Shown here: positions 1-64,000 of the stretch, one piece after another | Numbering within the stretch: the stretch's first letter is position 1 | Layout of the letters: each line of letters starts with the position of its first letter | Source of the DNA: Barthelona sp. PCE | Taxonomy: Eukaryota | DNA: 64,000 bases | Reading direction: 5' to 3' | Assembly (NCBI GenBank): GCA_040285745.1 | Contig: JAUFOR010000003.1 | Coordinates: forward strand, 1,364,001 to 1,428,000 | Notes under the pieces: model-generated | Databases searched by the model: none | What the model was told of the DNA's origin: nothing | The model's input: the letters and a program-made list of their open reading frames with translations, nothing else | Position numbers and translations under genes: made by a program

Positions 1-295
1 ATTTTAGCGTCGTCTTTATGGTGGAAATATCGACTGTTGCGTTGACTGGGAAGATGAATGGCATCCCGGATGTCCCAGTATTGGCAATGAGTAAAAATTC
101 GTCTACAGGACACTCTTCAACTGTTTGTTTGCATTGGACAACTTCCGAGTCGCCTTCGGTATCCCTGAATGCAAAGAACAATGCACCATGGTCGTCATCT
201 GAAACAAAGCCCGTGATGACAGCATCTGCGCTGTCGTTAAAAGTTTTACATCGCAGATACGTAGCGATAAGGCATTTTACCGCCTGAACGTCCAT
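1..295 (-). CDS. Hypothetical protein, 5' part (runs off window start)
   Basis: Manual translation from ATG at 295 (MDVQAVKCLIATYLRCKTFNDSADAVITGF...) stays open to base 1; a pyrimidine-rich leader precedes it as in other genes here. Not in the ORF track because it has no stop in the window. Confidence 0.65.
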   Translation of the reverse strand, partial: MDVQAVKCLIATYLRCKTFNDSADAVITGFVSDDDHGALFFAFRDTEGDSEVVQCKQTVEECPVDEFLLIANTGTSGMPFIFPVNATVDISTIKTTLK

Positions 296-508
296 ATTTA
301 CGCGATGAGATTGTGAATAGAGAAAAGTTTTGTAAAACATTTGTTTGACTGCAAACAATGTAACTTTATGTTTTATTATCGCTTGTGGGTGGCCGTTGTG
401 TACGACTGTAATACTAAGCAAACTGTATTACATGAAAAGAAAAACCGGTCAACTGCCAGCGAGAAAAAAAACCCATATACTATTGAATAGAATAATCTAA
501 GATGCTTT

Positions 509-1882
509 TCAGATGTCATCAATTGAAGCACCAATCATTTTGAACGCTACTCTGACCAAGACCAACTCGTTTTTGGGATACAAATAGATGACATTGTTCA
601 CTGTATCGCAAAACAACAATACATGCTTGCCATCTTTCTCAAGTTTATATATCGACTGATCAGCATTTTCAATCACGAAATTACATTCAGTATGACTGGC
701 TAAAGTTCCTAACACATCAATAATACCAATCTTTCTATATGAATACCCAGCTCTATTCATACACACTCGGAGCTCACGTGCCTGGGGGTTCAGTTGTGGT
801 ATTTCTTCGAAAACATCGATCCATAACGTCGTATTATATGAAACACTTTGCTTCACAGCTGGTATCACATGGTCTTTAATTAGTGGAAGTATAGATGGAC
901 TCATTTGTAACATTTGCTTTAATCTATCTCGTAATGTATCCATTTCTATATCCAAATTAAGTGATTCAAAGAATCTAGAATAAAAAGTATTGTCTAATAT
1001 TTGTCGAGTTGATTGTGTGAGAAAACCTACATAATCAGGATAAAACTCGAATAATTCATTATAAGACGCTTCAGAAATGATTTTTCCCAATAAACTTGAT
1101 GGTATATGAGCAATATAAGAAATGATTTGTTTAAAATCCAAACTTAAAACATATTCCTCAAAAAAAGAACTCATGCGTTGTTCGTTATTTAGCATCTTGA
1201 AGCATTGTGGTGGGCAACATGAAACAAGTATGTCTTCAAAACTCTTTGTTGTTGATTTTGATAAACCTTCAGCACAAAAAGCTGATATTGAATGAGATAA
1301 AAATTCAAATTGCGTCTCATCAATGACCGAAAGTGTACTTTTATCAACTGTAATAGTTGAAATAATGTCAATTAATCTAAATCTCCGGAAAAGATTAACA
1401 TCTTGAGATAAAAACTGTCTAAACACTCTTAAAACATCTAAAAATGTGGCAAATGGTATGTCTTCACAATCAAGCGATGATATAAAATCACGTATATCAC
1501 TGATATTGACTTCAACAATAGATTCCATACGGTGTTGGTTTAATTCATCAATATCAGACATGTTGTTCAGTTTTGAAGTGACTCCCTCAAGTTTAATTTC
1601 ATTGTCATTGAGGGAATTGACGATATCATCATGAGCAGAATCAATTTTCTTCATTTGTTCTACTAAGCTGTTCTGGGCCTCATGAAAGAAGTTGTAGCTC
1701 TCCGAGCCGAACGTCGGGTATGTGATTTCATGTGCTTTTGATTCGATATCGCGATGTGTAATGAGTTGTTCCAGCTTCAGCTGTGTATCAACATTATCGA
1801 GTGCTCCCTCACCGTATTTACCAATACCTTCACCCTCTACATGCCCCAGTAAGCCAAGCAAAAAGTCCCCTTCATCATTCAT
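509..1882 (-). CDS. Hypothetical helical/coiled-coil protein, 457 aa
   Basis: Long ORF with N-terminal coiled-coil character; no family recognised. Confidence 0.75.
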   Translation of the reverse strand: MNDEGDFLLGLLGHVEGEGIGKYGEGALDNVDTQLKLEQLITHRDIESKAHEITYPTFGSESYNFFHEAQNSLVEQMKKIDSAHDDIVNSLNDNEIKLEGVTSKLNNMSDIDELNQHRMESIVEVNISDIRDFISSLDCEDIPFATFLDVLRVFRQFLSQDVNLFRRFRLIDIISTITVDKSTLSVIDETQFEFLSHSISAFCAEGLSKSTTKSFEDILVSCCPPQCFKMLNNEQRMSSFFEEYVLSLDFKQIISYIAHIPSSLLGKIISEASYNELFEFYPDYVGFLTQSTRQILDNTFYSRFFESLNLDIEMDTLRDRLKQMLQMSPSILPLIKDHVIPAVKQSVSYNTTLWIDVFEEIPQLNPQARELRVCMNRAGYSYRKIGIIDVLGTLASHTECNFVIENADQSIYKLEKDGKHVLLFCDTVNNVIYLYPKNELVLVRVAFKMIGASIDDI

Positions 1883-1937
1883 TGATTTGAAAAAGAGAAA
1901 AAAATCATTTACATATTAACAATAATTATAAACACAA

Positions 1938-3119
1938 CTATCTCCTTGAAACACGTCCGCTACCGGAGGCGCCACGTGATGAGGATGATCTAGAAGATCT
2001 TACGGTTGTATGACGAGAACGGTTGCTTCTTCTAGGGGAAGAACGAGTGTGAGAAGAAGTATTACCAGAGAAGAAAGAACGAGGACGGGGGCTGTGATAA
2101 TGATGATGAACGTGGGGACGATGCCATCCATGGAATAATCTAGGACGGAAGAAAGGACGAGGACGGAACAAATTAGAAACAAAATTCCCTGTCCAGAATC
2201 CATTCCAGAAACCGCCTTGGCTTCTTTGATGATATTCATCATCAGTGTCTCTGTTTCTGCGTGTATGTCTTCTTCTACGCTGTGAAGGAGAAGGAGCAGG
2301 GGGAGCACTCTCTGGCTCTCTGGAAATTTGTGAGGCGTCTGGATAGTAGACTGGGGGAATCTCAACTGTAGGGCGTTGATGAGTGGGAATACTCTTATCC
2401 TCATCGGAATCGTCTTCAGAAGATGATGTCTCCACATCAGATGTGTTACGGCTCTTGCGTTTGTATCCAAATATAATGTAGAAAGGCAGCTTAAACATAA
2501 ACAATACCGCTTGGAAGACGGTAGCTACTAATCTAAATAAGAGTGACCAAACACCAAGAGGAATGAATAAAATCCATCTGAGGATCTTAAAAGGCAATGT
2601 AATCATACCAAGACCTAGTTTAATAAAGAGGCTAAGCAAAGAAAATACACCACCTAAACAGAAAACTGTTAAGAAAGCTAACCCTATATACTTAGTATAC
2701 TTCAGAAACCGAAAAGGGGCAAAGTCTGTCCAAGAACGTACGAATCCAAGCTTATATACGAGACCACAACTTCCTTTAAGGACATAAGGATCCTCTGGAT
2801 AGTCAAATCCTTCACAAGATATGTCAATATCGTATAAACGATACTTGGATCCGTCTAAGTTCTTTGTCTCACAGTCCCAATCCTGACCCATATTTGCGTT
2901 AAGGCAGACGACCTTCTTTACCTTGTGAGATCTAAACATTGCGCCTCCTCCATCACATTCCAGTTGCTTGATTGGTTGGCCGCGACGAGATGTGGTGATG
3001 GCTTTCTTGTAGAATGTCATTTTGGGAACATCTGACAAAAGAACTTTTTTTGAAGCTAATGAACTCTGAAAACAGAGTAATACCAAAATAATAACACCTA
3101 AAGACCTATAGATTTTCAT
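1938..3119 (-). CDS. SARAF: SARAF/TMEM66-like membrane protein
   Basis: Signal peptide after ATG 3119 (MKIYRSLG...); SARAF luminal motifs VLLSDV..TF..TTSRR..PI.QL.C.GG and CEGFDYPEDPYVLKGSCGL; hydrophobic segments, then a low-complexity Arg/Ser tail. Confidence 0.88.
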   Translation of the reverse strand: MKIYRSLGVIILVLLCFQSSLASKKVLLSDVPKMTFYKKAITTSRRGQPIKQLECDGGGAMFRSHKVKKVVCLNANMGQDWDCETKNLDGSKYRLYDIDISCEGFDYPEDPYVLKGSCGLVYKLGFVRSWTDFAPFRFLKYTKYIGLAFLTVFCLGGVFSLLSLFIKLGLGMITLPFKILRWILFIPLGVWSLLFRLVATVFQAVLFMFKLPFYIIFGYKRKSRNTSDVETSSSEDDSDEDKSIPTHQRPTVEIPPVYYPDASQISREPESAPPAPSPSQRRRRHTRRNRDTDDEYHQRSQGGFWNGFWTGNFVSNLFRPRPFFRPRLFHGWHRPHVHHHYHSPRPRSFFSGNTSSHTRSSPRRSNRSRHTTVRSSRSSSSRGASGSGRVSRR

Positions 3120-3523
3120 ATTCGAGATCTGAGTATACTTGAAACGGTTATAAACTTCAAAGCACAATTGTGCAAGGCCCAAGGCCCATTTTTTTTTCTC
3201 ACATTCGCATGGTCTGTCACGCAGGATGTTTTGGTCATATGCTTCATAGCATGTCAGATAGAATCGGTTTTATTTTTAGATTTCCAGACTCGTCTCAGTT
3301 ATACTGATTCTGTCTGATGAAACACACATGCTAATCTCTTATCTCCACGTAAAAGTTTATAAAATTACAGATTGACCACAATCACAAGAATTTTTTCATA
3401 TGTTTTCGCATTCTTAATCTTAGCCATCATTTGTTCTGGTTTAACCAACTCCTAAGCCTTACATTCCATGAAAATTGCTCCACCGCATTAAAGAATCATT
3501 CTCACATACTTCCTCTTACTCAC

Positions 3524-4651
3524 ATGACACAGATTATCGGAGATCAAGTGGGGCTTGTGCGATGCTTCAACACAGCAGAACAGCATCTAGAATACACTTT
3601 ATATGAACCTTCATTGGAAAATGCTGTTGTTGGTGTTCTAGCATTTAAGAATGAAGAAGGCACTGATTGTTTCCTCAGTATGTCCGCGGGCGGCTTGTTT
3701 TCAGTTCAAGATTATGCATCAAATAGCATTCTATCATTTTCTGTAGCTATGCCAGAAGGAATGCCTTTTGTTGCCTTTGTTACATTAGGGAATCCCAGCG
3801 AATCCGTGAACTGCACATACGTCGCTGCTACAAAACAGCATATTGTTGTCTTTGATATCAACGGTGATGTTATTAGCACCATTGATGTAGGTTTGCCTCG
3901 TATTACGAGTATGTGTCGTATTGGCACTGAAGAAGTTCTAGTATGCGGCCAGGGTCTCGCAGTACGCCGCATCAATTGCAAAACGGGTGAGATAGTCAAA
4001 GTATACAAGCCAATTCAGAAGGATTGTTACGGTGTTAAACGACACAATCTATTGCACACAATTACTGCTATTACAGACGATTTATTCATTGTGTCGCACA
4101 TGCGTGGTTATATATGGATATATAACAAGAATGATGACAGACCATTTAGTAGTTTTGCACTATCGCACAAGAGAGATTCAACTTTTGCATGTTTCTTGAG
4201 AATGATCGGAGAAAAACTCTTTATTGGAACAGTAGAAGGTAACTTGAGGAGGTGGAACATTAATTGGGATACTTTACCAGAGTTAGACAGTGAATATTCA
4301 CAGGTTGAGCGATACGTTGAACGCGGATATCGCACTATTGCAGGTGCTATTGTTGACGTGCAAGTTTCTGACAAAAAGGTCTACGCACTCAGTTTGGACA
4401 GGCATCTATATGTTTATGGTTATGACGATAAGATGCCTGCGTATAAGAATTATGTTGTAGGTAGACCCACCTCAATGGCATGTTTTGACACTGCATACTT
4501 CCATCGTGAAGAAGAGGAGAAGGAGGATATGCAGAATGAGGTACAAAAGAAGAAGCAGAAGACAGAAGAGTTAGAGTTGCTGAATGAAGAAGATGAAGCA
4601 GAACTTGCGTTTTATGAGCAACTTATGGGCCAGATGGCCAATAAACAATGA
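3524..4651 (+). CDS. WDR74: WD40 ribosome biogenesis factor WDR74/NSA1-like
   Basis: Likely start ATG 3524 (MTQIIGDQVGLVRC); WD-like blades, AGAIVDV...SLDRHLYVY...YKNYV resembling the WDR74 C-terminal blade; acidic/basic tail. Confidence 0.7.
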   Translation: MTQIIGDQVGLVRCFNTAEQHLEYTLYEPSLENAVVGVLAFKNEEGTDCFLSMSAGGLFSVQDYASNSILSFSVAMPEGMPFVAFVTLGNPSESVNCTYVAATKQHIVVFDINGDVISTIDVGLPRITSMCRIGTEEVLVCGQGLAVRRINCKTGEIVKVYKPIQKDCYGVKRHNLLHTITAITDDLFIVSHMRGYIWIYNKNDDRPFSSFALSHKRDSTFACFLRMIGEKLFIGTVEGNLRRWNINWDTLPELDSEYSQVERYVERGYRTIAGAIVDVQVSDKKVYALSLDRHLYVYGYDDKMPAYKNYVVGRPTSMACFDTAYFHREEEEKEDMQNEVQKKKQKTEELELLNEEDEAELAFYEQLMGQMANKQ

Positions 4652-4696
4652 TAGAGTAATAGTTTAGAAAAGTAGAAAAATATTTGCTATTTTTAC

Positions 4697-5626
4697 TCAC
4701 CACAGAAATTCCCCTTTTTCAGCCTTCTCAGCCTCATCTATTTGATCCACCTCCTGTTTCTCTTCCACCTCAAGTTCTTCTTCATCCACTTCAGGTTCTT
4801 CTTCATCCACTTCAGGTTCTTCTTCATCCATTTCAGGTTCATCCATTTCAGGTTCATCCACTTCATCAAGTTCAGATTCCTCCTCTTGCGTTTGTGATTG
4901 GGTCTCATTGGTTGCCTGTAACTTTGTCGGCTCATCACCCAAAGTCCTGCTTTTTTCTATTTGGCTCATCTGATTCGTGTAATCTTCCATTTTCTCTAAA
5001 TGCTTTTCTTCTATATCGTAATACTCTAAATCTGCTTCAGTATATCCTATTTGCTTCATTAAATCTTCCTTTTTAATGTCTGGTCTTTCCTTCTTCATAT
5101 ATCGAAAAAATTGGGTAATAGAATACACCAATTCATTCAATATTTCAACATGTTCCACTGTTTTTTCATGCGTTTCAAGAATCTTTTGTGGATCTCTTTC
5201 TTCAACATTCAAAATTTGTGCGTCAACTTGCTCTACTTCTTGTCGCATACGTTTAAGATCTTCATATTGCTCATCGTAATTATCAGAAGCACCCTCACGG
5301 TCTGCTTTTGCTTTTTCAATTGCTGTTTGAATGATAGCTAACTCTTCCTCAATTTCTGTCTTACATTTATGTGTTGCTTCCATTTGAGTACGTACCCTGA
5401 CACCCTCGTCAGCGGGAAAGCTCCATATGTACTTCGATACACCCACTTTTTCAAGATTGGTAGTATCATTATCTTCAATATCCTTCAGTGCTGATTCAAT
5501 TTGACTTTTAGTCATTCCTGGTACACTGGGAAACGATTTGACCTTGAAAGGTCTGTTCTGTTTTGAGAGAAAGTCGAGAATTTTGCTAACTTTCTCTTCA
5601 ATAGACATTCGCGTTGTCTTTGCCAT
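4697..5626 (-). CDS. MND1: Meiotic nuclear division protein Mnd1 with acidic repeat tail
   Basis: MSIEEK, EKVGVSKYIWSFP, coiled coil and DPQKI match Mnd1 motifs. Confidence 0.8.
   Translation of the reverse strand: MAKTTRMSIEEKVSKILDFLSKQNRPFKVKSFPSVPGMTKSQIESALKDIEDNDTTNLEKVGVSKYIWSFPADEGVRVRTQMEATHKCKTEIEEELAIIQTAIEKAKADREGASDNYDEQYEDLKRMRQEVEQVDAQILNVEERDPQKILETHEKTVEHVEILNELVYSITQFFRYMKKERPDIKKEDLMKQIGYTEADLEYYDIEEKHLEKMEDYTNQMSQIEKSRTLGDEPTKLQATNETQSQTQEEESELDEVDEPEMDEPEMDEEEPEVDEEEPEVDEEELEVEEKQEVDQIDEAEKAEKGEFLW
4770..4862. repeat. Coding minisatellite: 3 x 21 nt plus 2 x 15 nt
   Basis: tca(a/g)gttcttcttcatcca(c/t)t x3 then tcaggttcatcca(c/t)t x2; encodes the (V/M)DEPE and (V/M)DEEEPE repeats of Mnd1. 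Confidence 0.9.
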
Positions 5627-6344
5627 TTTATATGATTATTTTATGTCTAAATGCAGGTAAAAAGTTGAATAGTGCCCACCCCAACAATTAAATGGTTTGA
5701 AAAAGGATGTAAATATGTTTTCATAGCAAAAGTTTCGTTTTTTCCAATGATGCATTGTAACTTCAGTTTTGAACATTTTTTGCTTAATTATACCCCAGAA
5801 TTCGCTTATATTGTACTGATTTGAACTCAAAAAATTTTTTTCCTTTCAGCATTGCATTATAAAATTCAACCTATTTTAGAAACTTGTGACATGAAAACTA
5901 TGTAGACAGGGTCATAGAAGTGCAGTTTTCAGTGGTTTTGAGAGATTTTCAAGCAAGATTCTATTCTTTACTGATGGTTTTGTGGACCAAAAACTGCAGA
6001 TATCGTCTCTACACTAACAACCTATGTGGTTTATCCAACACAAAACTATTTTTGGATGTGGTTGCGCACTTTTAGCACTTTGTTGCTAAAACAGTATTTA
6101 GATAATGGCAAAGAACCCGGTTTGAAAGAAAAACAGTGTTATAGTTGATTATCTTCCTCAATTTTCACAACAGTTAGATTTTTTTTTAATTAATCCAATA
6201 ATGTGTTAATTGAGACTTTTAAATATCAACAAACTGCTTTTCGATGGAAATGGAAGGTAAATTCAGTGTCTACATCTTTGTATATTAGTTTGTTTGAAAT
6301 AGCATTCGATTTCTCTTCTATTACTTTCCACATCTTGTTCCGAG

Positions 6345-7307
6345 ATGAAACTCAAGCTTTCACTCGCACATGATCACTATACTAAGACGCGAAACCCTCC
6401 TGTCCTTCCAGAAGATATAGGTTTGGGATTAGGTGTTAAGCTGGTGGTTTTAGCCTCGAAAGATGCTATCACAGCCACGGAGGACGATGGATTCCTCGCT
6501 GACCTTTCTCCAAATAGCCAAGTTATCATTAAGACATACAGAATACTTTTTAGTCGACCTGGAAGTCAGAAAGAACGTTGTTTTCTAATCAATAACTACC
6601 AAGGATGGCCAGCGCTTAGTGTTTTAAACGAGCATCAGCATTTTAAGCTGCGTGATCGTGTTAGCAAAATTCCAGTTGATCTTTTTCAACCAGTCGTTAA
6701 TTTCCTTGGTGTATTCCAGGCTGATGACCCCGAGGTCCAAAAAGACATTCTTTACTCATTTGTTGTTAAACCAACACCTTATTTATTAGCAAACAATCGT
6801 CATATAAGTAATGATAATTGTTATCAAATAGCTGAATCAAATCTTCAAGAAGCAGAACGTCTTGCAATATCACATGTTGATGATCAACAGAAACAATTAC
6901 AAAACAAGGAGATGCAAAGAAAAATGGATCAAGAACGTTTCATAGAATCTTTACAAGGTCAATCTAATCGGAGGCGTAGAGATAACGACCATTCATATAA
7001 ATCACCAAAGCGTGAGGAAATGGTTGTTAAACATACATCTACAGTGTCTGTATCACCAAAAGAACCGGAACGGAAACGTCAATTTGTTGCAGATTTTGTT
7101 TTAGAAGAAGCACAAGATCCTGAAACATCACCAGAATTGACCGATTTATTCTCTTTTCACCCTCCAAAGAACCCTAATCATCGACAACGTCATCTACCAA
7201 GACTCTCTCAACCTGATACTCCCAAAAAAGTGATCGCACCAACACCACCAGTATTACGTGGTTGTTGGACACCATCCCCACCACTTCTAAGTGCATATTC
7301 ATACTGA
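6345..7307 (+). CDS. Hypothetical protein, 320 aa, Pro-rich C-terminus
   Basis: Long ORF with a pyrimidine-rich leader; no family recognised. Confidence 0.7.
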   Translation: MKLKLSLAHDHYTKTRNPPVLPEDIGLGLGVKLVVLASKDAITATEDDGFLADLSPNSQVIIKTYRILFSRPGSQKERCFLINNYQGWPALSVLNEHQHFKLRDRVSKIPVDLFQPVVNFLGVFQADDPEVQKDILYSFVVKPTPYLLANNRHISNDNCYQIAESNLQEAERLAISHVDDQQKQLQNKEMQRKMDQERFIESLQGQSNRRRRDNDHSYKSPKREEMVVKHTSTVSVSPKEPERKRQFVADFVLEEAQDPETSPELTDLFSFHPPKNPNHRQRHLPRLSQPDTPKKVIAPTPPVLRGCWTPSPPLLSAYSY

Positions 7308-7314
7308 TAGCTCT

Positions 7315-9006
7315 CTAAAGCTTGATTTTATTCAAGATTTGACTGGTTAAATCCAGTGTATCAATTACACCACCTCGATCTCTCTGGATATCAATCATCA
7401 ATGTTGCAGGGGATAGGTTGGCACCACCTTCTATCTGGAGCGATTGAGTTGATGAATCATCAGGTTTAGGAAGAGTGTAGATGTGCACCTTGAGAATTAG
7501 ACTGTGGTTTCTTTTGGGCCTCACTGAGAAATCGAAAGGTGATCCTTCCCATTCACAGTCTAGTTCAACAAGTACGTTGCATAATTGTTCTAAGACTTCT
7601 TCAATACAACGATTAGTTTTTAAGCCCAACGACCATTTTTTCTTACGTTTTGATTTTTCTTTTCTCTTTAATTTGTTTTTAACATTCATTTCTGTATCTG
7701 TTTCAGGTATAGGAATATCAATTAAAGTACTTATATTGCTTTCAGGTAATTCTTCCTCTTCTTTTGCTGTTGCCGTTGAGCTGTTATACCCGTTCTCTTC
7801 AGGTGCAAGTGTCATCGGTAACGCATTAGGATCATCAGCATCGTCTTCTAGTGACATGTTTGCTTCGTTCACAGGGACGTGATCTACTGCATCTTCTATA
7901 ACAAAGGTGTTCATTCGTACTTGAGAAAAAACATGCTCGTTCTCAACTTTAGAAGTTTTTTCCATCTCATCTATCAACGTTTTACGGTTCCGTAGTAAAA
8001 GATAATAAGGTACTGTCATCGGATTAACATCTCCCTGACGTAACGCTTCAATACATGCTTCGCGTGACCATAATCCACTTTCATTATTACGTGTGTATAA
8101 AGTTTCAACACGCGCAAGAATACTTTCATCTATATCGGTTTCAGGGCCATAGCCTCTAGTCAGAGAACGATAGATGTAAGCAGGAATGTTTTTCATAAAC
8201 CATGGGTGGCGCTTAATTTCTTCAATACCTATTCTTCGAGATGGGTCAACAATGAGCATTCTTCGAATAAGGTCTTGGAGTTCTGTTGAAAGTGTATCTG
8301 GTAGATCAAATTGACCTCTACGGATATGTACGAACAACATATGTACATTGTTATCATCAAAAGGGAGACGACCTACACACATTGCATACAGTAACACGCC
8401 ACAGGACCATACATCAACTGCAGGGCCTGTGTACGGTCTACCAGCAACCACTTCCGGTGGGGCATAGTGAGGAGAACCGCATGAAGTTGCCATAAAGTCG
8501 CCATCAGGGGTAATATTTGATAGACCAAAATCTGCAAGTTTAACGTTCTTATTCTCATCAAGTAAAAGGTTCTCTGGCTTGATATCTCGGTGAACAACGT
8601 TGTTTCGGTGACAATAATCGACTCCACTGATAACTTGTTGGAAAAACTTTCTAGCTTCGTCCTCACTAAGCGCAGGACCATGTTGCATGATGTAACTGAA
8701 CAGTTCACCTCCTGCAACGTACTCCATAACCATGTATATTGCAGCTGGTGTGTCAATGACCTCGAAGAGCCTGACAATGTGTGGGTGGTTGAAGAGTTTC
8801 AGAAATTTGATTTCTCTGTTCACTTTAGAGTTCATCTTAAGGTTGTAGATCTTCTTTTTGTTGAGTATCTTAACCGCCACCAGATGACCTGTGAGTTTGT
8901 GCTCAGCTAACTTCACTTTTCCGAAGCTGCCATTGCCGATCGTTATTTTGAATGTGTAGTGCCCAATTGACGACTCTCCTGAAGGAATATGAGGCGTTTG
9001 AGACAT
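7315..9006 (-). CDS. SNF1: SNF1/AMPK alpha catalytic subunit
   Basis: IGNGSFGKVK, HRDIKPEN, DFGLSN..DGDFMATSCGSPHYA; UBA-like region; C-terminal KKWSLGL kinase-associated domain. Confidence 0.93.
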   Translation of the reverse strand: MSQTPHIPSGESSIGHYTFKITIGNGSFGKVKLAEHKLTGHLVAVKILNKKKIYNLKMNSKVNREIKFLKLFNHPHIVRLFEVIDTPAAIYMVMEYVAGGELFSYIMQHGPALSEDEARKFFQQVISGVDYCHRNNVVHRDIKPENLLLDENKNVKLADFGLSNITPDGDFMATSCGSPHYAPPEVVAGRPYTGPAVDVWSCGVLLYAMCVGRLPFDDNNVHMLFVHIRRGQFDLPDTLSTELQDLIRRMLIVDPSRRIGIEEIKRHPWFMKNIPAYIYRSLTRGYGPETDIDESILARVETLYTRNNESGLWSREACIEALRQGDVNPMTVPYYLLLRNRKTLIDEMEKTSKVENEHVFSQVRMNTFVIEDAVDHVPVNEANMSLEDDADDPNALPMTLAPEENGYNSSTATAKEEEELPESNISTLIDIPIPETDTEMNVKNKLKRKEKSKRKKKWSLGLKTNRCIEEVLEQLCNVLVELDCEWEGSPFDFSVRPKRNHSLILKVHIYTLPKPDDSSTQSLQIEGGANLSPATLMIDIQRDRGGVIDTLDLTSQILNKIKL

Positions 9007-9181
9007 TTTTTAGTCGTAGTGACTGTGGAAAGGGTAAATCTTGGTTTTACAATGCATTGTTTAAATACAGCTATTTTTCCCACCGCTTTGCACAATAATC
9101 TCTGATTAAGATGCTATTTGAGTCTTGTAGGCTCATAGTGTGGCTGATTGTTCATTACCATTTTCTCTCCATATCACACTG

Positions 9182-9393
9182 ATGTCACGCGCTAAGGTCA
9201 CTAAAAGTGTAGCTCCCTCATCTGCATCCAACGTTGTCGCTGCTGATGACGCTCCCGGGTTTCACGTGTATGATCCATTTTTTTTTTAATGCATAATCTA
9301 ACGTTAAGTTCACCCAGGCACTCAATGTTCTTCGCCCTTTTCCTGATCATCATTGTTATCTTTTTGCACATTATGGGTAAGTTGCGCTCATAA
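9182..9393 (+). CDS. SEC61B: Sec61 beta subunit, 56 aa, two exons join(9182..9267,9309..9393); absent from ORF track
   Basis: Spliced product MSRAKVTKSVAPSSASNVVAADDAPGFHVSPRHSMFFALFLIIIVIFLHIMGKLRS* matches the Sec61-beta pattern DD.PG..V.P-TM-LHI.GK. Confidence 0.9.
9268..9308 (+). other. Spliceosomal intron, 41 nt, phase 2 (Sec61-beta)
   Basis: GTATGA...TCTAACGTTAAG; removal restores the Sec61-beta frame. Confidence 0.9.
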
Positions 9394-9440
9394 AATAGTT
9401 TACATAGAAATATGCGTAGAATCTTGTAGATAATTATCAT

Positions 9441-10189
9441 TTACAATAAACCCAATAGGATATAACCCACAATTGCTATCACAGTAATTGTTAAAACAAG
9501 TGTCATTCTGAAATTCCTCCAGAACATGATTTTTTTCAGTGTAGCTGCATTTCTATCAACTCCTTGACTTTCAACTCTCAAATTCTCTGTCTCATCAACA
9601 ACAGAATGAAGATTATGTAAGTTTTTGTTAAGTTTGTTAACATTTTGGGTCATTACGTCTGTAGTAACAGCAATTTGCGCTTTTGTACGTGAAAGAACAT
9701 CAACATCTTCAGAAGAAGAAAATTTGGAAAAAAGTTGTTCACACATTACCTTTGTCGGACGAGTTAATGAACCCTCCATTGAATTGGCAATGTCAGCTGC
9801 AAACTTATCATTGAATGAAGTCTGGAACTCACGGAAAAGATTTTGAATAACCCTGACAGGTGCATTAGGTTCAAATACAGCAATATAAATACAAGAATGG
9901 TCAGACTGGCAGCAAACTGTTCCTGCGTCGTCTTCTAATGTGAGTTTAGGAGTTGTTGAAGGATCTAAACGGTCTAAAATGGATTCAACAAGTTGAGTCA
10001 GTGAATTGCGTTGGTTACGAGGTAAATCGTTTGTGTGTAAGCACAGTTGCGCCTTAATGTTAGTAACATTTATGTATAAAGGATGTACAACACGAAAAAA
10101 AAATTGATCGCTATGTACATGTTTATGCAAAATACTTTATCGGGGTTATGCCTTGCGACACCCAGCAATCTTAAAAAAGGTAAGCTCAT
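9441..10189 (-). CDS. VAMP7: Longin R-SNARE VAMP7-like, 221 aa, complement(join(9441..10052,10136..10189))
   Basis: Exon 1 MSLPFLRLLGVARHNPDK joins AQLCLHT..., giving a longin-like N-terminus; SNARE motif VMTQNV...ETENL, MFWRN and a C-terminal TM helix. Confidence 0.8.
10053..10135 (-). other. Spliceosomal intron, 83 nt, phase 0 (VAMP7)
   Basis: Minus strand GTATTT...ACTAACATTAAG; same branch point spacing as the other introns; internal hairpin. Confidence 0.8.
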
Positions 10190-10353
10190 ATGCAAAGTAC
10201 AATTGAGAAGGATAGAATTGCTAAAACAAAAACTTGCTTCACTTTTCCGAAAATATAGACCACATTCAAACTCCACCGCCACCTTTTACCCTCATATGTG
10301 ATCCAATAAAGTGTTTAAACCTTTTTCATCCTTTTTCATATTGTTCAAACGTC

Positions 10354-10962
10354 ATGGGGCATCATCATCACAAGTCTGGATTCTGGAACTATATGATCCT
10401 GATCCACGAATATGGTACTGTTGTCTCCTTCTTTTTGTTGTTTATTTTTACTTTCCTGAAGCGCAGTAGAAAAATTAGCACAAGTTTACACTGTTGGATG
10501 ACGAATATATTCATGACAACCGCATTAATATGTTCTTCTTTACCAGTTTTTCGAACAATTAAACACAATCGATTTTTGTGGATGGTTTTTAAATTTAAGC
10601 ATTTACATGCTATAGTTGGCTGGATCGTCATGATAACCAACATCTACTTCTTTAGAAATGGATATGTAGCTCATAAACCAAAAGACCGTTTACTTAAACC
10701 CAAAAATGTGTTGAGGACTCACAAATATCTCGGATGGTTTTTCTTAGTGCTATGGTATTACGGTATATGGACTGGAGTCTACAACGCATTTGGAGTTGAT
10801 CATGATTGGTGGGTTCCCATCTTTTGGTGGACAATAGGGTTAACTGTTTTGTTTGCCATTATCACCGAAATATCTGTTTGGAGGAAACGTGTGCAAAGGG
10901 AGCAGTTGAGGCTAACAACCAACCCTCTCTTATCTACTGAAGATAGTGAGTCAGTAAATTAG
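10354..10962 (+). CDS. Cytochrome b561/ferric reductase-like membrane protein
   Basis: Likely start 10354 (MGHHHHK); about five hydrophobic helices with His at helix starts (IHEYG, LHCWM, LHAIVGW, THKYLGW), the di-heme b561 pattern. Confidence 0.65.
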   Translation: MGHHHHKSGFWNYMILIHEYGTVVSFFLLFIFTFLKRSRKISTSLHCWMTNIFMTTALICSSLPVFRTIKHNRFLWMVFKFKHLHAIVGWIVMITNIYFFRNGYVAHKPKDRLLKPKNVLRTHKYLGWFFLVLWYYGIWTGVYNAFGVDHDWWVPIFWWTIGLTVLFAIITEISVWRKRVQREQLRLTTNPLLSTEDSESVN

Positions 10963-10988
10963 AAAAATATCTATTTATTTGTTGCTAT

Positions 10989-13900
10989 TCATTCATTACT
11001 CGCCAATAACCTGGTTGTAATGGCCTCAGGGTAGCCGATCATCGGTGCTATAGTTACAGAAATGTTAGTAAGAATCTCTGTATTTGACTGTATGCTGTAA
11101 CGTTCGCTTTCTGTATTATTTCCACAATAAATTTCACGATAAGCAGACTCCCAAATGCCTTTAACAACCCAGGACGATAACTTTGTGATCATTGCATGAC
11201 TACGTTCAGGTGCAGTTATGTTAAAAAAGTGCATTTCATTATGTCTTGTCTTTAAGTACACCTGTGATCCATTCCTCACTAAGTCTTTATCCAATAATAC
11301 CTCAAGTTGGGAAAGCATGTTCTTATCATTCACATCACTATTCAAAATAAAAGCTGGGTCATATGCTGCTTTGCTGATTTTATCGAAATAATCGTTACCA
11401 AAATTTGAATATAGTATGTACTTCTCAACAACTTGGTTAAGACTGTTATACATCGTGAAGCGGTGCATCTCTTTCAGAATGTCCTGGTTCATATCTCCAA
11501 AGCGCGAAATAGGTATTGGATCCTGTACACACTGCTGTAATCTGTACAACTCAAGTGCTCCTTCACGTACTTCCTTTGCCATTCGTGATAGAGGGGTGTC
11601 TTCGTTAAGCATCTCGTTGACGGCGCTGTTGAGAGTCTGTTCACTTAATCCTAACGTTATAACGTTATCGTAAATAAAAGGAATAAGGTCGATACGAGAG
11701 AGAACTGGTGCAATAATTTGTTCATTTGAGGGCTCAACCTGAGCTTCCTCCTGTGGAACATTTTCGTTATAAAACATATCCAAGGCCACATCAGCTTCAT
11801 CGATGAAACCATTACCACTGCTTCTTTTCTCAACATCTTCCTTCTTCTTTTCAACAACTTTCTTTTCCTCCTTCACACTAAAAAAGTCTTTCAGTGTGAG
11901 AACCGGTGTCTCCTCCATAGTCTGCATCACAGCAGATTTAAGCGATGTAAAAACAGACTGAGGCAGACCAAATGTGATTATGTGTCGACAAATAACAAAC
12001 CAGTGCACAATGTTGCACATTAATAGAACCATATATTCACGTGCATTTGAATACCACTCCTCACAGTTGACACGGGAGATGCTCTCGACCCCGAGTACTG
12101 ATGTCAACACGCTATGTACCCAGTCGCTCGGAAGATCACTGACGCAATCACTGTTGTATTCAATCATGAAATGGTTATCATTTTTGGTCAGCGTATTGAT
12201 GGCAAGACAGCATTCGAGAACAAGTCGATCTAGTGCATCAAAAAACTCTTCAGGTGGACGTTCTTTGGCGGGAAAATTTCCAACCAATTTCAGTGCTTGG
12301 TCACACATATCCCACACATCTGGGATGACTCTGTCCATTATCTGAGGAACAATAGCCTCAAACTGTTCAGTATCTTTGCTTAGCTTGCGCCACGCGACAT
12401 TGTTTGCATGGAATAACATAGACAAAAATTCTTTGAGCGTATCTTCACTGAAGATCGAAAGCAGAATGTTATTTGATGTCACATTGCGGTGTCTGTAGTA
12501 CAAACGAGCATTATACGGTACAAATGTTAAAGGTGACCATACGCCGATTAGGGTAAAAATGGCAAAAGGCATCTCAAAATCCGGAAAATCATTGTGTGCA
12601 TTCTGGATAAGAGATAATTCTGTATCCTGACACGCTGTACCACTCGTTTCGAGCATTCTAATATCAACAATAAACCCATCAAAATACACTTCTCTGATTA
12701 TTATTACGGAATCTGCAACAACATACATGTCACCGGGAAGAATAAAACCAAAGAAACCTGAATTTTGAGCATGTACTAATGCTTTTGATAGTCCTTTGAT
12801 ATTCTCTCGTTGTTTAACTGCTGTGACAAAATTATTGGTGTTTGACACACTACATATAAATGACTTCTCATTACTGTTGAAATAATAGCGTGGTCGGATT
12901 GTACCTGATCGATACAGAGGGGATATCATGAATGCACAATAGTAATTTGTATCAAAGATTACGCTAATAATCAGATGAATATATCGCAAGAAATGGGAAG
13001 GTAATAACAATAATGGAGATATATATGCTGATGGTGCGTTAATAAACATAAATTTCGTCTTTTCATACAATGATTTGTATTTGAGGTAGATAATGTGCGC
13101 TACATGGAATAAGATAAGAGGGTTACAGCTTGTGAGTGAAGTGAAAGCACGGAGATCGTACTTGTACATCAAAAATGAAAACACTAAAAGATAGCTGAAA
13201 TTTTCAGGTAAAGTAAATGCTAAATAGAAACTACGCATAACTAAAATCATAAGTAAAACACCAACTATGATGCTATGAGTTTCTAAATCAAAAGAAAATG
13301 TTTTTTCAATATAATTTTCAATTGTAGTAATTGAGTCACCAATATGAACAATAATAAATAGTGGCAGCAGCACAAAAGAAAGAAACCTTTTCAAGTAATA
13401 AACAGTATTCTCCCATTTAGGGAAAGAATTGGTGCCAAATTCACCAATATAAATTAAATCGAGCACATGGATTTTTTGTGAATTTTGCAAAATGTATAAA
13501 ACTAAGCAAAAAACAACAGTTAGTGTGTTAGTATAATTTCTAATACTTGAATTGAAACTGGAATAAAGACTAACAATTGCAGTAACACCAACAAAATAGA
13601 AGAAAATGATTAAGAAACGTTTTGTTAATAAGCGCTTTCGGTCAATGAACCTCAAATTTAGTGGAATTAGCACACGGTAACAAGCCATAAAACAGCCTGC
13701 TATAACATACAGCGTCACATCAACAGGTGATACAGTGTAAACTACATAAGATGGTATTGTAACGTAAGCAACAATCGAAAAAACTGATACCCAGCCTGCA
13801 ATCATTCCTTGTCCTAAACAATAAATATTAAACTGCTCTACGAAGTAAAGAATCCAAATATGTAGAGGTGGTAAAATTCCAAAAAAATGTAAAAGGAAAA

Positions 13901-14540
13901 AACCACCAACACACCAATGAAAATGTTGTACATTAATAAAGCCGAAATCAAATAATAGTGTTAAAATAAACATATAATGGGTTCTCAGGTGAGGTGAAAA
14001 GAACTGTTTAGGGACAGGTTCCTCTGGGCCAGAAGAATATCCACTTAAAAATGTAAAAACCATGGTCAGAACGCACATGAAATTGGAAATCTTTATCCAG
14101 TTAGAACAGTTATTGCTAAGAGGAACGTAAACATTCAGGATATATATCTGCATAGCAACAGTAGTAAAGCTCAAAATTACACTGAATGGGGATTTGGACC
14201 ATACTGATCCTAACAGGACATTAAAGCTTGTGTAATATATGTACATTGCAAGCTGAAAAATAAAACATATAACCATGGCTGCTATGAATAGCTTTAACAT
14301 AAATCCATCAACTGCATAAGCAAAAATGAACAAAATAAAAGAAATGACCCACAAAATCAACTGTAAAAGGGTTCTATCTTCATTATCATGGTCAATGGAT
14401 ATTGCAAAAAACCTCTTTATCAGTTCCGTGATGTAATAAAAAAACATTTCAGCGTACTGAAAGCCAAACATCCTTTCGTCCATAAAGCCGTCGGTAAAGT
14501 AACTGTACCAAATACGATAAAGTATTACCCTGATGATCAT
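10989..14540 (-). CDS. PCNX: Pecanex-like multipass membrane protein
   Basis: Many TM helices; C-terminal VKGIWES..EI..NNTESERYSIQSN..IL.NI..IGYP matches Pecanex_C; GTACQDTE motif. Confidence 0.8.
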   Translation of the reverse strand: MIIRVILYRIWYSYFTDGFMDERMFGFQYAEMFFYYITELIKRFFAISIDHDNEDRTLLQLILWVISFILFIFAYAVDGFMLKLFIAAMVICFIFQLAMYIYYTSFNVLLGSVWSKSPFSVILSFTTVAMQIYILNVYVPLSNNCSNWIKISNFMCVLTMVFTFLSGYSSGPEEPVPKQFFSPHLRTHYMFILTLLFDFGFINVQHFHWCVGGFFLLHFFGILPPLHIWILYFVEQFNIYCLGQGMIAGWVSVFSIVAYVTIPSYVVYTVSPVDVTLYVIAGCFMACYRVLIPLNLRFIDRKRLLTKRFLIIFFYFVGVTAIVSLYSSFNSSIRNYTNTLTVVFCLVLYILQNSQKIHVLDLIYIGEFGTNSFPKWENTVYYLKRFLSFVLLPLFIIVHIGDSITTIENYIEKTFSFDLETHSIIVGVLLMILVMRSFYLAFTLPENFSYLLVFSFLMYKYDLRAFTSLTSCNPLILFHVAHIIYLKYKSLYEKTKFMFINAPSAYISPLLLLPSHFLRYIHLIISVIFDTNYYCAFMISPLYRSGTIRPRYYFNSNEKSFICSVSNTNNFVTAVKQRENIKGLSKALVHAQNSGFFGFILPGDMYVVADSVIIIREVYFDGFIVDIRMLETSGTACQDTELSLIQNAHNDFPDFEMPFAIFTLIGVWSPLTFVPYNARLYYRHRNVTSNNILLSIFSEDTLKEFLSMLFHANNVAWRKLSKDTEQFEAIVPQIMDRVIPDVWDMCDQALKLVGNFPAKERPPEEFFDALDRLVLECCLAINTLTKNDNHFMIEYNSDCVSDLPSDWVHSVLTSVLGVESISRVNCEEWYSNAREYMVLLMCNIVHWFVICRHIITFGLPQSVFTSLKSAVMQTMEETPVLTLKDFFSVKEEKKVVEKKKEDVEKRSSGNGFIDEADVALDMFYNENVPQEEAQVEPSNEQIIAPVLSRIDLIPFIYDNVITLGLSEQTLNSAVNEMLNEDTPLSRMAKEVREGALELYRLQQCVQDPIPISRFGDMNQDILKEMHRFTMYNSLNQVVEKYILYSNFGNDYFDKISKAAYDPAFILNSDVNDKNMLSQLEVLLDKDLVRNGSQVYLKTRHNEMHFFNITAPERSHAMITKLSSWVVKGIWESAYREIYCGNNTESERYSIQSNTEILTNISVTIAPMIGYPEAITTRLLASNE

Positions 14541-14792
14541 AGCTATTTTGAGAAAGTTTGAAAGGGATAAAATGGAAAATACAGTTCTACTGTTTTATAA
14601 CTTCAACTATTCATCTATAAACGATTTATTACATATGATTTAGGATGTTGAAGCGAACTAAATAAGCACAGACGTTTACATAAAATAACTGCCCAAGTGA
14701 ACCATTATCGTCAAATCCTTAAACTATGGAAATCTATCACACAAAGCTTATACGCCACTCCATGATGATTGCCATTTTGTTTATAAACATGA

Positions 14793-17700
14793 TTAGGCAA
14801 TTGTTCTAAGGTAATATGGGGTTTTTTCAAAGTATGAGCGCTTCAGAGACGTTGCTAAAGTCAAAAATAACAATGCAACTATAAAAGCTGTGAAGATTAC
14901 CAAAAAGAAAAATGTTCCATTCAGCAATACCTCTTTCACTTCCTTGGGCACGATCCACACCGTGTCCCTGGAGAACTTTCTAATACTACAAGATATTTTT
15001 GTTGCTGTGCCAAACATGGGTATGCTCTGTTTTGCGTTTTCACACACTTCAGCTGGAATAGCAACGTTTTTCGCAGCATCGCTGTTGGGGTCATCATTGT
15101 TTATGTATTCAGCATTTCCAAATTCCAAAGCACATGCGAGATCTCGGAGAGCATCTTTCTCATTGGGATTGTGGTCAACGCGTAGACAACTGTTAGCATA
15201 GTAGTTAGACATGAGCCATGATTTGACACGCATTTCTGCCCGATGATCAGCTTTTCTTATGAAATCAAATATATCCGTACCCATTTCAAGAAACAAAAAT
15301 GGCTTGTCAAGACGTGAACTACAATAAAAATGATCAATTGTGTAGTTACTGGTTGCTAATGGCATCCTGGCTCGTTGTTCGCTGAAAGTAAGATTGATAG
15401 GTGGTCCGAATTGGAAAACAAATACTTCAAATGACTTTTGAAGAGCTTTGTAAAAACTTCCACTTACACTTCCTATTTTTGAACCTAATTTGAGTTTTTG
15501 TTGGTCATTTTTATGTGATACTACAAAGAGCGTTGAGTTAACACCTCTTGCAATGAATGAACTTAGTGAAGTTACGTCTACTTTGTAGTAAAGTATCCTT
15601 CCTGGTTTTGTAATTTGTTCTGAATGAACAATATTTTCACCGGTAACAAAATGGTATTCAAATACAATGCGTATCATTGAGTCAATATGTTGTGCCTCTA
15701 AAAACTTGTTGATGGAAATTGTATCTACCTCTATCACAATGTGCAGTTCACTGTTCATACTAACATTATAAACTTTGTAATCTCCTCCGTTTCGTTTATC
15801 AATAACTCTGGTTTCCATGACATCATCTGTTCCCATTTGCCTAATATCAAATTCTACTTCAACAGGATATTCATCAGTGTAAATATTTATGGCAATCAAC
15901 TCATGCTCACCTCTAATTATTTTGACTGGAAGTGCGTAATTCTGTGAATTGGTCATAGTGTTGATCATGTGACTTCCCTCAGTGCTATTCCAAAGTTGTT
16001 CCTCTATTACATCATTAGGGTTTTTCAGATACTGATACCTTACATAACATGGAAGACCATTTTTACCAACAGTCACTCTAATATCGAAATTAAATTCTGC
16101 AGTTCCTTTGTTGTACCAATGTTCTTTAATGAAATAAGCTTTAATATTATGTGATTTTGAAAATTCCTGACTTTTAATTCGCAATATTTCATTTTTAGAG
16201 CTTATTTCAAGGATCTCCTGTGTGTAATCAATGTAATACATGTAAAGTTGAAGACAAGTTGTGCTGACAGAGAAGGTTAAATCAAATTCTGGATTGAAAT
16301 TTTGAGGTAAACTAAATTTAAACCTCTTATAATTAAAATTACTATGGAACGTAGCAGTACCTTCACCATAATCGGATCCCTCTAAACCACTGAGGTGTTC
16401 ACGTGATGTGTTAACTAAAATATGATAGAAAACGACATCATTTCGACTAATACTATTATCTAATGTGACATAAAGGTGCCTGGCACCCTGTTTCATGTTG
16501 TAATACACACATGATCGTTTTCCTAGCACTTTACGAATACTTCTTTTTTCACACATTGAGCGCAAATTCTCATCATTATATGGAACAACAAGCGGCGAAT
16601 AGTGAGCTACAACGCGGCCGCCACCAACGGTTGCACAGAACTTGAGCATATGATCTGGAACAACATTTTCAGGAATTGGTATACGAACATAACTCATATT
16701 ACCGCTTAACTCAAACACTGAGCTGACAGTGCGGCGAATGAGAAGATCCTTCTCGGTGAATATATCAGGCTTCCGAGTAATCATTTCAACCGAGGAACTC
16801 ATCTCGATAGTGCTCACTGAAAGTTCAAATGCACACTCATTTGCATTACAATCTTCTAGAATAACCCATACTGCATTTCCTTCTTCCAAACAATACTCAG
16901 ATCTTTCATATTTCCCAGAGATTGGAACAGTGAATTTTTCAAACGAATCAATGTCTCTGTTACTCTTAAGAACCATGAACCCAACATTGAAATTTCCACG
17001 AATGGACTGAACGGTGATCCTGGTGTAACTTGTGATGTGAGTTTTTTCAACTGTGTGTGTATAGTACTCAGTGAACTGAGGTTTCAATTGACCTAATACA
17101 GGTCCTTGAAGTGGTTTAAGAATAATAGTATGATACACTTGAATTGAAACGTCGATTGGTTCCACTTGTGTTGATTTCGGTTCAATATAAACTCGTAACG
17201 AATCACGATCATTGATACCCAAAACAAATTTGTGCAACGTATCAAGTTTTGTCCCATACTTACGAACACATGCATCAAAATTCTGTCTTTCGCCACTGTT
17301 TAACACATATACTATTGAAATATCACTACAAAACCCAATTGGAATATCCACTCGAATCAGTATAACTCTGAATTTATCTTTAAATAAATACTCCACCAAA
17401 CCATAACTAGGGAACCGGATATGCATCTTAACGTTGCTCAATGTACGGTCACTACGAGATATTATTTGCTGACTAAATGGTGTTGGTATGTGTGTTATTG
17501 AAAGATACTCCGGTTTGTTCATATGTATTCCGTATACCATGAAATGCAGATTAATTTGTTCGATGTGGCCCCTGAGAGTGTTCCCATACTCCTGCAATAC
17601 TCTTGGTGTGCTAGCAATTGAAAAAGATGTGTTCTTCAGAACTAAATCATCGTTAAAGAATGCAAATTTATCGTTTGCTGAGAACTTCACGTTAACTAAT

Positions 17701-20700
17701 GACTTTGATATGGCAGAATCCTCTATGGGATGAATCTTACGAATGGTGTAAGTTACACGCGAATATTCAAAGTAAGGAATCTGCATATAAAACAAACAAT
17801 GTTCCGAAGGTCGGTCGACGCTGTTTGAATAATCAAGAAGAGTGTTTTCTACGTTGCAGTGTAAAGGACTTTCCAAAGTACATATTTGGAATGACGAATA
17901 TGAAGTGTATAATTGTAAAGTAGCAAAAAACGTAACTCCAACATCTGATTTCACATACAAATATAAATCTTCGTACATATATCCAGTGTATGAAGGTGAT
18001 TTCGACTCGACACGTTTAATCATTGGTACATCAATATCACTATGTGACAATGTGGGATTGGCCAATAGAAGTACTAAATTGGGAGTTTCATAATCACGTG
18101 GTACATGTCTAAGCTTTAGAGTGATGTGCATTACATCTTTTGATGTAAGATAATGTGCAGGTGTAATTAATCTGTACAGAGAATCTCTTTTGAACTGCAT
18201 ATAAACAGATGACTCAACACTGACAGCTTTTGTTTTGTTGAGTTTTAACTGACGGTTTTCAATATCTTGGAATGAAAATACCCATAATTTATGTCCTGAA
18301 AACAGTCGATCTGTGTGATCCAAGAAGTATTCCTTCAAACCACCAAAGAACAACATCTCCTCCTTACAAAGAGGCTCCAATGACTTGGCACAAAAAGGTA
18401 TCGCTTTGAAATAAAATCTACTTGATGTGTTGAGATAAAACCATTGTGGTTCTGAAAAATCAACAGATGTAATGTTACTAGTTACCTGTAAAACAACTTC
18501 CATGTCTTCTGCTGGTATATCTATGTTGTTTGGTATGTCATCCAAGGAATTCAAAGTTATCATATGCTCTACCTCTTGCAAATCTACATTAATAGTGGTG
18601 TTAAATTCGCTGACAACATTCACAATGAAACATTGGCCACCGTAAACACTTGAAGCTGTGGATGTACGTATAGGTTCGTTTCGGTCGAGATCATTCACAT
18701 ATACTGGTGTTGTAACTGGATTAATCTCATCAAAAATTGATAGTTCTTCAGGCAGTCTCAACATATTCTGAATTTTTTCTGGAGATCGTTCGATGACAGT
18801 AAACAGAGAACTGTTAACAGAACAAGGAGCCACTCTTATGTAATATGGTATTGTGTTCTCAGATGAAACATGAATACTCACGATCAATGGGTCAGTGAAA
18901 TTCCTACGAACCATGAACTGCCGACCCAGTGTGTGTGGCCCAATTTCAAGAGGTCCAGACACAAGAGATGGATCTTTAAAGACGATTGGTTCAATATTAC
19001 GCGCATTAATAGTAATTTCAAGATCTTCACAATCAACAAGCTGCAAAAGCACACCTTCAGAAGTGTCACTGTCGATATTATATATATAAAATGCCATTTC
19101 TGACTTGTGAGTGGCATATATATCAATAATTCTAAAATCAACATCCTGCCGATTTTCACAAGGCCAACTCTTCGGTTCATAAACAAGATGACATATATCA
19201 TCATCTATATCATCTGTATTCCATTCCAAATTAATTATTAGGCTTGTCTCCATATCTAGAGAAGATACAAAAACATTGCTCTCTTCAGTTAAATACGTTT
19301 CTTCACCAGCATTTAGAGGAGGTTTTTTCCTTGCTACAATAGTGAATTTGATTTTCGAATCAACATCAAATTTTGGAATAAGTGTTATGTAAACTGGTCT
19401 ACTGGGGTTAATCAAGCATTTGATATCAATCTTTTCTGTACCACCAAATCCTAAACTACTATCTCTCTCTTCATACTCAATTTTTGGTTCAGTTTCAATC
19501 TCAAAATATGTAAACTCCATAAAATGAAATTCTTCATCATAGAACTTAAAATACTGCGGCTCATTCCCAGCAACATAATATTCAACGGACTCGTAAAGTC
19601 GCAATACATTAAATTCTTTTCGATGAACTAACACTGATACATTGAATGTACTGTGGACTTTGCGTTTATATCGAATAGCACCATATATTGTTGTGTTACC
19701 TAACACTCTATACACAGCATTATCATTGATATCAATCAAAATCTCTGATAAATGACTGCCCACATCAAAATGAATGACTTTTTGAGCAACAATATCCCAC
19801 ATTGTTGATGAATCAGTGACACCATCATCAAAACCCAATGGATCAAATGATGAATATGAGAATTTAACAACAATATCCTCTTCATAAACTGTTTCATTGC
19901 GTTCAAATCGAAAACGTAAAATATCTGAGGTTGAATCTATATCAGAAATATTAATCATAAAAACAGATACGTGGTTTTCCACTGTGGCAAGGGATATAAC
20001 AGTTAAGGCTTCAGTCCATTCATTAAAAGTATCAACGATGATATTTTGATCAACAATAGGGTTCTCAATAAGTAAATCCATATAGAATGTGTATGCTGTG
20101 CCTATTTTAACTGTTTCATACTCAATATAGAGATACTCTTTACCGACTAATTGATTATGATAGATAAAAAATGATAAATACTCGTCAACTTCATTAAATA
20201 TCTTCCAGTCAATATTAAGATCAAACTTAACAGCAACGTTAAACTGGCCAGCTACTTTTAGTTTAAAGAAAAGTAGAGAATTATCCGTTTCAGATAAACT
20301 TGCTTTGAATACATGTTTTTTAACATCACAACTTCTACAGTGATACTCTTTACCAAGCTCAACACTCCTTTCAACAAGTGTCTGGTATGATAACTTGAAC
20401 ATTGCCGATCTTTTAAACAAATCTGGTGATCTCTGCAAAAAAACTGTAATGTACACAAATCCACTTGATGACGTGTAATCTTGCTCAAAAAACGTATCGT
20501 TAAGTGGGAATGAAAGAGAAGAGCTGGCATGGTGACAACTGAGATCTCCAGCCAACGGCACATCACTCAAAAACAATACAGGATACAATTCTGAACTAGT
20601 TGTCAGTACCTCCAGTGTTACTCTTACATTAGGTGATTTGCTGGACACCTTACCATAGTAGTGGCGATATGTGTTCTCGAATACCATACCTGAAACAATA

Positions 20701-23339
20701 GAATATTCTTCTAAATGGTGTTTATCATCACTTCCTGAACTAATAATTTTTTGAAGGGTAATTGTAACTGCAAAAGAATTCAAATTATGAATCAAAATCG
20801 TTGTATCAAGTGAAAAATCACAACCATAAACAATATAACTTGTATTAAATCTCGAAATTACATCAGGTGTGTAACACAGTGAATGAGGTCTTTTATAGAA
20901 TGTACGAATTTCAATATTAACATCTTTGTCATCTTCGAATGTTCTACGAATGTTGTTTGTCCACACAAGTGTTGGATCAAGAGAAAAATCAAGCAAAAAG
21001 TATCGACTTCGGAAGTCATCCATATGCTGCTCGTTGTCATCAACGTATAATGTCACTAACTTAAGCGCATTCGGCTCGAGGGCAATGGTTGGGTACTGAA
21101 CGCTTCCATGTGTTAATGTAGAATTTAATGATTGGTGATGTTGATACAACTTTTTTAATTCGAAAGTTAATTTAAAATCTACTTGATGGGCAGCTGTTAC
21201 ATCGGCTGTGTCATAATAAACTGTGAGAATAGGCGATTTTAAATCACATTTGAGTGATGTGAGAGTGCATGTCTTTCGATCTGACTCAGCAAAACATGTA
21301 TCAATATTTGGGAGCGACATAGCAAGTGTTCCTGAGGTGAGGGTATTTGATGATATAGTAATCTTTACCCAAAGATCTTCAAAATGAACCGTTTCATTAA
21401 TATGCAACTCAAAGTGTTTGACAAAATTATTCTCAGTGTTTAGCATACCTCTTAACGGTTGATCTTCATCAACATTAATCACATCACGGTTGTTCTTCAA
21501 AAAAATTGCCTTAAAACTAATGATAGATGGTTTACGGATTCGTACAAACATGTAAGCATCAGTAGCATATTGCAATAATGAAGATTGATTTGTAAGCGGA
21601 GATTGTTTCAAATCGTCAAATTTCACTTTTAGTGCATCTGAACTAGATTCAATATAACTTGAAAACTCTTTTATACCTTGCCTGAAACACAAATTTTGAT
21701 GACCAAGAACGTTACCAAAATTAAGTACTATATCATTATCAGGGATAGCTTCATCCCGATTGTGCTGAATATAAAGAACTGAACTGGAATTGATAACAGC
21801 CGTAGGGATTTTAAAAATAACAAAATCATCAACTTGAAAACTGGAAACATAAGCGCTTATCTCCATATCTGTTGTTAAAATAGGTCTTCTCCTTCGGACA
21901 ACAAGACTTATACCCATTTCTGTATTGTATATAAGATCCTTATTTTCAACTTTTAGATGTACATGTAAGTATTGCTGCATACATTTTGGATTAACAATGA
22001 AAGAATCACGAAAAAAAGTTTTAATGGATGACTCAATCCCCATATCCATGTCTTGATTACTACTTGTCCATACTTTAATGGAAAAAATACTTCGACTAAG
22101 TTGTTTCTCACCCTCAAAATATAATGAAATATCATACATAGCTTCATTGAGTTCCTGAAGATCTTGAGGATTAAATTCCATACCAAAATCAAGTGTTATC
22201 ATTGCCTTTTGCAACGGAAATAATACCATACCACTGTATACCGTTTCACTATCAACAGGTATTTTAATAATAGGTGGGCGATGAATTGATCTGACTGCCT
22301 CAAACGTTGGTAAATCATCATTGAAGATGACCAGAATGTACCTTTCAGTAAACTCATAACGACACACCTTTTCTGGCTGACATATTCGCGGAATTGAGAA
22401 ATCTTTGTTAATTACAATTTTTGAACTGCTGCCATACAAAATTAATTTCTCAGAACCGTCAAATATTACTTTCAAAATTGCAGAATTGACCTGATAATCA
22501 AGCACCTTTCTTAAATCTAATAAACAAGCTCCATACTTCCAATTGACTGGGGTAAAAACTTCTTTAGGCTCAAGAACATGTGTCATTTTTGATATTGGAT
22601 GTATAGTTACGTTCAACGAGTATTCAACTGCAGGGGAAATAAGCACTTTGAAGAACGTACTTTTTGAAGGACTGCGTTTAATAATTGGAAAAATATTCTC
22701 TTCACAATTTCTCATTGTTTCACCACGTTCAACGTCAGGAAATACACCGTATGTAAAATAAATTGTACATTTTGTGGTGTAAAAGGGTGATTTAAAAAAA
22801 TCTAAATGAACAACTCCAAAATATTCATCACTATCAAGACTAGGCATTGGTAATTCAAAATATATAGGTTCTAATGATTGCTCAAATGGTATGACAATAT
22901 CCTCTCCCAAAGATAACTGATGTACTTCATGATGAACATAAGTTATTAATGTAAAATTTGCTGAACAAGCTAAATGGGTTAGTATTCTATTCTGTGCAAT
23001 GATGAAGAAATGATCAAAGTTTGGCTCGAGTGGAAGTTCGAGAATCTTGTTGGACTCTAATGCAGTATATTCACGTATAATGGTGTCTGATCGGAAACTA
23101 TCACCCTTGATTAATGGTTTTGAGTAATCCGTCGTTAAAAAGATGTCTAGAGGACAGGTTGTCGTATCTAGATGCAATACGCCAGTTACTAGCTCATGAT
23201 CTTCAACAGGTGGAAGTTTCACAACAATATCTGCAAATCTTGTTCCAAAATTGAGTTCCAGGGATTCACCGAACTCAATTTCCCGAATTGAAAGCCCTAC
23301 AACGCAACAAAAAAAGAATAGTGCAAAGAAAAGGTTCAT
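14793..23339 (-). CDS. Giant type-I membrane/surface protein, 2848 aa
   Basis: N-terminal signal peptide, beta-strand-rich ectodomain, single C-terminal TM helix and short tail. Confidence 0.8.
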   Translation of the reverse strand: MNLFFALFFFCCVVGLSIREIEFGESLELNFGTRFADIVVKLPPVEDHELVTGVLHLDTTTCPLDIFLTTDYSKPLIKGDSFRSDTIIREYTALESNKILELPLEPNFDHFFIIAQNRILTHLACSANFTLITYVHHEVHQLSLGEDIVIPFEQSLEPIYFELPMPSLDSDEYFGVVHLDFFKSPFYTTKCTIYFTYGVFPDVERGETMRNCEENIFPIIKRSPSKSTFFKVLISPAVEYSLNVTIHPISKMTHVLEPKEVFTPVNWKYGACLLDLRKVLDYQVNSAILKVIFDGSEKLILYGSSSKIVINKDFSIPRICQPEKVCRYEFTERYILVIFNDDLPTFEAVRSIHRPPIIKIPVDSETVYSGMVLFPLQKAMITLDFGMEFNPQDLQELNEAMYDISLYFEGEKQLSRSIFSIKVWTSSNQDMDMGIESSIKTFFRDSFIVNPKCMQQYLHVHLKVENKDLIYNTEMGISLVVRRRRPILTTDMEISAYVSSFQVDDFVIFKIPTAVINSSSVLYIQHNRDEAIPDNDIVLNFGNVLGHQNLCFRQGIKEFSSYIESSSDALKVKFDDLKQSPLTNQSSLLQYATDAYMFVRIRKPSIISFKAIFLKNNRDVINVDEDQPLRGMLNTENNFVKHFELHINETVHFEDLWVKITISSNTLTSGTLAMSLPNIDTCFAESDRKTCTLTSLKCDLKSPILTVYYDTADVTAAHQVDFKLTFELKKLYQHHQSLNSTLTHGSVQYPTIALEPNALKLVTLYVDDNEQHMDDFRSRYFLLDFSLDPTLVWTNNIRRTFEDDKDVNIEIRTFYKRPHSLCYTPDVISRFNTSYIVYGCDFSLDTTILIHNLNSFAVTITLQKIISSGSDDKHHLEEYSIVSGMVFENTYRHYYGKVSSKSPNVRVTLEVLTTSSELYPVLFLSDVPLAGDLSCHHASSSLSFPLNDTFFEQDYTSSSGFVYITVFLQRSPDLFKRSAMFKLSYQTLVERSVELGKEYHCRSCDVKKHVFKASLSETDNSLLFFKLKVAGQFNVAVKFDLNIDWKIFNEVDEYLSFFIYHNQLVGKEYLYIEYETVKIGTAYTFYMDLLIENPIVDQNIIVDTFNEWTEALTVISLATVENHVSVFMINISDIDSTSDILRFRFERNETVYEEDIVVKFSYSSFDPLGFDDGVTDSSTMWDIVAQKVIHFDVGSHLSEILIDINDNAVYRVLGNTTIYGAIRYKRKVHSTFNVSVLVHRKEFNVLRLYESVEYYVAGNEPQYFKFYDEEFHFMEFTYFEIETEPKIEYEERDSSLGFGGTEKIDIKCLINPSRPVYITLIPKFDVDSKIKFTIVARKKPPLNAGEETYLTEESNVFVSSLDMETSLIINLEWNTDDIDDDICHLVYEPKSWPCENRQDVDFRIIDIYATHKSEMAFYIYNIDSDTSEGVLLQLVDCEDLEITINARNIEPIVFKDPSLVSGPLEIGPHTLGRQFMVRRNFTDPLIVSIHVSSENTIPYYIRVAPCSVNSSLFTVIERSPEKIQNMLRLPEELSIFDEINPVTTPVYVNDLDRNEPIRTSTASSVYGGQCFIVNVVSEFNTTINVDLQEVEHMITLNSLDDIPNNIDIPAEDMEVVLQVTSNITSVDFSEPQWFYLNTSSRFYFKAIPFCAKSLEPLCKEEMLFFGGLKEYFLDHTDRLFSGHKLWVFSFQDIENRQLKLNKTKAVSVESSVYMQFKRDSLYRLITPAHYLTSKDVMHITLKLRHVPRDYETPNLVLLLANPTLSHSDIDVPMIKRVESKSPSYTGYMYEDLYLYVKSDVGVTFFATLQLYTSYSSFQICTLESPLHCNVENTLLDYSNSVDRPSEHCLFYMQIPYFEYSRVTYTIRKIHPIEDSAISKSLVNVKFSANDKFAFFNDDLVLKNTSFSIASTPRVLQEYGNTLRGHIEQINLHFMVYGIHMNKPEYLSITHIPTPFSQQIISRSDRTLSNVKMHIRFPSYGLVEYLFKDKFRVILIRVDIPIGFCSDISIVYVLNSGERQNFDACVRKYGTKLDTLHKFVLGINDRDSLRVYIEPKSTQVEPIDVSIQVYHTIILKPLQGPVLGQLKPQFTEYYTHTVEKTHITSYTRITVQSIRGNFNVGFMVLKSNRDIDSFEKFTVPISGKYERSEYCLEEGNAVWVILEDCNANECAFELSVSTIEMSSSVEMITRKPDIFTEKDLLIRRTVSSVFELSGNMSYVRIPIPENVVPDHMLKFCATVGGGRVVAHYSPLVVPYNDENLRSMCEKRSIRKVLGKRSCVYYNMKQGARHLYVTLDNSISRNDVVFYHILVNTSREHLSGLEGSDYGEGTATFHSNFNYKRFKFSLPQNFNPEFDLTFSVSTTCLQLYMYYIDYTQEILEISSKNEILRIKSQEFSKSHNIKAYFIKEHWYNKGTAEFNFDIRVTVGKNGLPCYVRYQYLKNPNDVIEEQLWNSTEGSHMINTMTNSQNYALPVKIIRGEHELIAINIYTDEYPVEVEFDIRQMGTDDVMETRVIDKRNGGDYKVYNVSMNSELHIVIEVDTISINKFLEAQHIDSMIRIVFEYHFVTGENIVHSEQITKPGRILYYKVDVTSLSSFIARGVNSTLFVVSHKNDQQKLKLGSKIGSVSGSFYKALQKSFEVFVFQFGPPINLTFSEQRARMPLATSNYTIDHFYCSSRLDKPFLFLEMGTDIFDFIRKADHRAEMRVKSWLMSNYYANSCLRVDHNPNEKDALRDLACALEFGNAEYINNDDPNSDAAKNVAIPAEVCENAKQSIPMFGTATKISCSIRKFSRDTVWIVPKEVKEVLLNGTFFFLVIFTAFIVALLFLTLATSLKRSYFEKTPYYLRTIA

Positions 23340-23368
23340 AATCCATAAAATGAAAAGTTTTTATTCAT

Positions 23369-24502
23369 TCACCATGTTGATGCTTCTAATTTTTCCTCGA
23401 ATGTACCCGGGTTAACTTTTTGCTTCTTTGCTTTAACAGCGTTATCTGTAACTGTACGCTTCTTCTTTTGAGCTTTTCTATCATTATAAGATGATTGCTT
23501 ACGTTTGCCTTTCAAATCAGTTGGGGGGAGAGGTTTCCTCTGTCCGTTCTCCATAACTTCCTCCACTTTTGGAGAAGCTAGTTTCTTTTTCTTACTTTCA
23601 TATCTTGGTTTTTTTCGATCATATTTCCTATTCTGACTGAACTTATTGTTATTACCATCATATCTCGAGCTTCTTCCGCCTTTACCGTCAGTTCTTTGCT
23701 TCTTTTTATATAGATTTCGCTTATTATGTGGAGATTTTGAACTCAAATCACTAGTTTTTCTCTTTCTTTTCAAATTAGAATCAATTTTCTGATTATTAAA
23801 GATTGAAATGCTCTCGTTCAACTTAGATACGTCTGTGTTGGTAAAAAGATTACCTTTAACATTCAAATTACGTAACCGTACTGGTAAATTGGCCGGAATG
23901 CTATCAAATTTGTTATTACCTATATCAAGCAGCATAAGATTTTCTGGCATATCTGGAAGAGCACATAGACTGTTTCCGTTGAGACGCAATTCTTTCAAAG
24001 ACGGGCTCTTAATCAGACTTGGAATTGAGACCAAGCTGTTGCGACTGAGAGAAACATGGGTTAGTTTTTCCATTATTTCCAAGAAATCAACGTTTTCAAT
24101 CTTGTTATCGCCAATTTTAATGGTTTTTAAGTTGGTAAGTGTGTTCACATCATTAAGAGAAGAAATAACATTGTAAGGTACAATTAAACTCTCTAAGTTC
24201 ACACATTTATCCAAGTTCAACGCCTCCAGTGCATTTTTGGCTGCAATAAGGACTTTCAAGGTGGCTGTAAGACCCAAAATTGCTGTTAACTTGTTGTTGC
24301 TCAAATCAAGATATTCAAGCTTCTCCAATGTTGAAGAGTTGAACGAACAGATCTCGTTGTTCGATAGATTAAGATGACGAACATCATTAATAAGCCTAAG
24401 CCCTTCATCATCCAGCTCATCAATTTGACGTGAGCTTAAATCGATTTTATCACTTGAGCGGGTCTCCTCGTCAAGGAAATTGAATGCTTCTGATAGTTTC
24501 AT
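23369..24502 (-). CDS. Leucine-rich repeat protein with basic C-terminal tail
   Basis: Repeated LxxLxLSxNxI motifs; Lys/Arg-rich tail; likely start ATG 24502. Confidence 0.85.
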   Translation of the reverse strand: MKLSEAFNFLDEETRSSDKIDLSSRQIDELDDEGLRLINDVRHLNLSNNEICSFNSSTLEKLEYLDLSNNKLTAILGLTATLKVLIAAKNALEALNLDKCVNLESLIVPYNVISSLNDVNTLTNLKTIKIGDNKIENVDFLEIMEKLTHVSLSRNSLVSIPSLIKSPSLKELRLNGNSLCALPDMPENLMLLDIGNNKFDSIPANLPVRLRNLNVKGNLFTNTDVSKLNESISIFNNQKIDSNLKRKRKTSDLSSKSPHNKRNLYKKKQRTDGKGGRSSRYDGNNNKFSQNRKYDRKKPRYESKKKKLASPKVEEVMENGQRKPLPPTDLKGKRKQSSYNDRKAQKKKRTVTDNAVKAKKQKVNPGTFEEKLEASTW

Positions 24503-24675
24503 TGATTCTTTCAAAAAGTTCGTCTGTAAAGGGTAAAAATTGTCAGAACAATAGTCTTCTCACTATAATTCAGCATTGTGTGGATTGAACTTATATGTGA
24601 CACACTGTAGAGCGGTTGAAATGATAACAACATGTGCTTGTGATGGTTTATCTTTTCTCACCTTTACGGCACAAT

Positions 24676-26523
24676 ATGAACGCTCCGTTCCAACGCAAAA
24701 GGCAATTTGATGATCTCCAACAGACATATGCCCAAGGGACTGTCGAAAATCGTGTAGAATATCTCAAGCAACAGTTAAGATTGGCTACAGACCAGGATTA
24801 TATTGTTGAGGACATAAAAACAATGCTCCCTGACTTGATGGAGCACGTATTTGTTACACATGGTCGACAATCAACAGTTAAGGGATGTTGGTTAACTGAA
24901 ATTACAAATAATACAGTTTCAAACAAAGTCATAGACTTATTTTCACCTGCCGGGGAGTTCTTCACATGTTTCACGCACTACAGGAATGAGTCAAGGTTCT
25001 GTGAAGTACTGGATCTGAACCTGTTCAGCAATGCTACTCAGCAAGTTATTTCCACTCAGCTTTCACAAAACAGAAACAGTAGATCCATCCCGCACACGGT
25101 CTTCCCATGTGGCCTTCATAGTCTGATACAAAAGAGATTGAAGCATGACGGATTAGAATGCGATTTTATGGAATATTTTATTGTTTTATTATTTTCTGCA
25201 GTTGTAGATTGCAATATTAAGTTAAATAGTATTGGATATAACACTTTTCTTGGAATTTTAAAACGTTATTTAAAATTCTCTCTTGCACAAACTTCTTCAG
25301 CCACTGCACGTTGGATTTTTGATATGTTTATTGAGTTTTGTTTCAGAGTGAACCATCGTACACAGGTACATAAACTTATTTCAGCTGAACTTTTTCAGTA
25401 TGTTATCTTATTAATAATGTCCAGTGATGCTATGCTCAATTCTATATCACGTATGTTGGATGCTCATGTCAGTGGTTCAGCTATGCTTCATGAGAGTGAA
25501 GACATCCTAAGCTCTGTGATACCGTACGAGTTGGTGCACATGCAACACGCTGCACTATCATACATTGATAAATTTGTTCCCACCTCAGCACAGACTGATG
25601 CTGACGCCAATATTTCAAGACTAATTATGAAAGCATGGCAGATGCTTGTGTTTCCTTGGAATGTTAAAAAGTGTAACGTTAGTGATATGTTTAAAGATTC
25701 TCATATTAAAAATGTTTGGTTGAGTTGTCACATATGTTTCATTAGTGGTTTAATTCGCCGTTTACTGTTTGAAATCACTCATGTTAATTTATTATCTAAC
25801 GATGTGTTAAGTACTCTGTATATGGTTTTTACAATGGTCACAGAGACTGACGACACACGTACGTTAGTGAAAAACCTAGACTTATATTTGGGCAGAAACA
25901 GCTACGACGAATCCGTGGTTGATATGTACTTAAGCCTGGCAGATGTTCACCTTAAACTTGTAGCACAAGATTTCCTGCATCCTACACGAACATGCGATTC
26001 ATATGCTTCAGTATTTGCACCTCATGAGGTCGAGAGTATGGTTGAAAAGATCGCCACACCATTTACCCAAGCGTTTCATATTTTACGTAAGTCAATGCTG
26101 GATCCTGTACGAAAAATTAATGCTAAAAAGAAGTTAAACTATTTGCAACGTATCACACGTTCTATTGGAACTCTTATGAACTGTGACTTACAATCACTGA
26201 CAGAAAACAGCAGTTACGAGGCTGAATTTCAAGATATAGAAGTGTATAATTACAAGCAAGGAGACTTCACTCATGATGTAGTCATGGACATTTTGGAAGG
26301 AAAGGCTCTATGTGAGACCTTGGATCTACCATATATAGGTGATTCACTTGACAGACCCATTCGTAATGATGAAGTAACTCTTTTGGTCAAACTTATGGTT
26401 CCACTCTCAAGATTTGTGCGTGCAAAGACGAATACTGCTGTCTCATTCAGATGGATGGCAAGAAAAGTATTTGTCTATCTTGTGTGTCTGATTGCATTTT
26501 TTATATGGCTGCTACGGAAATAA
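24676..26523 (+). CDS. SMPD4: Sphingomyelin phosphodiesterase 4-like protein
   Basis: C-terminal YIGD..DRPIRNDEV.LLVKL...FRWMA plus tail anchor resembles SMPD4; FMEYF motif; likely start 24676. Confidence 0.65.
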   Translation: MNAPFQRKRQFDDLQQTYAQGTVENRVEYLKQQLRLATDQDYIVEDIKTMLPDLMEHVFVTHGRQSTVKGCWLTEITNNTVSNKVIDLFSPAGEFFTCFTHYRNESRFCEVLDLNLFSNATQQVISTQLSQNRNSRSIPHTVFPCGLHSLIQKRLKHDGLECDFMEYFIVLLFSAVVDCNIKLNSIGYNTFLGILKRYLKFSLAQTSSATARWIFDMFIEFCFRVNHRTQVHKLISAELFQYVILLIMSSDAMLNSISRMLDAHVSGSAMLHESEDILSSVIPYELVHMQHAALSYIDKFVPTSAQTDADANISRLIMKAWQMLVFPWNVKKCNVSDMFKDSHIKNVWLSCHICFISGLIRRLLFEITHVNLLSNDVLSTLYMVFTMVTETDDTRTLVKNLDLYLGRNSYDESVVDMYLSLADVHLKLVAQDFLHPTRTCDSYASVFAPHEVESMVEKIATPFTQAFHILRKSMLDPVRKINAKKKLNYLQRITRSIGTLMNCDLQSLTENSSYEAEFQDIEVYNYKQGDFTHDVVMDILEGKALCETLDLPYIGDSLDRPIRNDEVTLLVKLMVPLSRFVRAKTNTAVSFRWMARKVFVYLVCLIAFFIWLLRK

Positions 26524-26550
26524 GCAAATAAATTTACAAACATTTTCAAT

Positions 26551-27285
26551 TTACAAATCTTCTGGAACAGCAGAGTACACATTCTCTTCTAGTTCAGACT
26601 GAAGCTCAATGCGCCACTTTGCTTGTGTTTTTTCAAGCTTACGCTCTAAATCACCAATTTTTTTGCTAATAGATACGTGTGCACTTTCAATACTCACTAA
26701 ACTTTCTTCAGCAGCATTCAAATGGTTCGATATTTCTCCGAAAAGCTCATCCCTCTTGGCAACTGTTTCGTCAAAATACTTCTGATGTGATGTGAACAAT
26801 TCATTAAATGAGTCACCGGAACGATCTGGTGTGACTGTGCGATTTAAGACAGTTTTCATTGCCTGTGATAATCTGGTGTGCTTCTCTTTCAACCTAATGC
26901 GTGATGCAGCGGTAGAAAACGACATACTTTCTCTTAACTTTGAAGCACGAAGAGTACTAGATAAAATAGGTGTAGCTAGACGCTTTGAGAGTTTTGAAGG
27001 ACTGTCTGTCTGCATTTCGAATGTGGCATTGGCTGGTTGGATCTCAGCAAACTCCTCTTCTTCACTTATTGGATGAGGTTCGTTTTCTTCAAAGATGGAA
27101 ATAAAAGTACCTGGTACAAAGCCATAGATGTTGGAATCCGAGTATCTGCTCACAAGGATCCAATCTTCTGGGTCCTCTGGGATCTCCTTAAGCGTAAACA
27201 AATCTCCTTTTGAAAATGAGAGTTCTTGCTCTGTTTCTGCTTCGAAATTGTTGTCTGCGATGTATACCTGCCCAATGCGCATCAT
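26551..27285 (-). CDS. SH3 domain plus coiled-coil protein
   Basis: YIADNNFEAETEQELSFSKGD...DW...GFVPGTFI is an SH3 domain; likely start 27285 (MMRIG). Confidence 0.85.
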   Translation of the reverse strand: MMRIGQVYIADNNFEAETEQELSFSKGDLFTLKEIPEDPEDWILVSRYSDSNIYGFVPGTFISIFEENEPHPISEEEEFAEIQPANATFEMQTDSPSKLSKRLATPILSSTLRASKLRESMSFSTAASRIRLKEKHTRLSQAMKTVLNRTVTPDRSGDSFNELFTSHQKYFDETVAKRDELFGEISNHLNAAEESLVSIESAHVSISKKIGDLERKLEKTQAKWRIELQSELEENVYSAVPEDL

Positions 27286-27472
27286 TAAAAATGAATGAAA
27301 AGGGTTCAAATCAAAGAATTCATATTCATTCATAATTCGTTCATTTACTTCCAAATTCAAAGCTATTAGAGGTTCCACTGAGGAAACAAAGACCCAATCA
27401 CAACACGAGTGTGTTATGCTATTGAAATTCCAAATTTTCCTGCTCGAATCGACTATTTCAACTAAAATAACA

Positions 27473-29581
27473 TCAAACAACGTTTACTCCAGTAACCCTC
27501 CCCTCTTGTGTGCGTAGCCACTTAGCTATCTCCTCATACGTTGTGAATTCCATCATTGGGATTATAGTCATACCATTTTTCTTTTCCGAAAAAAAAGCAG
27601 CCAGCTCCTCCTCAGCTTCATTGAATCTGTCTGATGGGTGTGTTGACCTTTTGAAGCGAGAAACAGCGATTCTTAATCTCCAGTTAGTCATAGACCACAG
27701 ATACAACAGTACAAGCATTCGAAGAGGAAATAATCGTGAAGAAAACGCACATTTAGCCTGAACAAAGTTCATCATTGATGTGTTGCTTGATACAGCGGTA
27801 CAAACAACATCTCCCAACTCCAGAGCGCTGTGTCCAACAAATACACCACCTTTGATGCGGCCAGAACTTCCGTTGTAGAAAATCTTCGACATTCCCTCAC
27901 GAATATCGAAAGTGACATGACACGGGAGCTCCTCGTGTGCGATCATTATCGTCTCGTAAGGCAGAGATCTGGTTACAATCTCCGTCAATCTAACTCCACA
28001 TTCAACGACGTTGGGTATTGTGAAAGTGATCAAAGGAAAATCCAGGGCCTTAAACTTTGCTATTGGAGATATGTTCTCATGTAAGAGTTTGGAAACAATA
28101 AAGGAACTTGCAGCCTCAGAAATGGGATATGAATCAGGCCATCCCACACATCCTCCAAAGGCAAATATACGTTTGTTGTGTGTACGCAACGCATTATCAA
28201 CATGTACACCGCTTGCGTCGAATTGTACACCTGCGTTGTGGAGATCAAGTGTGCCAATATTGGGTTCGCTATATGTTGCCAAATATATTTCTTCGCATTT
28301 GATAGGATCCTCACCCCGAAGTTGAACGTTCAGATCGCCAGCACCTGCATTTGTCACGCTCAGAACGCTCACACCCAGGAGCACCTCCACGAAAGACTGT
28401 TGAAGAGAACGATAGATAAACCCCGCCGCTTGTGAATCAATGAAGGGTAAAAACTCTGTTTCAAAACATAGAAGAATGACACGAACCCCGAGAATAGCGA
28501 GACACTGGGCCAATGCAACAGAGTACCGTGTGCTTCCAACAATGACTAAACTGGTGGGGAGTATATCAAGCTCAAAAAATGTCCTGCGTGTGAGATACTT
28601 GATTTTACCGTCCTCTAAACCACTGATCTGCGGATATATGTTCGTGCATCCTGAGGAGATGAGACAGCGATGGAAACGGACGTGGAACAGTTTGTTACTC
28701 TGATCCGTCAACTGTAACAGAACGCGCTGCTTGTCCACGAAGGAGACGTTCGCAAACACAACATCCACGCCAGAGAGCCACAATGACTCGTATGAGACTG
28801 CCTTGGAGATATCTGAACGAGCATTGAACAGGTACTCTTTGAGTAAGCTAAAATCAGGTGATAGCATATGGTCCATAACGCCCTCGAAGCCAGGAATATT
28901 CTTCTTTAAATCACGAACCTTGGCACAATAATTTGAAAGAGCCTGTATCATAAAAAACCCATCTGCAACGCCTGACCCTCCCAATCTATTCTTCTCAATG
29001 AGCAGCACTGTCATTCCGTTAAGAGCGCAGCGGCGCGCGAATGAAACAGCAGCCATTGATGCTCCTATTACAACCATATTGTATTTTTCACAACGGGGAT
29101 AAAATGAACATTGAAGTTGATTTTCAATGATTGGATGTGTAAGCGCCTCATACGATGAATTATTGACCTGTTGCGCCACCTCAGATTCTGCTGAATCAAT
29201 AACAGTGGGAGAAAACCCAACAAAAGTACCGGCTTTGGGTGAAGGAGAAACAAATTCATATGTTCTTGGGTTTTGGTTTTGCATAATGGACTGCTGCAGC
29301 TCGTCATCGGTGCAACTCTCATTAAAAAAGCCCTCTGTCTCTTCCTCCTGTAACGGGGAGAAAAGGGAAAAACTATGCGTTGGTTCAAGTTCAAGCTGGC
29401 CCAGTCCCACATCAAGATCAGTGTGAAGCGATCTTTGAGACTTTGACATCGAATTTATCTCTGACCCCGGTGCTAATGTTGAGAAAACACTAGATCCTTC
29501 ACTATCTGCTTCAATAACAAAATTTGAAGTAGCCCCAGTTGAATCAAGCAGTATATCCAACAACTCTGAATTGGAGGTCAT
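27473..29581 (-). CDS. Pyridine nucleotide-disulfide oxidoreductase family (lipoamide dehydrogenase/MerA-like), catalytically degenerate
   Basis: YNMVVIGA, LLIEKNRLGG, LRTHNKRIFAFGGCVG, P.ITFT.P and dimerisation domain (GRIKGGVFVG); redox CxxxxC absent. Confidence 0.8.
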   Translation of the reverse strand: MTSNSELLDILLDSTGATSNFVIEADSEGSSVFSTLAPGSEINSMSKSQRSLHTDLDVGLGQLELEPTHSFSLFSPLQEEETEGFFNESCTDDELQQSIMQNQNPRTYEFVSPSPKAGTFVGFSPTVIDSAESEVAQQVNNSSYEALTHPIIENQLQCSFYPRCEKYNMVVIGASMAAVSFARRCALNGMTVLLIEKNRLGGSGVADGFFMIQALSNYCAKVRDLKKNIPGFEGVMDHMLSPDFSLLKEYLFNARSDISKAVSYESLWLSGVDVVFANVSFVDKQRVLLQLTDQSNKLFHVRFHRCLISSGCTNIYPQISGLEDGKIKYLTRRTFFELDILPTSLVIVGSTRYSVALAQCLAILGVRVILLCFETEFLPFIDSQAAGFIYRSLQQSFVEVLLGVSVLSVTNAGAGDLNVQLRGEDPIKCEEIYLATYSEPNIGTLDLHNAGVQFDASGVHVDNALRTHNKRIFAFGGCVGWPDSYPISEAASSFIVSKLLHENISPIAKFKALDFPLITFTIPNVVECGVRLTEIVTRSLPYETIMIAHEELPCHVTFDIREGMSKIFYNGSSGRIKGGVFVGHSALELGDVVCTAVSSNTSMMNFVQAKCAFSSRLFPLRMLVLLYLWSMTNWRLRIAVSRFKRSTHPSDRFNEAEEELAAFFSEKKNGMTIIPMMEFTTYEEIAKWLRTQEGRVTGVNVV

Positions 29582-29710
29582 GGAAAAAATGTTAAAAAGC
29601 AAGAAAAAACGGTTTACAAAAACTGTAAGATAGTATTAACATATTAAGTGATGTATTACGGATTAAAATCATCTACCAGTCCATTTTATCATTTTAAAAA
29701 CGCTGAAACA

Positions 29711-32700
29711 CTAGAAGAAAATTGTAACTGATAGAACAGTTGATCCAATAACATTACCGTTCTGTACCATATGCACGACAGCAACAGTGGGCGTTGTCCC
29801 CACAGAGATCGTACATTCGGCTTCACCACGGGTAGACGAGAGATTAATTCTAGATTTTGAAAATTGAATCGATTTGGAGTTACATACAATGTCCACAGGA
29901 CCAGTAGGCGTCTGTGTAAGTTCAATCTTTAGATATATATCACGGATAGTGTTAGGAGGAAGTGTTAACAACTGTAAATGATTGTGTACAGATTTAATAC
30001 GCATAGACGTGAAGGGGAATAATTCCTGAGAAGGTAAACAAACCAAAGTATCCTTTTCTTTCATCGGGAACTGCAGCTGTTTTCCATCTTCACTCAATAC
30101 TGAAGGACGTTCAGGAACAATAGAGAATCCAGACTCATTGTGTTGGGTGTATTCATCAATATCCAGACCGAACATAGCTCCAGTCTTACTGTAGGCAATC
30201 TCTGTGGAGTTAACTATTGGTGCACGTGGGGATAATCGAATATCAATGTTGGAAACTAGTTCACCTGATCGGTAATCACGTATTTCAATCTGAGAATCAT
30301 TAAACATTGAAGAATCAAACTCAGGACGTCTGCTCATCAAGAATCTTCCGTTAATAATTGTATCAGCATCAATACCTTCGATACAAGAGAGAGATTTCTT
30401 CACTCGTGGCAATGAAAAATCCTTCACAATACATACTGAAAATTCAATGGCCAGAGTCTCAAGCGCTTCTAAGTACAAAACAGCAATACGTTCATCTTCA
30501 TCCATGAAATACACATCACTAATACATTTGATGTGATAATATTCGCTCTTGGGTAGATGTACCAAAAATAACCCCCACTCACGCTCTGTATTTGTCACAA
30601 CAATGTTAAAACGCTCTGGCGCTTGTCCAACTGGACGAATTCGACAATCAAGTGTATGTTTCTGAATAAGTGCGTTTTTGACAGCGTCTTCAATCGAAAA
30701 CGCTTCGTTTAATGTAATAAGCGTTGCCTGTGCCTCTACAAGGTTAGAATTAAGGTTGTACATGCATTTCTTCGGTATCCTGATAGATCTTGGCTTAAAG
30801 CGAGGAATAAATGGTTCGTAATTTGTCATTGTATAATCAACAACAAGCTCGCCAAAGGGAGCGGCCAGCATCATTGTAGACGATTGTGTTCCCAATAAAA
30901 GTGAGAATTTCGAGATTGGGAAACATGTATTACCGTCAAACATCAATAACTCAACTGGCTGAGTTTCCAAATAACGTTTAAAATTCACACTTTCAAAATA
31001 AATGCCTTCTTCCTCAAAATGGGTTGTAAAATTTCTTGCATCGTATGAAAAAGTCAATAAAACTCCTCTTGAAACAACATTTCCGTCCTTAAAGAATATT
31101 TCTTCATCCTCAAGCCTTAAAAGTGGAGTAACAATCTCTTCAAATCCATACAACTTTATGTAAAAAAAGAAACTAGTTGTTCCTCTTGGTAATTTGGACA
31201 GTCGTTGGAGTTTTACCGCAATTTCACGACGTACAAACGCTTCTTCGCTATGTTTCTTAACAATCTCATCTGGAAGGTAATCCAAAAATGGCAAAGATGT
31301 AGTATTGTAAAATGTATCCACTTTCTTCACAGGACCACATGTTTCAAGTTTAAGTTCTGCACGTTCACTTCGTGTGAGCTGCAAAGACCTTGTCTTCTGA
31401 ACACTTGCACCTGTCATAACAACATGTGGAGTGTTTTGTTTTTGTACAATCGTTTTAGCATGTGGCGTATGCTTTGCTACTTCTTTTGGCGTTTTGAGTG
31501 TTCTTAGGGTAGACTTTGGCGTGTCTTGATGCCTGATAGGCTCATCTACAACACGCATAGGGGTTGCATTAATTGATTCTGTGACTTCGGGTGAGTGCTG
31601 ATGCATTGATGCCAAATCACAACTCATACGCAGCTCTATATTCGCATACAGGTCCTTTGTTCCGTTCCAGACAACAACAGGTGCACCATCACTATTTGAA
31701 GAAAAACGCAATGGAATGACAGTGTACTTCTCTGTGGCCGACTTCTCTGAGAAAAGTGTTTGGGTAGAAACAACAGACATTGCAACGTTAATCACCATCG
31801 AGTCCTCTTCCTCGTTTTCTGCAGTGCTGAATCTGACTCCATACTGTAACATAAAAATGAGCATGCTCATAGGATGATAAGGGAATATTCCGCACTTAAA
31901 CGCCTTTTCCTTGAGCTTGAGGCGCCCTGAACTTCCCACCTGGAGATGACACATGCGAGGATTATCAACAAACGTGTGCCCATTATGGTTTAAAATAACC
32001 AATCTTCTGCTCACAATAACTGGATTAGAAGGTTTCTCCGCAAATGTATTGCCCAGTGTTGAGACACCTAAAAGAAGCGCTGTCTCATCGGGAACGTCAC
32101 ATCTAAATTGTTTGCACAACATGTTAATTGTATCACCTTGTTGAGGCGCATCAAGTTGGTTAACTCTTATGTTTCGCAACAGGGTTGCCTCCATCGGCGT
32201 GTCTTCTGTTGTTGGAAAGATCCAGTCGTACCTAGGGAGCAAGAACAGATCTAGATCTTCTTCCTGCTCGCAATCACAGTCCGTTTCACTAATTCCAGCT
32301 ATACAGTCAGCTGGTGAGAACAAAAAGTTGGGGGCAACCATGTGCTTGACTGGGTTTATGTACGGATGCAGACTTAAATGAGAAAATATGCTACTGCTAT
32401 CGTCAACAGCAATTTTGGCAATATCTCTGAACAACAGTAAACGAGGTGATCCTGTGTACACTGGGAGCCTATCATATGTTAGGAAATGCTCATCCTTTTC
32501 ATAACGAATAAAGTAACTACTTGTTGACTTCGGAGTTTGATCAAAAACTACATGGAAAAAACCGCATGACATTTCGTTTTTGATCACTCCTCTGTCTTCA
32601 GAACCCATAACAATCTCTACAACAATTGCAATATCATCTTGATGTAAATCTGTATGGAAAAATAAGGGATACTCAATAGCCATTGCGAGAAACATGTGTT

Positions 32701-33034
32701 CATATGCGTTCACTTCATCACTCCGAGTTTGGATGTGCATGTCGTCTACAACGAACTGTGGGCTTGTGTGTGTGTTGCCAAAGAATGTCTGGGTAGGTGT
32801 GTGAAAGAGAGTGGCGCGTAATGATAAAACTAAGTCTAAATAGTCTCCATCAATTGTTTTAGCAAGCGCGGGGGGTACTTTAATGTTGGAAAGTGTCTGA
32901 ATAGCCAATACAAATGCGAAATCTTCACTTGACTGCGACTTTTTCTCAAAAGTTGGTTGCACGCTCCTATTCGAGTTTGCTTTGTGCAACCACCGCTTGA
33001 GTTTTGTCTCGATTAGAAATTCCTGCCTTGACAT
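29711..33034 (-). CDS. NPHP4: Nephrocystin-4 (ciliary transition zone)
   Basis: FFGNT, LFFHT..IVVEIV, SCGF, YTGSPRLLL and RRLVILNHNG.TFV correspond to NPHP4 motifs. Confidence 0.8.
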   Translation of the reverse strand: MSRQEFLIETKLKRWLHKANSNRSVQPTFEKKSQSSEDFAFVLAIQTLSNIKVPPALAKTIDGDYLDLVLSLRATLFHTPTQTFFGNTHTSPQFVVDDMHIQTRSDEVNAYEHMFLAMAIEYPLFFHTDLHQDDIAIVVEIVMGSEDRGVIKNEMSCGFFHVVFDQTPKSTSSYFIRYEKDEHFLTYDRLPVYTGSPRLLLFRDIAKIAVDDSSSIFSHLSLHPYINPVKHMVAPNFLFSPADCIAGISETDCDCEQEEDLDLFLLPRYDWIFPTTEDTPMEATLLRNIRVNQLDAPQQGDTINMLCKQFRCDVPDETALLLGVSTLGNTFAEKPSNPVIVSRRLVILNHNGHTFVDNPRMCHLQVGSSGRLKLKEKAFKCGIFPYHPMSMLIFMLQYGVRFSTAENEEEDSMVINVAMSVVSTQTLFSEKSATEKYTVIPLRFSSNSDGAPVVVWNGTKDLYANIELRMSCDLASMHQHSPEVTESINATPMRVVDEPIRHQDTPKSTLRTLKTPKEVAKHTPHAKTIVQKQNTPHVVMTGASVQKTRSLQLTRSERAELKLETCGPVKKVDTFYNTTSLPFLDYLPDEIVKKHSEEAFVRREIAVKLQRLSKLPRGTTSFFFYIKLYGFEEIVTPLLRLEDEEIFFKDGNVVSRGVLLTFSYDARNFTTHFEEEGIYFESVNFKRYLETQPVELLMFDGNTCFPISKFSLLLGTQSSTMMLAAPFGELVVDYTMTNYEPFIPRFKPRSIRIPKKCMYNLNSNLVEAQATLITLNEAFSIEDAVKNALIQKHTLDCRIRPVGQAPERFNIVVTNTEREWGLFLVHLPKSEYYHIKCISDVYFMDEDERIAVLYLEALETLAIEFSVCIVKDFSLPRVKKSLSCIEGIDADTIINGRFLMSRRPEFDSSMFNDSQIEIRDYRSGELVSNIDIRLSPRAPIVNSTEIAYSKTGAMFGLDIDEYTQHNESGFSIVPERPSVLSEDGKQLQFPMKEKDTLVCLPSQELFPFTSMRIKSVHNHLQLLTLPPNTIRDIYLKIELTQTPTGPVDIVCNSKSIQFSKSRINLSSTRGEAECTISVGTTPTVAVVHMVQNGNVIGSTVLSVTIFF

Positions 33035-33455
33035 AAGTTGCTGTGAAGTTGAGAAAGGGTTGAGAATCGCTTAACATTTTTTTTGCAGATAATATTTATA
33101 TTGCAACCCATAGATTCTTATAATATTGTTTTTCATAATCTGTTCAATGATTTTTTAACTATAGATCAATAGTAAGTGCAAAATATTAACGCCGGTCACC
33201 ATATTACGAATTATAACGTAAATAAAATAAGTTAAACAGTGCTTTATATTATTGAAAACTTTGATAAGCATGAAAAAAAGTTATAAAAACCGTCAAAAAA
33301 CCGGAAACAAAATGTAAAAGATGTTCTTTACGTATTACAGGCTATATTCTGGCTGTGTAGCTTCATAGTTACAGATTAGACGTATTTAAACCAGTATTAG
33401 AAATATTCTAACTAATTCTATTGTTATACCATTTATATCCTTTATCTTTTATTTT

Positions 33456-33546
33456 GTATGTTTGGCTGATGCTTCACTGTGACGTAACTTATAGATACGT
33501 CAGATTGTGCTGAGTTTATAATCCAAAAAGGACATCTAACACTTAG
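33456..33546 (+). other. 5'-UTR spliceosomal intron, 91 nt (IST1)
   Basis: GTATGT...TCTAACACTTAG, followed by 7 nt and then the ATG; the last 12 nt are identical to those of the phosphatase intron. Confidence 0.82.
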
Positions 33547-33553
33547 TATAAAA

Positions 33554-34312
33554 ATGGCTCGTTTGAAGAAGGACGTACTCAAAACAAAGCTCAGAACCTC
33601 CATTCTGAGAATGAACAGAAAGAAGACCCAGAAGACAAATCAGAACATCTCCTTGAAACGCGAAGTCGCTGAATTATTAAGACAAGGAAAAGAAGAATTA
33701 GCCAGAATCAAGGTTGAGAGCATCTACCGTGAGGATCTTGTTGTTCAAGTGTATGAATTAATTGGTGGTTTAGTCGAATTGCTTTCTGCTCGTTTAGAAA
33801 TCATTTTGATGGCTCAAGAACCCCCTGCCAATGTCATGACAGCTCTTGACACCGTACTATTCGCCGCTCCTCTCTTAGATATCGGTGAATTCATGGAAAT
33901 CAGTCAGATGTTATCCAAGAAATTTGGAAAGGAATTCGTTGAAGCTGCCCAGCTTAACAGCCGTGGAATGGTCCACCCTAAGGTCATCCCTAAGCTCACC
34001 GTACACTACCCCGACGAGCAAACTGTTGTTTACTATCTTACCGAGATTGCCAAGGAGCACAACGTTGATTGGGCTGCTCCCCAACCACAGATGCCCTTTA
34101 TTCCCCACACACAGGTCGTGATGGAGCCCGGAATGCATCAGAACGGTGTCTATATGCCAGCAATGCAGACGAATGGTCAAGTGTCAAATACAGCTCCTAT
34201 GCCCATCATTCCAGATAATGTCCCCTCTGCTGAGCCACCATTGAGCCCCGGCACAGGAACCATTGATCAGCTTCTTGAAGAACGCTTCCGTTCACTTCGT
34301 AACAAAGGCTAA
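33554..34312 (+). CDS. IST1: ESCRT-III-associated IST1
   Basis: REVAELLRQGKEELARIKVESIYRED, KKFGKEF, YLTEIAKEHNV, and MIM1-like C-terminus LEERFRSLR. Confidence 0.92.
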   Translation: MARLKKDVLKTKLRTSILRMNRKKTQKTNQNISLKREVAELLRQGKEELARIKVESIYREDLVVQVYELIGGLVELLSARLEIILMAQEPPANVMTALDTVLFAAPLLDIGEFMEISQMLSKKFGKEFVEAAQLNSRGMVHPKVIPKLTVHYPDEQTVVYYLTEIAKEHNVDWAAPQPQMPFIPHTQVVMEPGMHQNGVYMPAMQTNGQVSNTAPMPIIPDNVPSAEPPLSPGTGTIDQLLEERFRSLRNKG

Positions 34313-34393
34313 GACCTGATTGTATGTACATATGTTAATAAATCACTGATACGTAGAATTATATATACTGATTTTACAATAGCATGTTTAATA

Positions 34394-37300
34394 TTATTCA
34401 CCATTGAGGAAATAAACCCACTCTAGGTCGTCATGTGAAATGGTGAGACGACCCTTTGAAGAATCACCACGATGCAAGACTTGGATAGCAACACTTTTCT
34501 TGGCATCAACAACTTCGCTATTCTTAACAACAAAGTTGGGGTTATCACAGTGGATATTGAACATTGTTTGCTGATCAAAGATGTTCTTGAAGTTAATTGT
34601 AGTAGCACCGCCAACTAAGATCGGACCCTGAGGTCTTGGCAGAGTAGCGTGACCCTTCAATGGTATTGTATATGAACCAACGTTCTCATTCTCCAATATG
34701 AGTGTGGCGCTGAATGAACCAATTCCAAGTGGTTCAAACGAAACAGGTACCATAATGTGCTGTACAGATCCGTTCACAGTCAATGTGGGATCAACAGAGA
34801 AGAATCCTGTTGAGTGACCAGTTATTGATGCGTTGAACGTTACATTACTTGTACAAATATTGCGTAATTTTGCAGAAAGAACCATTGTCGTTCCGATTGC
34901 AGCTCTGAACGATAAAGGCCTCTCAGGTAATGGTGACAGGGTCTCCAGATCAAGGGTATACACAACAGTGTCAAGCATCTCACATGAGAGACGCAGCTGA
35001 ACTTGTTTTGTGACTGGTACTGTCGGAACCCACTTAACATCGAAGGGGAAGTGAGTGGCGTTGGGTGGAACGAGGAATTTGCGTGCTACCTCTATTGTAT
35101 CCTCATCACATTGTGATGTGAAGGAAACGGGAGTAGAGAGAGGATTGGAAATGTAAAGTGTCTTGTCAATTGATGAACGCAGAGGTGTGCGGACTTCATA
35201 AGGACCTAGCGGCTTGGGTGCTTCAACGTTAAGCTTAACATTGCACTCTAGATACTCGTTGGTTTCCATCACCCTGAACACAACATCAAATTCACAAACT
35301 TGATGCTTCTGGGCAATGAAAGAGAGGCTGAAAGGTTTGGTGGAGTTGGCTGGTACGTCCATGAAGGCTGCACCGTTGAGCTTGAACATTGATGAGGAGA
35401 AACTGGAAATTTCCTTCTCGACACCATCACTTCCTTTAATGAATACATGGAACCTCTGCACATCATTAAGCCAGTTGTTGATCTCAAGTGTGATGGGACA
35501 AACTTCTCTGGAAGCTGTTGTAACATTAACTGCTTCCATGGCTGATGGCTGACCTGAAATTCCAGTAAGAGAATAGTAGAAAGCATTACCATCTGGGAGC
35601 GCAATGAAGAGGGTTGCCTCATGAACATCGTTCTCAGAAGTCATTGCCAGAGGAGAGTAAACAACATCATAAGAAACGTTCTGACCCTCAATAATCTCAA
35701 CAGACGAGGCTCCGCGGAAGAAGCTGCTGCCATTGAATACAGGATTCAACATATAACGTGTAGCGTGGCCAGATCTGGGGGCTGCTGCTGGTGTTGTTGC
35801 TGGAGCCTTGCCACGAGACTTACCAGTGGGTGCTGGTGGTTCGGTTGAGCGAGCAGTGTTGCTCTCGAGCGATATGAGTTGGCTAGTGTTGAGTGTGAGA
35901 GTCTTTGTTACACCACTTCGGACAGCGGTCTCGAACTCAACCTTGTTCTCTTCGGGTACGTCTAATTGAACACAGACACCGCCCAACTCGAGATGAAGCG
36001 GGTCCAGTGTACTGCCCTCAATCTCGCACTCAAGCTCATAATCAATCATACGCTGCACCTTCTGAGGATGGAAGACGACATTGAGAGGTAAATCTTCACC
36101 AGCAGGAAGGTATCCTGACATTGGGTTGAGCTCAAAATCGTGCTCAATGCCTAATTGCTTATCGTTCAACACCTTAAAGTTGAAGAACGTCGGCAAATCA
36201 CCAAAGTTGTGAAGCAAAATACGGCGTGTGAGGCTTGAACCCAAAGCGACAGCCGGGAAGTTCAAATTGGATGATTCAAGCTTGACAGCTGTTCCCACAG
36301 ATGAACCCTCAACACGACCCATGGATATTGACGTGTCGCAGAAGTTTGCAATGATGGGTACCTGGAACTTGCCGATACGCTTGTTCGGTTTGAATGTGAC
36401 TGTGACGTCATACAGCTGCTTGGGGCCAAGTGTGAAGGGGTATGTTGGATAGATCGACAGCATCGACGGGAGTGAAGGGTCGATGATATCGCCAAACTCG
36501 AGCTCAAGAGATAGGTTTTCGATTGGAAGCTCTGAACGGTTCACCAGTGTAAATGTCTTGGTGACAACGTCGCTGACGCTTGTGCCAAGGAACGAAACAC
36601 GACATGTTGTGTTCGTCAACCTGCGTTTCTTGTTGTACACATAGAGTTTGGGCTGCATAGAGTTCACACCAACGGTGAGGGGAATGAAGACAATACCGCT
36701 GTTGATCGACAACTGCAATGAGTGTTTGTAGGCGCCAACTTCAATTGGCTTTACGTTGAATTTGTATGACTTGGTCTCGTTGGGCGACAGCGTTGTGCTA
36801 GAGAAGTCATGCGTCAACCATTGCACTGGCTCATCCTGCAGTTCAATAGTAAGTGGAATGTCGTCGTTGTTAGTGATCTCGAAGGGAAGTGAGTAAACAT
36901 CTGAATTCGGGGTCAAAACAAAGCGCTTGCCAAAGTCGATACGACGGGAAGAGAACTCAAGTTTGGGACGGTCAACTGATCCCTTGAAGCGAATGAGGTA
37001 CTTGCGCTCACGGCCAGGACCGAGTGCGATAACGTAATCAGCCGGATTCTCATCCAGCTCAACTGGCTCGGAAGTGTTCAAGGTTAGGTTTGTCTCGAAT
37101 GATGACTTCGTGCGAACGACCGTCTCGCTCTCGGGGATGTGGACCACTGAGGGGTTCTTATTTGACTTAAAGGGGAATATGGCAACGTTGAAATTAGCCA
37201 ATCCACTGTTTTGGATCTTAAACGTACGTGCGGCGACTTGATTGAGCAAGCATGAGCCAAAGTCAACAATGTTGGCCTTGCCTACCACGAGTTCACGATA

Positions 37301-40300
37301 GTTAACAACACCGTTTTGAGTAGTCTGGAGGTAGCAGTCCCCAATAAGGTTGTATCCTTGACCCTTAACGTTGAGCGAAAGCTTCATCGTCTTGCGGCGT
37401 ACATTGATACTGGCGTTGAGGTTGTAGAACTTCTCTTCGAATGAGGTAAATGATACCTTAAGAGGCAACATACCGTGGGGTGGTACGACGCCAGATACAG
37501 GTGAAATGTTAAAGATAACATTACGATCTATGTCCTCAAGAGTAGCATTATCCACTGTAAAATCGAATGGAATATCCTCGTTGTTGAAGAGCTCAAGCTG
37601 TTGAGTAACTGATGTTCCAACCAACAAATCACCAAAGTTAAGATGCGGCTTGTTAAGATACAACTGAGGCTCTACAGTACGACCGACCAATAAGAACTTC
37701 TGTACCAAATTGAACTCTGGAATTTCAATCATCCAACAGGACTCTTGGTTCTCCAATGAAGAAGATACAAACTCGAACTCAACGTGCTTCTGGCGACCGG
37801 GTTCGATCTTTCCATTGCACTCAAGACATGTAAACACACCATTGGTGACAGAGTGCTTGCGTACAGAGCGAATGGTTGCGTTCTTATCAATGCAGCTCAC
37901 AATGAAGCGGTAAGAGTACGAAGTTGGGTTAACAATGACGATTGAACCACGCGACTTAATATCAACACCACGATTTGCGAAATCAACGATTGACCAGTCG
38001 TGGGCCGTCTCGGTGGAAACAACGGTACCGTCTGGAAGAGCCAATGACGAATCTCGCTCGCTCGAGAAGAGGTACTTGCTCTCTGGCACATCAAAGTAAC
38101 ACAGAGGACGGAGCGTAACACCATCCAACGGGATACGAAGAGGTGCACAATCCTCATGAAGGTTAACTATACTGCAAGTCATGTCGAATCCGTTGTCAAA
38201 CACCTCAAGAGGGGCAAACACCAGTGAGAACTTCTGAGACTGTTGTGGGGGAATGACACCCTTAGCAGGTTCAACAGAGTAGGGACACATTGGCTTGTGT
38301 TCCACCTGTTTTGTATACTCAAAGTCAAAATCGTAACAAAGGTTTGAGTATGATGGGTTCTTGATGGTAAATGTGAAGACTCGCTTCTGATACATGTAAG
38401 TCTTCTTGAACGCAACCTTTCCGTACTTCTCAATGAGACTAGAAACATCATCACCAAGTTCATACTTGACAAAATCGACAGAGGCCTCAAACATAATCGG
38501 AAGAGGCGCAAGTTCCTGCTCGACAATGATGGTGGGTTCAGCGACGTTTGTTTGAAGACGGACAGGCTCTCCGCTTGCCGGATCATACGAAGCGGGTAAC
38601 GGGGGAACCTCGACTATCTTGGGAATAGGAGCAGCACCCTTCTTCTTACGGTTTCGCTTTTGCTTTTCAATCTCAGCCAACTCGCGTTCATAGTCGGAAC
38701 GGAGCTTCTGATAATCCTCATACGTGATGAAAGAGACTTCAGTCATATCAGAATTCCACTGAATGTCGCGATCACTTTCTTCTGCATATCGAATCTGTTG
38801 TAAGCCAATGTTAAGCGGCACCTCGACAACAGAAAGTTTCTCGTGCGCCTTGAGACGGGCATGAAGCTCTATTGTTTCACCAGGAAGAATATGACCAACA
38901 GCAGGCACGACGTTGAAATCGCACTTTGAAGATGACAGATGAGATGTAATGAAGTTTGTTATATCAACATTGAACTTGTACACATCATCACTGTGATTTG
39001 TTAAGTTAACACATCGAGTTGTTGTAACACCAATATCAACATCCACGAAGGAAAGTGATGCCATATCATCATCCTCAGCTGTGGAAAGTGTGAGGGGGGA
39101 TGAGTAAGAAATACCAATGAGTGGAATACATCTGGCATCAAAGCTGTTTTCGGGAACATCGACAATCAAGTATGACTTTGATACGTTGCAGCCCATATGT
39201 GTTGATGAACGAGAAGGTGAGAAGGTGACAAGCACGTCACGCGTCTCGTTAGGAGCAATGGTCACAGAACCACCTGACACTGCAAAACCGTCAAGAATGC
39301 TGACAAAGTCGATGCCGTCCATAGACGACACTGCTGTCGGTGAGAGACCCACTCGCAGCGATGTGTTGAGTACACCGGGGTTGTGAAGCGGGAGAGACAG
39401 TGAGTGCTGTTTTCCAACCCGGAGTTCAGGGAATATTATTGCGTTCTGCAACATGCTCTCCAGATCAGCGCTTCCAACCTCCTTCTTTGATCCCTTCGCA
39501 GTTGCTGCTGCTGCAGAAGGTTGAATAACCTTGTTCAACTCCTCACGAACAGCGTCATTGCGTAACAGTGACGTGATGTTATTTTCACGTGGAATTGTGC
39601 AGTGCATGAGAGGTAGAACACCTTCACCTAAGAAGTCAATTGATAACATGGGAACGGGCTCAGTCTCACCCTGCAGTGAGCAACAGCACACATCAAGTGA
39701 TGCACGGGTTGTCTGCAGATTACTAGGTTCAAAATATACAGTGACATATTTGTATTCATGAGGTGAAAGAACAAACTGCGTCTCTTTAAGGAAGAAGCCA
39801 GAGTTATTCTTCTGTACGCCAGAAGATGGTCTGCTCTTCGGGCGCTTGGGTTGCTTCTTGCCCTTACCCTCCTTCTTAACCTGAGCAGTTTCTTCTGTCA
39901 AATTAGAGAATAGGAATACGACCTTCTCGGAGATCTTTGTTGGATTAGAGATCTTCAAACGAACCTCGTGCGTCGAATTGAGACGACATGGTCCAAATGA
40001 AAAGCAGTTGTCTGAGATACTGAAGATATTGTTGGGAATTGTTGTTGCGAGTTGGGGGAACTCGTGCAAAACTGCATACTCCTCGAAAATCTCAGTGACA
40101 GACTTATCAATGAGAGGCTCACATCCATGACCACGGAAGTCAAGAGAGTGTGGAAGAGGAATGTTCTCTGTTGTGCCTTCAGTATCAAGGTGGATCAAGC
40201 TTCTAACATCAGCATCACTATCAGTAATACGGAGGAAAGAGCTGATACTCCAAACCGACCCGCTGTTGTCTGAAGTAACAGAAGTTCCGATATCTTCCTT

Positions 40301-43300
40301 TGTAGGCTTGAACTTGACTGTAAATGTAGCGGTCCTATTCGGTTCAACATTAACAACACCAGGAGAAATGGTGAAGGGACCAAGCTGCAATGGAGAGCCA
40401 TCTGAAATGACTTGCTTTCTCTCTTGAGAAGCAACAACCGCCCCCTTCTTCGGTTTGGCAGAACGAGGTGTCTTGCCTATGCTACTGGGAGCACGTGAAG
40501 TGGACACAGTACCGCTTTCAGCCTCAACTTTTGGCTCCATAAGATACTTGTTGTTGTACTCCTCCAACATTGCCTCGGTGACAATCTCAGCAGAGAATGG
40601 GAAAACGCCAGTGTTTGTGATTGTGAACTCACGAGTTAATTTAGCGTTAAACTCAAGAGGACCAAAGTTAATGCCTGAAGCAGGGTTCAAAATGAAACGA
40701 GAGAACACTGAAGTACATGTGACAAACACTGGAAGAACACCAATGCGTTCGTCTCTTTGAAGATCAAACACTTCAATCATCACATCAGGGCTGTCCACCA
40801 AATCAACAGTTGTCTTGGGCTTCCAAACGACGCTAAGATCAATGGATGTGCCGCTTTGCTCACCTGATGATGTAGGACGCTTCTTGCCTTTCTTACCAGT
40901 GTTAACTGAGCTAGCTAACTGATCTTTACCAGCGCTAAGCACGCCAGACGGCTGATCAACGACAAAACAACCCTTCAGAGGAGAGGTCTCCTTGACATGA
41001 AGACGGTACGAGATGTCGTACTTTCCACTGTTACGCAGAACAAGAGATGATGTTACTTCCTCATAAACACGGACAGTACCAAAGTCTATCTTTGTTTTCA
41101 GATCATCTTCATCCTTCTCACCTGAGTAAGTGGATGATGTAGCAGAAAGACAAGCAGAAACGTTACCGATGCTCAAGAGAATTTCATAGAACTCACCATC
41201 AAGAACAAGAGGGAGTGATTCCAAGCGGAACTTGTACAAAGAAGGATCAAGGCCTGTTGTTGCCTCAGGGAAGTAGAAAGAATCATAATAGGTGTTGATG
41301 GCTCCCGATAATGCAAACTCAAGAGCTTCAAGTGATAAGGCTTTAACCTTAACAATTACTTCATCCTGAGCCTTGACGACACCAGATGTTTGACTAAATG
41401 AGATGTAGTCAGGGATTTCCATGTCAATATCGAATGCCACGTCAACATAACCTGTGTTCTTCAAAGCCAAATCAAGCGATACTGACTTATCGGTAAGAAT
41501 CTTACCAAAGGACAGAGATTCAGTGGATAATGACAGACGAGGAACTGAACCAAGACTGTACATGGGGATGGTCACGTTATCAGGTTGGTTCAATACGTTA
41601 ATGATCAACTTATCACGAATAAGACAAGGAATCTGAGGGTAACAGTACACTTGTAAAGTCTTCTTCTCACCAGGTGCCAAAACCATATTATGCGATGACA
41701 AATGGAAGGTGGGGTTAACCGCCTGCTTGGCAACGTTGAGCTTTGAAAGTGTGAGGTGTGTTGCTCCATCAGGATTGAACTGGACCTTGTGCTCTGGAGT
41801 AGCAGATGTCTTTCCAGTTGCCTTACCTTTCTTCCTTGAACCCTGTTTGCTCTTAGGCTTGACAGGCTCTGGCTCTACTTCAACGACTTCAGCCTCAATA
41901 GGTTGAGATGTAACGTCGGGATTGAGAATGACACCTAAACCATCGTTTTCGAATGAAATGTCAATGTAAGATGTGAATAGACCAACGTTTGAAAGTGTAA
42001 TCTTTTGGAATACACGTTCATCATCAACGTACACAAAACGATCAGAGAGAGATTCGAACTGTGGCTCGACCAATACGTTTGATAAGAGCCCCTGGCATCC
42101 AAAGAACCAAAAATTTGGTGTGTGGATGTGCTTGTTCTGAATCCAACCCATTCGAATATCTTTGAATTTGTCGAGAACTTTTGAGAGTTGTTCAACATTA
42201 TCAAAGCTCGATGGTATCTTGAGGTCAAAGTCAAGTTGATGACGCGTAGAATATAGAACGCGGTCTGCTGTATCAATACATGGCTCATCACAAACACCCT
42301 TGAGAACGATGCGTTTATACAGAGACTCACTAATGACCTTTTGCAACAAGATCTCACGGGTTGTCTTAAGAACCGGGTTATCCTTGAATGTGAGCACACG
42401 CTTCATAAGGGTAGCATCAAGTGGCAATAAGAATGTAGGCACAAAGTGCAAGACAATGTTGAACTCGTTTTTAACACGACTTGTGAATCGTACTTTAAGA
42501 CGTAACTCGCCAAATGGTGCCAGCTCCCAACGTGACAGATCACTGACAAACTCTTCTGGCAGCTCACGAAGCTCAGGGATGTCTTCGTCTTTAATAACTT
42601 CAATAGTTGGCTGTTGACCTTTCTTCTTCTTTTTCGAAGTAGTTTCCTTGAGAGCTTGCATTTGTTCTGCTTGCTCAGTGAGCATTTCTTCACGCCGACG
42701 GTTATTTTCTTCAACTTCATAGCGAAGATCGTCAGTGAGCTCAGGATTTTGGGACATTATAGTAAACTTATAATCACCATCTTCAACGAGGAACTGAGGC
42801 TCAAACAGATCGTTATGGGGAAGACGGTAGTCGCCCTTCTCATTTGAACGCACGTTGTTAACAATCTTTTTCCAATCGCTCTCAACGAACAGTCTTGGTA
42901 CGGATGTGCTGGAGTTGAGACCAGTACCTGTGAGGTTATCAAGAACAATAGTCTTCAGGTTATCAATCAAGGTAAGCATATTGGAATCGTCATCATTGAC
43001 AATTGTTGCTCCTTCCTTCATTGCGTTGATAACTGAGGGGTCGTTCAAAAGTTCCTTTAGGTGTTGCTGGAAAGTTTCTTCATCTTCCCAATATAGATCA
43101 CTGCCACTTACGAACCCATTGATATCACTGTTAAGGCTCTCACAAATCAAACCTTGGATACCATTAATAACAAAGAATGTGTTAGCGCGTGCAGTTGCAC
43201 CAAGTTCAGTAACGAGTTGAAGACCACCAATAACACGGTTAGCGTTATTACTCAGCTCATCAGAGTTAACCGAACCATCTTCTTGAGGACGCAGCTCTTC

Positions 43301-46300
43301 AAGCTTGTTTGACAACATCTTTGGTGTATCGAACTCGAAAAATCGTGTAATAAATGCCAGCTCTGAAAGCGGAATGTTAATGCTGTCGGCGAACGGAAGA
43401 TCTGAAGGTAAGAAAGGTGTTCCTGGGAAGAATCCTAGAGAACTTGCCTTGTCACCTACATCTGCCATGACTGCCTCAAATTCGGTGCGAAGTTGCTGCA
43501 ATCTTTCCTCAGCAGCGTCAAGATCTTTCTTAACCTTCTTGCCGGCCTTCTTGACAGAAGCCTTGATTGAGAGGGTTTCAACCTCGTCCTCAAGCGCCTT
43601 AATTGAACGTGAATATAAAGTGCTCTTCAGAGTGGATGAAACAGCAAGCTCCATCGAGTTACTACCACCCTTGCGCTTAAACACACGTGAGAATTCCTTG
43701 AAGGTCCTGATGTATGTCTTAACCTCCTTGACAAGACGGTTACGCAAACGTAAGTTCTCATCATATGTGTGCTGTTGAGTGAGACCAAGCAGATCATACT
43801 CTTGCTCACTGAGTTCACTCAAATCCTTGAAGAACTCAAGAATCTCGATATCTTCTTCAGAAAGATCCAGTTCATGAAGAGTTAAGGACATTGATCTCTT
43901 AACACGAGTACGTGGAGTATCGTCAACAAAGCCAAATGAGCTGCTACGCTCTTCCTCTTCAGACTCCTCGTCCTTCTCACTGCCTTCTTCATCTTCAGTT
44001 TCACTTTCTAATTCAGTAATAGATTCAGGTGCAAGAAGTGATAAATAATGAGTAAATGCAAAGATCTTCTTGGACAACAACTGCAATACATTATCGATCT
44101 TGTGGAAATCTGCTGTCATAAGAATCTTCTTCTTCTTTGGCAGAAGAGAGAAAACCTCAAATAATGTTGTGATAACTTGGAAAAATGGTGAACCATTCAT
44201 CGTCTTACCCCTCTGCTCCTGTGTCATGTCATCAGAGAATGATAAAAGCTCCTCCTTCCACTCATAATTAATGTGATCTGAAAGCACTGATGTGATAATG
44301 ACACCATCACGGTACTTATCCTGTGAAAGCGCAAGGTACAAAAACTCGGCGAGGGTATCACCCTTATTCACGTGGAGGCTCTCCTGGAAGAAGCGCACAA
44401 CAGAGAATGATGTATCACGTGTCAGGTTGAATTGTTTCAAGAACGAAGCAGGTGATTTGAGGAACTTGTACACGTTTTGCAAGAGTTTGTACTTGCGGTC
44501 GTTATTATGCACATCAAGCTTGTGCTTGAGAGCAGACAAACGGGTGTTTAGATCATCGCTAAGATGCTGAACCAGCATCATGTTCTTGAAGTAAACTTCG
44601 TTCACCTCGTCGCTTAACAAACCAATAGCTTCGTTCATCAAGTCATCAACCGTGACCATTGGCACCTTGTATTTACCAGAAACTTCATAGAGCCAAGGCG
44701 ATTGCTGACCGTCAAATACTGATAAATGCACAATGTTGAGGGACTTGTCGAATGACTTCTTAACCTTTGCATCACCAACGTCAAACGCAATACTACGCTT
44801 GACTAACTGTTCAGGCACGGCAAGGCCATCTGCATCAACGGTCATTGCCAATTCCCCAACTTCCTCCTCCTCGTGTGATTCCATAATGGCGGCATCGAAT
44901 GATGGCATAGCAACGGCAACGGGTTCGCTGTAATCATCTTCACCGATATTCTCCAGAAGTGGTGGTGGGTTACCGCGCAACCACGGTCTCTGAAGACGAT
45001 CATCGTCGGGTAGAGGACCAACAAGCGGAATATCTGTGAGAGAAATCTCTGACATAGCGCGTGATGATGGGGCACCACTTAAATTCAGACTGCTGCCACG
45101 TGGTGTGCGACTTACACTACGACGACGTCTCCTTGGCTTCTTAGCCTTGACGTACTGCTCATGGTACTGTTTGTCAATGTTGATACAACATAGTTCAACG
45201 GGTGTGGAACCATTATTGCGAATAACAATCTCGCGCTCAGAAAACCAGGGATTACCATTGTCTTGCTCTTCCCAAGCAACCATGAGGTCATCCAGTGATG
45301 GTTTCTGCTGATGGTCTTCGGCCTTAGGAGTCTCAACTTCGCGCTCTGTTTTCCCTTTCTTACCCTTCTTGGGAGTCTTGGTGGGGGGTAAGTCAGCTTC
45401 AGACTTTTCACTGACTACGTTTGATAGCTCCTCTATCTTTGTCTGACGGTCAGCCTTGGCCTCCTCATGCAACTGTTCAAGAATAATGGCACCAAAATCA
45501 ACCTCATCAGCATCATCATTGAGTGAGTAATCGTGCGTAGCACCAATACCCTGCAATTCAATACTTGTTTTCTCGCCATCCTTAACCTTGAACGTAGTTG
45601 TGACAGTAAATATACCATCACACGGTGGCTTGAAGATGATTGGTAAATCGAACGACGTCTTGGAAGGAATCGTCTGACTGACAACTGGAAACTCAAACGG
45701 ACACTCTGATTCGCGCACGTCCTTCTTTCCAGGAATGCGGAACTGTGTCTTGAGCTTCTTTGTTGTGAGCGTAAATGTCACATCAAGATCGGTTGGGTTA
45801 TACAGTTTCAAGAAGTTTGTTTGCATCTCACCCACATACACATCGTCAAAGATGAGCCTATGGGCGCTGAGACACAAGTGCGGCATCTGCACTTTAGCGT
45901 GGACATAGATCGATAAGAATGGACCGTGCTGGGTAAGATTCAAAGGAACAATACCTAAAAAGTATTTATCCATGCGATCCCAACTGTTCATCCTGCTAAA
46001 GTAGTACTTATCATCAACCCTATCAGGAGCAAATGTGAATGTGAGATCAACACAATCGGGAGACAAGGTACCTTCACTTGATATGAGAGAACCACGGCGG
46101 GAATCTGATGTCTGGATGGATGTTGTTAGATCCGTCTTTGAGTATGTGGGGATATGTTGTACCTTCATGGGATTAATATTCAGTCCCATCTTACGCAGTT
46201 CAATTCGTGAAGGGGTGAAATCGAGATCGAAAGCGTAATAATCAATGTTCTTGAGTGTAAACATCTGATCATTTACGGATTTGGGAATAACGGTACCAAA

Positions 46301-49300
46301 TTCAAGCAGGTAGCAAAAGACGCTGCAATTCTTGAGCATGCCCACAAAGAAATTGAACTTCTTACGGAAGATATTCATATCCTCTTCCAAAGCCTTCTGG
46401 AAACGACTATCATCAACGTTGGACAACCTTGACACGGCACTTGGGCGGCGATTCAGAAGCTCTTCCTGCTTCTCAAGTATGTATGAAACCAAATTACTGA
46501 TCTGTCTTGAGAAGACCTCCGACGAATTAACCTGATTGATGGTCTGATAGTGCATGTTGGCAACGAACGTCTTAAGGAACTTGTTATCGCTCTCAGACAG
46601 CATGATTCTGTCTAGGGATAACACTAAAGAAGGAACAAGTGCATATACTTGAGCAATTAAGCTGATTGGAGGTAAAAAGTCCAATATAAGTAAAAACTTC
46701 TTCTTGATGAGACCAGGGAGTTTAGGCATCAGATGTACAGTAATCTGCACTTCATCACCAGCTGCAATGAACCCCTTGGAAGGCTCAATAAATAGACCAC
46801 TCAGACCCACGTCTTCGTCATCACTCAAGGTGAACTTGAAGTTATAGTCACATTTACCAGTGTTGCGGATAATAAATGTGTCCTTCGGGATAGTTGTAAA
46901 CTTACAACAGCCCAGATCAATGAACTGTTGTGATACATAATATGAAATGAATGAACAACGGCCTCGAAGATACAGGGAATAAAGAGGGCCGCCTTCAGTG
47001 TGTAATAACAACGAATGATCAACCAATAGATCTTTCGTTGCTGTGAACACAACTTGTACATCGATCTCTTCACCAGGTCCTAAAACAAAACTGTATGGTG
47101 TAACAGAAAAGAGATCACTAGGTTGGATATTTTGCTCATCTTCCTCGTTGACGTTGGAGTCGCCAAACGAAAACATACAATCACAGACTCTGTTGCTAGT
47201 GTTGCTGATAGTTAAAGAATCGGTTTTTGTTGTGTTGTTAAGAAGTGAGCCAAAGTTGATACCGACGTCACTGAATGACAAATTGGGGAATTCAAAGAAG
47301 ATATTAACACCAATCTCAGATATCTCACTGTAATTCAGACATTTGAGAATAATAGACTTCTTCTCTTTAATTGAATGCGTGAAGTCAACATAATTTGATA
47401 CAAACAGTAAAAGATAATAATACACTGTCTCTTTTGACTCAAGTTTAACGTTATCACTTGCATAGATATCAGTGGAAAACATATTCTCAGCTGTAATCAT
47501 TGCTTGTTTGAGTGGACCTACCATAACATCATTCTTATTTTGAGAATCTAAAAGCGTCACAATGCCCTCTTCATCAGCTGGGTCAACATGCTTAAATGTA
47601 TCAACAAGTTTTTTATGCTCGGTGTATTCATCCTCTGTAACCTTGATGAGACCAAAATTCTTTGGGGTGTTGAGCTCTAACTCAAGTGGAATATCAGTGT
47701 TGTTGGTGAGAGAGAAAGGCTGCATTAGACATGCAAAACCAAGAGACTTGATGACTGCATCATAACAGAAATCCATCGATGCCATCGGTACGCAATCCAA
47801 AGAGGGAGCAATGATTGATGCAGCGAATTTAAAGTTAAAAGTCTTCTTGTTCGCCATACGCCTTGCGTCTGAGTTGGAGATTTGCAATTGCAAATTAGCA
47901 TTGAAATTACCCATTTGTTTTGTGCTAATCGACATTGAAAAAATATGAAAAGCATTAGGTTCAAGACGAACTCGGTCAGGTGACATGGAGAACATTTGAC
48001 TCTTAACGCCATTTGAATTAGGCAAAACCTTCCATTGGAGGGTCATAACATCTGTACCGTGATTAACAATGGAGTAAAGGCGTACGATTGTGTCACTGCC
48101 TTGAATCTTGTTGAACAATAGATCTCCATAATCAACTTCAATGGTATCTGCTGGCAGACTGCTGTTGCGCAACAGTTCAGCGACCTCAACCGTTTCAACT
48201 GAATCACCAACCTCGACTCGGTTAATTTCGGTCATGATGATTGTTGAGCCCTTTCCAGTTGCTGTGAGTTTAACGCTACCACAGTCCTTGTTATCACTAT
48301 TTTCCAGTAAAATATCCAATACATTGACCTTCTTCAGATCAAAGGATCGCAAGAAACAATGGATTGGAATCTTCTCAACCGAAAGAGGGGCTATTATGTA
48401 CTCGCTGCTCTCAAGATAGAATGCTTCTGTCCGGTTACCCAATACAAGATGTACTGGAGCATCAATTGGAGAAGTGTTTTCTATGTTAAGGTACTTTGTA
48501 AACTCGGTTAAGCACTCACAGCCACCAAAGTTAACAGAATCATTATGAACAACAACGGACGGCCCGTAACAATCAAACCTGATGAGAACATCCCGTACAA
48601 GGCTCGAGTCGCTGATATCTTGTGTGCCGCCAATACTTCTCAGAGATAATGAAATGTTGTAATCACCTCGCATGAGGGGGAAAAGCTCAACTTCAACGTT
48701 GACACTCGATTCCGCTTTGATGATTGACGATTTTGGAGTGATATTCAAAAAGCCTGCGTTCTCAGTAGCCTGAGCTTGCGGGATACTGACAAACTTGAGG
48801 GGAATAGGACTGTTATTAATGAGTGTGAGGCTTCGCTTGACGCTCTTCTTCAAGTAAACCTTTCCAAAATCAATGAGTTCCTGATCCAAAATGAGCTCAG
48901 CAATTCGCGCCTCACCAACAATCGTGATAGTACGCATGGGTTTCTTTGAGAACTGTGGAAGGAATATATCAATCTTTCGTTCGAAAGTACCAACCTTTGT
49001 GGGGAGTACACTGAATGTGACAGTCTTTAAACATCCACTTTCAAGACATAACTCCTTATTTTCATCAGTCAGCGTTATGTCTTTCTCAAGAAGACCTGTT
49101 TGACAGTCTCTTATTTGATAATAGTAATCAAAATCGATCTCACCAATGTTCTCAATAAGAAACGAACGTTTCATAAGAAAACCAGATGACATATTACCGA
49201 GGTCGATATTTGGCGTAGATACATCAAACTTAGGACATTTAACAGTTGCTTTAATATGTAACTTGAGCAATTCAGTTACACCCTGTATTTGAAAATATAC

Positions 49301-50023
49301 ACTAAGGGATACGGGTGCGAACTTCTTGGGTAGAATCTTAATGACAACCTCCTGTGAGCTTTTGGATTCGATGATGCCCTCCATAGGTGATAGAGATACA
49401 TCCATCTCAAGAATATTAGTATTGAGTGGAGCAATCTGATAACGAGCTTTAAGTACACCCATATTACGTAGAGTAGCAATGTACTCGATCTCACTGTTCA
49501 GATATACGCTGCCCAAGTCAACATCAATATCTTCTAATCGAACATCAGGACCTTGACCAACACCATGAAGAGTCACTTCCAAACGCTGATGTTCAAAGCC
49601 ATCAAAGTCCATAACCTTGAGGTATGCCTTCTTAACGACAGTCCCCTGGATTTCTGGTGTAAAAACAATCTGAAAATCGTTTCGACCCGTTGGATACAAA
49701 GGTTTTGATAATGGATCGAGCGCAAATATCTTCTGGTCGTAGCACGAGAACTGCTCTACCGTTTTAAAGGGTAAATCTTCAAGAACACTATGAACATCGA
49801 CGTTTTCGTTGTGTGCACGTTCTGCTTCGATAGCTTTTGCCACATAGTCGTTGAACAGCACGATTTCCTCCTGTGCAGAGGCAAAACGAACCCATTCAAC
49901 AACACAAGGCTTCTTTCCAACGTTTTCAACACGAATGGAAGCCGATTGAACTGGGGTGTTCAGGTAGCTGGCGCCACAGTCAATCGTAGGGTTGCTAATG
50001 ATACAGTTGACGTCTAGTGGCAT
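34394..50023 (-). CDS. HYDIN: Hydin, axonemal central-pair protein (~5200 aa)
   Basis: Many ASH/Ig-like repeats (xDFG.V...L.N.G...F.V.P..G.I.PG), central insertion region, C-terminal PRPQGP..I.FKNIF..WVYFL; likely start ATG 50023. Confidence 0.92.
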   Translation of the reverse strand: MPLDVNCIISNPTIDCGASYLNTPVQSASIRVENVGKKPCVVEWVRFASAQEEIVLFNDYVAKAIEAERAHNENVDVHSVLEDLPFKTVEQFSCYDQKIFALDPLSKPLYPTGRNDFQIVFTPEIQGTVVKKAYLKVMDFDGFEHQRLEVTLHGVGQGPDVRLEDIDVDLGSVYLNSEIEYIATLRNMGVLKARYQIAPLNTNILEMDVSLSPMEGIIESKSSQEVVIKILPKKFAPVSLSVYFQIQGVTELLKLHIKATVKCPKFDVSTPNIDLGNMSSGFLMKRSFLIENIGEIDFDYYYQIRDCQTGLLEKDITLTDENKELCLESGCLKTVTFSVLPTKVGTFERKIDIFLPQFSKKPMRTITIVGEARIAELILDQELIDFGKVYLKKSVKRSLTLINNSPIPLKFVSIPQAQATENAGFLNITPKSSIIKAESSVNVEVELFPLMRGDYNISLSLRSIGGTQDISDSSLVRDVLIRFDCYGPSVVVHNDSVNFGGCECLTEFTKYLNIENTSPIDAPVHLVLGNRTEAFYLESSEYIIAPLSVEKIPIHCFLRSFDLKKVNVLDILLENSDNKDCGSVKLTATGKGSTIIMTEINRVEVGDSVETVEVAELLRNSSLPADTIEVDYGDLLFNKIQGSDTIVRLYSIVNHGTDVMTLQWKVLPNSNGVKSQMFSMSPDRVRLEPNAFHIFSMSISTKQMGNFNANLQLQISNSDARRMANKKTFNFKFAASIIAPSLDCVPMASMDFCYDAVIKSLGFACLMQPFSLTNNTDIPLELELNTPKNFGLIKVTEDEYTEHKKLVDTFKHVDPADEEGIVTLLDSQNKNDVMVGPLKQAMITAENMFSTDIYASDNVKLESKETVYYYLLLFVSNYVDFTHSIKEKKSIILKCLNYSEISEIGVNIFFEFPNLSFSDVGINFGSLLNNTTKTDSLTISNTSNRVCDCMFSFGDSNVNEEDEQNIQPSDLFSVTPYSFVLGPGEEIDVQVVFTATKDLLVDHSLLLHTEGGPLYSLYLRGRCSFISYYVSQQFIDLGCCKFTTIPKDTFIIRNTGKCDYNFKFTLSDDEDVGLSGLFIEPSKGFIAAGDEVQITVHLMPKLPGLIKKKFLLILDFLPPISLIAQVYALVPSLVLSLDRIMLSESDNKFLKTFVANMHYQTINQVNSSEVFSRQISNLVSYILEKQEELLNRRPSAVSRLSNVDDSRFQKALEEDMNIFRKKFNFFVGMLKNCSVFCYLLEFGTVIPKSVNDQMFTLKNIDYYAFDLDFTPSRIELRKMGLNINPMKVQHIPTYSKTDLTTSIQTSDSRRGSLISSEGTLSPDCVDLTFTFAPDRVDDKYYFSRMNSWDRMDKYFLGIVPLNLTQHGPFLSIYVHAKVQMPHLCLSAHRLIFDDVYVGEMQTNFLKLYNPTDLDVTFTLTTKKLKTQFRIPGKKDVRESECPFEFPVVSQTIPSKTSFDLPIIFKPPCDGIFTVTTTFKVKDGEKTSIELQGIGATHDYSLNDDADEVDFGAIILEQLHEEAKADRQTKIEELSNVVSEKSEADLPPTKTPKKGKKGKTEREVETPKAEDHQQKPSLDDLMVAWEEQDNGNPWFSEREIVIRNNGSTPVELCCINIDKQYHEQYVKAKKPRRRRRSVSRTPRGSSLNLSGAPSSRAMSEISLTDIPLVGPLPDDDRLQRPWLRGNPPPLLENIGEDDYSEPVAVAMPSFDAAIMESHEEEEVGELAMTVDADGLAVPEQLVKRSIAFDVGDAKVKKSFDKSLNIVHLSVFDGQQSPWLYEVSGKYKVPMVTVDDLMNEAIGLLSDEVNEVYFKNMMLVQHLSDDLNTRLSALKHKLDVHNNDRKYKLLQNVYKFLKSPASFLKQFNLTRDTSFSVVRFFQESLHVNKGDTLAEFLYLALSQDKYRDGVIITSVLSDHINYEWKEELLSFSDDMTQEQRGKTMNGSPFFQVITTLFEVFSLLPKKKKILMTADFHKIDNVLQLLSKKIFAFTHYLSLLAPESITELESETEDEEGSEKDEESEEEERSSSFGFVDDTPRTRVKRSMSLTLHELDLSEEDIEILEFFKDLSELSEQEYDLLGLTQQHTYDENLRLRNRLVKEVKTYIRTFKEFSRVFKRKGGSNSMELAVSSTLKSTLYSRSIKALEDEVETLSIKASVKKAGKKVKKDLDAAEERLQQLRTEFEAVMADVGDKASSLGFFPGTPFLPSDLPFADSINIPLSELAFITRFFEFDTPKMLSNKLEELRPQEDGSVNSDELSNNANRVIGGLQLVTELGATARANTFFVINGIQGLICESLNSDINGFVSGSDLYWEDEETFQQHLKELLNDPSVINAMKEGATIVNDDDSNMLTLIDNLKTIVLDNLTGTGLNSSTSVPRLFVESDWKKIVNNVRSNEKGDYRLPHNDLFEPQFLVEDGDYKFTIMSQNPELTDDLRYEVEENNRRREEMLTEQAEQMQALKETTSKKKKKGQQPTIEVIKDEDIPELRELPEEFVSDLSRWELAPFGELRLKVRFTSRVKNEFNIVLHFVPTFLLPLDATLMKRVLTFKDNPVLKTTREILLQKVISESLYKRIVLKGVCDEPCIDTADRVLYSTRHQLDFDLKIPSSFDNVEQLSKVLDKFKDIRMGWIQNKHIHTPNFWFFGCQGLLSNVLVEPQFESLSDRFVYVDDERVFQKITLSNVGLFTSYIDISFENDGLGVILNPDVTSQPIEAEVVEVEPEPVKPKSKQGSRKKGKATGKTSATPEHKVQFNPDGATHLTLSKLNVAKQAVNPTFHLSSHNMVLAPGEKKTLQVYCYPQIPCLIRDKLIINVLNQPDNVTIPMYSLGSVPRLSLSTESLSFGKILTDKSVSLDLALKNTGYVDVAFDIDMEIPDYISFSQTSGVVKAQDEVIVKVKALSLEALEFALSGAINTYYDSFYFPEATTGLDPSLYKFRLESLPLVLDGEFYEILLSIGNVSACLSATSSTYSGEKDEDDLKTKIDFGTVRVYEEVTSSLVLRNSGKYDISYRLHVKETSPLKGCFVVDQPSGVLSAGKDQLASSVNTGKKGKKRPTSSGEQSGTSIDLSVVWKPKTTVDLVDSPDVMIEVFDLQRDERIGVLPVFVTCTSVFSRFILNPASGINFGPLEFNAKLTREFTITNTGVFPFSAEIVTEAMLEEYNNKYLMEPKVEAESGTVSTSRAPSSIGKTPRSAKPKKGAVVASQERKQVISDGSPLQLGPFTISPGVVNVEPNRTATFTVKFKPTKEDIGTSVTSDNSGSVWSISSFLRITDSDADVRSLIHLDTEGTTENIPLPHSLDFRGHGCEPLIDKSVTEIFEEYAVLHEFPQLATTIPNNIFSISDNCFSFGPCRLNSTHEVRLKISNPTKISEKVVFLFSNLTEETAQVKKEGKGKKQPKRPKSRPSSGVQKNNSGFFLKETQFVLSPHEYKYVTVYFEPSNLQTTRASLDVCCCSLQGETEPVPMLSIDFLGEGVLPLMHCTIPRENNITSLLRNDAVREELNKVIQPSAAAATAKGSKKEVGSADLESMLQNAIIFPELRVGKQHSLSLPLHNPGVLNTSLRVGLSPTAVSSMDGIDFVSILDGFAVSGGSVTIAPNETRDVLVTFSPSRSSTHMGCNVSKSYLIVDVPENSFDARCIPLIGISYSSPLTLSTAEDDDMASLSFVDVDIGVTTTRCVNLTNHSDDVYKFNVDITNFITSHLSSSKCDFNVVPAVGHILPGETIELHARLKAHEKLSVVEVPLNIGLQQIRYAEESDRDIQWNSDMTEVSFITYEDYQKLRSDYERELAEIEKQKRNRKKKGAAPIPKIVEVPPLPASYDPASGEPVRLQTNVAEPTIIVEQELAPLPIMFEASVDFVKYELGDDVSSLIEKYGKVAFKKTYMYQKRVFTFTIKNPSYSNLCYDFDFEYTKQVEHKPMCPYSVEPAKGVIPPQQSQKFSLVFAPLEVFDNGFDMTCSIVNLHEDCAPLRIPLDGVTLRPLCYFDVPESKYLFSSERDSSLALPDGTVVSTETAHDWSIVDFANRGVDIKSRGSIVIVNPTSYSYRFIVSCIDKNATIRSVRKHSVTNGVFTCLECNGKIEPGRQKHVEFEFVSSSLENQESCWMIEIPEFNLVQKFLLVGRTVEPQLYLNKPHLNFGDLLVGTSVTQQLELFNNEDIPFDFTVDNATLEDIDRNVIFNISPVSGVVPPHGMLPLKVSFTSFEEKFYNLNASINVRRKTMKLSLNVKGQGYNLIGDCYLQTTQNGVVNYRELVVGKANIVDFGSCLLNQVAARTFKIQNSGLANFNVAIFPFKSNKNPSVVHIPESETVVRTKSSFETNLTLNTSEPVELDENPADYVIALGPGRERKYLIRFKGSVDRPKLEFSSRRIDFGKRFVLTPNSDVYSLPFEITNNDDIPLTIELQDEPVQWLTHDFSSTTLSPNETKSYKFNVKPIEVGAYKHSLQLSINSGIVFIPLTVGVNSMQPKLYVYNKKRRLTNTTCRVSFLGTSVSDVVTKTFTLVNRSELPIENLSLELEFGDIIDPSLPSMLSIYPTYPFTLGPKQLYDVTVTFKPNKRIGKFQVPIIANFCDTSISMGRVEGSSVGTAVKLESSNLNFPAVALGSSLTRRILLHNFGDLPTFFNFKVLNDKQLGIEHDFELNPMSGYLPAGEDLPLNVVFHPQKVQRMIDYELECEIEGSTLDPLHLELGGVCVQLDVPEENKVEFETAVRSGVTKTLTLNTSQLISLESNTARSTEPPAPTGKSRGKAPATTPAAAPRSGHATRYMLNPVFNGSSFFRGASSVEIIEGQNVSYDVVYSPLAMTSENDVHEATLFIALPDGNAFYYSLTGISGQPSAMEAVNVTTASREVCPITLEINNWLNDVQRFHVFIKGSDGVEKEISSFSSSMFKLNGAAFMDVPANSTKPFSLSFIAQKHQVCEFDVVFRVMETNEYLECNVKLNVEAPKPLGPYEVRTPLRSSIDKTLYISNPLSTPVSFTSQCDEDTIEVARKFLVPPNATHFPFDVKWVPTVPVTKQVQLRLSCEMLDTVVYTLDLETLSPLPERPLSFRAAIGTTMVLSAKLRNICTSNVTFNASITGHSTGFFSVDPTLTVNGSVQHIMVPVSFEPLGIGSFSATLILENENVGSYTIPLKGHATLPRPQGPILVGGATTINFKNIFDQQTMFNIHCDNPNFVVKNSEVVDAKKSVAIQVLHRGDSSKGRLTISHDDLEWVYFLNGE

Positions 50024-50559
50024 TAAAAAAAGGAATGAAACAATAAACAAATTTGGATTCTAGTATTGTTAAAAAATGGTTAGTGTCACCGTGGTTACGT
50101 ACCAGATGCGAAGCATATTCTTCCGATTAATAGCGTTTAAGTATTTAAATATGCATGTGAGAAGTATTATTGCATACAGATGTTTTACACAATAACTGTA
50201 CAATAATTGTGGGTTTCATTTGTTCTTCTGTGAGAACTCTATCATTACGTTTGCCATAAAACGTTGTTTCTAAAACCTGCACAATTGATCTTCCATTTCT
50301 CTTTCCAAACTTTTATGCTTCCACATAATATCACCATTTGTGACCACATTTCGTCTTTTTTAAGGTAAACAGTACAAATATCTCCTTTTAATTGTGAAAA
50401 ACGGTTAATTGCTTGAAAAATACATTCTACAAACAATATAAAGCACCAATCTAATACAAAAATCAAAAAATACTAACATAAAACAGTTTGTTTCTGACTA
50501 TACTTGTTTTCCCATTTATTCCCTTTAAACAAATTACACTATCGTCTTTATGATACGTA

Positions 50560-52398
50560 ATGCCGTTTAAGAAAGCCAATTTGAAAGATGAATCGGGCAT
50601 AGAGGGCCAAATTAACAACAGGTTACTATTTCCTGATGTCCAAATCGATATTTTGGAGGATGAAGTCGATATATTCAACCAAAAGGATCTTGATTCCCAC
50701 ATTAGCGATATATATTTCTTCTTCTGTCAACGAGGGTACGTAAACGTACTTTCAAATCAATTTTATAGGGTTATTAAAGCTTTATGCACAACATTCCTTG
50801 CTTTTGTGATGATATATTGGATCGTTTGGCCTAAGATTGCAGAGCTACCAGAGGTTCATGAGTTCCATTTTTCTGAAATCCTATCAAAACATCCAATATC
50901 CAGAATGTCAATTTTTGGTAAGGGTATGTTCATAGCATTCATTCTATATAGTTTAAAGCATTTGTTCACGTTTTGTTTGCATATTCCACGATTCTGGAGA
51001 GTAAGAAATACCTACATACATAAGCTTGGAATTGACATATCAACTTTAGATACGATGAAATGGTCTGAACTTGTGGAAAAACTTATAGCGGCAAAGCTTA
51101 TAAAGAGTGACGTTGAGGTAGCTAGTAGATTAATGCGTATAGAAAACATTCAAATGAGCTGCTTCCATGAAGAAGTTTTACCAACATACAATTGTACAAT
51201 ATTTCCCAAATTCCAGCGTTATATATGTTATTCAAGTGCTTTTGACCATAATATGAACGTAAAATATGATTATTCTGCGGATAAGATGAGGAAAAGATGC
51301 AAATGGATTGTTGTTCTAACATTTCTTTTTTTTCCATTACTTTTCCTATTTAGAATAATGCAAATTGCATTCACGTTCGGTGAAGAACTAAAATCTAATC
51401 CTGGGAACGCTGCCAAACGTATTTGGTCACCGTTGGCAAGAATCAGGTTGAAGAATTATAACGAATTAGAACATCAGTTTCGCTTGAGATTAAGCCTATC
51501 ATACGGCATTGCCCGACGTTACTTTGACAGCTTTCCATCTTTCTTCTTGGACAATATCATGGCATTTTTAGCCTATATAGTGGGTGGATTTGCTCTTGTA
51601 CTTGTTCTTGGAACAGTTGGTTTTGGAGAAAAGTTTTCCAGTCTTTTGTTGCTAAACCGCTCTTTTTTCTTCTGGCTCACAACCCTTGCTGCTGTTCTTG
51701 CGTCGCTGCGTATCACATCTCCCTCCAATCCAGATTTTCAAACAGAGTCCTCCAGTCTGATCCGTAATCAACCTGATTTGTATCTGCGCAAATTACTCGA
51801 ACTACTACATCATGTTCGTGTGAGAGAGGATCATATGCACAGCGTCGCTGTTATGAAGGAGCTGGAACCATTATTTCCAATGATGTTCATTTATCTATTG
51901 CAAGAAGTCATGAATCCTTTATTACTCCCATTCAGACTTCTAGATTTACTTTCAAAGATCGATAGAGTCCACGATCACTTAGAGAGAAATTCTGTAGTTG
52001 TTGAAGGGAGCGGAACAATGTCTTCAAGTTCGTTGATTGAACATGTACGGACTGACAGTTTAGCAGCATCAAAATCACTAACACGAACAGATATAGCTGC
52101 TCTTTCATTCTCTGTTCATCATCCGAGATATGCATTTACAAAATTCCAAAACCTTGAAGAACATGATGAAATCGATGTTATGGCCTCTACAACTGAAAAA
52201 GAAAAAACTCAACAACTGAAGGATATTGAAAACGTGTTAAAAGCTCGCAGTCTTGAAGGTAGTATAATAACGAAACGTGATTTGAATCAAATGACAAACA
52301 TTGCCAAATACGTTATTAATCAAAACGCAACTACCCCAGTCACTACACAAGATAAAACTGCAGTATACAGTGATAAGAATATTAATGTGGCATTCTAG
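50560..52398 (+). CDS. ATG9: Autophagy protein ATG9
   Basis: DLDS.I..IY.F...RG, RLMRIEN, RIWSPLAR..L..YNELEHQF..RLS.SY..A.RY.DSFP, LQEVMNP.L.P. Confidence 0.9.
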   Translation: MPFKKANLKDESGIEGQINNRLLFPDVQIDILEDEVDIFNQKDLDSHISDIYFFFCQRGYVNVLSNQFYRVIKALCTTFLAFVMIYWIVWPKIAELPEVHEFHFSEILSKHPISRMSIFGKGMFIAFILYSLKHLFTFCLHIPRFWRVRNTYIHKLGIDISTLDTMKWSELVEKLIAAKLIKSDVEVASRLMRIENIQMSCFHEEVLPTYNCTIFPKFQRYICYSSAFDHNMNVKYDYSADKMRKRCKWIVVLTFLFFPLLFLFRIMQIAFTFGEELKSNPGNAAKRIWSPLARIRLKNYNELEHQFRLRLSLSYGIARRYFDSFPSFFLDNIMAFLAYIVGGFALVLVLGTVGFGEKFSSLLLLNRSFFFWLTTLAAVLASLRITSPSNPDFQTESSSLIRNQPDLYLRKLLELLHHVRVREDHMHSVAVMKELEPLFPMMFIYLLQEVMNPLLLPFRLLDLLSKIDRVHDHLERNSVVVEGSGTMSSSSLIEHVRTDSLAASKSLTRTDIAALSFSVHHPRYAFTKFQNLEEHDEIDVMASTTEKEKTQQLKDIENVLKARSLEGSIITKRDLNQMTNIAKYVINQNATTPVTTQDKTAVYSDKNINVAF

Positions 52399-52404
52399 TA
52401 AAGA

Positions 52405-53331
52405 CTATATTGAGAGTTTGAACTCCGGCTGAACCTCTTCACCCGACTCATTAACTACAGTGCCACGCACTTCATCTGCCAATAGCTCAACAGAATCGAC
52501 TCCGTTCTTCAGGGTGTCCTCCTCAACACTATTAAGGACAATAGACTCGACTTCCTTAAGGAACCTTCCGTTCTTTCCGCGCTTGCGTTTCTTCGCAATG
52601 ATTGATTTCCTCATTGAATTCTTTGAACGACGGATCTCCTTCCCACTGGGGACGTCTGCCTTCAAGAACTCTTCTATCTTCTTCCTACTCTGTTGATTTC
52701 GCTTCTTTCTGTTCCTCACACTCGGCAACTGATTCTTTTTACGCTCCTCCTTATCATACAACTTCTCTGCTGGGACCTGGTTGTTGTACATTTGAACAGG
52801 TACATGCATTATTATGATTTTTGACTGATTGCCATTTCCACTCATTTGTTGCTGTTGTTGCAATAAATTCTGGAACATTGCAGCATTCATTGGTGAATTC
52901 ATCATGTTCCCTGGCGCGTTCATCATATATACGTTACCCTGAGCTGGAGAAGATATCACCTGGCCTGAATGAGCTGGTAAATGTGATCCAAACTGTGCTT
53001 GTTGCTTTAACAAATTATTGTACGTATTAGACGTCGAAACTACCTGCGGAGACACCTGGTACGGTGATGCCTCAAGAATTGGTTGCATCTGATGTGTACT
53101 TTGAGGAGGCTGAAAATGTTGCATCGGCTGATTGATAGTGTGTGCAGAAAAATGTGTGGGTGGGGTCAGATGTTGGTTTGGTGAAGGAGGTTTTAATGTG
53201 AAACTGTTATTTGCACCAAAATCGGGCACTTCCATTGGATTAGCCGCACCAGAATCGTAATTCATGTCCCCCATCACATCGGGCACGTCCAACGGATCGT
53301 ATGCATTCGAGAATAAAGCGTTCAAATTCAT
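52405..53331 (-). CDS. NF-YA/HAP2 (or CCT)-like transcription factor
   Basis: Gln/Pro/Met-rich N-terminus; basic helix followed by AKKRKRGKNGRFLK, similar to NF-YA AM.RKRG.GGRF. Confidence 0.65.
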   Translation of the reverse strand: MNLNALFSNAYDPLDVPDVMGDMNYDSGAANPMEVPDFGANNSFTLKPPSPNQHLTPPTHFSAHTINQPMQHFQPPQSTHQMQPILEASPYQVSPQVVSTSNTYNNLLKQQAQFGSHLPAHSGQVISSPAQGNVYMMNAPGNMMNSPMNAAMFQNLLQQQQQMSGNGNQSKIIIMHVPVQMYNNQVPAEKLYDKEERKKNQLPSVRNRKKRNQQSRKKIEEFLKADVPSGKEIRRSKNSMRKSIIAKKRKRGKNGRFLKEVESIVLNSVEEDTLKNGVDSVELLADEVRGTVVNESGEEVQPEFKLSI

Positions 53332-53713
53332 TAAACGCTGTAAAAGGTAAAGATATCACTAAACACCCGATTATGTGTTGTTGGCAGCCAGTATGCAGCA
53401 CATTTACTTAAATGATCACTAAACTAAAGGAATGAAGTCTATATTATGGCCAGGTGTATAAAAATTGAATATTCCAACCATATTCATATAAAGAACAAAA
53501 ATATTTCTCTAATGTGCCAAAAACTTGCGATAAACCCACATGAAAATACGTATTTCTACAAAGATTGATATTGCAAATTTCACAACATTTCTATGCAATT
53601 AGTACTTTATCACAACGTAGCTTGGACTTTACATACGCCAAACCCCACTTTTCGTTCAAAACAGAGCAACATAACTGATTGTAAAAACTTTTTACTCCTT
53701 TTCTAAAACAAAA

Positions 53714-55837
53714 ATGCCTCGTTTTCACACTCTTGATCACTTGTTCGAGCTTTTTTCAGATGATCTAGCCGCTGTAGGATCTACCATCGGTATTGAACTC
53801 AACAAGAAACACTTTCAGCTAGTATGTTTGCGATTGAGTGGTTAAATGAGTTTATAACCACTGTTTCGAAGCTTGCCTCACACCTAGTGCGCTCGTAAGA
53901 ACGAAGGAGATGTAACTGTCCTTGTGTTCCAATTTGCCAAACAGCTCAAAATGAAACCAATGGACATTGCCGCTTTGTTCATTGAGAAACTTACAGAGTA
54001 CGTTGCTGAGCACGAAGAATCGTTCATCTCACACGCTACTCAAGCCAGAGCTTATGTCAATATCCATCTGAAGCGATCCATGGTATTTAAGCATTTTATT
54101 GGGCTTGTTAACGATAACAGCAGTGAATATGGTTATATTGACACTAAGAAGGGTCAAAAAGTTGTCATTGAACACACATCATCCAACCCTAACGCACCTC
54201 TTCATATCGGTAATCTCAGAAATTCTCTCCTTGGCGCACACCTTGCTAAGCTTCTTGAGGCCATTGGCTATGATGTCGATGAGTACTTCTTCGTTAATGA
54301 TATGGGGGCTCAGATTGGTCTGACCGTTTTTGCATACTCGAAGGTTTTCCATCTCGTCAAGCCGACCATCAAGATCGATCAGTGGGTCGGTATCATCTAC
54401 GCCATGTCCAACACTTTTGTCGAGCTCCAAAAGGATAAAGTGGATCTCAACGCCCTTGTTGATCTTAACGAAGGTATCATTAACGAACTTGTTGAAGCCA
54501 GTGAGAACAAGGAGCACACTGCTGAGTATATTGATATCTGGCAGGACCTCCTCGTCCGTTTCCCTGAGTTAGGTGGCGTCATGCTCAACGAGCTTAAAGA
54601 TGTTGGCTCAATCAAGCTTGAAGGTGCCCAGATGAATTTGAAGTACGAACAGAACGACCCCGAGATCGTTCCTCTGTATAGGCAGATGGTAAACTATGTG
54701 TTGAGCGCAGTTCAAAAAACACTGGATACTTATGGCATTCAGCACAACGCTTGGCATTATGAGTCAGAGCTCTTGTGGGATGGTTCAGTCTCCCAGGTGA
54801 ATGACATCGTCCTTGACAGCCCCTACTTCGTTCCAGCAACACTGTGCAACAAAGAGGGTGTTCCCGAAGGTGGTTACATTGATCTGAACAAATACATTCA
54901 GGACGCCGGTCTAAAGGTCGGTAAAGGTGGCTACATGAAGAACTATCCCCGTCTCTATGTGTTCCGCCCTGATGGATCCACACTTTACTCCTTCAGAGAC
55001 GCAGTTTACTCTCTCAAGAAGATTGAAAATTCTGATTTGGTGTTGAACATCATCTGCTCCGAGCAGAACTTGGCTCAAGAGAAGGTGTCACTTGCTCTCC
55101 AAATGCTCACAGAGGAAGGTAACAAGCTCTACCATTTCTCATATGACCTGGTTAAGCTCACCACAGGTAAGATGTCTGGTCGTCGTGGCCTCTATCTCCT
55201 TGCTGATAAACTGTACGAAACCCTTCAGGATGAGGTTCAGCAGATCATTGACAGCCGTAACGTTTCTCTTTCTCAAGAAGAGAGGACGAGCATCGCACAC
55301 GAGGTTGCCACTGCTACTATGAAGTACTCTCTCTTGAACCAGAAGCCTCTCAGTGTCATTAACTTCGATGTTGCAAAGGCCTCCGATCCATCCAGCGCTG
55401 GTTCTGGTGTTTCAGTCTTGTACAACATCACCCGTATCACATCAATTCTTCGTAAACTGGATGACATGATCAATGATGGTAAGGTTGAGTCCCCTATTGA
55501 TAACATTGAAGATATTGACTTCACAGCGTTGGACAATGATAAGGAATGGCAGATCTTCCTCAAGTACGTTGTTGGTCTTTCAGCTATTATTCAAGAAGCC
55601 GCTGACGTTGATATCCCCAAGCACCCCAAGCTTCCTAATTATGGTACTCATGTCGTACCTGGTGCTCTTGCTTCTTTCGCTCAGGATTTCTCTTCATATT
55701 ATAAGGCTGTTCGTATTTTGGTTCAAGATGGTGATCACAATGTATTGAGTGCTCGTATTCAACTTATTCGTGTGTTCCAACAGGCTATGAATAATCTTCT
55801 TGCTTTGATTCCCATCAAGCCTCTGGAGAAGATGTAG
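53714..55837 (+). CDS. argS: Arginyl-tRNA synthetase, 685 aa, join(53714..53821,53888..55837)
   Basis: EHTSSNPNAPLHIGNLRN, DGSTLY..RD, KMSGRRG, DALR-type domain, C-terminal PLEKM; exon 1 plus EGDVT..FQFAK completes the N-terminal domain. Confidence 0.93.
53822..53887 (+). other. Spliceosomal intron, 66 nt, phase 0 (ArgRS)
   Basis: GTATGT...CCTCACACCTAG; contains an in-frame TAA; removal joins the ATG exon in frame. Confidence 0.88.
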
Positions 55838-55902
55838 ATCAACTTTTTCAATTTAATAAACAAAAAATGAATTTATTTCTTACTTATCACTAATATCTAA
55901 AA

Positions 55903-56499
55903 CTACAACAGAGCTTGGGCTTCACGCTTCTGTTCAATGGATGATGGTGTGTCTGTAGTTTCTATTGGTGCAACCTGTTCTGTGCCAACCGTTAGTCCAA
56001 CTAACCCTTCTCCTAAACTCATCTCGTGCTCGTCCGCAACTTCTTTAATCAATCTGTCAACATCTAATTGGGATGTCATCGTAGACTGGCCGACCACCTC
56101 GCCCATATAATCAGTGGCGATATCTAAATCCTCACAAACCTGATTAAAATTTCCCATAGTTGCAAAAATACTGGTCATATCAGTACTTTCCATAGCTTTC
56201 ATCATCGACTTCGTTGCAACTTCCACATGCTTCGATACCCTCTCTGTCATGGCAGCCATTTCAACACGTGAACAGAGAACATCCAAAGTAGAAGCATGTT
56301 TTAACGACTGTATTTCTTCTTGGTGATATCTGATTGCGTTTTCAGCGTAAATACGTGCTTTTTGGATATCTCCATCCTCAACAGCCCTCTGAACCCTATC
56401 TTTTGCCCTACGTTCTCTTTTGGCACTCTTACGAGCATTTCTCTCCATCTGTTTCTTTGCAAAACGAAGAGAAAACATGGTCTCAAACATGTCAACCAT
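55903..56499 (-). CDS. CHMP1: ESCRT-III CHMP1/Did2
   Basis: FSLRFAKKQMER, ARIYAENAIR, SRVEMA, VDRLIKEVADEH. Confidence 0.9.
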   Translation of the reverse strand: MVDMFETMFSLRFAKKQMERNARKSAKRERRAKDRVQRAVEDGDIQKARIYAENAIRYHQEEIQSLKHASTLDVLCSRVEMAAMTERVSKHVEVATKSMMKAMESTDMTSIFATMGNFNQVCEDLDIATDYMGEVVGQSTMTSQLDVDRLIKEVADEHEMSLGEGLVGLTVGTEQVAPIETTDTPSSIEQKREAQALL

Positions 56500-56647
56500 T
56501 TGCTATTCAACAAAAACCCTGATTATGGTGTGAAAATAGTTGAAAAAGATAAAACAGATAAATTATTCAGATGTACTATCGAAAAGTCTTATATCGAGCA
56601 CAATAAGCCCAACATTAGAATAAAGTTTACACATTATTTGAAAATCA

Positions 56648-58618
56648 TTATAAATCAAAACTTTGAATTACCATTCGAATATTTTCATATCTAAGTCCCA
56701 CATCTATTTCTCCAGAATTTAATGCATCTTTCAGGTGCTTCAACAACGGGTGGAAACCGTCATCAACGATAATGTGGTACAAACTATACATTTCATAATT
56801 GGAAGTGATTTCAGCAAACTCAAGAATAAAACTTCTCAAAAAATCAATAGCATCCCTATTTTCAGCTTCCCAACGACGATCAAAGGGGATAAGACCGAGA
56901 AGACAGTGATATAATGCAGCAAATAGTTGTACATTCATTCTATCATCTTCTGATACTTTTTCAATGTATCTCATTGAACCCTTAAGCAAATATGATACCG
57001 ACAAAATAGTATCAAAAGAACGAACCATGAACTTATAATTTGTTAACGTTAGTATACAAGTGAATAAGCAAAGATAAAAAATTTTTTTTAAGACTAAATC
57101 GTTTAGAAATAAAACTGGATTCCTACCCATGCTCTCTACAAGCCAGCATAGTTTTTTAAATACATCCAAAGAACCATTTATAATTCTTCTTATCTCAATT
57201 TCTTCGCATCTCAACTCTACAGATTTCGTATTCAACAAGAAATTCTTCCATTCATCCGTTAAGTGATTTTCATCAAACACGGTCTTGATTTCACTGTTTT
57301 CTTTTAGTATAACTTGCGAAAAAGCTAAAAATAATTCTACAAGATGTTTAATATATGTAAGAAAAGATTTTTTTTCTTTTTCTTGCAACATAAAAATATA
57401 TGTAATGAGACTAGACTTGGTTGCAGGTAGTGCAGTGCTTAATAGACCTTGAATTTCTTTCCATAAAGGAATATGAGTGAAGTTGGAAAAGAACCGAATG
57501 CACTGAGGAAATGAGCTAACATTTTCTGCTAAAAAGCCTATTATCGTATGAATACACATGAAAACTGCTGACCTTGGTCTTCCTTCTTCATCAAATAAAA
57601 GAGAAGCATCTTTGTTTCTTAAATAAACAATCAAATCCGTCAGTTTCTTAATGAAATCAACAAATATTTCTTTGGCACCACCATCAATCCTGAATTCTCC
57701 ATTGTTGTTTATGCAAGCCCATTTGTTTAGAATTGCTGAAGCTTTAAAAAAATTGATCAAGCTACATAGGCATAGAACATAGTTCTCACACACTGGTAAC
57801 TTTAACAATCTATCGTACACAGTATTTATCAATTTAAACAAATCATTGTTATTGATATCATCTAAGCGTCCTCTAGCAAAATATGTCGAACAACGTGTCA
57901 TGACGCTAGATGCCTGAAAATAAAGAGCAATTAAACCTAAAATACAAGAAATGTGCTCACTGTTTCCAGAACTGCTTTCATCATTCTTGTGACTCTCTTC
58001 AGGTATCATACTAACTGCATTTTCAATCTTGCTGAATAGCGTCTTCAAAATTGCATCCTGTACATTGTTATACTCTGCTTCGTGTAAATCCACATAGAGA
58101 CGACCCGGGTGAATGTAGAGCATATTATCCTTAACTGCAACAAAACAAATCTTGTTCAAGACCAAGTCGTCATTTAATAGATATGTTTCCTGTAACTCTT
58201 CGAATCTTACTTCAGATAGACCGTCGCCTTCAAAGACTAACTGTTGTGTGGGTACAATGTTTTGATCAACTATTGGCGACATACTAACATTATTCTGTAT
58301 CAACTCAGTTGCGTCTTCGTTGTCTGATTCAACACTCTGTAAATACCCCATATCCACTATGCTGGTTTCAGTATCCAGAGCACCATTTTCGATGAATTCG
58401 GAAAAGTGGGGATTGTTCTGCAAACCTCCATCCCTAACAGAGGGTATATCTGCAGGACCTTCATCATTATCTTCACTACGCATAATTGGGGCAAATATTT
58501 CTGATTGGCCACTCGTTTCCAAAACCATCGTGTCTTGATCACTCAATCCTGTGAAATTTTCGCTTGGAAACATGCTAAATCCCGTATCATTTAGCTCTCC
58601 AGGCAATGCAAAAGCCAT
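56648..58618 (-). CDS. Hypothetical protein (~656 aa), acidic N-terminus and helical body
   Basis: Long ORF; first ATG at 58618; no family recognised. Confidence 0.7.
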   Translation of the reverse strand: MAFALPGELNDTGFSMFPSENFTGLSDQDTMVLETSGQSEIFAPIMRSEDNDEGPADIPSVRDGGLQNNPHFSEFIENGALDTETSIVDMGYLQSVESDNEDATELIQNNVSMSPIVDQNIVPTQQLVFEGDGLSEVRFEELQETYLLNDDLVLNKICFVAVKDNMLYIHPGRLYVDLHEAEYNNVQDAILKTLFSKIENAVSMIPEESHKNDESSSGNSEHISCILGLIALYFQASSVMTRCSTYFARGRLDDINNNDLFKLINTVYDRLLKLPVCENYVLCLCSLINFFKASAILNKWACINNNGEFRIDGGAKEIFVDFIKKLTDLIVYLRNKDASLLFDEEGRPRSAVFMCIHTIIGFLAENVSSFPQCIRFFSNFTHIPLWKEIQGLLSTALPATKSSLITYIFMLQEKEKKSFLTYIKHLVELFLAFSQVILKENSEIKTVFDENHLTDEWKNFLLNTKSVELRCEEIEIRRIINGSLDVFKKLCWLVESMGRNPVLFLNDLVLKKIFYLCLFTCILTLTNYKFMVRSFDTILSVSYLLKGSMRYIEKVSEDDRMNVQLFAALYHCLLGLIPFDRRWEAENRDAIDFLRSFILEFAEITSNYEMYSLYHIIVDDGFHPLLKHLKDALNSGEIDVGLRYENIRMVIQSFDL

Positions 58619-58782
58619 TACAGCAACAGGAATCAGGTTATATATTTTTAAACACAAAAGTGTCAATTTTTTACTATATTTCTCTCATAAAGCTCTATAT
58701 TATCGTGAATGTGCTGATCATTACCTTTAATTTTCCAATTGAGTAAAAACAAGTTCTCCCAAACTATTTTGCAAAGAATGTA

Positions 58783-59205
58783 TTAAATGCGAAGAATATT
58801 CAATAAATATGAAATCAAAACCCTAAAAACGTTCGAAAATGCAACAGATATATACAAAAACGAAATAACCACCAGCGAAAATACAAAACCTATCACCTGC
58901 AAAACAGTTGACGTAATAACATCATATACCGGTTTCAGTTCGACAATTGCTCCATAAAATCGATGCTTAACTCCCACCAAAACCTCTTGAAAAGGCCGAA
59001 TTGAAATATCTGCAGTATACATCTCAGAATCAAACATATACCTGCAGTACAGCTCCAAACGCAGATCAACACTATTAGAAACAGAGTTTAACTCATACTT
59101 AGATAAAAAACATATTTCCCCATTATAAGAACATTGTTGTAAATATGACCCAAAAGTCAAGGCTAAAAGTGCAAAAAAGATTGCCCAATCCCTAATAAAA
59201 AGCAT
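58783..59205 (-). CDS. Small hypothetical membrane protein, 140 aa
   Basis: Signal-like N-terminus, C-terminal TM helix, pyrimidine-rich leader. Confidence 0.55.
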   Translation of the reverse strand: MLFIRDWAIFFALLALTFGSYLQQCSYNGEICFLSKYELNSVSNSVDLRLELYCRYMFDSEMYTADISIRPFQEVLVGVKHRFYGAIVELKPVYDVITSTVLQVIGFVFSLVVISFLYISVAFSNVFRVLISYLLNILRI

Positions 59206-59333
59206 AAGAGTCTTAAAACAAAAAGCAAAAAGTTGATCTAATTTTTTGCCTCCGCTTATAGAAACGTATTATGTATCACAGTGGATAGTATTTACAAAGA
59301 AAAAGTCATGCTGATGATAATAAATCTCAAAAT

Positions 59334-62225
59334 TTAAGATTGCACATCAAAAGGGAGTTGCACTTGCTCAATAACACTTTGGATCGCTTCAATCCACCTT
59401 GCCTTCTGTTCCAATCCGGCTGCTGCCATGACAAACGGTTGTGGCTTCCTTTGCATCGTTAGTACATTGGGGTCTCTTGTACTGTACTCAAAAAACCACA
59501 AACAAAATGTATGTTCTTTATCAACAACAATATCACTACAAAACTCATCTATACAGCAAGTAGCCAACGATATGGTGCCCTTCGGTGAGAAATCGTGTTT
59601 GTTCTCAAAATAATGTAAGCAACCGTCCTTTAACGTGAACCAACGCTTACGCCAATTCTTCAAGAAGTTCATGGAACTGCTGAGTTTCTGCAGATACCCC
59701 GAGAGCTGACTATTGCTGAAATTATGAATCGCGTGATACTGCACACTCTCCGACTCTACAGATGGACTAGGAGACCTTGAGCTCACAACCTTACTCAATG
59801 ATATAGAGCTCGTTCGCAACCTGGTTCCTGAACTGGATGAGCTCAGTTTTTTCCGATTCAAAATTCGCATTTCCTCGTATATTTCCAAAATTTTAAACTC
59901 AAAGAACTCAAGTTTATCAATCGTACTAAACACGTACACGTCATCGTCCAACGTCAGCTCAAGCGTTGTTTTATCGCATGTAAACGACGTCAGCGTTAAC
60001 TCATATCGCTTTGAAGGCTCAAACGTGTCAATGTTCTCAAACATATACACTGAGCCATCGAAACTCAGAAGAATGTACCTGTCCTTCACAATGAACTTCT
60101 TCTTATTCTTGACGACAGCATCACATACAACACTAATAAATGTGCAAAAGCTGCTTGTCTTGAAATTGCGATCGTTCACCCCTAATCTTCGATGGACACG
60201 ACCAACAATCGGGCGGAGTACGGCGTCTGAACGCAATCCACTGACTGCTCTTACATCATCCAACTCGTTAGTGAGATTTTCAATTTCAATGTCCTTGTTA
60301 AACAAACTATTAGCCAGGGACTCTCTCTTGTGCAGGGATTCTGTAACTGTTTCCTTGTATAGTGTGATCTGGTCCATAAGCTCTTCATTCATCCTCTTGA
60401 GAGATCCGATCGTAACATCCTTACCGAGAATAATATGATTCTTGTGCTGTACTTCTTGCTCAAGGCGGCGCATCTCGCTGACTTCCACAACCTGAAGCGC
60501 GTTGCCTGGGTTTTGCAGCGTCTCTGGTGAAAATATGTCCTTTGCCATCATATCATAGGTACTTGGTGTCAGAAACGATGATGGTTCCTGGTTTGACTTT
60601 GTTGGCGTCACTGGAATGGCCTCACATAATATCTGCTCCACTCGAGTTATATACGCATCAAGACATTGTGCAACAACGGCCTGTGTCTTGGAATCGCTGT
60701 GATATTCCAACTGCAACGCCTGTGTTCTGTTTTCACTCTCCAAAAGATCAACTTCACAGTGTAGCTCCTTCACCTCTTGTTGAAGCATCACGTTCTTTTC
60801 GCGCGTCTCACTTAATTGAAAGCTCAAATCTGCCATCATACGTTCTTGGGATTCAAGGCGCTCCGTGTATATATTAATGTGTTCTGAAAGCTGAACATCG
60901 AATAAGTTGGCTTGCTCAGCGTCCGATTCCGTAATGCTCAGTTCACTTCCACGACGAACAGTCTTCCGAGTCCCAGTGCTACCTATACTTTCTGGATCAA
61001 AGTCCTCTTCGTATTTGCTACGAATATAATCAATGAGCTTTGCGTTTTTGGATTCTAACTCAGAAACTTCACATTTTAGTTTTCGTATAATAGCCTTTAG
61101 CTGCTCTGTCGACAGCTCCTTGTTAATCTTTGCTGTGGTCACAACATTCTTCGCTCGCATAGCAAACCTTAATGTTGAAATGGTTTCATCTAAATTACCT
61201 GGATGCTCGGACGCTGTCACAATTACCAATAACTTACCTAAAGTTAATGAATTCTTCAATAAAAAAGTTAGTTTAGACTCTCGAAAGGAAACATAATCTT
61301 GTCGTGAACTCAACTGATTAATCACTCTTCCTAAAGCCGACAGCGATTGATTGATTTTGATTGCTTCATTAAATGTGTTACCAGTTGCACCTGTCTTCTT
61401 TACGCACTCTGAACCCGCGAGATCCACCAAGTGAAGTGTGCTGTTAGTCTGACCATCCTCATGATTGCATGTGCATTTGAGGGTGAAGACAGAATGAGAT
61501 CGAGATGAAGTCTCGTTCATATTTGTCGATGAGACAGAGCGGGCCCGCGCACCCTGCCTAATCAGCATCATAACATCATTGATGCTACGCACACTGTGTA
61601 ATGACAGACCATCAACATAGATCCCTCGTCTGGGATCCTCTCGAATACGAAGGTTTTTGTTACCTGCACGGGATGTCTGGAGCAAATCGATGATACGCTC
61701 GCAGTATATCTCGTGAAAAGACGCAGTAAGCTTCCATTCGTTGTATAAATCATCATCAATAAATTCAAATATTTGTTCAAGAGCACGTGGGATAACTCCA
61801 CGCTCGTCACCACACTCCACGTCCATATCTGGGCCGAACAGCGTGTGTGTTTTACCACTACCCGTCTGTCCAAAAGCAAAAATTGTTCCGTGATAACCAG
61901 ATAACACGAAATCAACAATCTGTTTTGGGTAATCGTCGAAAAACTGTGTTTGGCTCGTATTAGGCCCATATATTTTGTCCAATGTGGCTTCAAAAGAAGA
62001 TTGATATCCTGATCGATGAATAGATACTTTCTGATCTAGATACTCGACGCTGAGCTCTTTTAGAGCCTCCCTGCCCTCAAACATTCGCTGTTCTTCAGCA
62101 ATGTAAGGTCTGAACCGACTGACTACAAAAACATTCCCATCTGAAACTGACTGTGCTCTTCTCCTACTTTGTGAAATCTCCACTGGCTCCTGTACAGACA
62201 AACTCGCCCTTGGGGGCTTTGTCAT
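59334..62225 (-). CDS. Kinesin (kinesin-1-like motor) with coiled coil and C-terminal PH domain
   Basis: GQTGSGKTHT, NETSSRSH, DLAGSE, ETISTLRFA; PH motif SGYLQK...NWRKRWFTLKDGCLHYF...PKGTI...WIEAIQ; likely start 62225. Confidence 0.9.
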   Translation of the reverse strand: MTKPPRASLSVQEPVEISQSRRRAQSVSDGNVFVVSRFRPYIAEEQRMFEGREALKELSVEYLDQKVSIHRSGYQSSFEATLDKIYGPNTSQTQFFDDYPKQIVDFVLSGYHGTIFAFGQTGSGKTHTLFGPDMDVECGDERGVIPRALEQIFEFIDDDLYNEWKLTASFHEIYCERIIDLLQTSRAGNKNLRIREDPRRGIYVDGLSLHSVRSINDVMMLIRQGARARSVSSTNMNETSSRSHSVFTLKCTCNHEDGQTNSTLHLVDLAGSECVKKTGATGNTFNEAIKINQSLSALGRVINQLSSRQDYVSFRESKLTFLLKNSLTLGKLLVIVTASEHPGNLDETISTLRFAMRAKNVVTTAKINKELSTEQLKAIIRKLKCEVSELESKNAKLIDYIRSKYEEDFDPESIGSTGTRKTVRRGSELSITESDAEQANLFDVQLSEHINIYTERLESQERMMADLSFQLSETREKNVMLQQEVKELHCEVDLLESENRTQALQLEYHSDSKTQAVVAQCLDAYITRVEQILCEAIPVTPTKSNQEPSSFLTPSTYDMMAKDIFSPETLQNPGNALQVVEVSEMRRLEQEVQHKNHIILGKDVTIGSLKRMNEELMDQITLYKETVTESLHKRESLANSLFNKDIEIENLTNELDDVRAVSGLRSDAVLRPIVGRVHRRLGVNDRNFKTSSFCTFISVVCDAVVKNKKKFIVKDRYILLSFDGSVYMFENIDTFEPSKRYELTLTSFTCDKTTLELTLDDDVYVFSTIDKLEFFEFKILEIYEEMRILNRKKLSSSSSGTRLRTSSISLSKVVSSRSPSPSVESESVQYHAIHNFSNSQLSGYLQKLSSSMNFLKNWRKRWFTLKDGCLHYFENKHDFSPKGTISLATCCIDEFCSDIVVDKEHTFCLWFFEYSTRDPNVLTMQRKPQPFVMAAAGLEQKARWIEAIQSVIEQVQLPFDVQS

Positions 62226-62740
62226 TGGAGAATGAGATTGAAAAAGTAAAAACAAAAAATTGTTGCAGTGCAAGCATTGTGTGATGCGAATGTACATTTT
62301 AGACCATAATCGTTGGATGATAATAGCTCTATTTTGAAAAGAGAAGCACCTGCGTTTTTTTTTTTGTAATTTTTTGATATATTTGTGAATATACTTTAAT
62401 AATAACGCATAAAATGCAATAAAAACTTCTGGTCTCTCTTTTAATAAAAAGAACATTGCAGAACCAAAATATGTTGTTGTGAAATCTTTACACAATCATG
62501 AAAGAGGTTGTGTATGTATTTAAAAGATATTCACTGGCTTAACTACCGATAAATGTGCAATTTGTGGAAATTCTATATTATTACAATCCATATCATTCAT
62601 CTGTGAAGTATTTGTCTCCTTTTCTGAATTTAAACATACTTTAAATCTGTTAAGCAGCTTTCAACGCTTCCCAACCAGGTAACCAATGTTTTCTTTTTTT
62701 CACTCCGTTTCTGCAATTTTTGCATATCTAATCGTGTAAG

Positions 62741-63790
62741 ATGAATGATATTAATCAAGCTATCGAACAGCTTAGACAAGGGAAATTCCTCAGGGAAGTT
62801 CAGATGAAGAGCATCATAACAAGAGTATGTAGTGTAGTTTTTCCATCATTTAACATAGCAACTGAGCATATATGTTCAACTAAACGTCATTTTAAGCACG
62901 GACTGTATTGCACGTTGAATATAAGGATTTTTCTATCTTATTCATTATTCTCTAACACTTAGTGTATTGAACTGTTCTCAAAAGAACCCAATATTGTCAT
63001 GCTGAAGCCGCCTGTCACAATTGTAGGCGATATTCACGGACAGTTACATGATCTTATTGAAATTTTCCGCATTGCAGGAGATCTACCTTACACAAGCTAC
63101 CTTTTTCTGGGTGATTTCGTTGATAGGGGCTACTACAGCGTTGAATGTGCTAGTTTATTGTTTGCTTTAAAAGTTAAGTATCCCAACCGTATCACACTAT
63201 TAAGAGGTAATCACGAGTCAAGACAAACAACACAGCTGTATGGATTCCACGAGGAGTGTGTCCGAAAGTACGGTAATTCCAATGTATGGCGATCATTCAT
63301 CCAGGCATTTGATTGTCTGCCAATCAGCGCTACAGTAGACTCAATATTTGCCCTCCATGGTGGTTTGAGCCCAGTAATCGATACACTTGATCAAATCAAG
63401 AACTTGGAGAGGAAGCAAGAAGTGCCACATGATGGAGCTCTTTGTGATCTTCTTTGGAGTGATCCTGATCCACGCCAGGGTTTCTTCCTCTCTCCCAGAG
63501 GCGCAGGATTCATGTGGGGTTCAGGATGTAGCGATGGTTTCCTCCATAGGAATGGACTCTCTCTTATTGCACGTGCTCACCAGGTTACAATGGACGGATA
63601 TCAATATATGCACAACAATAAGGTCGTCACCATCTTCTCTGCACCGAATTATTGTTACAAGGTTGATAATTTAGCTGCTCTTATGGAGGTTGACAACCAT
63701 TGCGATCATTCTTTCCAAGTTTTCGAACCTGCTCCTCGTAGAGGACAACCACACGTAACACGCTCATCACCTGAATACTTTGTCAGCTAA
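62741..63790 (+). CDS. PP2A-family Ser/Thr phosphatase catalytic subunit, 303 aa, join(62741..62824,62963..63790)
   Basis: GDIHG, GDFVDRG, RGNHE, SAPNYCY; tail [12 protein letters not shown] resembles PP2A; the two adjacent ORFs join through an intron. Confidence 0.92.
62825..62962 (+). other. Spliceosomal intron, 138 nt, phase 0 (phosphatase)
   Basis: GTATGT...TCTAACACTTAG; removal gives ...[25 protein letters not shown]. Confidence 0.92.
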
Positions 63791-64000
63791 CTGATTAATA
63801 AAATACTTTATCCAATAATATTTGAGACAGCACCCCCAAAACTTACTGATGAACATACTATCTTTCAGTAAGCTGATACTGTTTCCCACATCACGTATAT
63901 GTTGTCCCGTTTGGCCGCTTCAGCATACTACAACACCCAATTTAGTAAAAATGTTACATATGTTAAGATATGATCGAAATCCACTTTTTTAATCTGAAGT

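Follow-up and report, generated by a model that had tools for sequence, protein, structure and literature searches.

A fixed distance from the branch point to the 3′ splice site is known in a few intron-poor eukaryotes, and its mechanism is unexplained. In Trichomonas vaginalis and Giardia lamblia, the branch pentamer and the AG are separated by 4 nt with the sequence ACAC (PMC2483917). Giardia introns start with VTATGTT and end in VCTRACACRCAG (PMC6679479), and an extended 5′ splice site, GTATGT or GTAYGT, recurs among introns of the Giardia/Trichomonas type (PMC6679479, PMC1201135). The roles of spacing and of spacer sequence are inseparable in these two organisms because both are conserved, and the two offer only tens of introns, with 11 in Giardia (PMC6679479) and 39 in the first set found in T. 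vaginalis (PMC1201135). The ACAC or ACRC spacer is a species-level consensus rather than a type-wide one, the corresponding letters in Spironucleus being AARHT (PMC6679479). The anchored CTAAC of Yarrowia lipolytica has been cited as a convergent case (PMC2483917), and Anaeramoeba pumila, according to the available part of a preprint, has undergone massive intron loss, with 22 introns, a GTTAGT 5′ site and a CT(G/c)AC branch (bioRxiv 10.64898/2026.04.11.717937).

Barthelona sp. PCE, a free-living metamonad belonging to the sister clade of Fornicata, is credited in the accessible text of PMC11316075 with the smallest known genome of any free-living eukaryote. In that same text introns receive a single mention, in the methods, and training of the deposited gene models is described as having used RNA-seq junctions (PMC11316075, methods). 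Our search of article texts found no description of barthelonid or skoliomonad intron structure, though intron counts may be given in PDF supplements. Here, we report five short introns from this organism that are real or very probably real.

Results

Among the proteins encoded in the window, i.e. the whole 64-kb stretch of DNA that was analysed, are ones that match deposited Barthelona sp. PCE proteins identically. Four of the five introns (Table 1) interrupt coding sequences and were placed via the reading frame, homology or deposited proteins, with the 3′ motif left unused. When spliced at exactly these junctions, three gene models reproduce deposited Barthelona sp. PCE proteins letter for letter, namely a 221-aa R-SNARE upon removal of intron 2 (P0122, PCE1_001817), a 685-aa arginyl-tRNA synthetase upon removal of intron 4 (P0002, PCE1_001833) and a 303-aa phosphatase upon removal of intron 5 (P0141; KAL0234294.1, PCE1_001330). 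The second exons of the R-SNARE and phosphatase genes match the Pfam families Synaptobrevin and Metallophos, respectively, exon 2 of the synthetase gene is 100% identical to PCE1_001833, and intron 4 contains an in-frame TAA. An unspliced 263-aa form of the phosphatase, starting at 62999 (P0140), stands in the protein collection alongside the spliced one. Exact look-up of 30 sequences in this collection found 8 of 10, 7 of 10 and 3 of 10, with the names of window-encoded proteins masked, and some of these matches may not come from the deposit's annotation.

Intron 1 is the shortest of the set. Splicing it out leaves a single open frame that ends in MFFALFLIIIVIFLHIMGKLRS followed by the stop codon, and exon 2 alone aligns to positions 19-41 of the 41 in Pfam Sec61_beta with an E value of 0.0052, a match below the gathering score. 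Removal of these 41 nt restores the frame of a Sec61-beta-like tail anchor. Another donor, at 9266, was rejected, as the resulting frame is not that of Sec61-beta.

Table 1 Introns in the 64-kb window of Barthelona sp. PCE and their host genes (intron 3 is putative).
Intron	Position	Strand	Length (nt)	Phase	Donor	3′ end	Place relative to ATG	Host gene	CDS
1	9268..9308	+	41	2	GTATGA	tCTAAC-GTTA-AG	begins 86 nt past ATG at 9182	56-aa Sec61-beta-like tail-anchored protein	9182-9267 + 9309-9393
2	10053..10135	-	83	0	GTATTT	aCTAAC-ATTA-AG	begins 54 nt past ATG at 10189	R-SNARE (synaptobrevin domain)	10189-10136 + 10052-9440
3 (putative)	33456..33546	+	91		GTATGTTTG	TCTAACACTTAGT	in 5′ UTR, ends 7 nt upstream of ATG at 33554	Ist1-family	33554-34312
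4	53822..53887	+	66	0	GTATGTTTG	cCTCAC-ACCT-AG	begins 108 nt past ATG at 53714	arginyl-tRNA synthetase (ArgRS)	53714-53821 + 53888-55837
5	62825..62962	+	138	0	GTATGT	tCTAAC-ACTT-AG	begins 84 nt past ATG at 62741	PP2A-family Ser/Thr phosphatase	62741-62824 + 62963-63790

All five introns share one architecture. Every donor begins with GTAT, extended to GTATGT in three (33456, 53822, 62825), to GTATGA in one (9268) and to GTATTT in another (10135, minus strand), and a CT[AC]AC pentamer occupies positions -11 to -7 throughout (CTAAC in four introns, CTCAC in one). The spacer between pentamer and AG measures 4 nt in each case and reads GTTA, ATTA, ACTT, ACCT and ACTT, that is R-Y-Y-W, with the published ACAC or ACRC in none of the five. 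Three of the four coding introns are in phase 0. These observations bear out what a sequence-only reading of this DNA had observed: 3′ ends at 9308 (+), 10053 (-), 33546 (+), 53887 (+) and 62962 (+), these same five donors, six nucleotides (N4 plus AG) after every branch pentamer, and a 5′-proximal location, which we find to be 54-108 nt past the ATG for the four coding introns and 7 nt short of it for the end of the putative fifth. Two long ORFs of 8,547 nt (14793-23339) and 15,630 nt (34394-50023) are likewise uninterrupted, as had been noted. The asserted lack of a polypyrimidine tract holds for the 4-nt spacer, into which none fits, but not for the region upstream of the branch motif, which is T-rich in three of the five introns (a T10 run in intron 1, T9 in intron 2, and 80% pyrimidine over 25 nt in intron 5).

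Further introns in the window were sought by listing GTATGT, GTATGA, GTATTT and GTAAGT sites, by checking for open frames upstream of ORFs and by inspecting ORFs in the gaps. Five stretches were rejected: splicing of 59023-59098 (-) would break the frame, 34322-34356 (+) is located past a stop codon, 14413-14457 (-) and 1781-1812 (-) fall within ORFs present unspliced in the collection, and removal of the 39-nt stretch GTATGTTTAA...CACAG at 62601-62639 (-) would lead to an immediate stop.

It is somewhat unlikely, in our judgement, that 4 nt is simply the most frequent spacing, or that it reflects the way in which the introns were detected, with other distances or introns lacking a recognisable branch motif elsewhere in the genome. 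Such a bias is conceivable given that the invariance concerns five introns from a single 64-kb window, that the sequence-only reading probably spotted them through the motif, and that an ORF-based search misses introns in UTRs or after very short first exons. Moreover, re-analysis of Giardia RNA-seq later gave motif-less 'Type B' candidate introns (PMC10711314), and Spironucleus introns have one extra nucleotide at this place (PMC6679479). Against this, the spacing is identical in all four coding introns, which were confirmed independently of the motif; a relaxed scan of the window (donor GT[AG]NG, branch [CT]T[ACG]A[CT], 4-nt spacer) returned no additional candidate that keeps the frame; and 17 other window ORFs have single-exon counterparts in the collection, which start at the first ATG in 15 cases and at the second in two. 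For five ORFs (10354-10962, 23369-24502, 34394-50023, 59334-62456 and 58783-59205) no deposited protein was matched, so these may hide introns of another type. Among them, the LRR ORF at 23369-24502 had no match at E <= 1e-40 in the size range of 207-660 aa, and for the ORF at 10354-10962 the matches were limited to two weak relatives, at 31% and 26% identity, none of the representatives being identical.

Putative intron 3 differs from the others in lying upstream of its coding sequence, and it is its motifs that suggest it is spliced at all. The Ist1 ORF from the ATG at 33554 is present in the collection as a single-exon protein (P0133), and no in-frame ATG was found upstream of this start. 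The element could instead be part of the Ist1 promoter or leader, with both motifs there by chance, an alternative that we consider unlikely. It sits in a 519-nt divergent intergenic region and holds an inverted repeat, TGACGTA/TACGTCA (33480-33486 and 33496-33502), that could be a factor-binding site; chance would supply about 5.8 CTAAC-N4-AG per window. Yet the donor 9-mer GTATGTTTG is common to intron 4 and the 13-mer 3′ end TCTAACACTTAGT to intron 5, the element is in sense orientation and ends just before the start codon, and it is the sole intergenic CTAAC-N4-AG of the window. A full match by chance is expected about 0.02 times in the ~9.8 kb of intergenic DNA on both strands, a rough figure derived from counts, and a 5′ UTR intron of the fused type is present in S. 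vortens Rps15 (PMC6679479). We keep the element as a putative 5′ UTR intron.

Across both strands (128 kb), CTAAC-N4-AG occurs four times, each time at an intron end (putative intron 3 included), while at every other spacing from 0 to 15 nt the corresponding pattern has one to eight matches, none of them at an intron end. The bare motif is not enriched relative to 200 dinucleotide shuffles, be it as CTAAC-N4-AG (4 vs 5.8 +/- 2.5) or as CT[AC]AC-N4-AG (14 vs 12.6 +/- 3.7). Donor and 3′ motif combined give 9 matches vs 2.66 +/- 1.93, with five or more reached by 30 of 200 shuffles, though the observed count is inflated because donors overlap. The signal is where the motif falls, not how often.

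In all five introns the AG used is the first one past the branch, the spacers themselves being free of AG; a distance-measuring step and a first-AG rule are therefore inseparable here. A spliceosome that simply takes the first AG, with a distance that is short and uniform because selection favours compact introns, agrees with these AG-less spacers but is unlikely. Such a rule alone predicts varied distances, whereas the observed ones are identical in five of five introns, and CTAAC-Nk-AG is present outside introns at all other values of k. In addition, T. vaginalis experiments cited in the available part of PMC1201135 indicate that it matters where the motif lies with respect to the 3′ end.

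Secondary structure varies within the set. Among the four introns above 50 nt, the internal fold is far better than that of shuffled sequences in two. Intron 2 forms a stable internal hairpin with the T9 run in its loop (z -3.64, none of 200 shuffles equally stable; internal part alone z -3.91, 0/200), and intron 4 a stable internal hairpin of 8 bp (z -2.74, 2/200; internal part z -2.95, 3/200). No significant fold was obtained for putative intron 3 (z -0.53; internal part -1.36), intron 5 (z +0.38; internal part 0.00) or the shorter intron 1 (z +0.33). The shortening of the path by folding was the same as in shuffled sequences, 96-131 of 300 shuffles being as short or shorter, and was therefore dropped as evidence. 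Within the window, a scan against Rfam at gathering thresholds gave no matches, hence none to snRNAs, and ARAGORN found no tRNAs.

U12-type introns have the donor consensus RTATCCTT and the branch consensus TCCTTAAC. A minor-spliceosome origin of the Barthelona introns is scarcely credible: although U12-type introns share the constrained distance between branch and 3′ site and Giardia snRNAs have hybrid U2/U12 features (PMC6679479), the donors are GTATGT, GTATGA or GTATTT with ATCC in none of the five, the branch is CTAAC or CTCAC, both differing from the U12 consensus, and PMC6679479 places consensus sequences of this kind nearer the U2 type.

Discussion

The five elements are most likely U2-type GT-AG spliceosomal introns built on the Giardia/Trichomonas architecture, with a strong GTATGT donor and an (N)CTAAC branch (once CTCAC) followed by the AG 4 nt on. 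Since GTATGT and the 4-nt spacer match those of Giardia and Trichomonas, this is a known intron type rather than a new kind, and Barthelona sp. PCE is an additional host. The likeness to these two organisms had been recognised from the letters alone and is more apt than could be known from them, because the host, Barthelona sp. PCE, is itself a metamonad. The further idea that these introns follow a consensus of their own was overstated: the donor and the gap have the published values, and what is particular to Barthelona is the spacer letters and one CTCAC.

Mechanistically, pairing of U2 with CTAAC would fix the branch, presumably at the second adenosine of the pentamer. The junction would lie 7 nt beyond it, too close for a polypyrimidine tract to fit between the two. 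The AG, at a fixed distance of a few nucleotides, would then enter the catalytic centre within one composite element of branch and 3′ splice site, and would be reached without a pyrimidine tract. We infer a possible distance-measuring step from this arrangement, and a reduced spliceosome, as the sequence-only reading proposed, may go with it. Because the four spacer letters vary within R-Y-Y-W, the constraint in Barthelona appears to act on distance and not on an ACAC sequence.

At ~0.2 introns per gene in the window, extrapolation over 5,064 genes gives a number on the order of 1,000. It is quite possible, if still short of probable, that the 10.2-Mb PCE genome contains hundreds of introns, essentially all ending in CTNAC-N4-AG with a degenerate spacer. 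If so, no other natural collection of fused branch/3′ site introns among metamonads would be as large as that of Barthelona, and its spliceosome would read distance rather than ACAC sequence. The fused architecture would then be present in the free-living sister lineage of Fornicata, would predate the parasitism of Giardia and Trichomonas instead of being a repeated by-product of parasitic reduction, and might be ancestral to Fornicata and BaSk, perhaps including Parabasalia. Such a free-living organism, sharing the spacing of its relatives but varying in the spacer letters and probably far richer in introns, would be a natural dataset for asking if distance decides which AG is used. It could also show which factors (U2AF, SF1, second-step factors) went with the pyrimidine tract, and whether inheritance or repeated evolution among metamonads accounts for the trait. 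In yeast, Slu7 and Prp18 can be dispensed with at very short branch-to-AG distances, and an absence of both from Barthelona would agree with a 3′ site fixed by distance. CTAAC-N4-AG is also of practical use as a sharp annotation aid for the PCE genome, all its occurrences in the window being intron ends, one of them putative.

TAA and TAG are sense codons in Spironucleus vortens and S. salmonicida, whereas the standard code keeps the ORFs of the Barthelona window open. The introns of these two species (GTAAGTY ... RCTAACAARHTAG) have a fused branch and 3′ site, as in Barthelona, and at 40-43 nt resemble the 41-nt intron 1 in size; they are also 5′-proximal and mostly in phase 0, with a terminal TAG and A/T-rich spacer letters, and include a 5′ UTR intron, to which putative intron 3 would be the Barthelona counterpart (PMC6679479). 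Their branch-to-AG distance is typically 5 nt, one more than the 4 nt of Barthelona, and the S. vortens donor is GTAAGT vs GTATGT (PMC6679479). Y. lipolytica, too, is intron-poor and has a strong CTAAC at a fixed short distance without a pyrimidine tract, but its spacer is 2 nt long and its budding yeast lineage is unrelated (PMC2483917); at this spacing, CTAAC-N2-AG has three matches in our window, none at an intron end. Like Barthelona, A. pumila is a free-living metamonad with a strong branch motif that has a CTCAC variant, while its 3′ end beyond the AG is reported, in the available part of the preprint, as unconserved, with no fixed distance from branch to AG given there (bioRxiv 10.64898/2026.04.11.717937).

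The closest likeness is to G. lamblia and T. vaginalis, in which the branch point is fused to the 3′ splice site in the same manner (ACTAACACACAG; VCTRACACRCAG). Unlike these species, Barthelona is free-living, has R-Y-Y-W in place of ACAC or ACRC, departs once (CTCAC) from the purine at position 3 of CTRAC, and has T rather than A or V before the pentamer in three of five introns. No trans-splicing was seen in the Barthelona window, which, with about five introns in 26 gene models, is far denser in introns than Giardia or T. vaginalis if it is typical. What unites Barthelona with both is a set of GT-AG introns with a GTATGT 5′ site and a CTAAC-type branch anchored at precisely 4 nt from the AG, the lack of a pyrimidine tract between the two, a 5′-proximal location in an intron-poor, compact genome, some long introns with predicted internal hairpins and membership of the supergroup Metamonada; with T. 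vaginalis it also shares T-rich runs 5′ of the branch (PMC1201135).

Five short introns with a common branch-to-AG spacing

The five elements I1–I5 (numbered by window coordinate), which the sequence-only reading had described as introns with an invariant branch-to-3′ splice site spacing, were found by direct reading of the sequence at the coordinates and with the ends claimed for them. In all coding introns the distance from the ATG to the intron is 54–108 nt, and three of these four introns are in phase 0. As the sequence-only reading noted, no polypyrimidine tract lies between branch and AG, where 4 nt are too short for one; T-rich runs do occur upstream of the branch motif in I1 (T10), I2 (T9) and I5, where pyrimidines make up 80% of 25 nt.

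Positions and terminal sequences of the five introns (3′ ends divided into branch pentamer with its preceding nucleotide in lower case, spacer and AG)
Intron	Position	Strand	Length (nt)	Donor	3′ end
I1	9268–9308	+	41	GTATGA	tCTAAC-GTTA-AG
I2	10053–10135	-	83	GTATTT	aCTAAC-ATTA-AG
I3	33456–33546	+	91	GTATGT	tCTAAC-ACTT-AG
I4	53822–53887	+	66	GTATGT	cCTCAC-ACCT-AG
I5	62825–62962	+	138	GTATGT	tCTAAC-ACTT-AG

Removal of I4 (joining 53714–53821 to 53888–55837) yields a 685-aa arginyl-tRNA synthetase identical to the deposited Barthelona sp. PCE protein P0002; likewise, removing I2 gives a 221-aa R-SNARE identical to deposited P0122 (PCE1_001817), and removing I5 a 303-aa PP2A-family phosphatase identical to deposited P0141 (KAL0234294.1). 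RNA-seq junctions served as training input for the deposited gene models (PMC11316075, methods). The final codon of I5 is an in-frame TAG. For this phosphatase gene (62741–63790, plus strand), the collection also includes an unspliced 263-aa form starting at the first ATG past I5, which stems either from a model that retains the intron or from a second call of the gene. Excision of I1 gives a 56-aa protein with a membrane anchor at its C-terminus, whose exon 2 alone matches positions 19–41 of the 41 positions of Pfam Sec61_beta (E = 0.0052), under the family cut-off, as half a domain would lead one to expect.

I3 lies within the 5′ UTR of the Ist1 gene, its 3′ end 7 nt ahead of the ATG. Its donor 9-mer is the same as that of I4 and its 13-nt 3′ end the same as that of I5. 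This putative intron is probably real. A perfect 7-nt inverted repeat (TGACGTA and TACGTCA; 33480–33486 and 33496–33502, plus strand) within putative I3, upstream of Ist1, could be a hairpin of the intron or a factor-binding site of the promoter.

In silico folding indicated internal hairpins much more stable than those of shuffled sequences in I2 (z = −3.64, 0 of 200 as stable) and I4 (z = −2.74, 2 of 200), also with the splice signals left out (z = −3.91, 0 of 200, and z = −2.95, 3 of 200, respectively). Fold stability was not significant against shuffles in I3 and I5, and I1 was unstructured. Path length after folding (29–36 nt) was not shorter than in shuffles, 96–131 of 300 being as short or shorter.

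The spacing is not explained by chance

The four coding introns were placed via reading frame, homology or deposited proteins. From base composition, the probability that a given pentamer class falls at one set offset is put at ~0.002 per intron; by this estimate, the spacing common to the introns is not due to chance. By count alone, the motif does not stand out in the window: relative to 200 dinucleotide shuffles, CTAAC-N4-AG occurred 4 times (5.8 ± 2.5 expected) and CT[AC]AC-N4-AG 14 times (12.6 ± 3.7 expected). The signal resides in position: all four CTAAC-N4-AG matches on both strands are intron ends, and the 3′ end of I4 is one of ten CTCAC-N4-AG matches. With the spacer length k set from 0 to 15, CTAAC-Nk-AG had 1–8 matches per k, of which intron ends made up 4/4 at k = 4 and none at any other k. 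Outside introns, the absence of CTAAC-N4-AG, compared with a mean of ~3.9 matches at other k, weakly suggests avoidance of the signal. CTAAC itself is rarer than in dinucleotide shuffles of the whole window (69 vs 98.6 ± 10.3, both strands); together with the lack of extra-intronic CTAAC-N4-AG this may mean that cryptic branch/3′ signals are avoided, although the numbers are small.

The variation in spacer letters argues for distance as the constrained quantity. We are fairly confident that these are introns of the fused branch/3′ type, removed by U2-type splicing, and hold the mechanism less firmly: CTAAC and the AG 7 nt beyond the predicted branch adenosine would form one composite signal. 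Alternatively, the spliceosome might take the first AG past the branch, and in 5/5 introns the used AG is indeed the first.

Genomic context and intron density

Barthelona sp. PCE, an anaerobic metamonad that is free-living, belongs to the ‘BaSk’ clade, the sister group of Fornicata, and has a 10.2 Mbp genome (8 contigs, N50 1,587,787, 40.3% GC; PMC11316075, Table 1) and 5,064 predicted proteins (PMC11316075). The arginyl-tRNA synthetase exon 2 shares 100% identity with ‘hypothetical protein PCE1_001833 [Barthelona sp. PCE]’, and two further window-encoded proteins bear that organism name. With 23 ATG-initiated ORFs of at least 150 aa on both strands and short spacers between them, the window is compact eukaryotic DNA; its Pfam families include ATG9, Ist1, Snf7, SARAF, a kinesin with a PH domain, and a protein kinase. 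The two long ORFs (8.5 kb and 15.6 kb) are uninterrupted, as had been noted. The longer (34394–50023, minus strand; one 15,630-nt exon) encodes a flagellar protein of 5,209 aa with HYDIN/CFAP65-type Ig and ASH domains.

As a test of bias in the five-intron set, further introns were sought independently of the branch/AG motif. Donor motifs were listed, upstream frames checked, gap ORFs examined and the window scanned with a relaxed pattern; none of this gave an additional frame-keeping candidate. Seventeen ORFs matched the protein collection as single-exon proteins, 15 from the first ATG and 2 from the second, and five were without match there. The HYDIN-like sequence had no exact match, so it may be divided or truncated in the deposit. 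An LRR ORF (23369–24502, minus strand; 377 aa, clear leucine-rich-repeat Pfam matches) had neither an exact match nor a 207–660-aa counterpart at E ≤ 1e-40, and its gene looks to be absent from the deposited annotation. ORF 10354–10962 (plus strand; 202 aa, beginning MGHHHH, with many hydrophobic stretches) matched nothing exactly when translated from any of three possible starts and had no identical representative, its sole relatives being two weak ones (31% and 26% identity, in 724-aa and 621-aa proteins); it is either an unannotated gene or not a gene. The first-ATG protein of the kinesin ORF (59334–62456, minus strand) was likewise not found; its first ~100 residues are AT-rich and of low complexity, the motor domain begins at residue 114, and the real start is probably an ATG further downstream. 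ORF 58783–59205 (minus strand; 140 aa, hydrophobic ends) occupies most of a 715-nt gap separating two minus-strand genes and is also absent from the collection. The known introns number 5 per ~26 gene models, a rate that, if typical, extrapolates from this one window to about a thousand genome-wide.

Comparison with known introns

The literature searched held no description of barthelonid or skoliomonad intron structure; the Barthelona genome paper mentions introns only in its methods and not in its text-readable supplements (PMC11316075). Going by that literature, fused-type introns would be new for Barthelona, the type itself being already known, and offer specialists in intron evolution a useful lead. 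Their presence is unsurprising because relatives have that type. According to Irimia and Roy (PMC2483917), a 3′ pyrimidine tract is missing in T. vaginalis, G. lamblia and Yarrowia lipolytica, and the branch motif is anchored a constant number of nucleotides before the AG (4 nt, ACAC, in the first two; 2 nt in Yarrowia), which these authors interpret as convergence among intron-poor lineages. Hudson et al. (PMC6679479) give the consensus 5′ VTATGTT and VCTRACACRCAG for Giardia, and GTAAGTY and RCTAACAARHTAG, one nucleotide more, for S. vortens, and describe stem-loops within long introns, short introns (40–43 nt) and an intron located in a 5′ UTR. T-rich sequence precedes the branch in T. vaginalis, and branch-like sequences adjoin the 3′ end in Carpediemonas (PMC1201135). 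Oxymonad introns have no such motif (PMC1501061); Anaeramoeba pumila is reported to have 22 introns whose branch is CT(G/c)AC, with no 3′ anchoring stated (preprint 10.64898/2026.04.11.717937).

The likeness to Giardia and Trichomonas put forward in the sequence-only reading is borne out, as the published donor and 4-nt branch-AG spacing recur in Barthelona. Barthelona differs in its relaxed spacer, R-Y-Y-W, and in one CTCAC branch motif, the species-specific ACAC spacer consensus being the sole feature of the known type that its introns lack. By their predicted architecture, the Barthelona introns belong to the known Giardia/Trichomonas type.

Follow-up and report, generated by a model that had tools for sequence, protein, structure and literature searches.

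The 64-kb window analyzed here comes from the metamonad Barthelona sp. PCE, an anaerobic flagellate, and a named public protein encoded in it is 100% identical. Among free-living eukaryotes, this organism has the smallest known genome. The window is compact eukaryotic DNA (34–46% G+C), in which the standard code opens 23 ORFs of at least 150 aa, distributed over both strands and separated by short spacers. According to the published genome description, the assembly comprises 10.2 Mb in 8 contigs with a G+C content of 40.3%, the gene models were predicted with RNA-seq guidance, and the organism belongs to the "BaSk" clade, sister to Fornicata (PMC11316075). We considered an alternative code of the Hexamita type (TAA/TAG read as Gln), under which the 66-nt intron of the ArgRS gene would be translated through. 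This code was rejected because TGA and TAA/TAG alike terminate genes in the window, and standard-code ORFs stay open for up to 5209 aa.

Two of the ORFs are giants, at 34394–50023 (− strand, 5209 aa, the longest of the window) and 14793–23339 (− strand, 2848 aa); the 2848-aa protein gave no Pfam match at E ≤ 1e-5. The longest spacers of this tightly packed window, 5627–6344 (718 nt) and 58619–59333 (715 nt), contain no ATG-started ORF of at least 150 aa and no Rfam match. The second of them holds, on the − strand, a 161-aa stop-to-stop frame that looks hydrophobic by eye.

Five introns lie in the window, each at the 5′ end of a gene. The shortest interrupts the Sec61-beta gene (9268–9308, + strand, 41 nt, phase 2, GTATGA...TCTAACGTTAAG). 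Four longer introns are found in the ArgRS gene (53822–53887, + strand, 66 nt, phase 0 after codon 36, GTATGT...CCTCACACCTAG), the gene of the longin SNARE VAMP7 (10135 to 10053, − strand, 83 nt, phase 0 after codon 18, GTATTT...ACTAACATTAAG), the 5′ UTR of the IST1 gene (33456–33546, + strand, 91 nt, GTATGT...TCTAACACTTAG), and a PP2A-type phosphatase gene (62825–62962, + strand, 138 nt, phase 0 after codon 28, GTATGT...TCTAACACTTAG). Their 5′ splice site is extended and conserved, reading GTATGT in three of the five introns and GTATGA or GTATTT in the remaining two. The branch box is CTAAC in four introns and CTCAC in one, followed in all five by 4 nt and then AG. [quoted passage not shown] The 3′ motif CTAACRYTWAG occurs 4 times in the window where 0.15 occurrences are expected (0/100 shuffles reach 4), and every copy has a GTAT donor 41–138 nt upstream, at the 5′ end of a gene.

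A relaxed motif scan of the window for other intron candidates returned only matches within ORFs or with poor branch boxes. Among the rejected strings, GTATGT...CCTAG, starting at 47178 (− strand), lies in frame inside the 5209-aa ORF. A 35-nt intron-like string at 34322–34356 (+ strand, GTATGT...CTGATACGTAG) begins 10 nt past the stop codon of IST1, within the spacer of 81 nt that separates this gene from the convergent 5209-aa gene. With a poorly matching branch box and a length below that of the 41-nt class, it is probably a chance occurrence.

Excision restores a conserved reading frame in 4/5 introns, the fifth being the 5′-UTR intron of IST1, to which the frame test does not apply. The unspliced ArgRS frame reaches a stop at codon 44, while splicing yields 685 aa identical to the public Barthelona sp. 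PCE protein P0001, and exon 2 joins the Pfam profile Arg_tRNA_synt_N at position 31 of 85. Spliced VAMP7 (221 aa) is likewise identical to a public protein of this organism (P0230), with both the Synaptobrevin and the Longin domains in exon 2. As the public models were built with RNA-seq guidance, they lend indirect support to the splicing of these two introns. Spliced Sec61-beta is a 56-aa ORF closed by a stop; its second exon covers positions 19–41 of the 41 of the Sec61_beta profile at a sub-threshold score (17.3 bits vs. a Pfam cut-off of 27). For IST1, support comes from the motifs alone because the ORF that starts with the ATG at 33554 already encodes the whole Ist1 domain, from residue 10 on; the intron ends 7 nt before this ATG.

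The phosphatase gene spans 62741–63790 (+ strand) and its spliced product has 303 aa, the usual length of a PP2A catalytic subunit. Exon 1 aligns with PP2A N-termini. Of 7 homologues aligned, 6 match the spliced product over the junction without a gap; the other, a Barthelona paralogue (P0122), has a shorter and divergent N-terminus. Judged by homology, the 138-nt intron is authentic. The public model of this gene (P0110, 263 aa) begins at an internal ATG at 62999 and omits exon 1 (62741–62824) together with the intron. At least one public gene model therefore needs an intron added.

The original prediction stated that the longer introns fold toward an effective length of about 40 nt by means of internal hairpins, and it named a stem or stems for each of them. 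Our analysis confirmed that these stems are present at the positions given and fully paired in all four long introns, where they lie within intron positions 10–99, outside the first 7 and the last 12 nt. In ArgRS, AGTGGTTA (53837–53844) pairs with TAACCACT (53855–53862) through 8 Watson-Crick pairs around a 10-nt loop (dG −8.6). Removing this hairpin (53837–53862, + strand, 26 nt) leaves 40 nt. The two VAMP7 stems, of 7 bp and 5 bp (dG −5.6), leave 45 or 32 nt and form a composite hairpin spanning intron positions 10–60. As predicted, both introns come near the length of the 41-nt Sec61-beta intron, which was correctly described as having no obvious stem and which we find unstructured (MFE −1.1, z +0.33).

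The named stems did not bring the two longest introns to this length. The IST1 stem (7 bp at 33480–33502, plus 3 bp from CAC/GTG; dG −9.0) leaves 68 or 56 nt and not 40. In the phosphatase intron, a 10-bp long-range stem with one G-U pair (62871–62880 with 62914–62923; dG −7.2) leaves 85 nt. This stem is missing from both the MFE and the centroid structures, the MFE structure itself having an ensemble frequency of 0.0045.

We compared the MFE of each whole intron with 200 dinucleotide shuffles. ArgRS (z −2.74, 2/200 shuffles as stable) and VAMP7 (z −3.64, 0/200) were more stable than their shuffles, and IST1 (z −0.53, 56/200) and the phosphatase (z +0.38, 126/200) were not. When the first 7 and the last 12 nt were forced to be single-stranded and 1000 shuffles were used, z was −2.68 for ArgRS, −3.06 for VAMP7, −1.50 for IST1, and −0.43 for the phosphatase. 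Folding at 21°C gave the same pattern over the introns. We also compared the longest perfect stem of each intron with 400 shuffles: the 8 bp of ArgRS were matched by 0/400, the 7 bp of VAMP7 by 13.8%, the 7 bp of IST1 by 8%, and the 6 bp of the phosphatase by 79%. The perfect stem is exceptional by itself only in ArgRS.

As controls, 134 segments of matching lengths were taken from the window (54 intergenic and 80 coding). Ten of them reached z ≤ −2 and two z ≤ −2.7, with a minimum of −3.95. Against this background, finding at least 2 of 4 long introns at z ≤ −2.7 has a probability of about 0.001–0.003, and the four long introns combine to a Stouffer Z of −3.27 to −3.83. The excess of predicted structure is real, and it is carried wholly by ArgRS and VAMP7 and not by the two longest introns. 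The IST1 and phosphatase introns have local stems, yet their predicted folds show no structure beyond that of random sequence of the same composition. Stems no more stable than shuffles, which the original prediction named as evidence against itself, were thus found in the two longest introns, the authentic 138-nt one included.

To evaluate the effective length itself, we used the exterior-loop length, defined as the unpaired exterior nucleotides plus two per helix and taken from Boltzmann samples. The observed value was 29.5 nt for ArgRS (shuffle mean 31.4; fraction of shuffles at or below the observed value 0.29), 32.9 for VAMP7 (36.2; 0.25), 32.6 for IST1 (33.4; 0.40), and 31.0 for the phosphatase (39.4; 0.12). 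The exterior lengths of the MFE structures, 30–34 nt in the long introns, were equalled by shuffles too. This measure fails to discriminate because shuffled introns likewise fold to 31–39 exterior nucleotides, and predictions for four introns therefore cannot demonstrate convergence on about 40 nt. By our count, the predicted folds of the long introns come to about 31 nt and not to 41, and shuffles lie on average just as close to 41 (P = 0.86). Their four exterior lengths fall within 3.4 nt of each other (29.5–32.9), a range found in 1.9% of shuffled quadruples, for a statistic that was picked post hoc.

These results bear on a neutral origin of the hairpins, which could be by-products of events in non-coding sequence such as small inverted duplications or palindromic slippage, with lengths of 41–138 nt simply tolerated and no function in spacing. 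Such an origin would account for the fact that shuffles fold as well as two of the four long introns, the longest among them, that random sequence already reaches an exterior length of 31–39 nt, and that a similar z is sometimes found in controls (2/134 at z ≤ −2.7, one as low as −3.95). It does not account as easily for two of four introns at z ≤ −2.7 given the window background, nor for an ArgRS hairpin that takes out exactly the excess over the 41-nt class; moreover, the same pattern is described in three other metamonad genera (PMC6679479). We regard a neutral origin as possible, though doubtful.

The sequences inside the introns were also examined for common elements. The ArgRS and IST1 interiors have a string in common, 12 of 13 nt being the same (53848–53860 and 33512–33524, both + strand; local alignment score 23), located about 16–21 nt upstream of the branch A. 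This string may be a shared element or chance. The Sec61-beta intron at 9272–9287 (+ strand) and the VAMP7 intron at 10095–10109 (− strand) both read GATC, one base, A, and then a run of T, T10 in the former and T9 in the latter. Their genes are convergent neighbours, and the T9 run tops the VAMP7 hairpin. The overall alignment of these two introns was not significant (0.107). A search for ArgRS relatives in metagenome contigs gave 41 pattern matches, 0 of which were confirmed by tblastn.

Stems could be functional without acting as rulers, by masking cryptic sites, by presenting a T-run or another protein-binding element in a loop, by regulating splicing, or as a small RNA. Pointing this way are the T9 run in the apical region of the VAMP7 hairpin, together with the T10 run of the unstructured Sec61-beta intron, and the ArgRS/IST1 string, whose score was reached by 1 in 300 shuffles among ten pairs compared. 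However, after correction for the ten comparisons this string has a P of only about 0.03, no element recurs in all four long introns, and the whole window, introns included, gave 0 Rfam matches at gathering score. A function of this kind seems improbable to us. Still more remote is an origin of the inverted repeats as remnants of an introner-like mobile element that created or lengthened the introns. The presence of inverted repeats in the long introns is the sole point in its favour, whereas the repeats are internal and not terminal, 9/10 intron pairs have no interior similarity beyond that of shuffles, and repeats make up a reported 4.46% of the genome (PMC11316075, Table 1).

In our opinion, the hairpins of ArgRS and VAMP7 are most likely stems of the zipper type. 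With introns, stems, and an excess of stability in two of the four long introns at hand, we infer that the stems may form in vivo and may act by shortening distance. [quoted passage not shown] A simplified spliceosome that recognizes the intron as one short unit could thereby pair both ends. The positions of the branch A are consistent with such spacing, as it is nucleotide 34 of the 41-nt intron and, once the hairpin is collapsed, nucleotide 33 of the ArgRS intron (59 − 26). For the 91-nt and 138-nt introns, either any compact fold would suffice, or the length requirement would be looser than a strict ruler. The five are genuine spliceosomal introns of the reduced metamonad type, and we hold the zipper-stem explanation of the hairpins with about even confidence. 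The original prediction went further, proposing that the spliceosome needs a near-fixed distance from donor to branch point and tolerates extra length only as folded RNA. Stems above chance in the 66-nt and 83-nt introns agree with this proposal, but the two longest introns, which would be expected to need it most, fold no better than shuffles.

In yeast, according to work published in 2008, zipper stems reduce the structural distance to the branch point, and they affect splicing efficiency and correlate with it (PMC2536676). They form in vivo, and modelling gave a minimum linker of 42 nt (PMC12350175), of the same order as the 41-nt class of Barthelona. In both organisms the 5′ site reads GTATGT and the branch box CTAAC. 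In contrast, yeast introns are longer, the distance from their branch point to the 3′ site is variable, and their stems are experimentally proven where those of Barthelona are predicted. The Barthelona stems start 9–15 nt downstream of the 5′ end and stop about 17 nt short of the branch A, a closer spacing than the 20-nt yeast minimum (PMC12350175).

The likeness to other intron-poor metamonads, in which longer introns also carry internal stem-loops, is close. Hudson et al. (2019; PMC6679479), who cite Roy et al. 2012, describe structured long cis-introns in Giardia lamblia, Spironucleus vortens, S. salmonicida, and Trichomonas vaginalis, and report predicted stem-loops in the longer introns of these three genera that would bring the splice sites to within 35–45 (or 25–44) single-stranded nt. 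Spironucleus has in addition a uniform class of short introns of 40–43 nt, to be compared with 41 nt in Barthelona, and S. vortens has a 5′-UTR intron in Rps15 (section 6) as Barthelona has in IST1. Unlike these organisms, Barthelona represents a separate lineage, the BaSk clade sister to Fornicata (PMC11316075). It uses the standard genetic code, unlike Spironucleus, and its 3′ consensus, ...CTAACRYTWAG, differs from those of Giardia and S. vortens (PMC6679479, section 5). The evidence differs in kind as well. The methods of Hudson et al. (section 23) describe MFOLD predictions and inspection by eye and mention no shuffle control there, while in Barthelona such a control was applied and 2/4 long introns pass it.

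The same authors proposed that such pairing precedes intron fragmentation and trans-splicing (PMC6679479), and the original prediction likewise saw in the stems a precondition for split introns as known in Giardia. The suggested route would be the same in Barthelona, where complementary arms within one intron correspond to the proposed precursor state. However, unlike in Giardia, the 64-kb window contains no split gene and no orphan half-intron. The search for orphan donors and acceptors came out empty: the 4 strict 3′ motifs and the ArgRS variant, a fifth, all have a cis donor, at 41–138 nt for every strict motif, which lends no support to trans-splicing in this window. In addition, Spironucleus stems of similar size to the 7–10 bp arms of Barthelona were judged too short to hold separate halves together (PMC6679479, section 13).

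The idea that was put forward for these introns is a rediscovery, as Hudson et al. had described the model and its link with trans-splicing in Giardia, Spironucleus, and Trichomonas (PMC6679479). The novelty lies in the lineage, a separate metamonad branch that shares this intron architecture. In the Barthelona genome paper, the word "intron" appears once in the main text, in the methods, and intron structure is not analyzed, though supplementary intron tables may exist (PMC11316075). The fixed-spacing idea, in which hairpins buffer extra length for reduced spliceosomes, rests on a handful of introns from Giardia, Spironucleus, and Trichomonas. Our results add a caution, as only two of the four long introns stand apart from shuffle controls, and random sequence also reaches the predicted "effective length". 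Intron density in the window (5 per 64 kb) looks much higher than that of Giardia, and this genome could therefore offer a statistically adequate test of the ruler. In the most far-reaching reading, which we think rather unlikely as a whole, Barthelona would have several hundred such introns if this density holds over the 10.2 Mb, the first metamonad set able to test the ruler statistically and possibly to reveal split introns outside Giardia.
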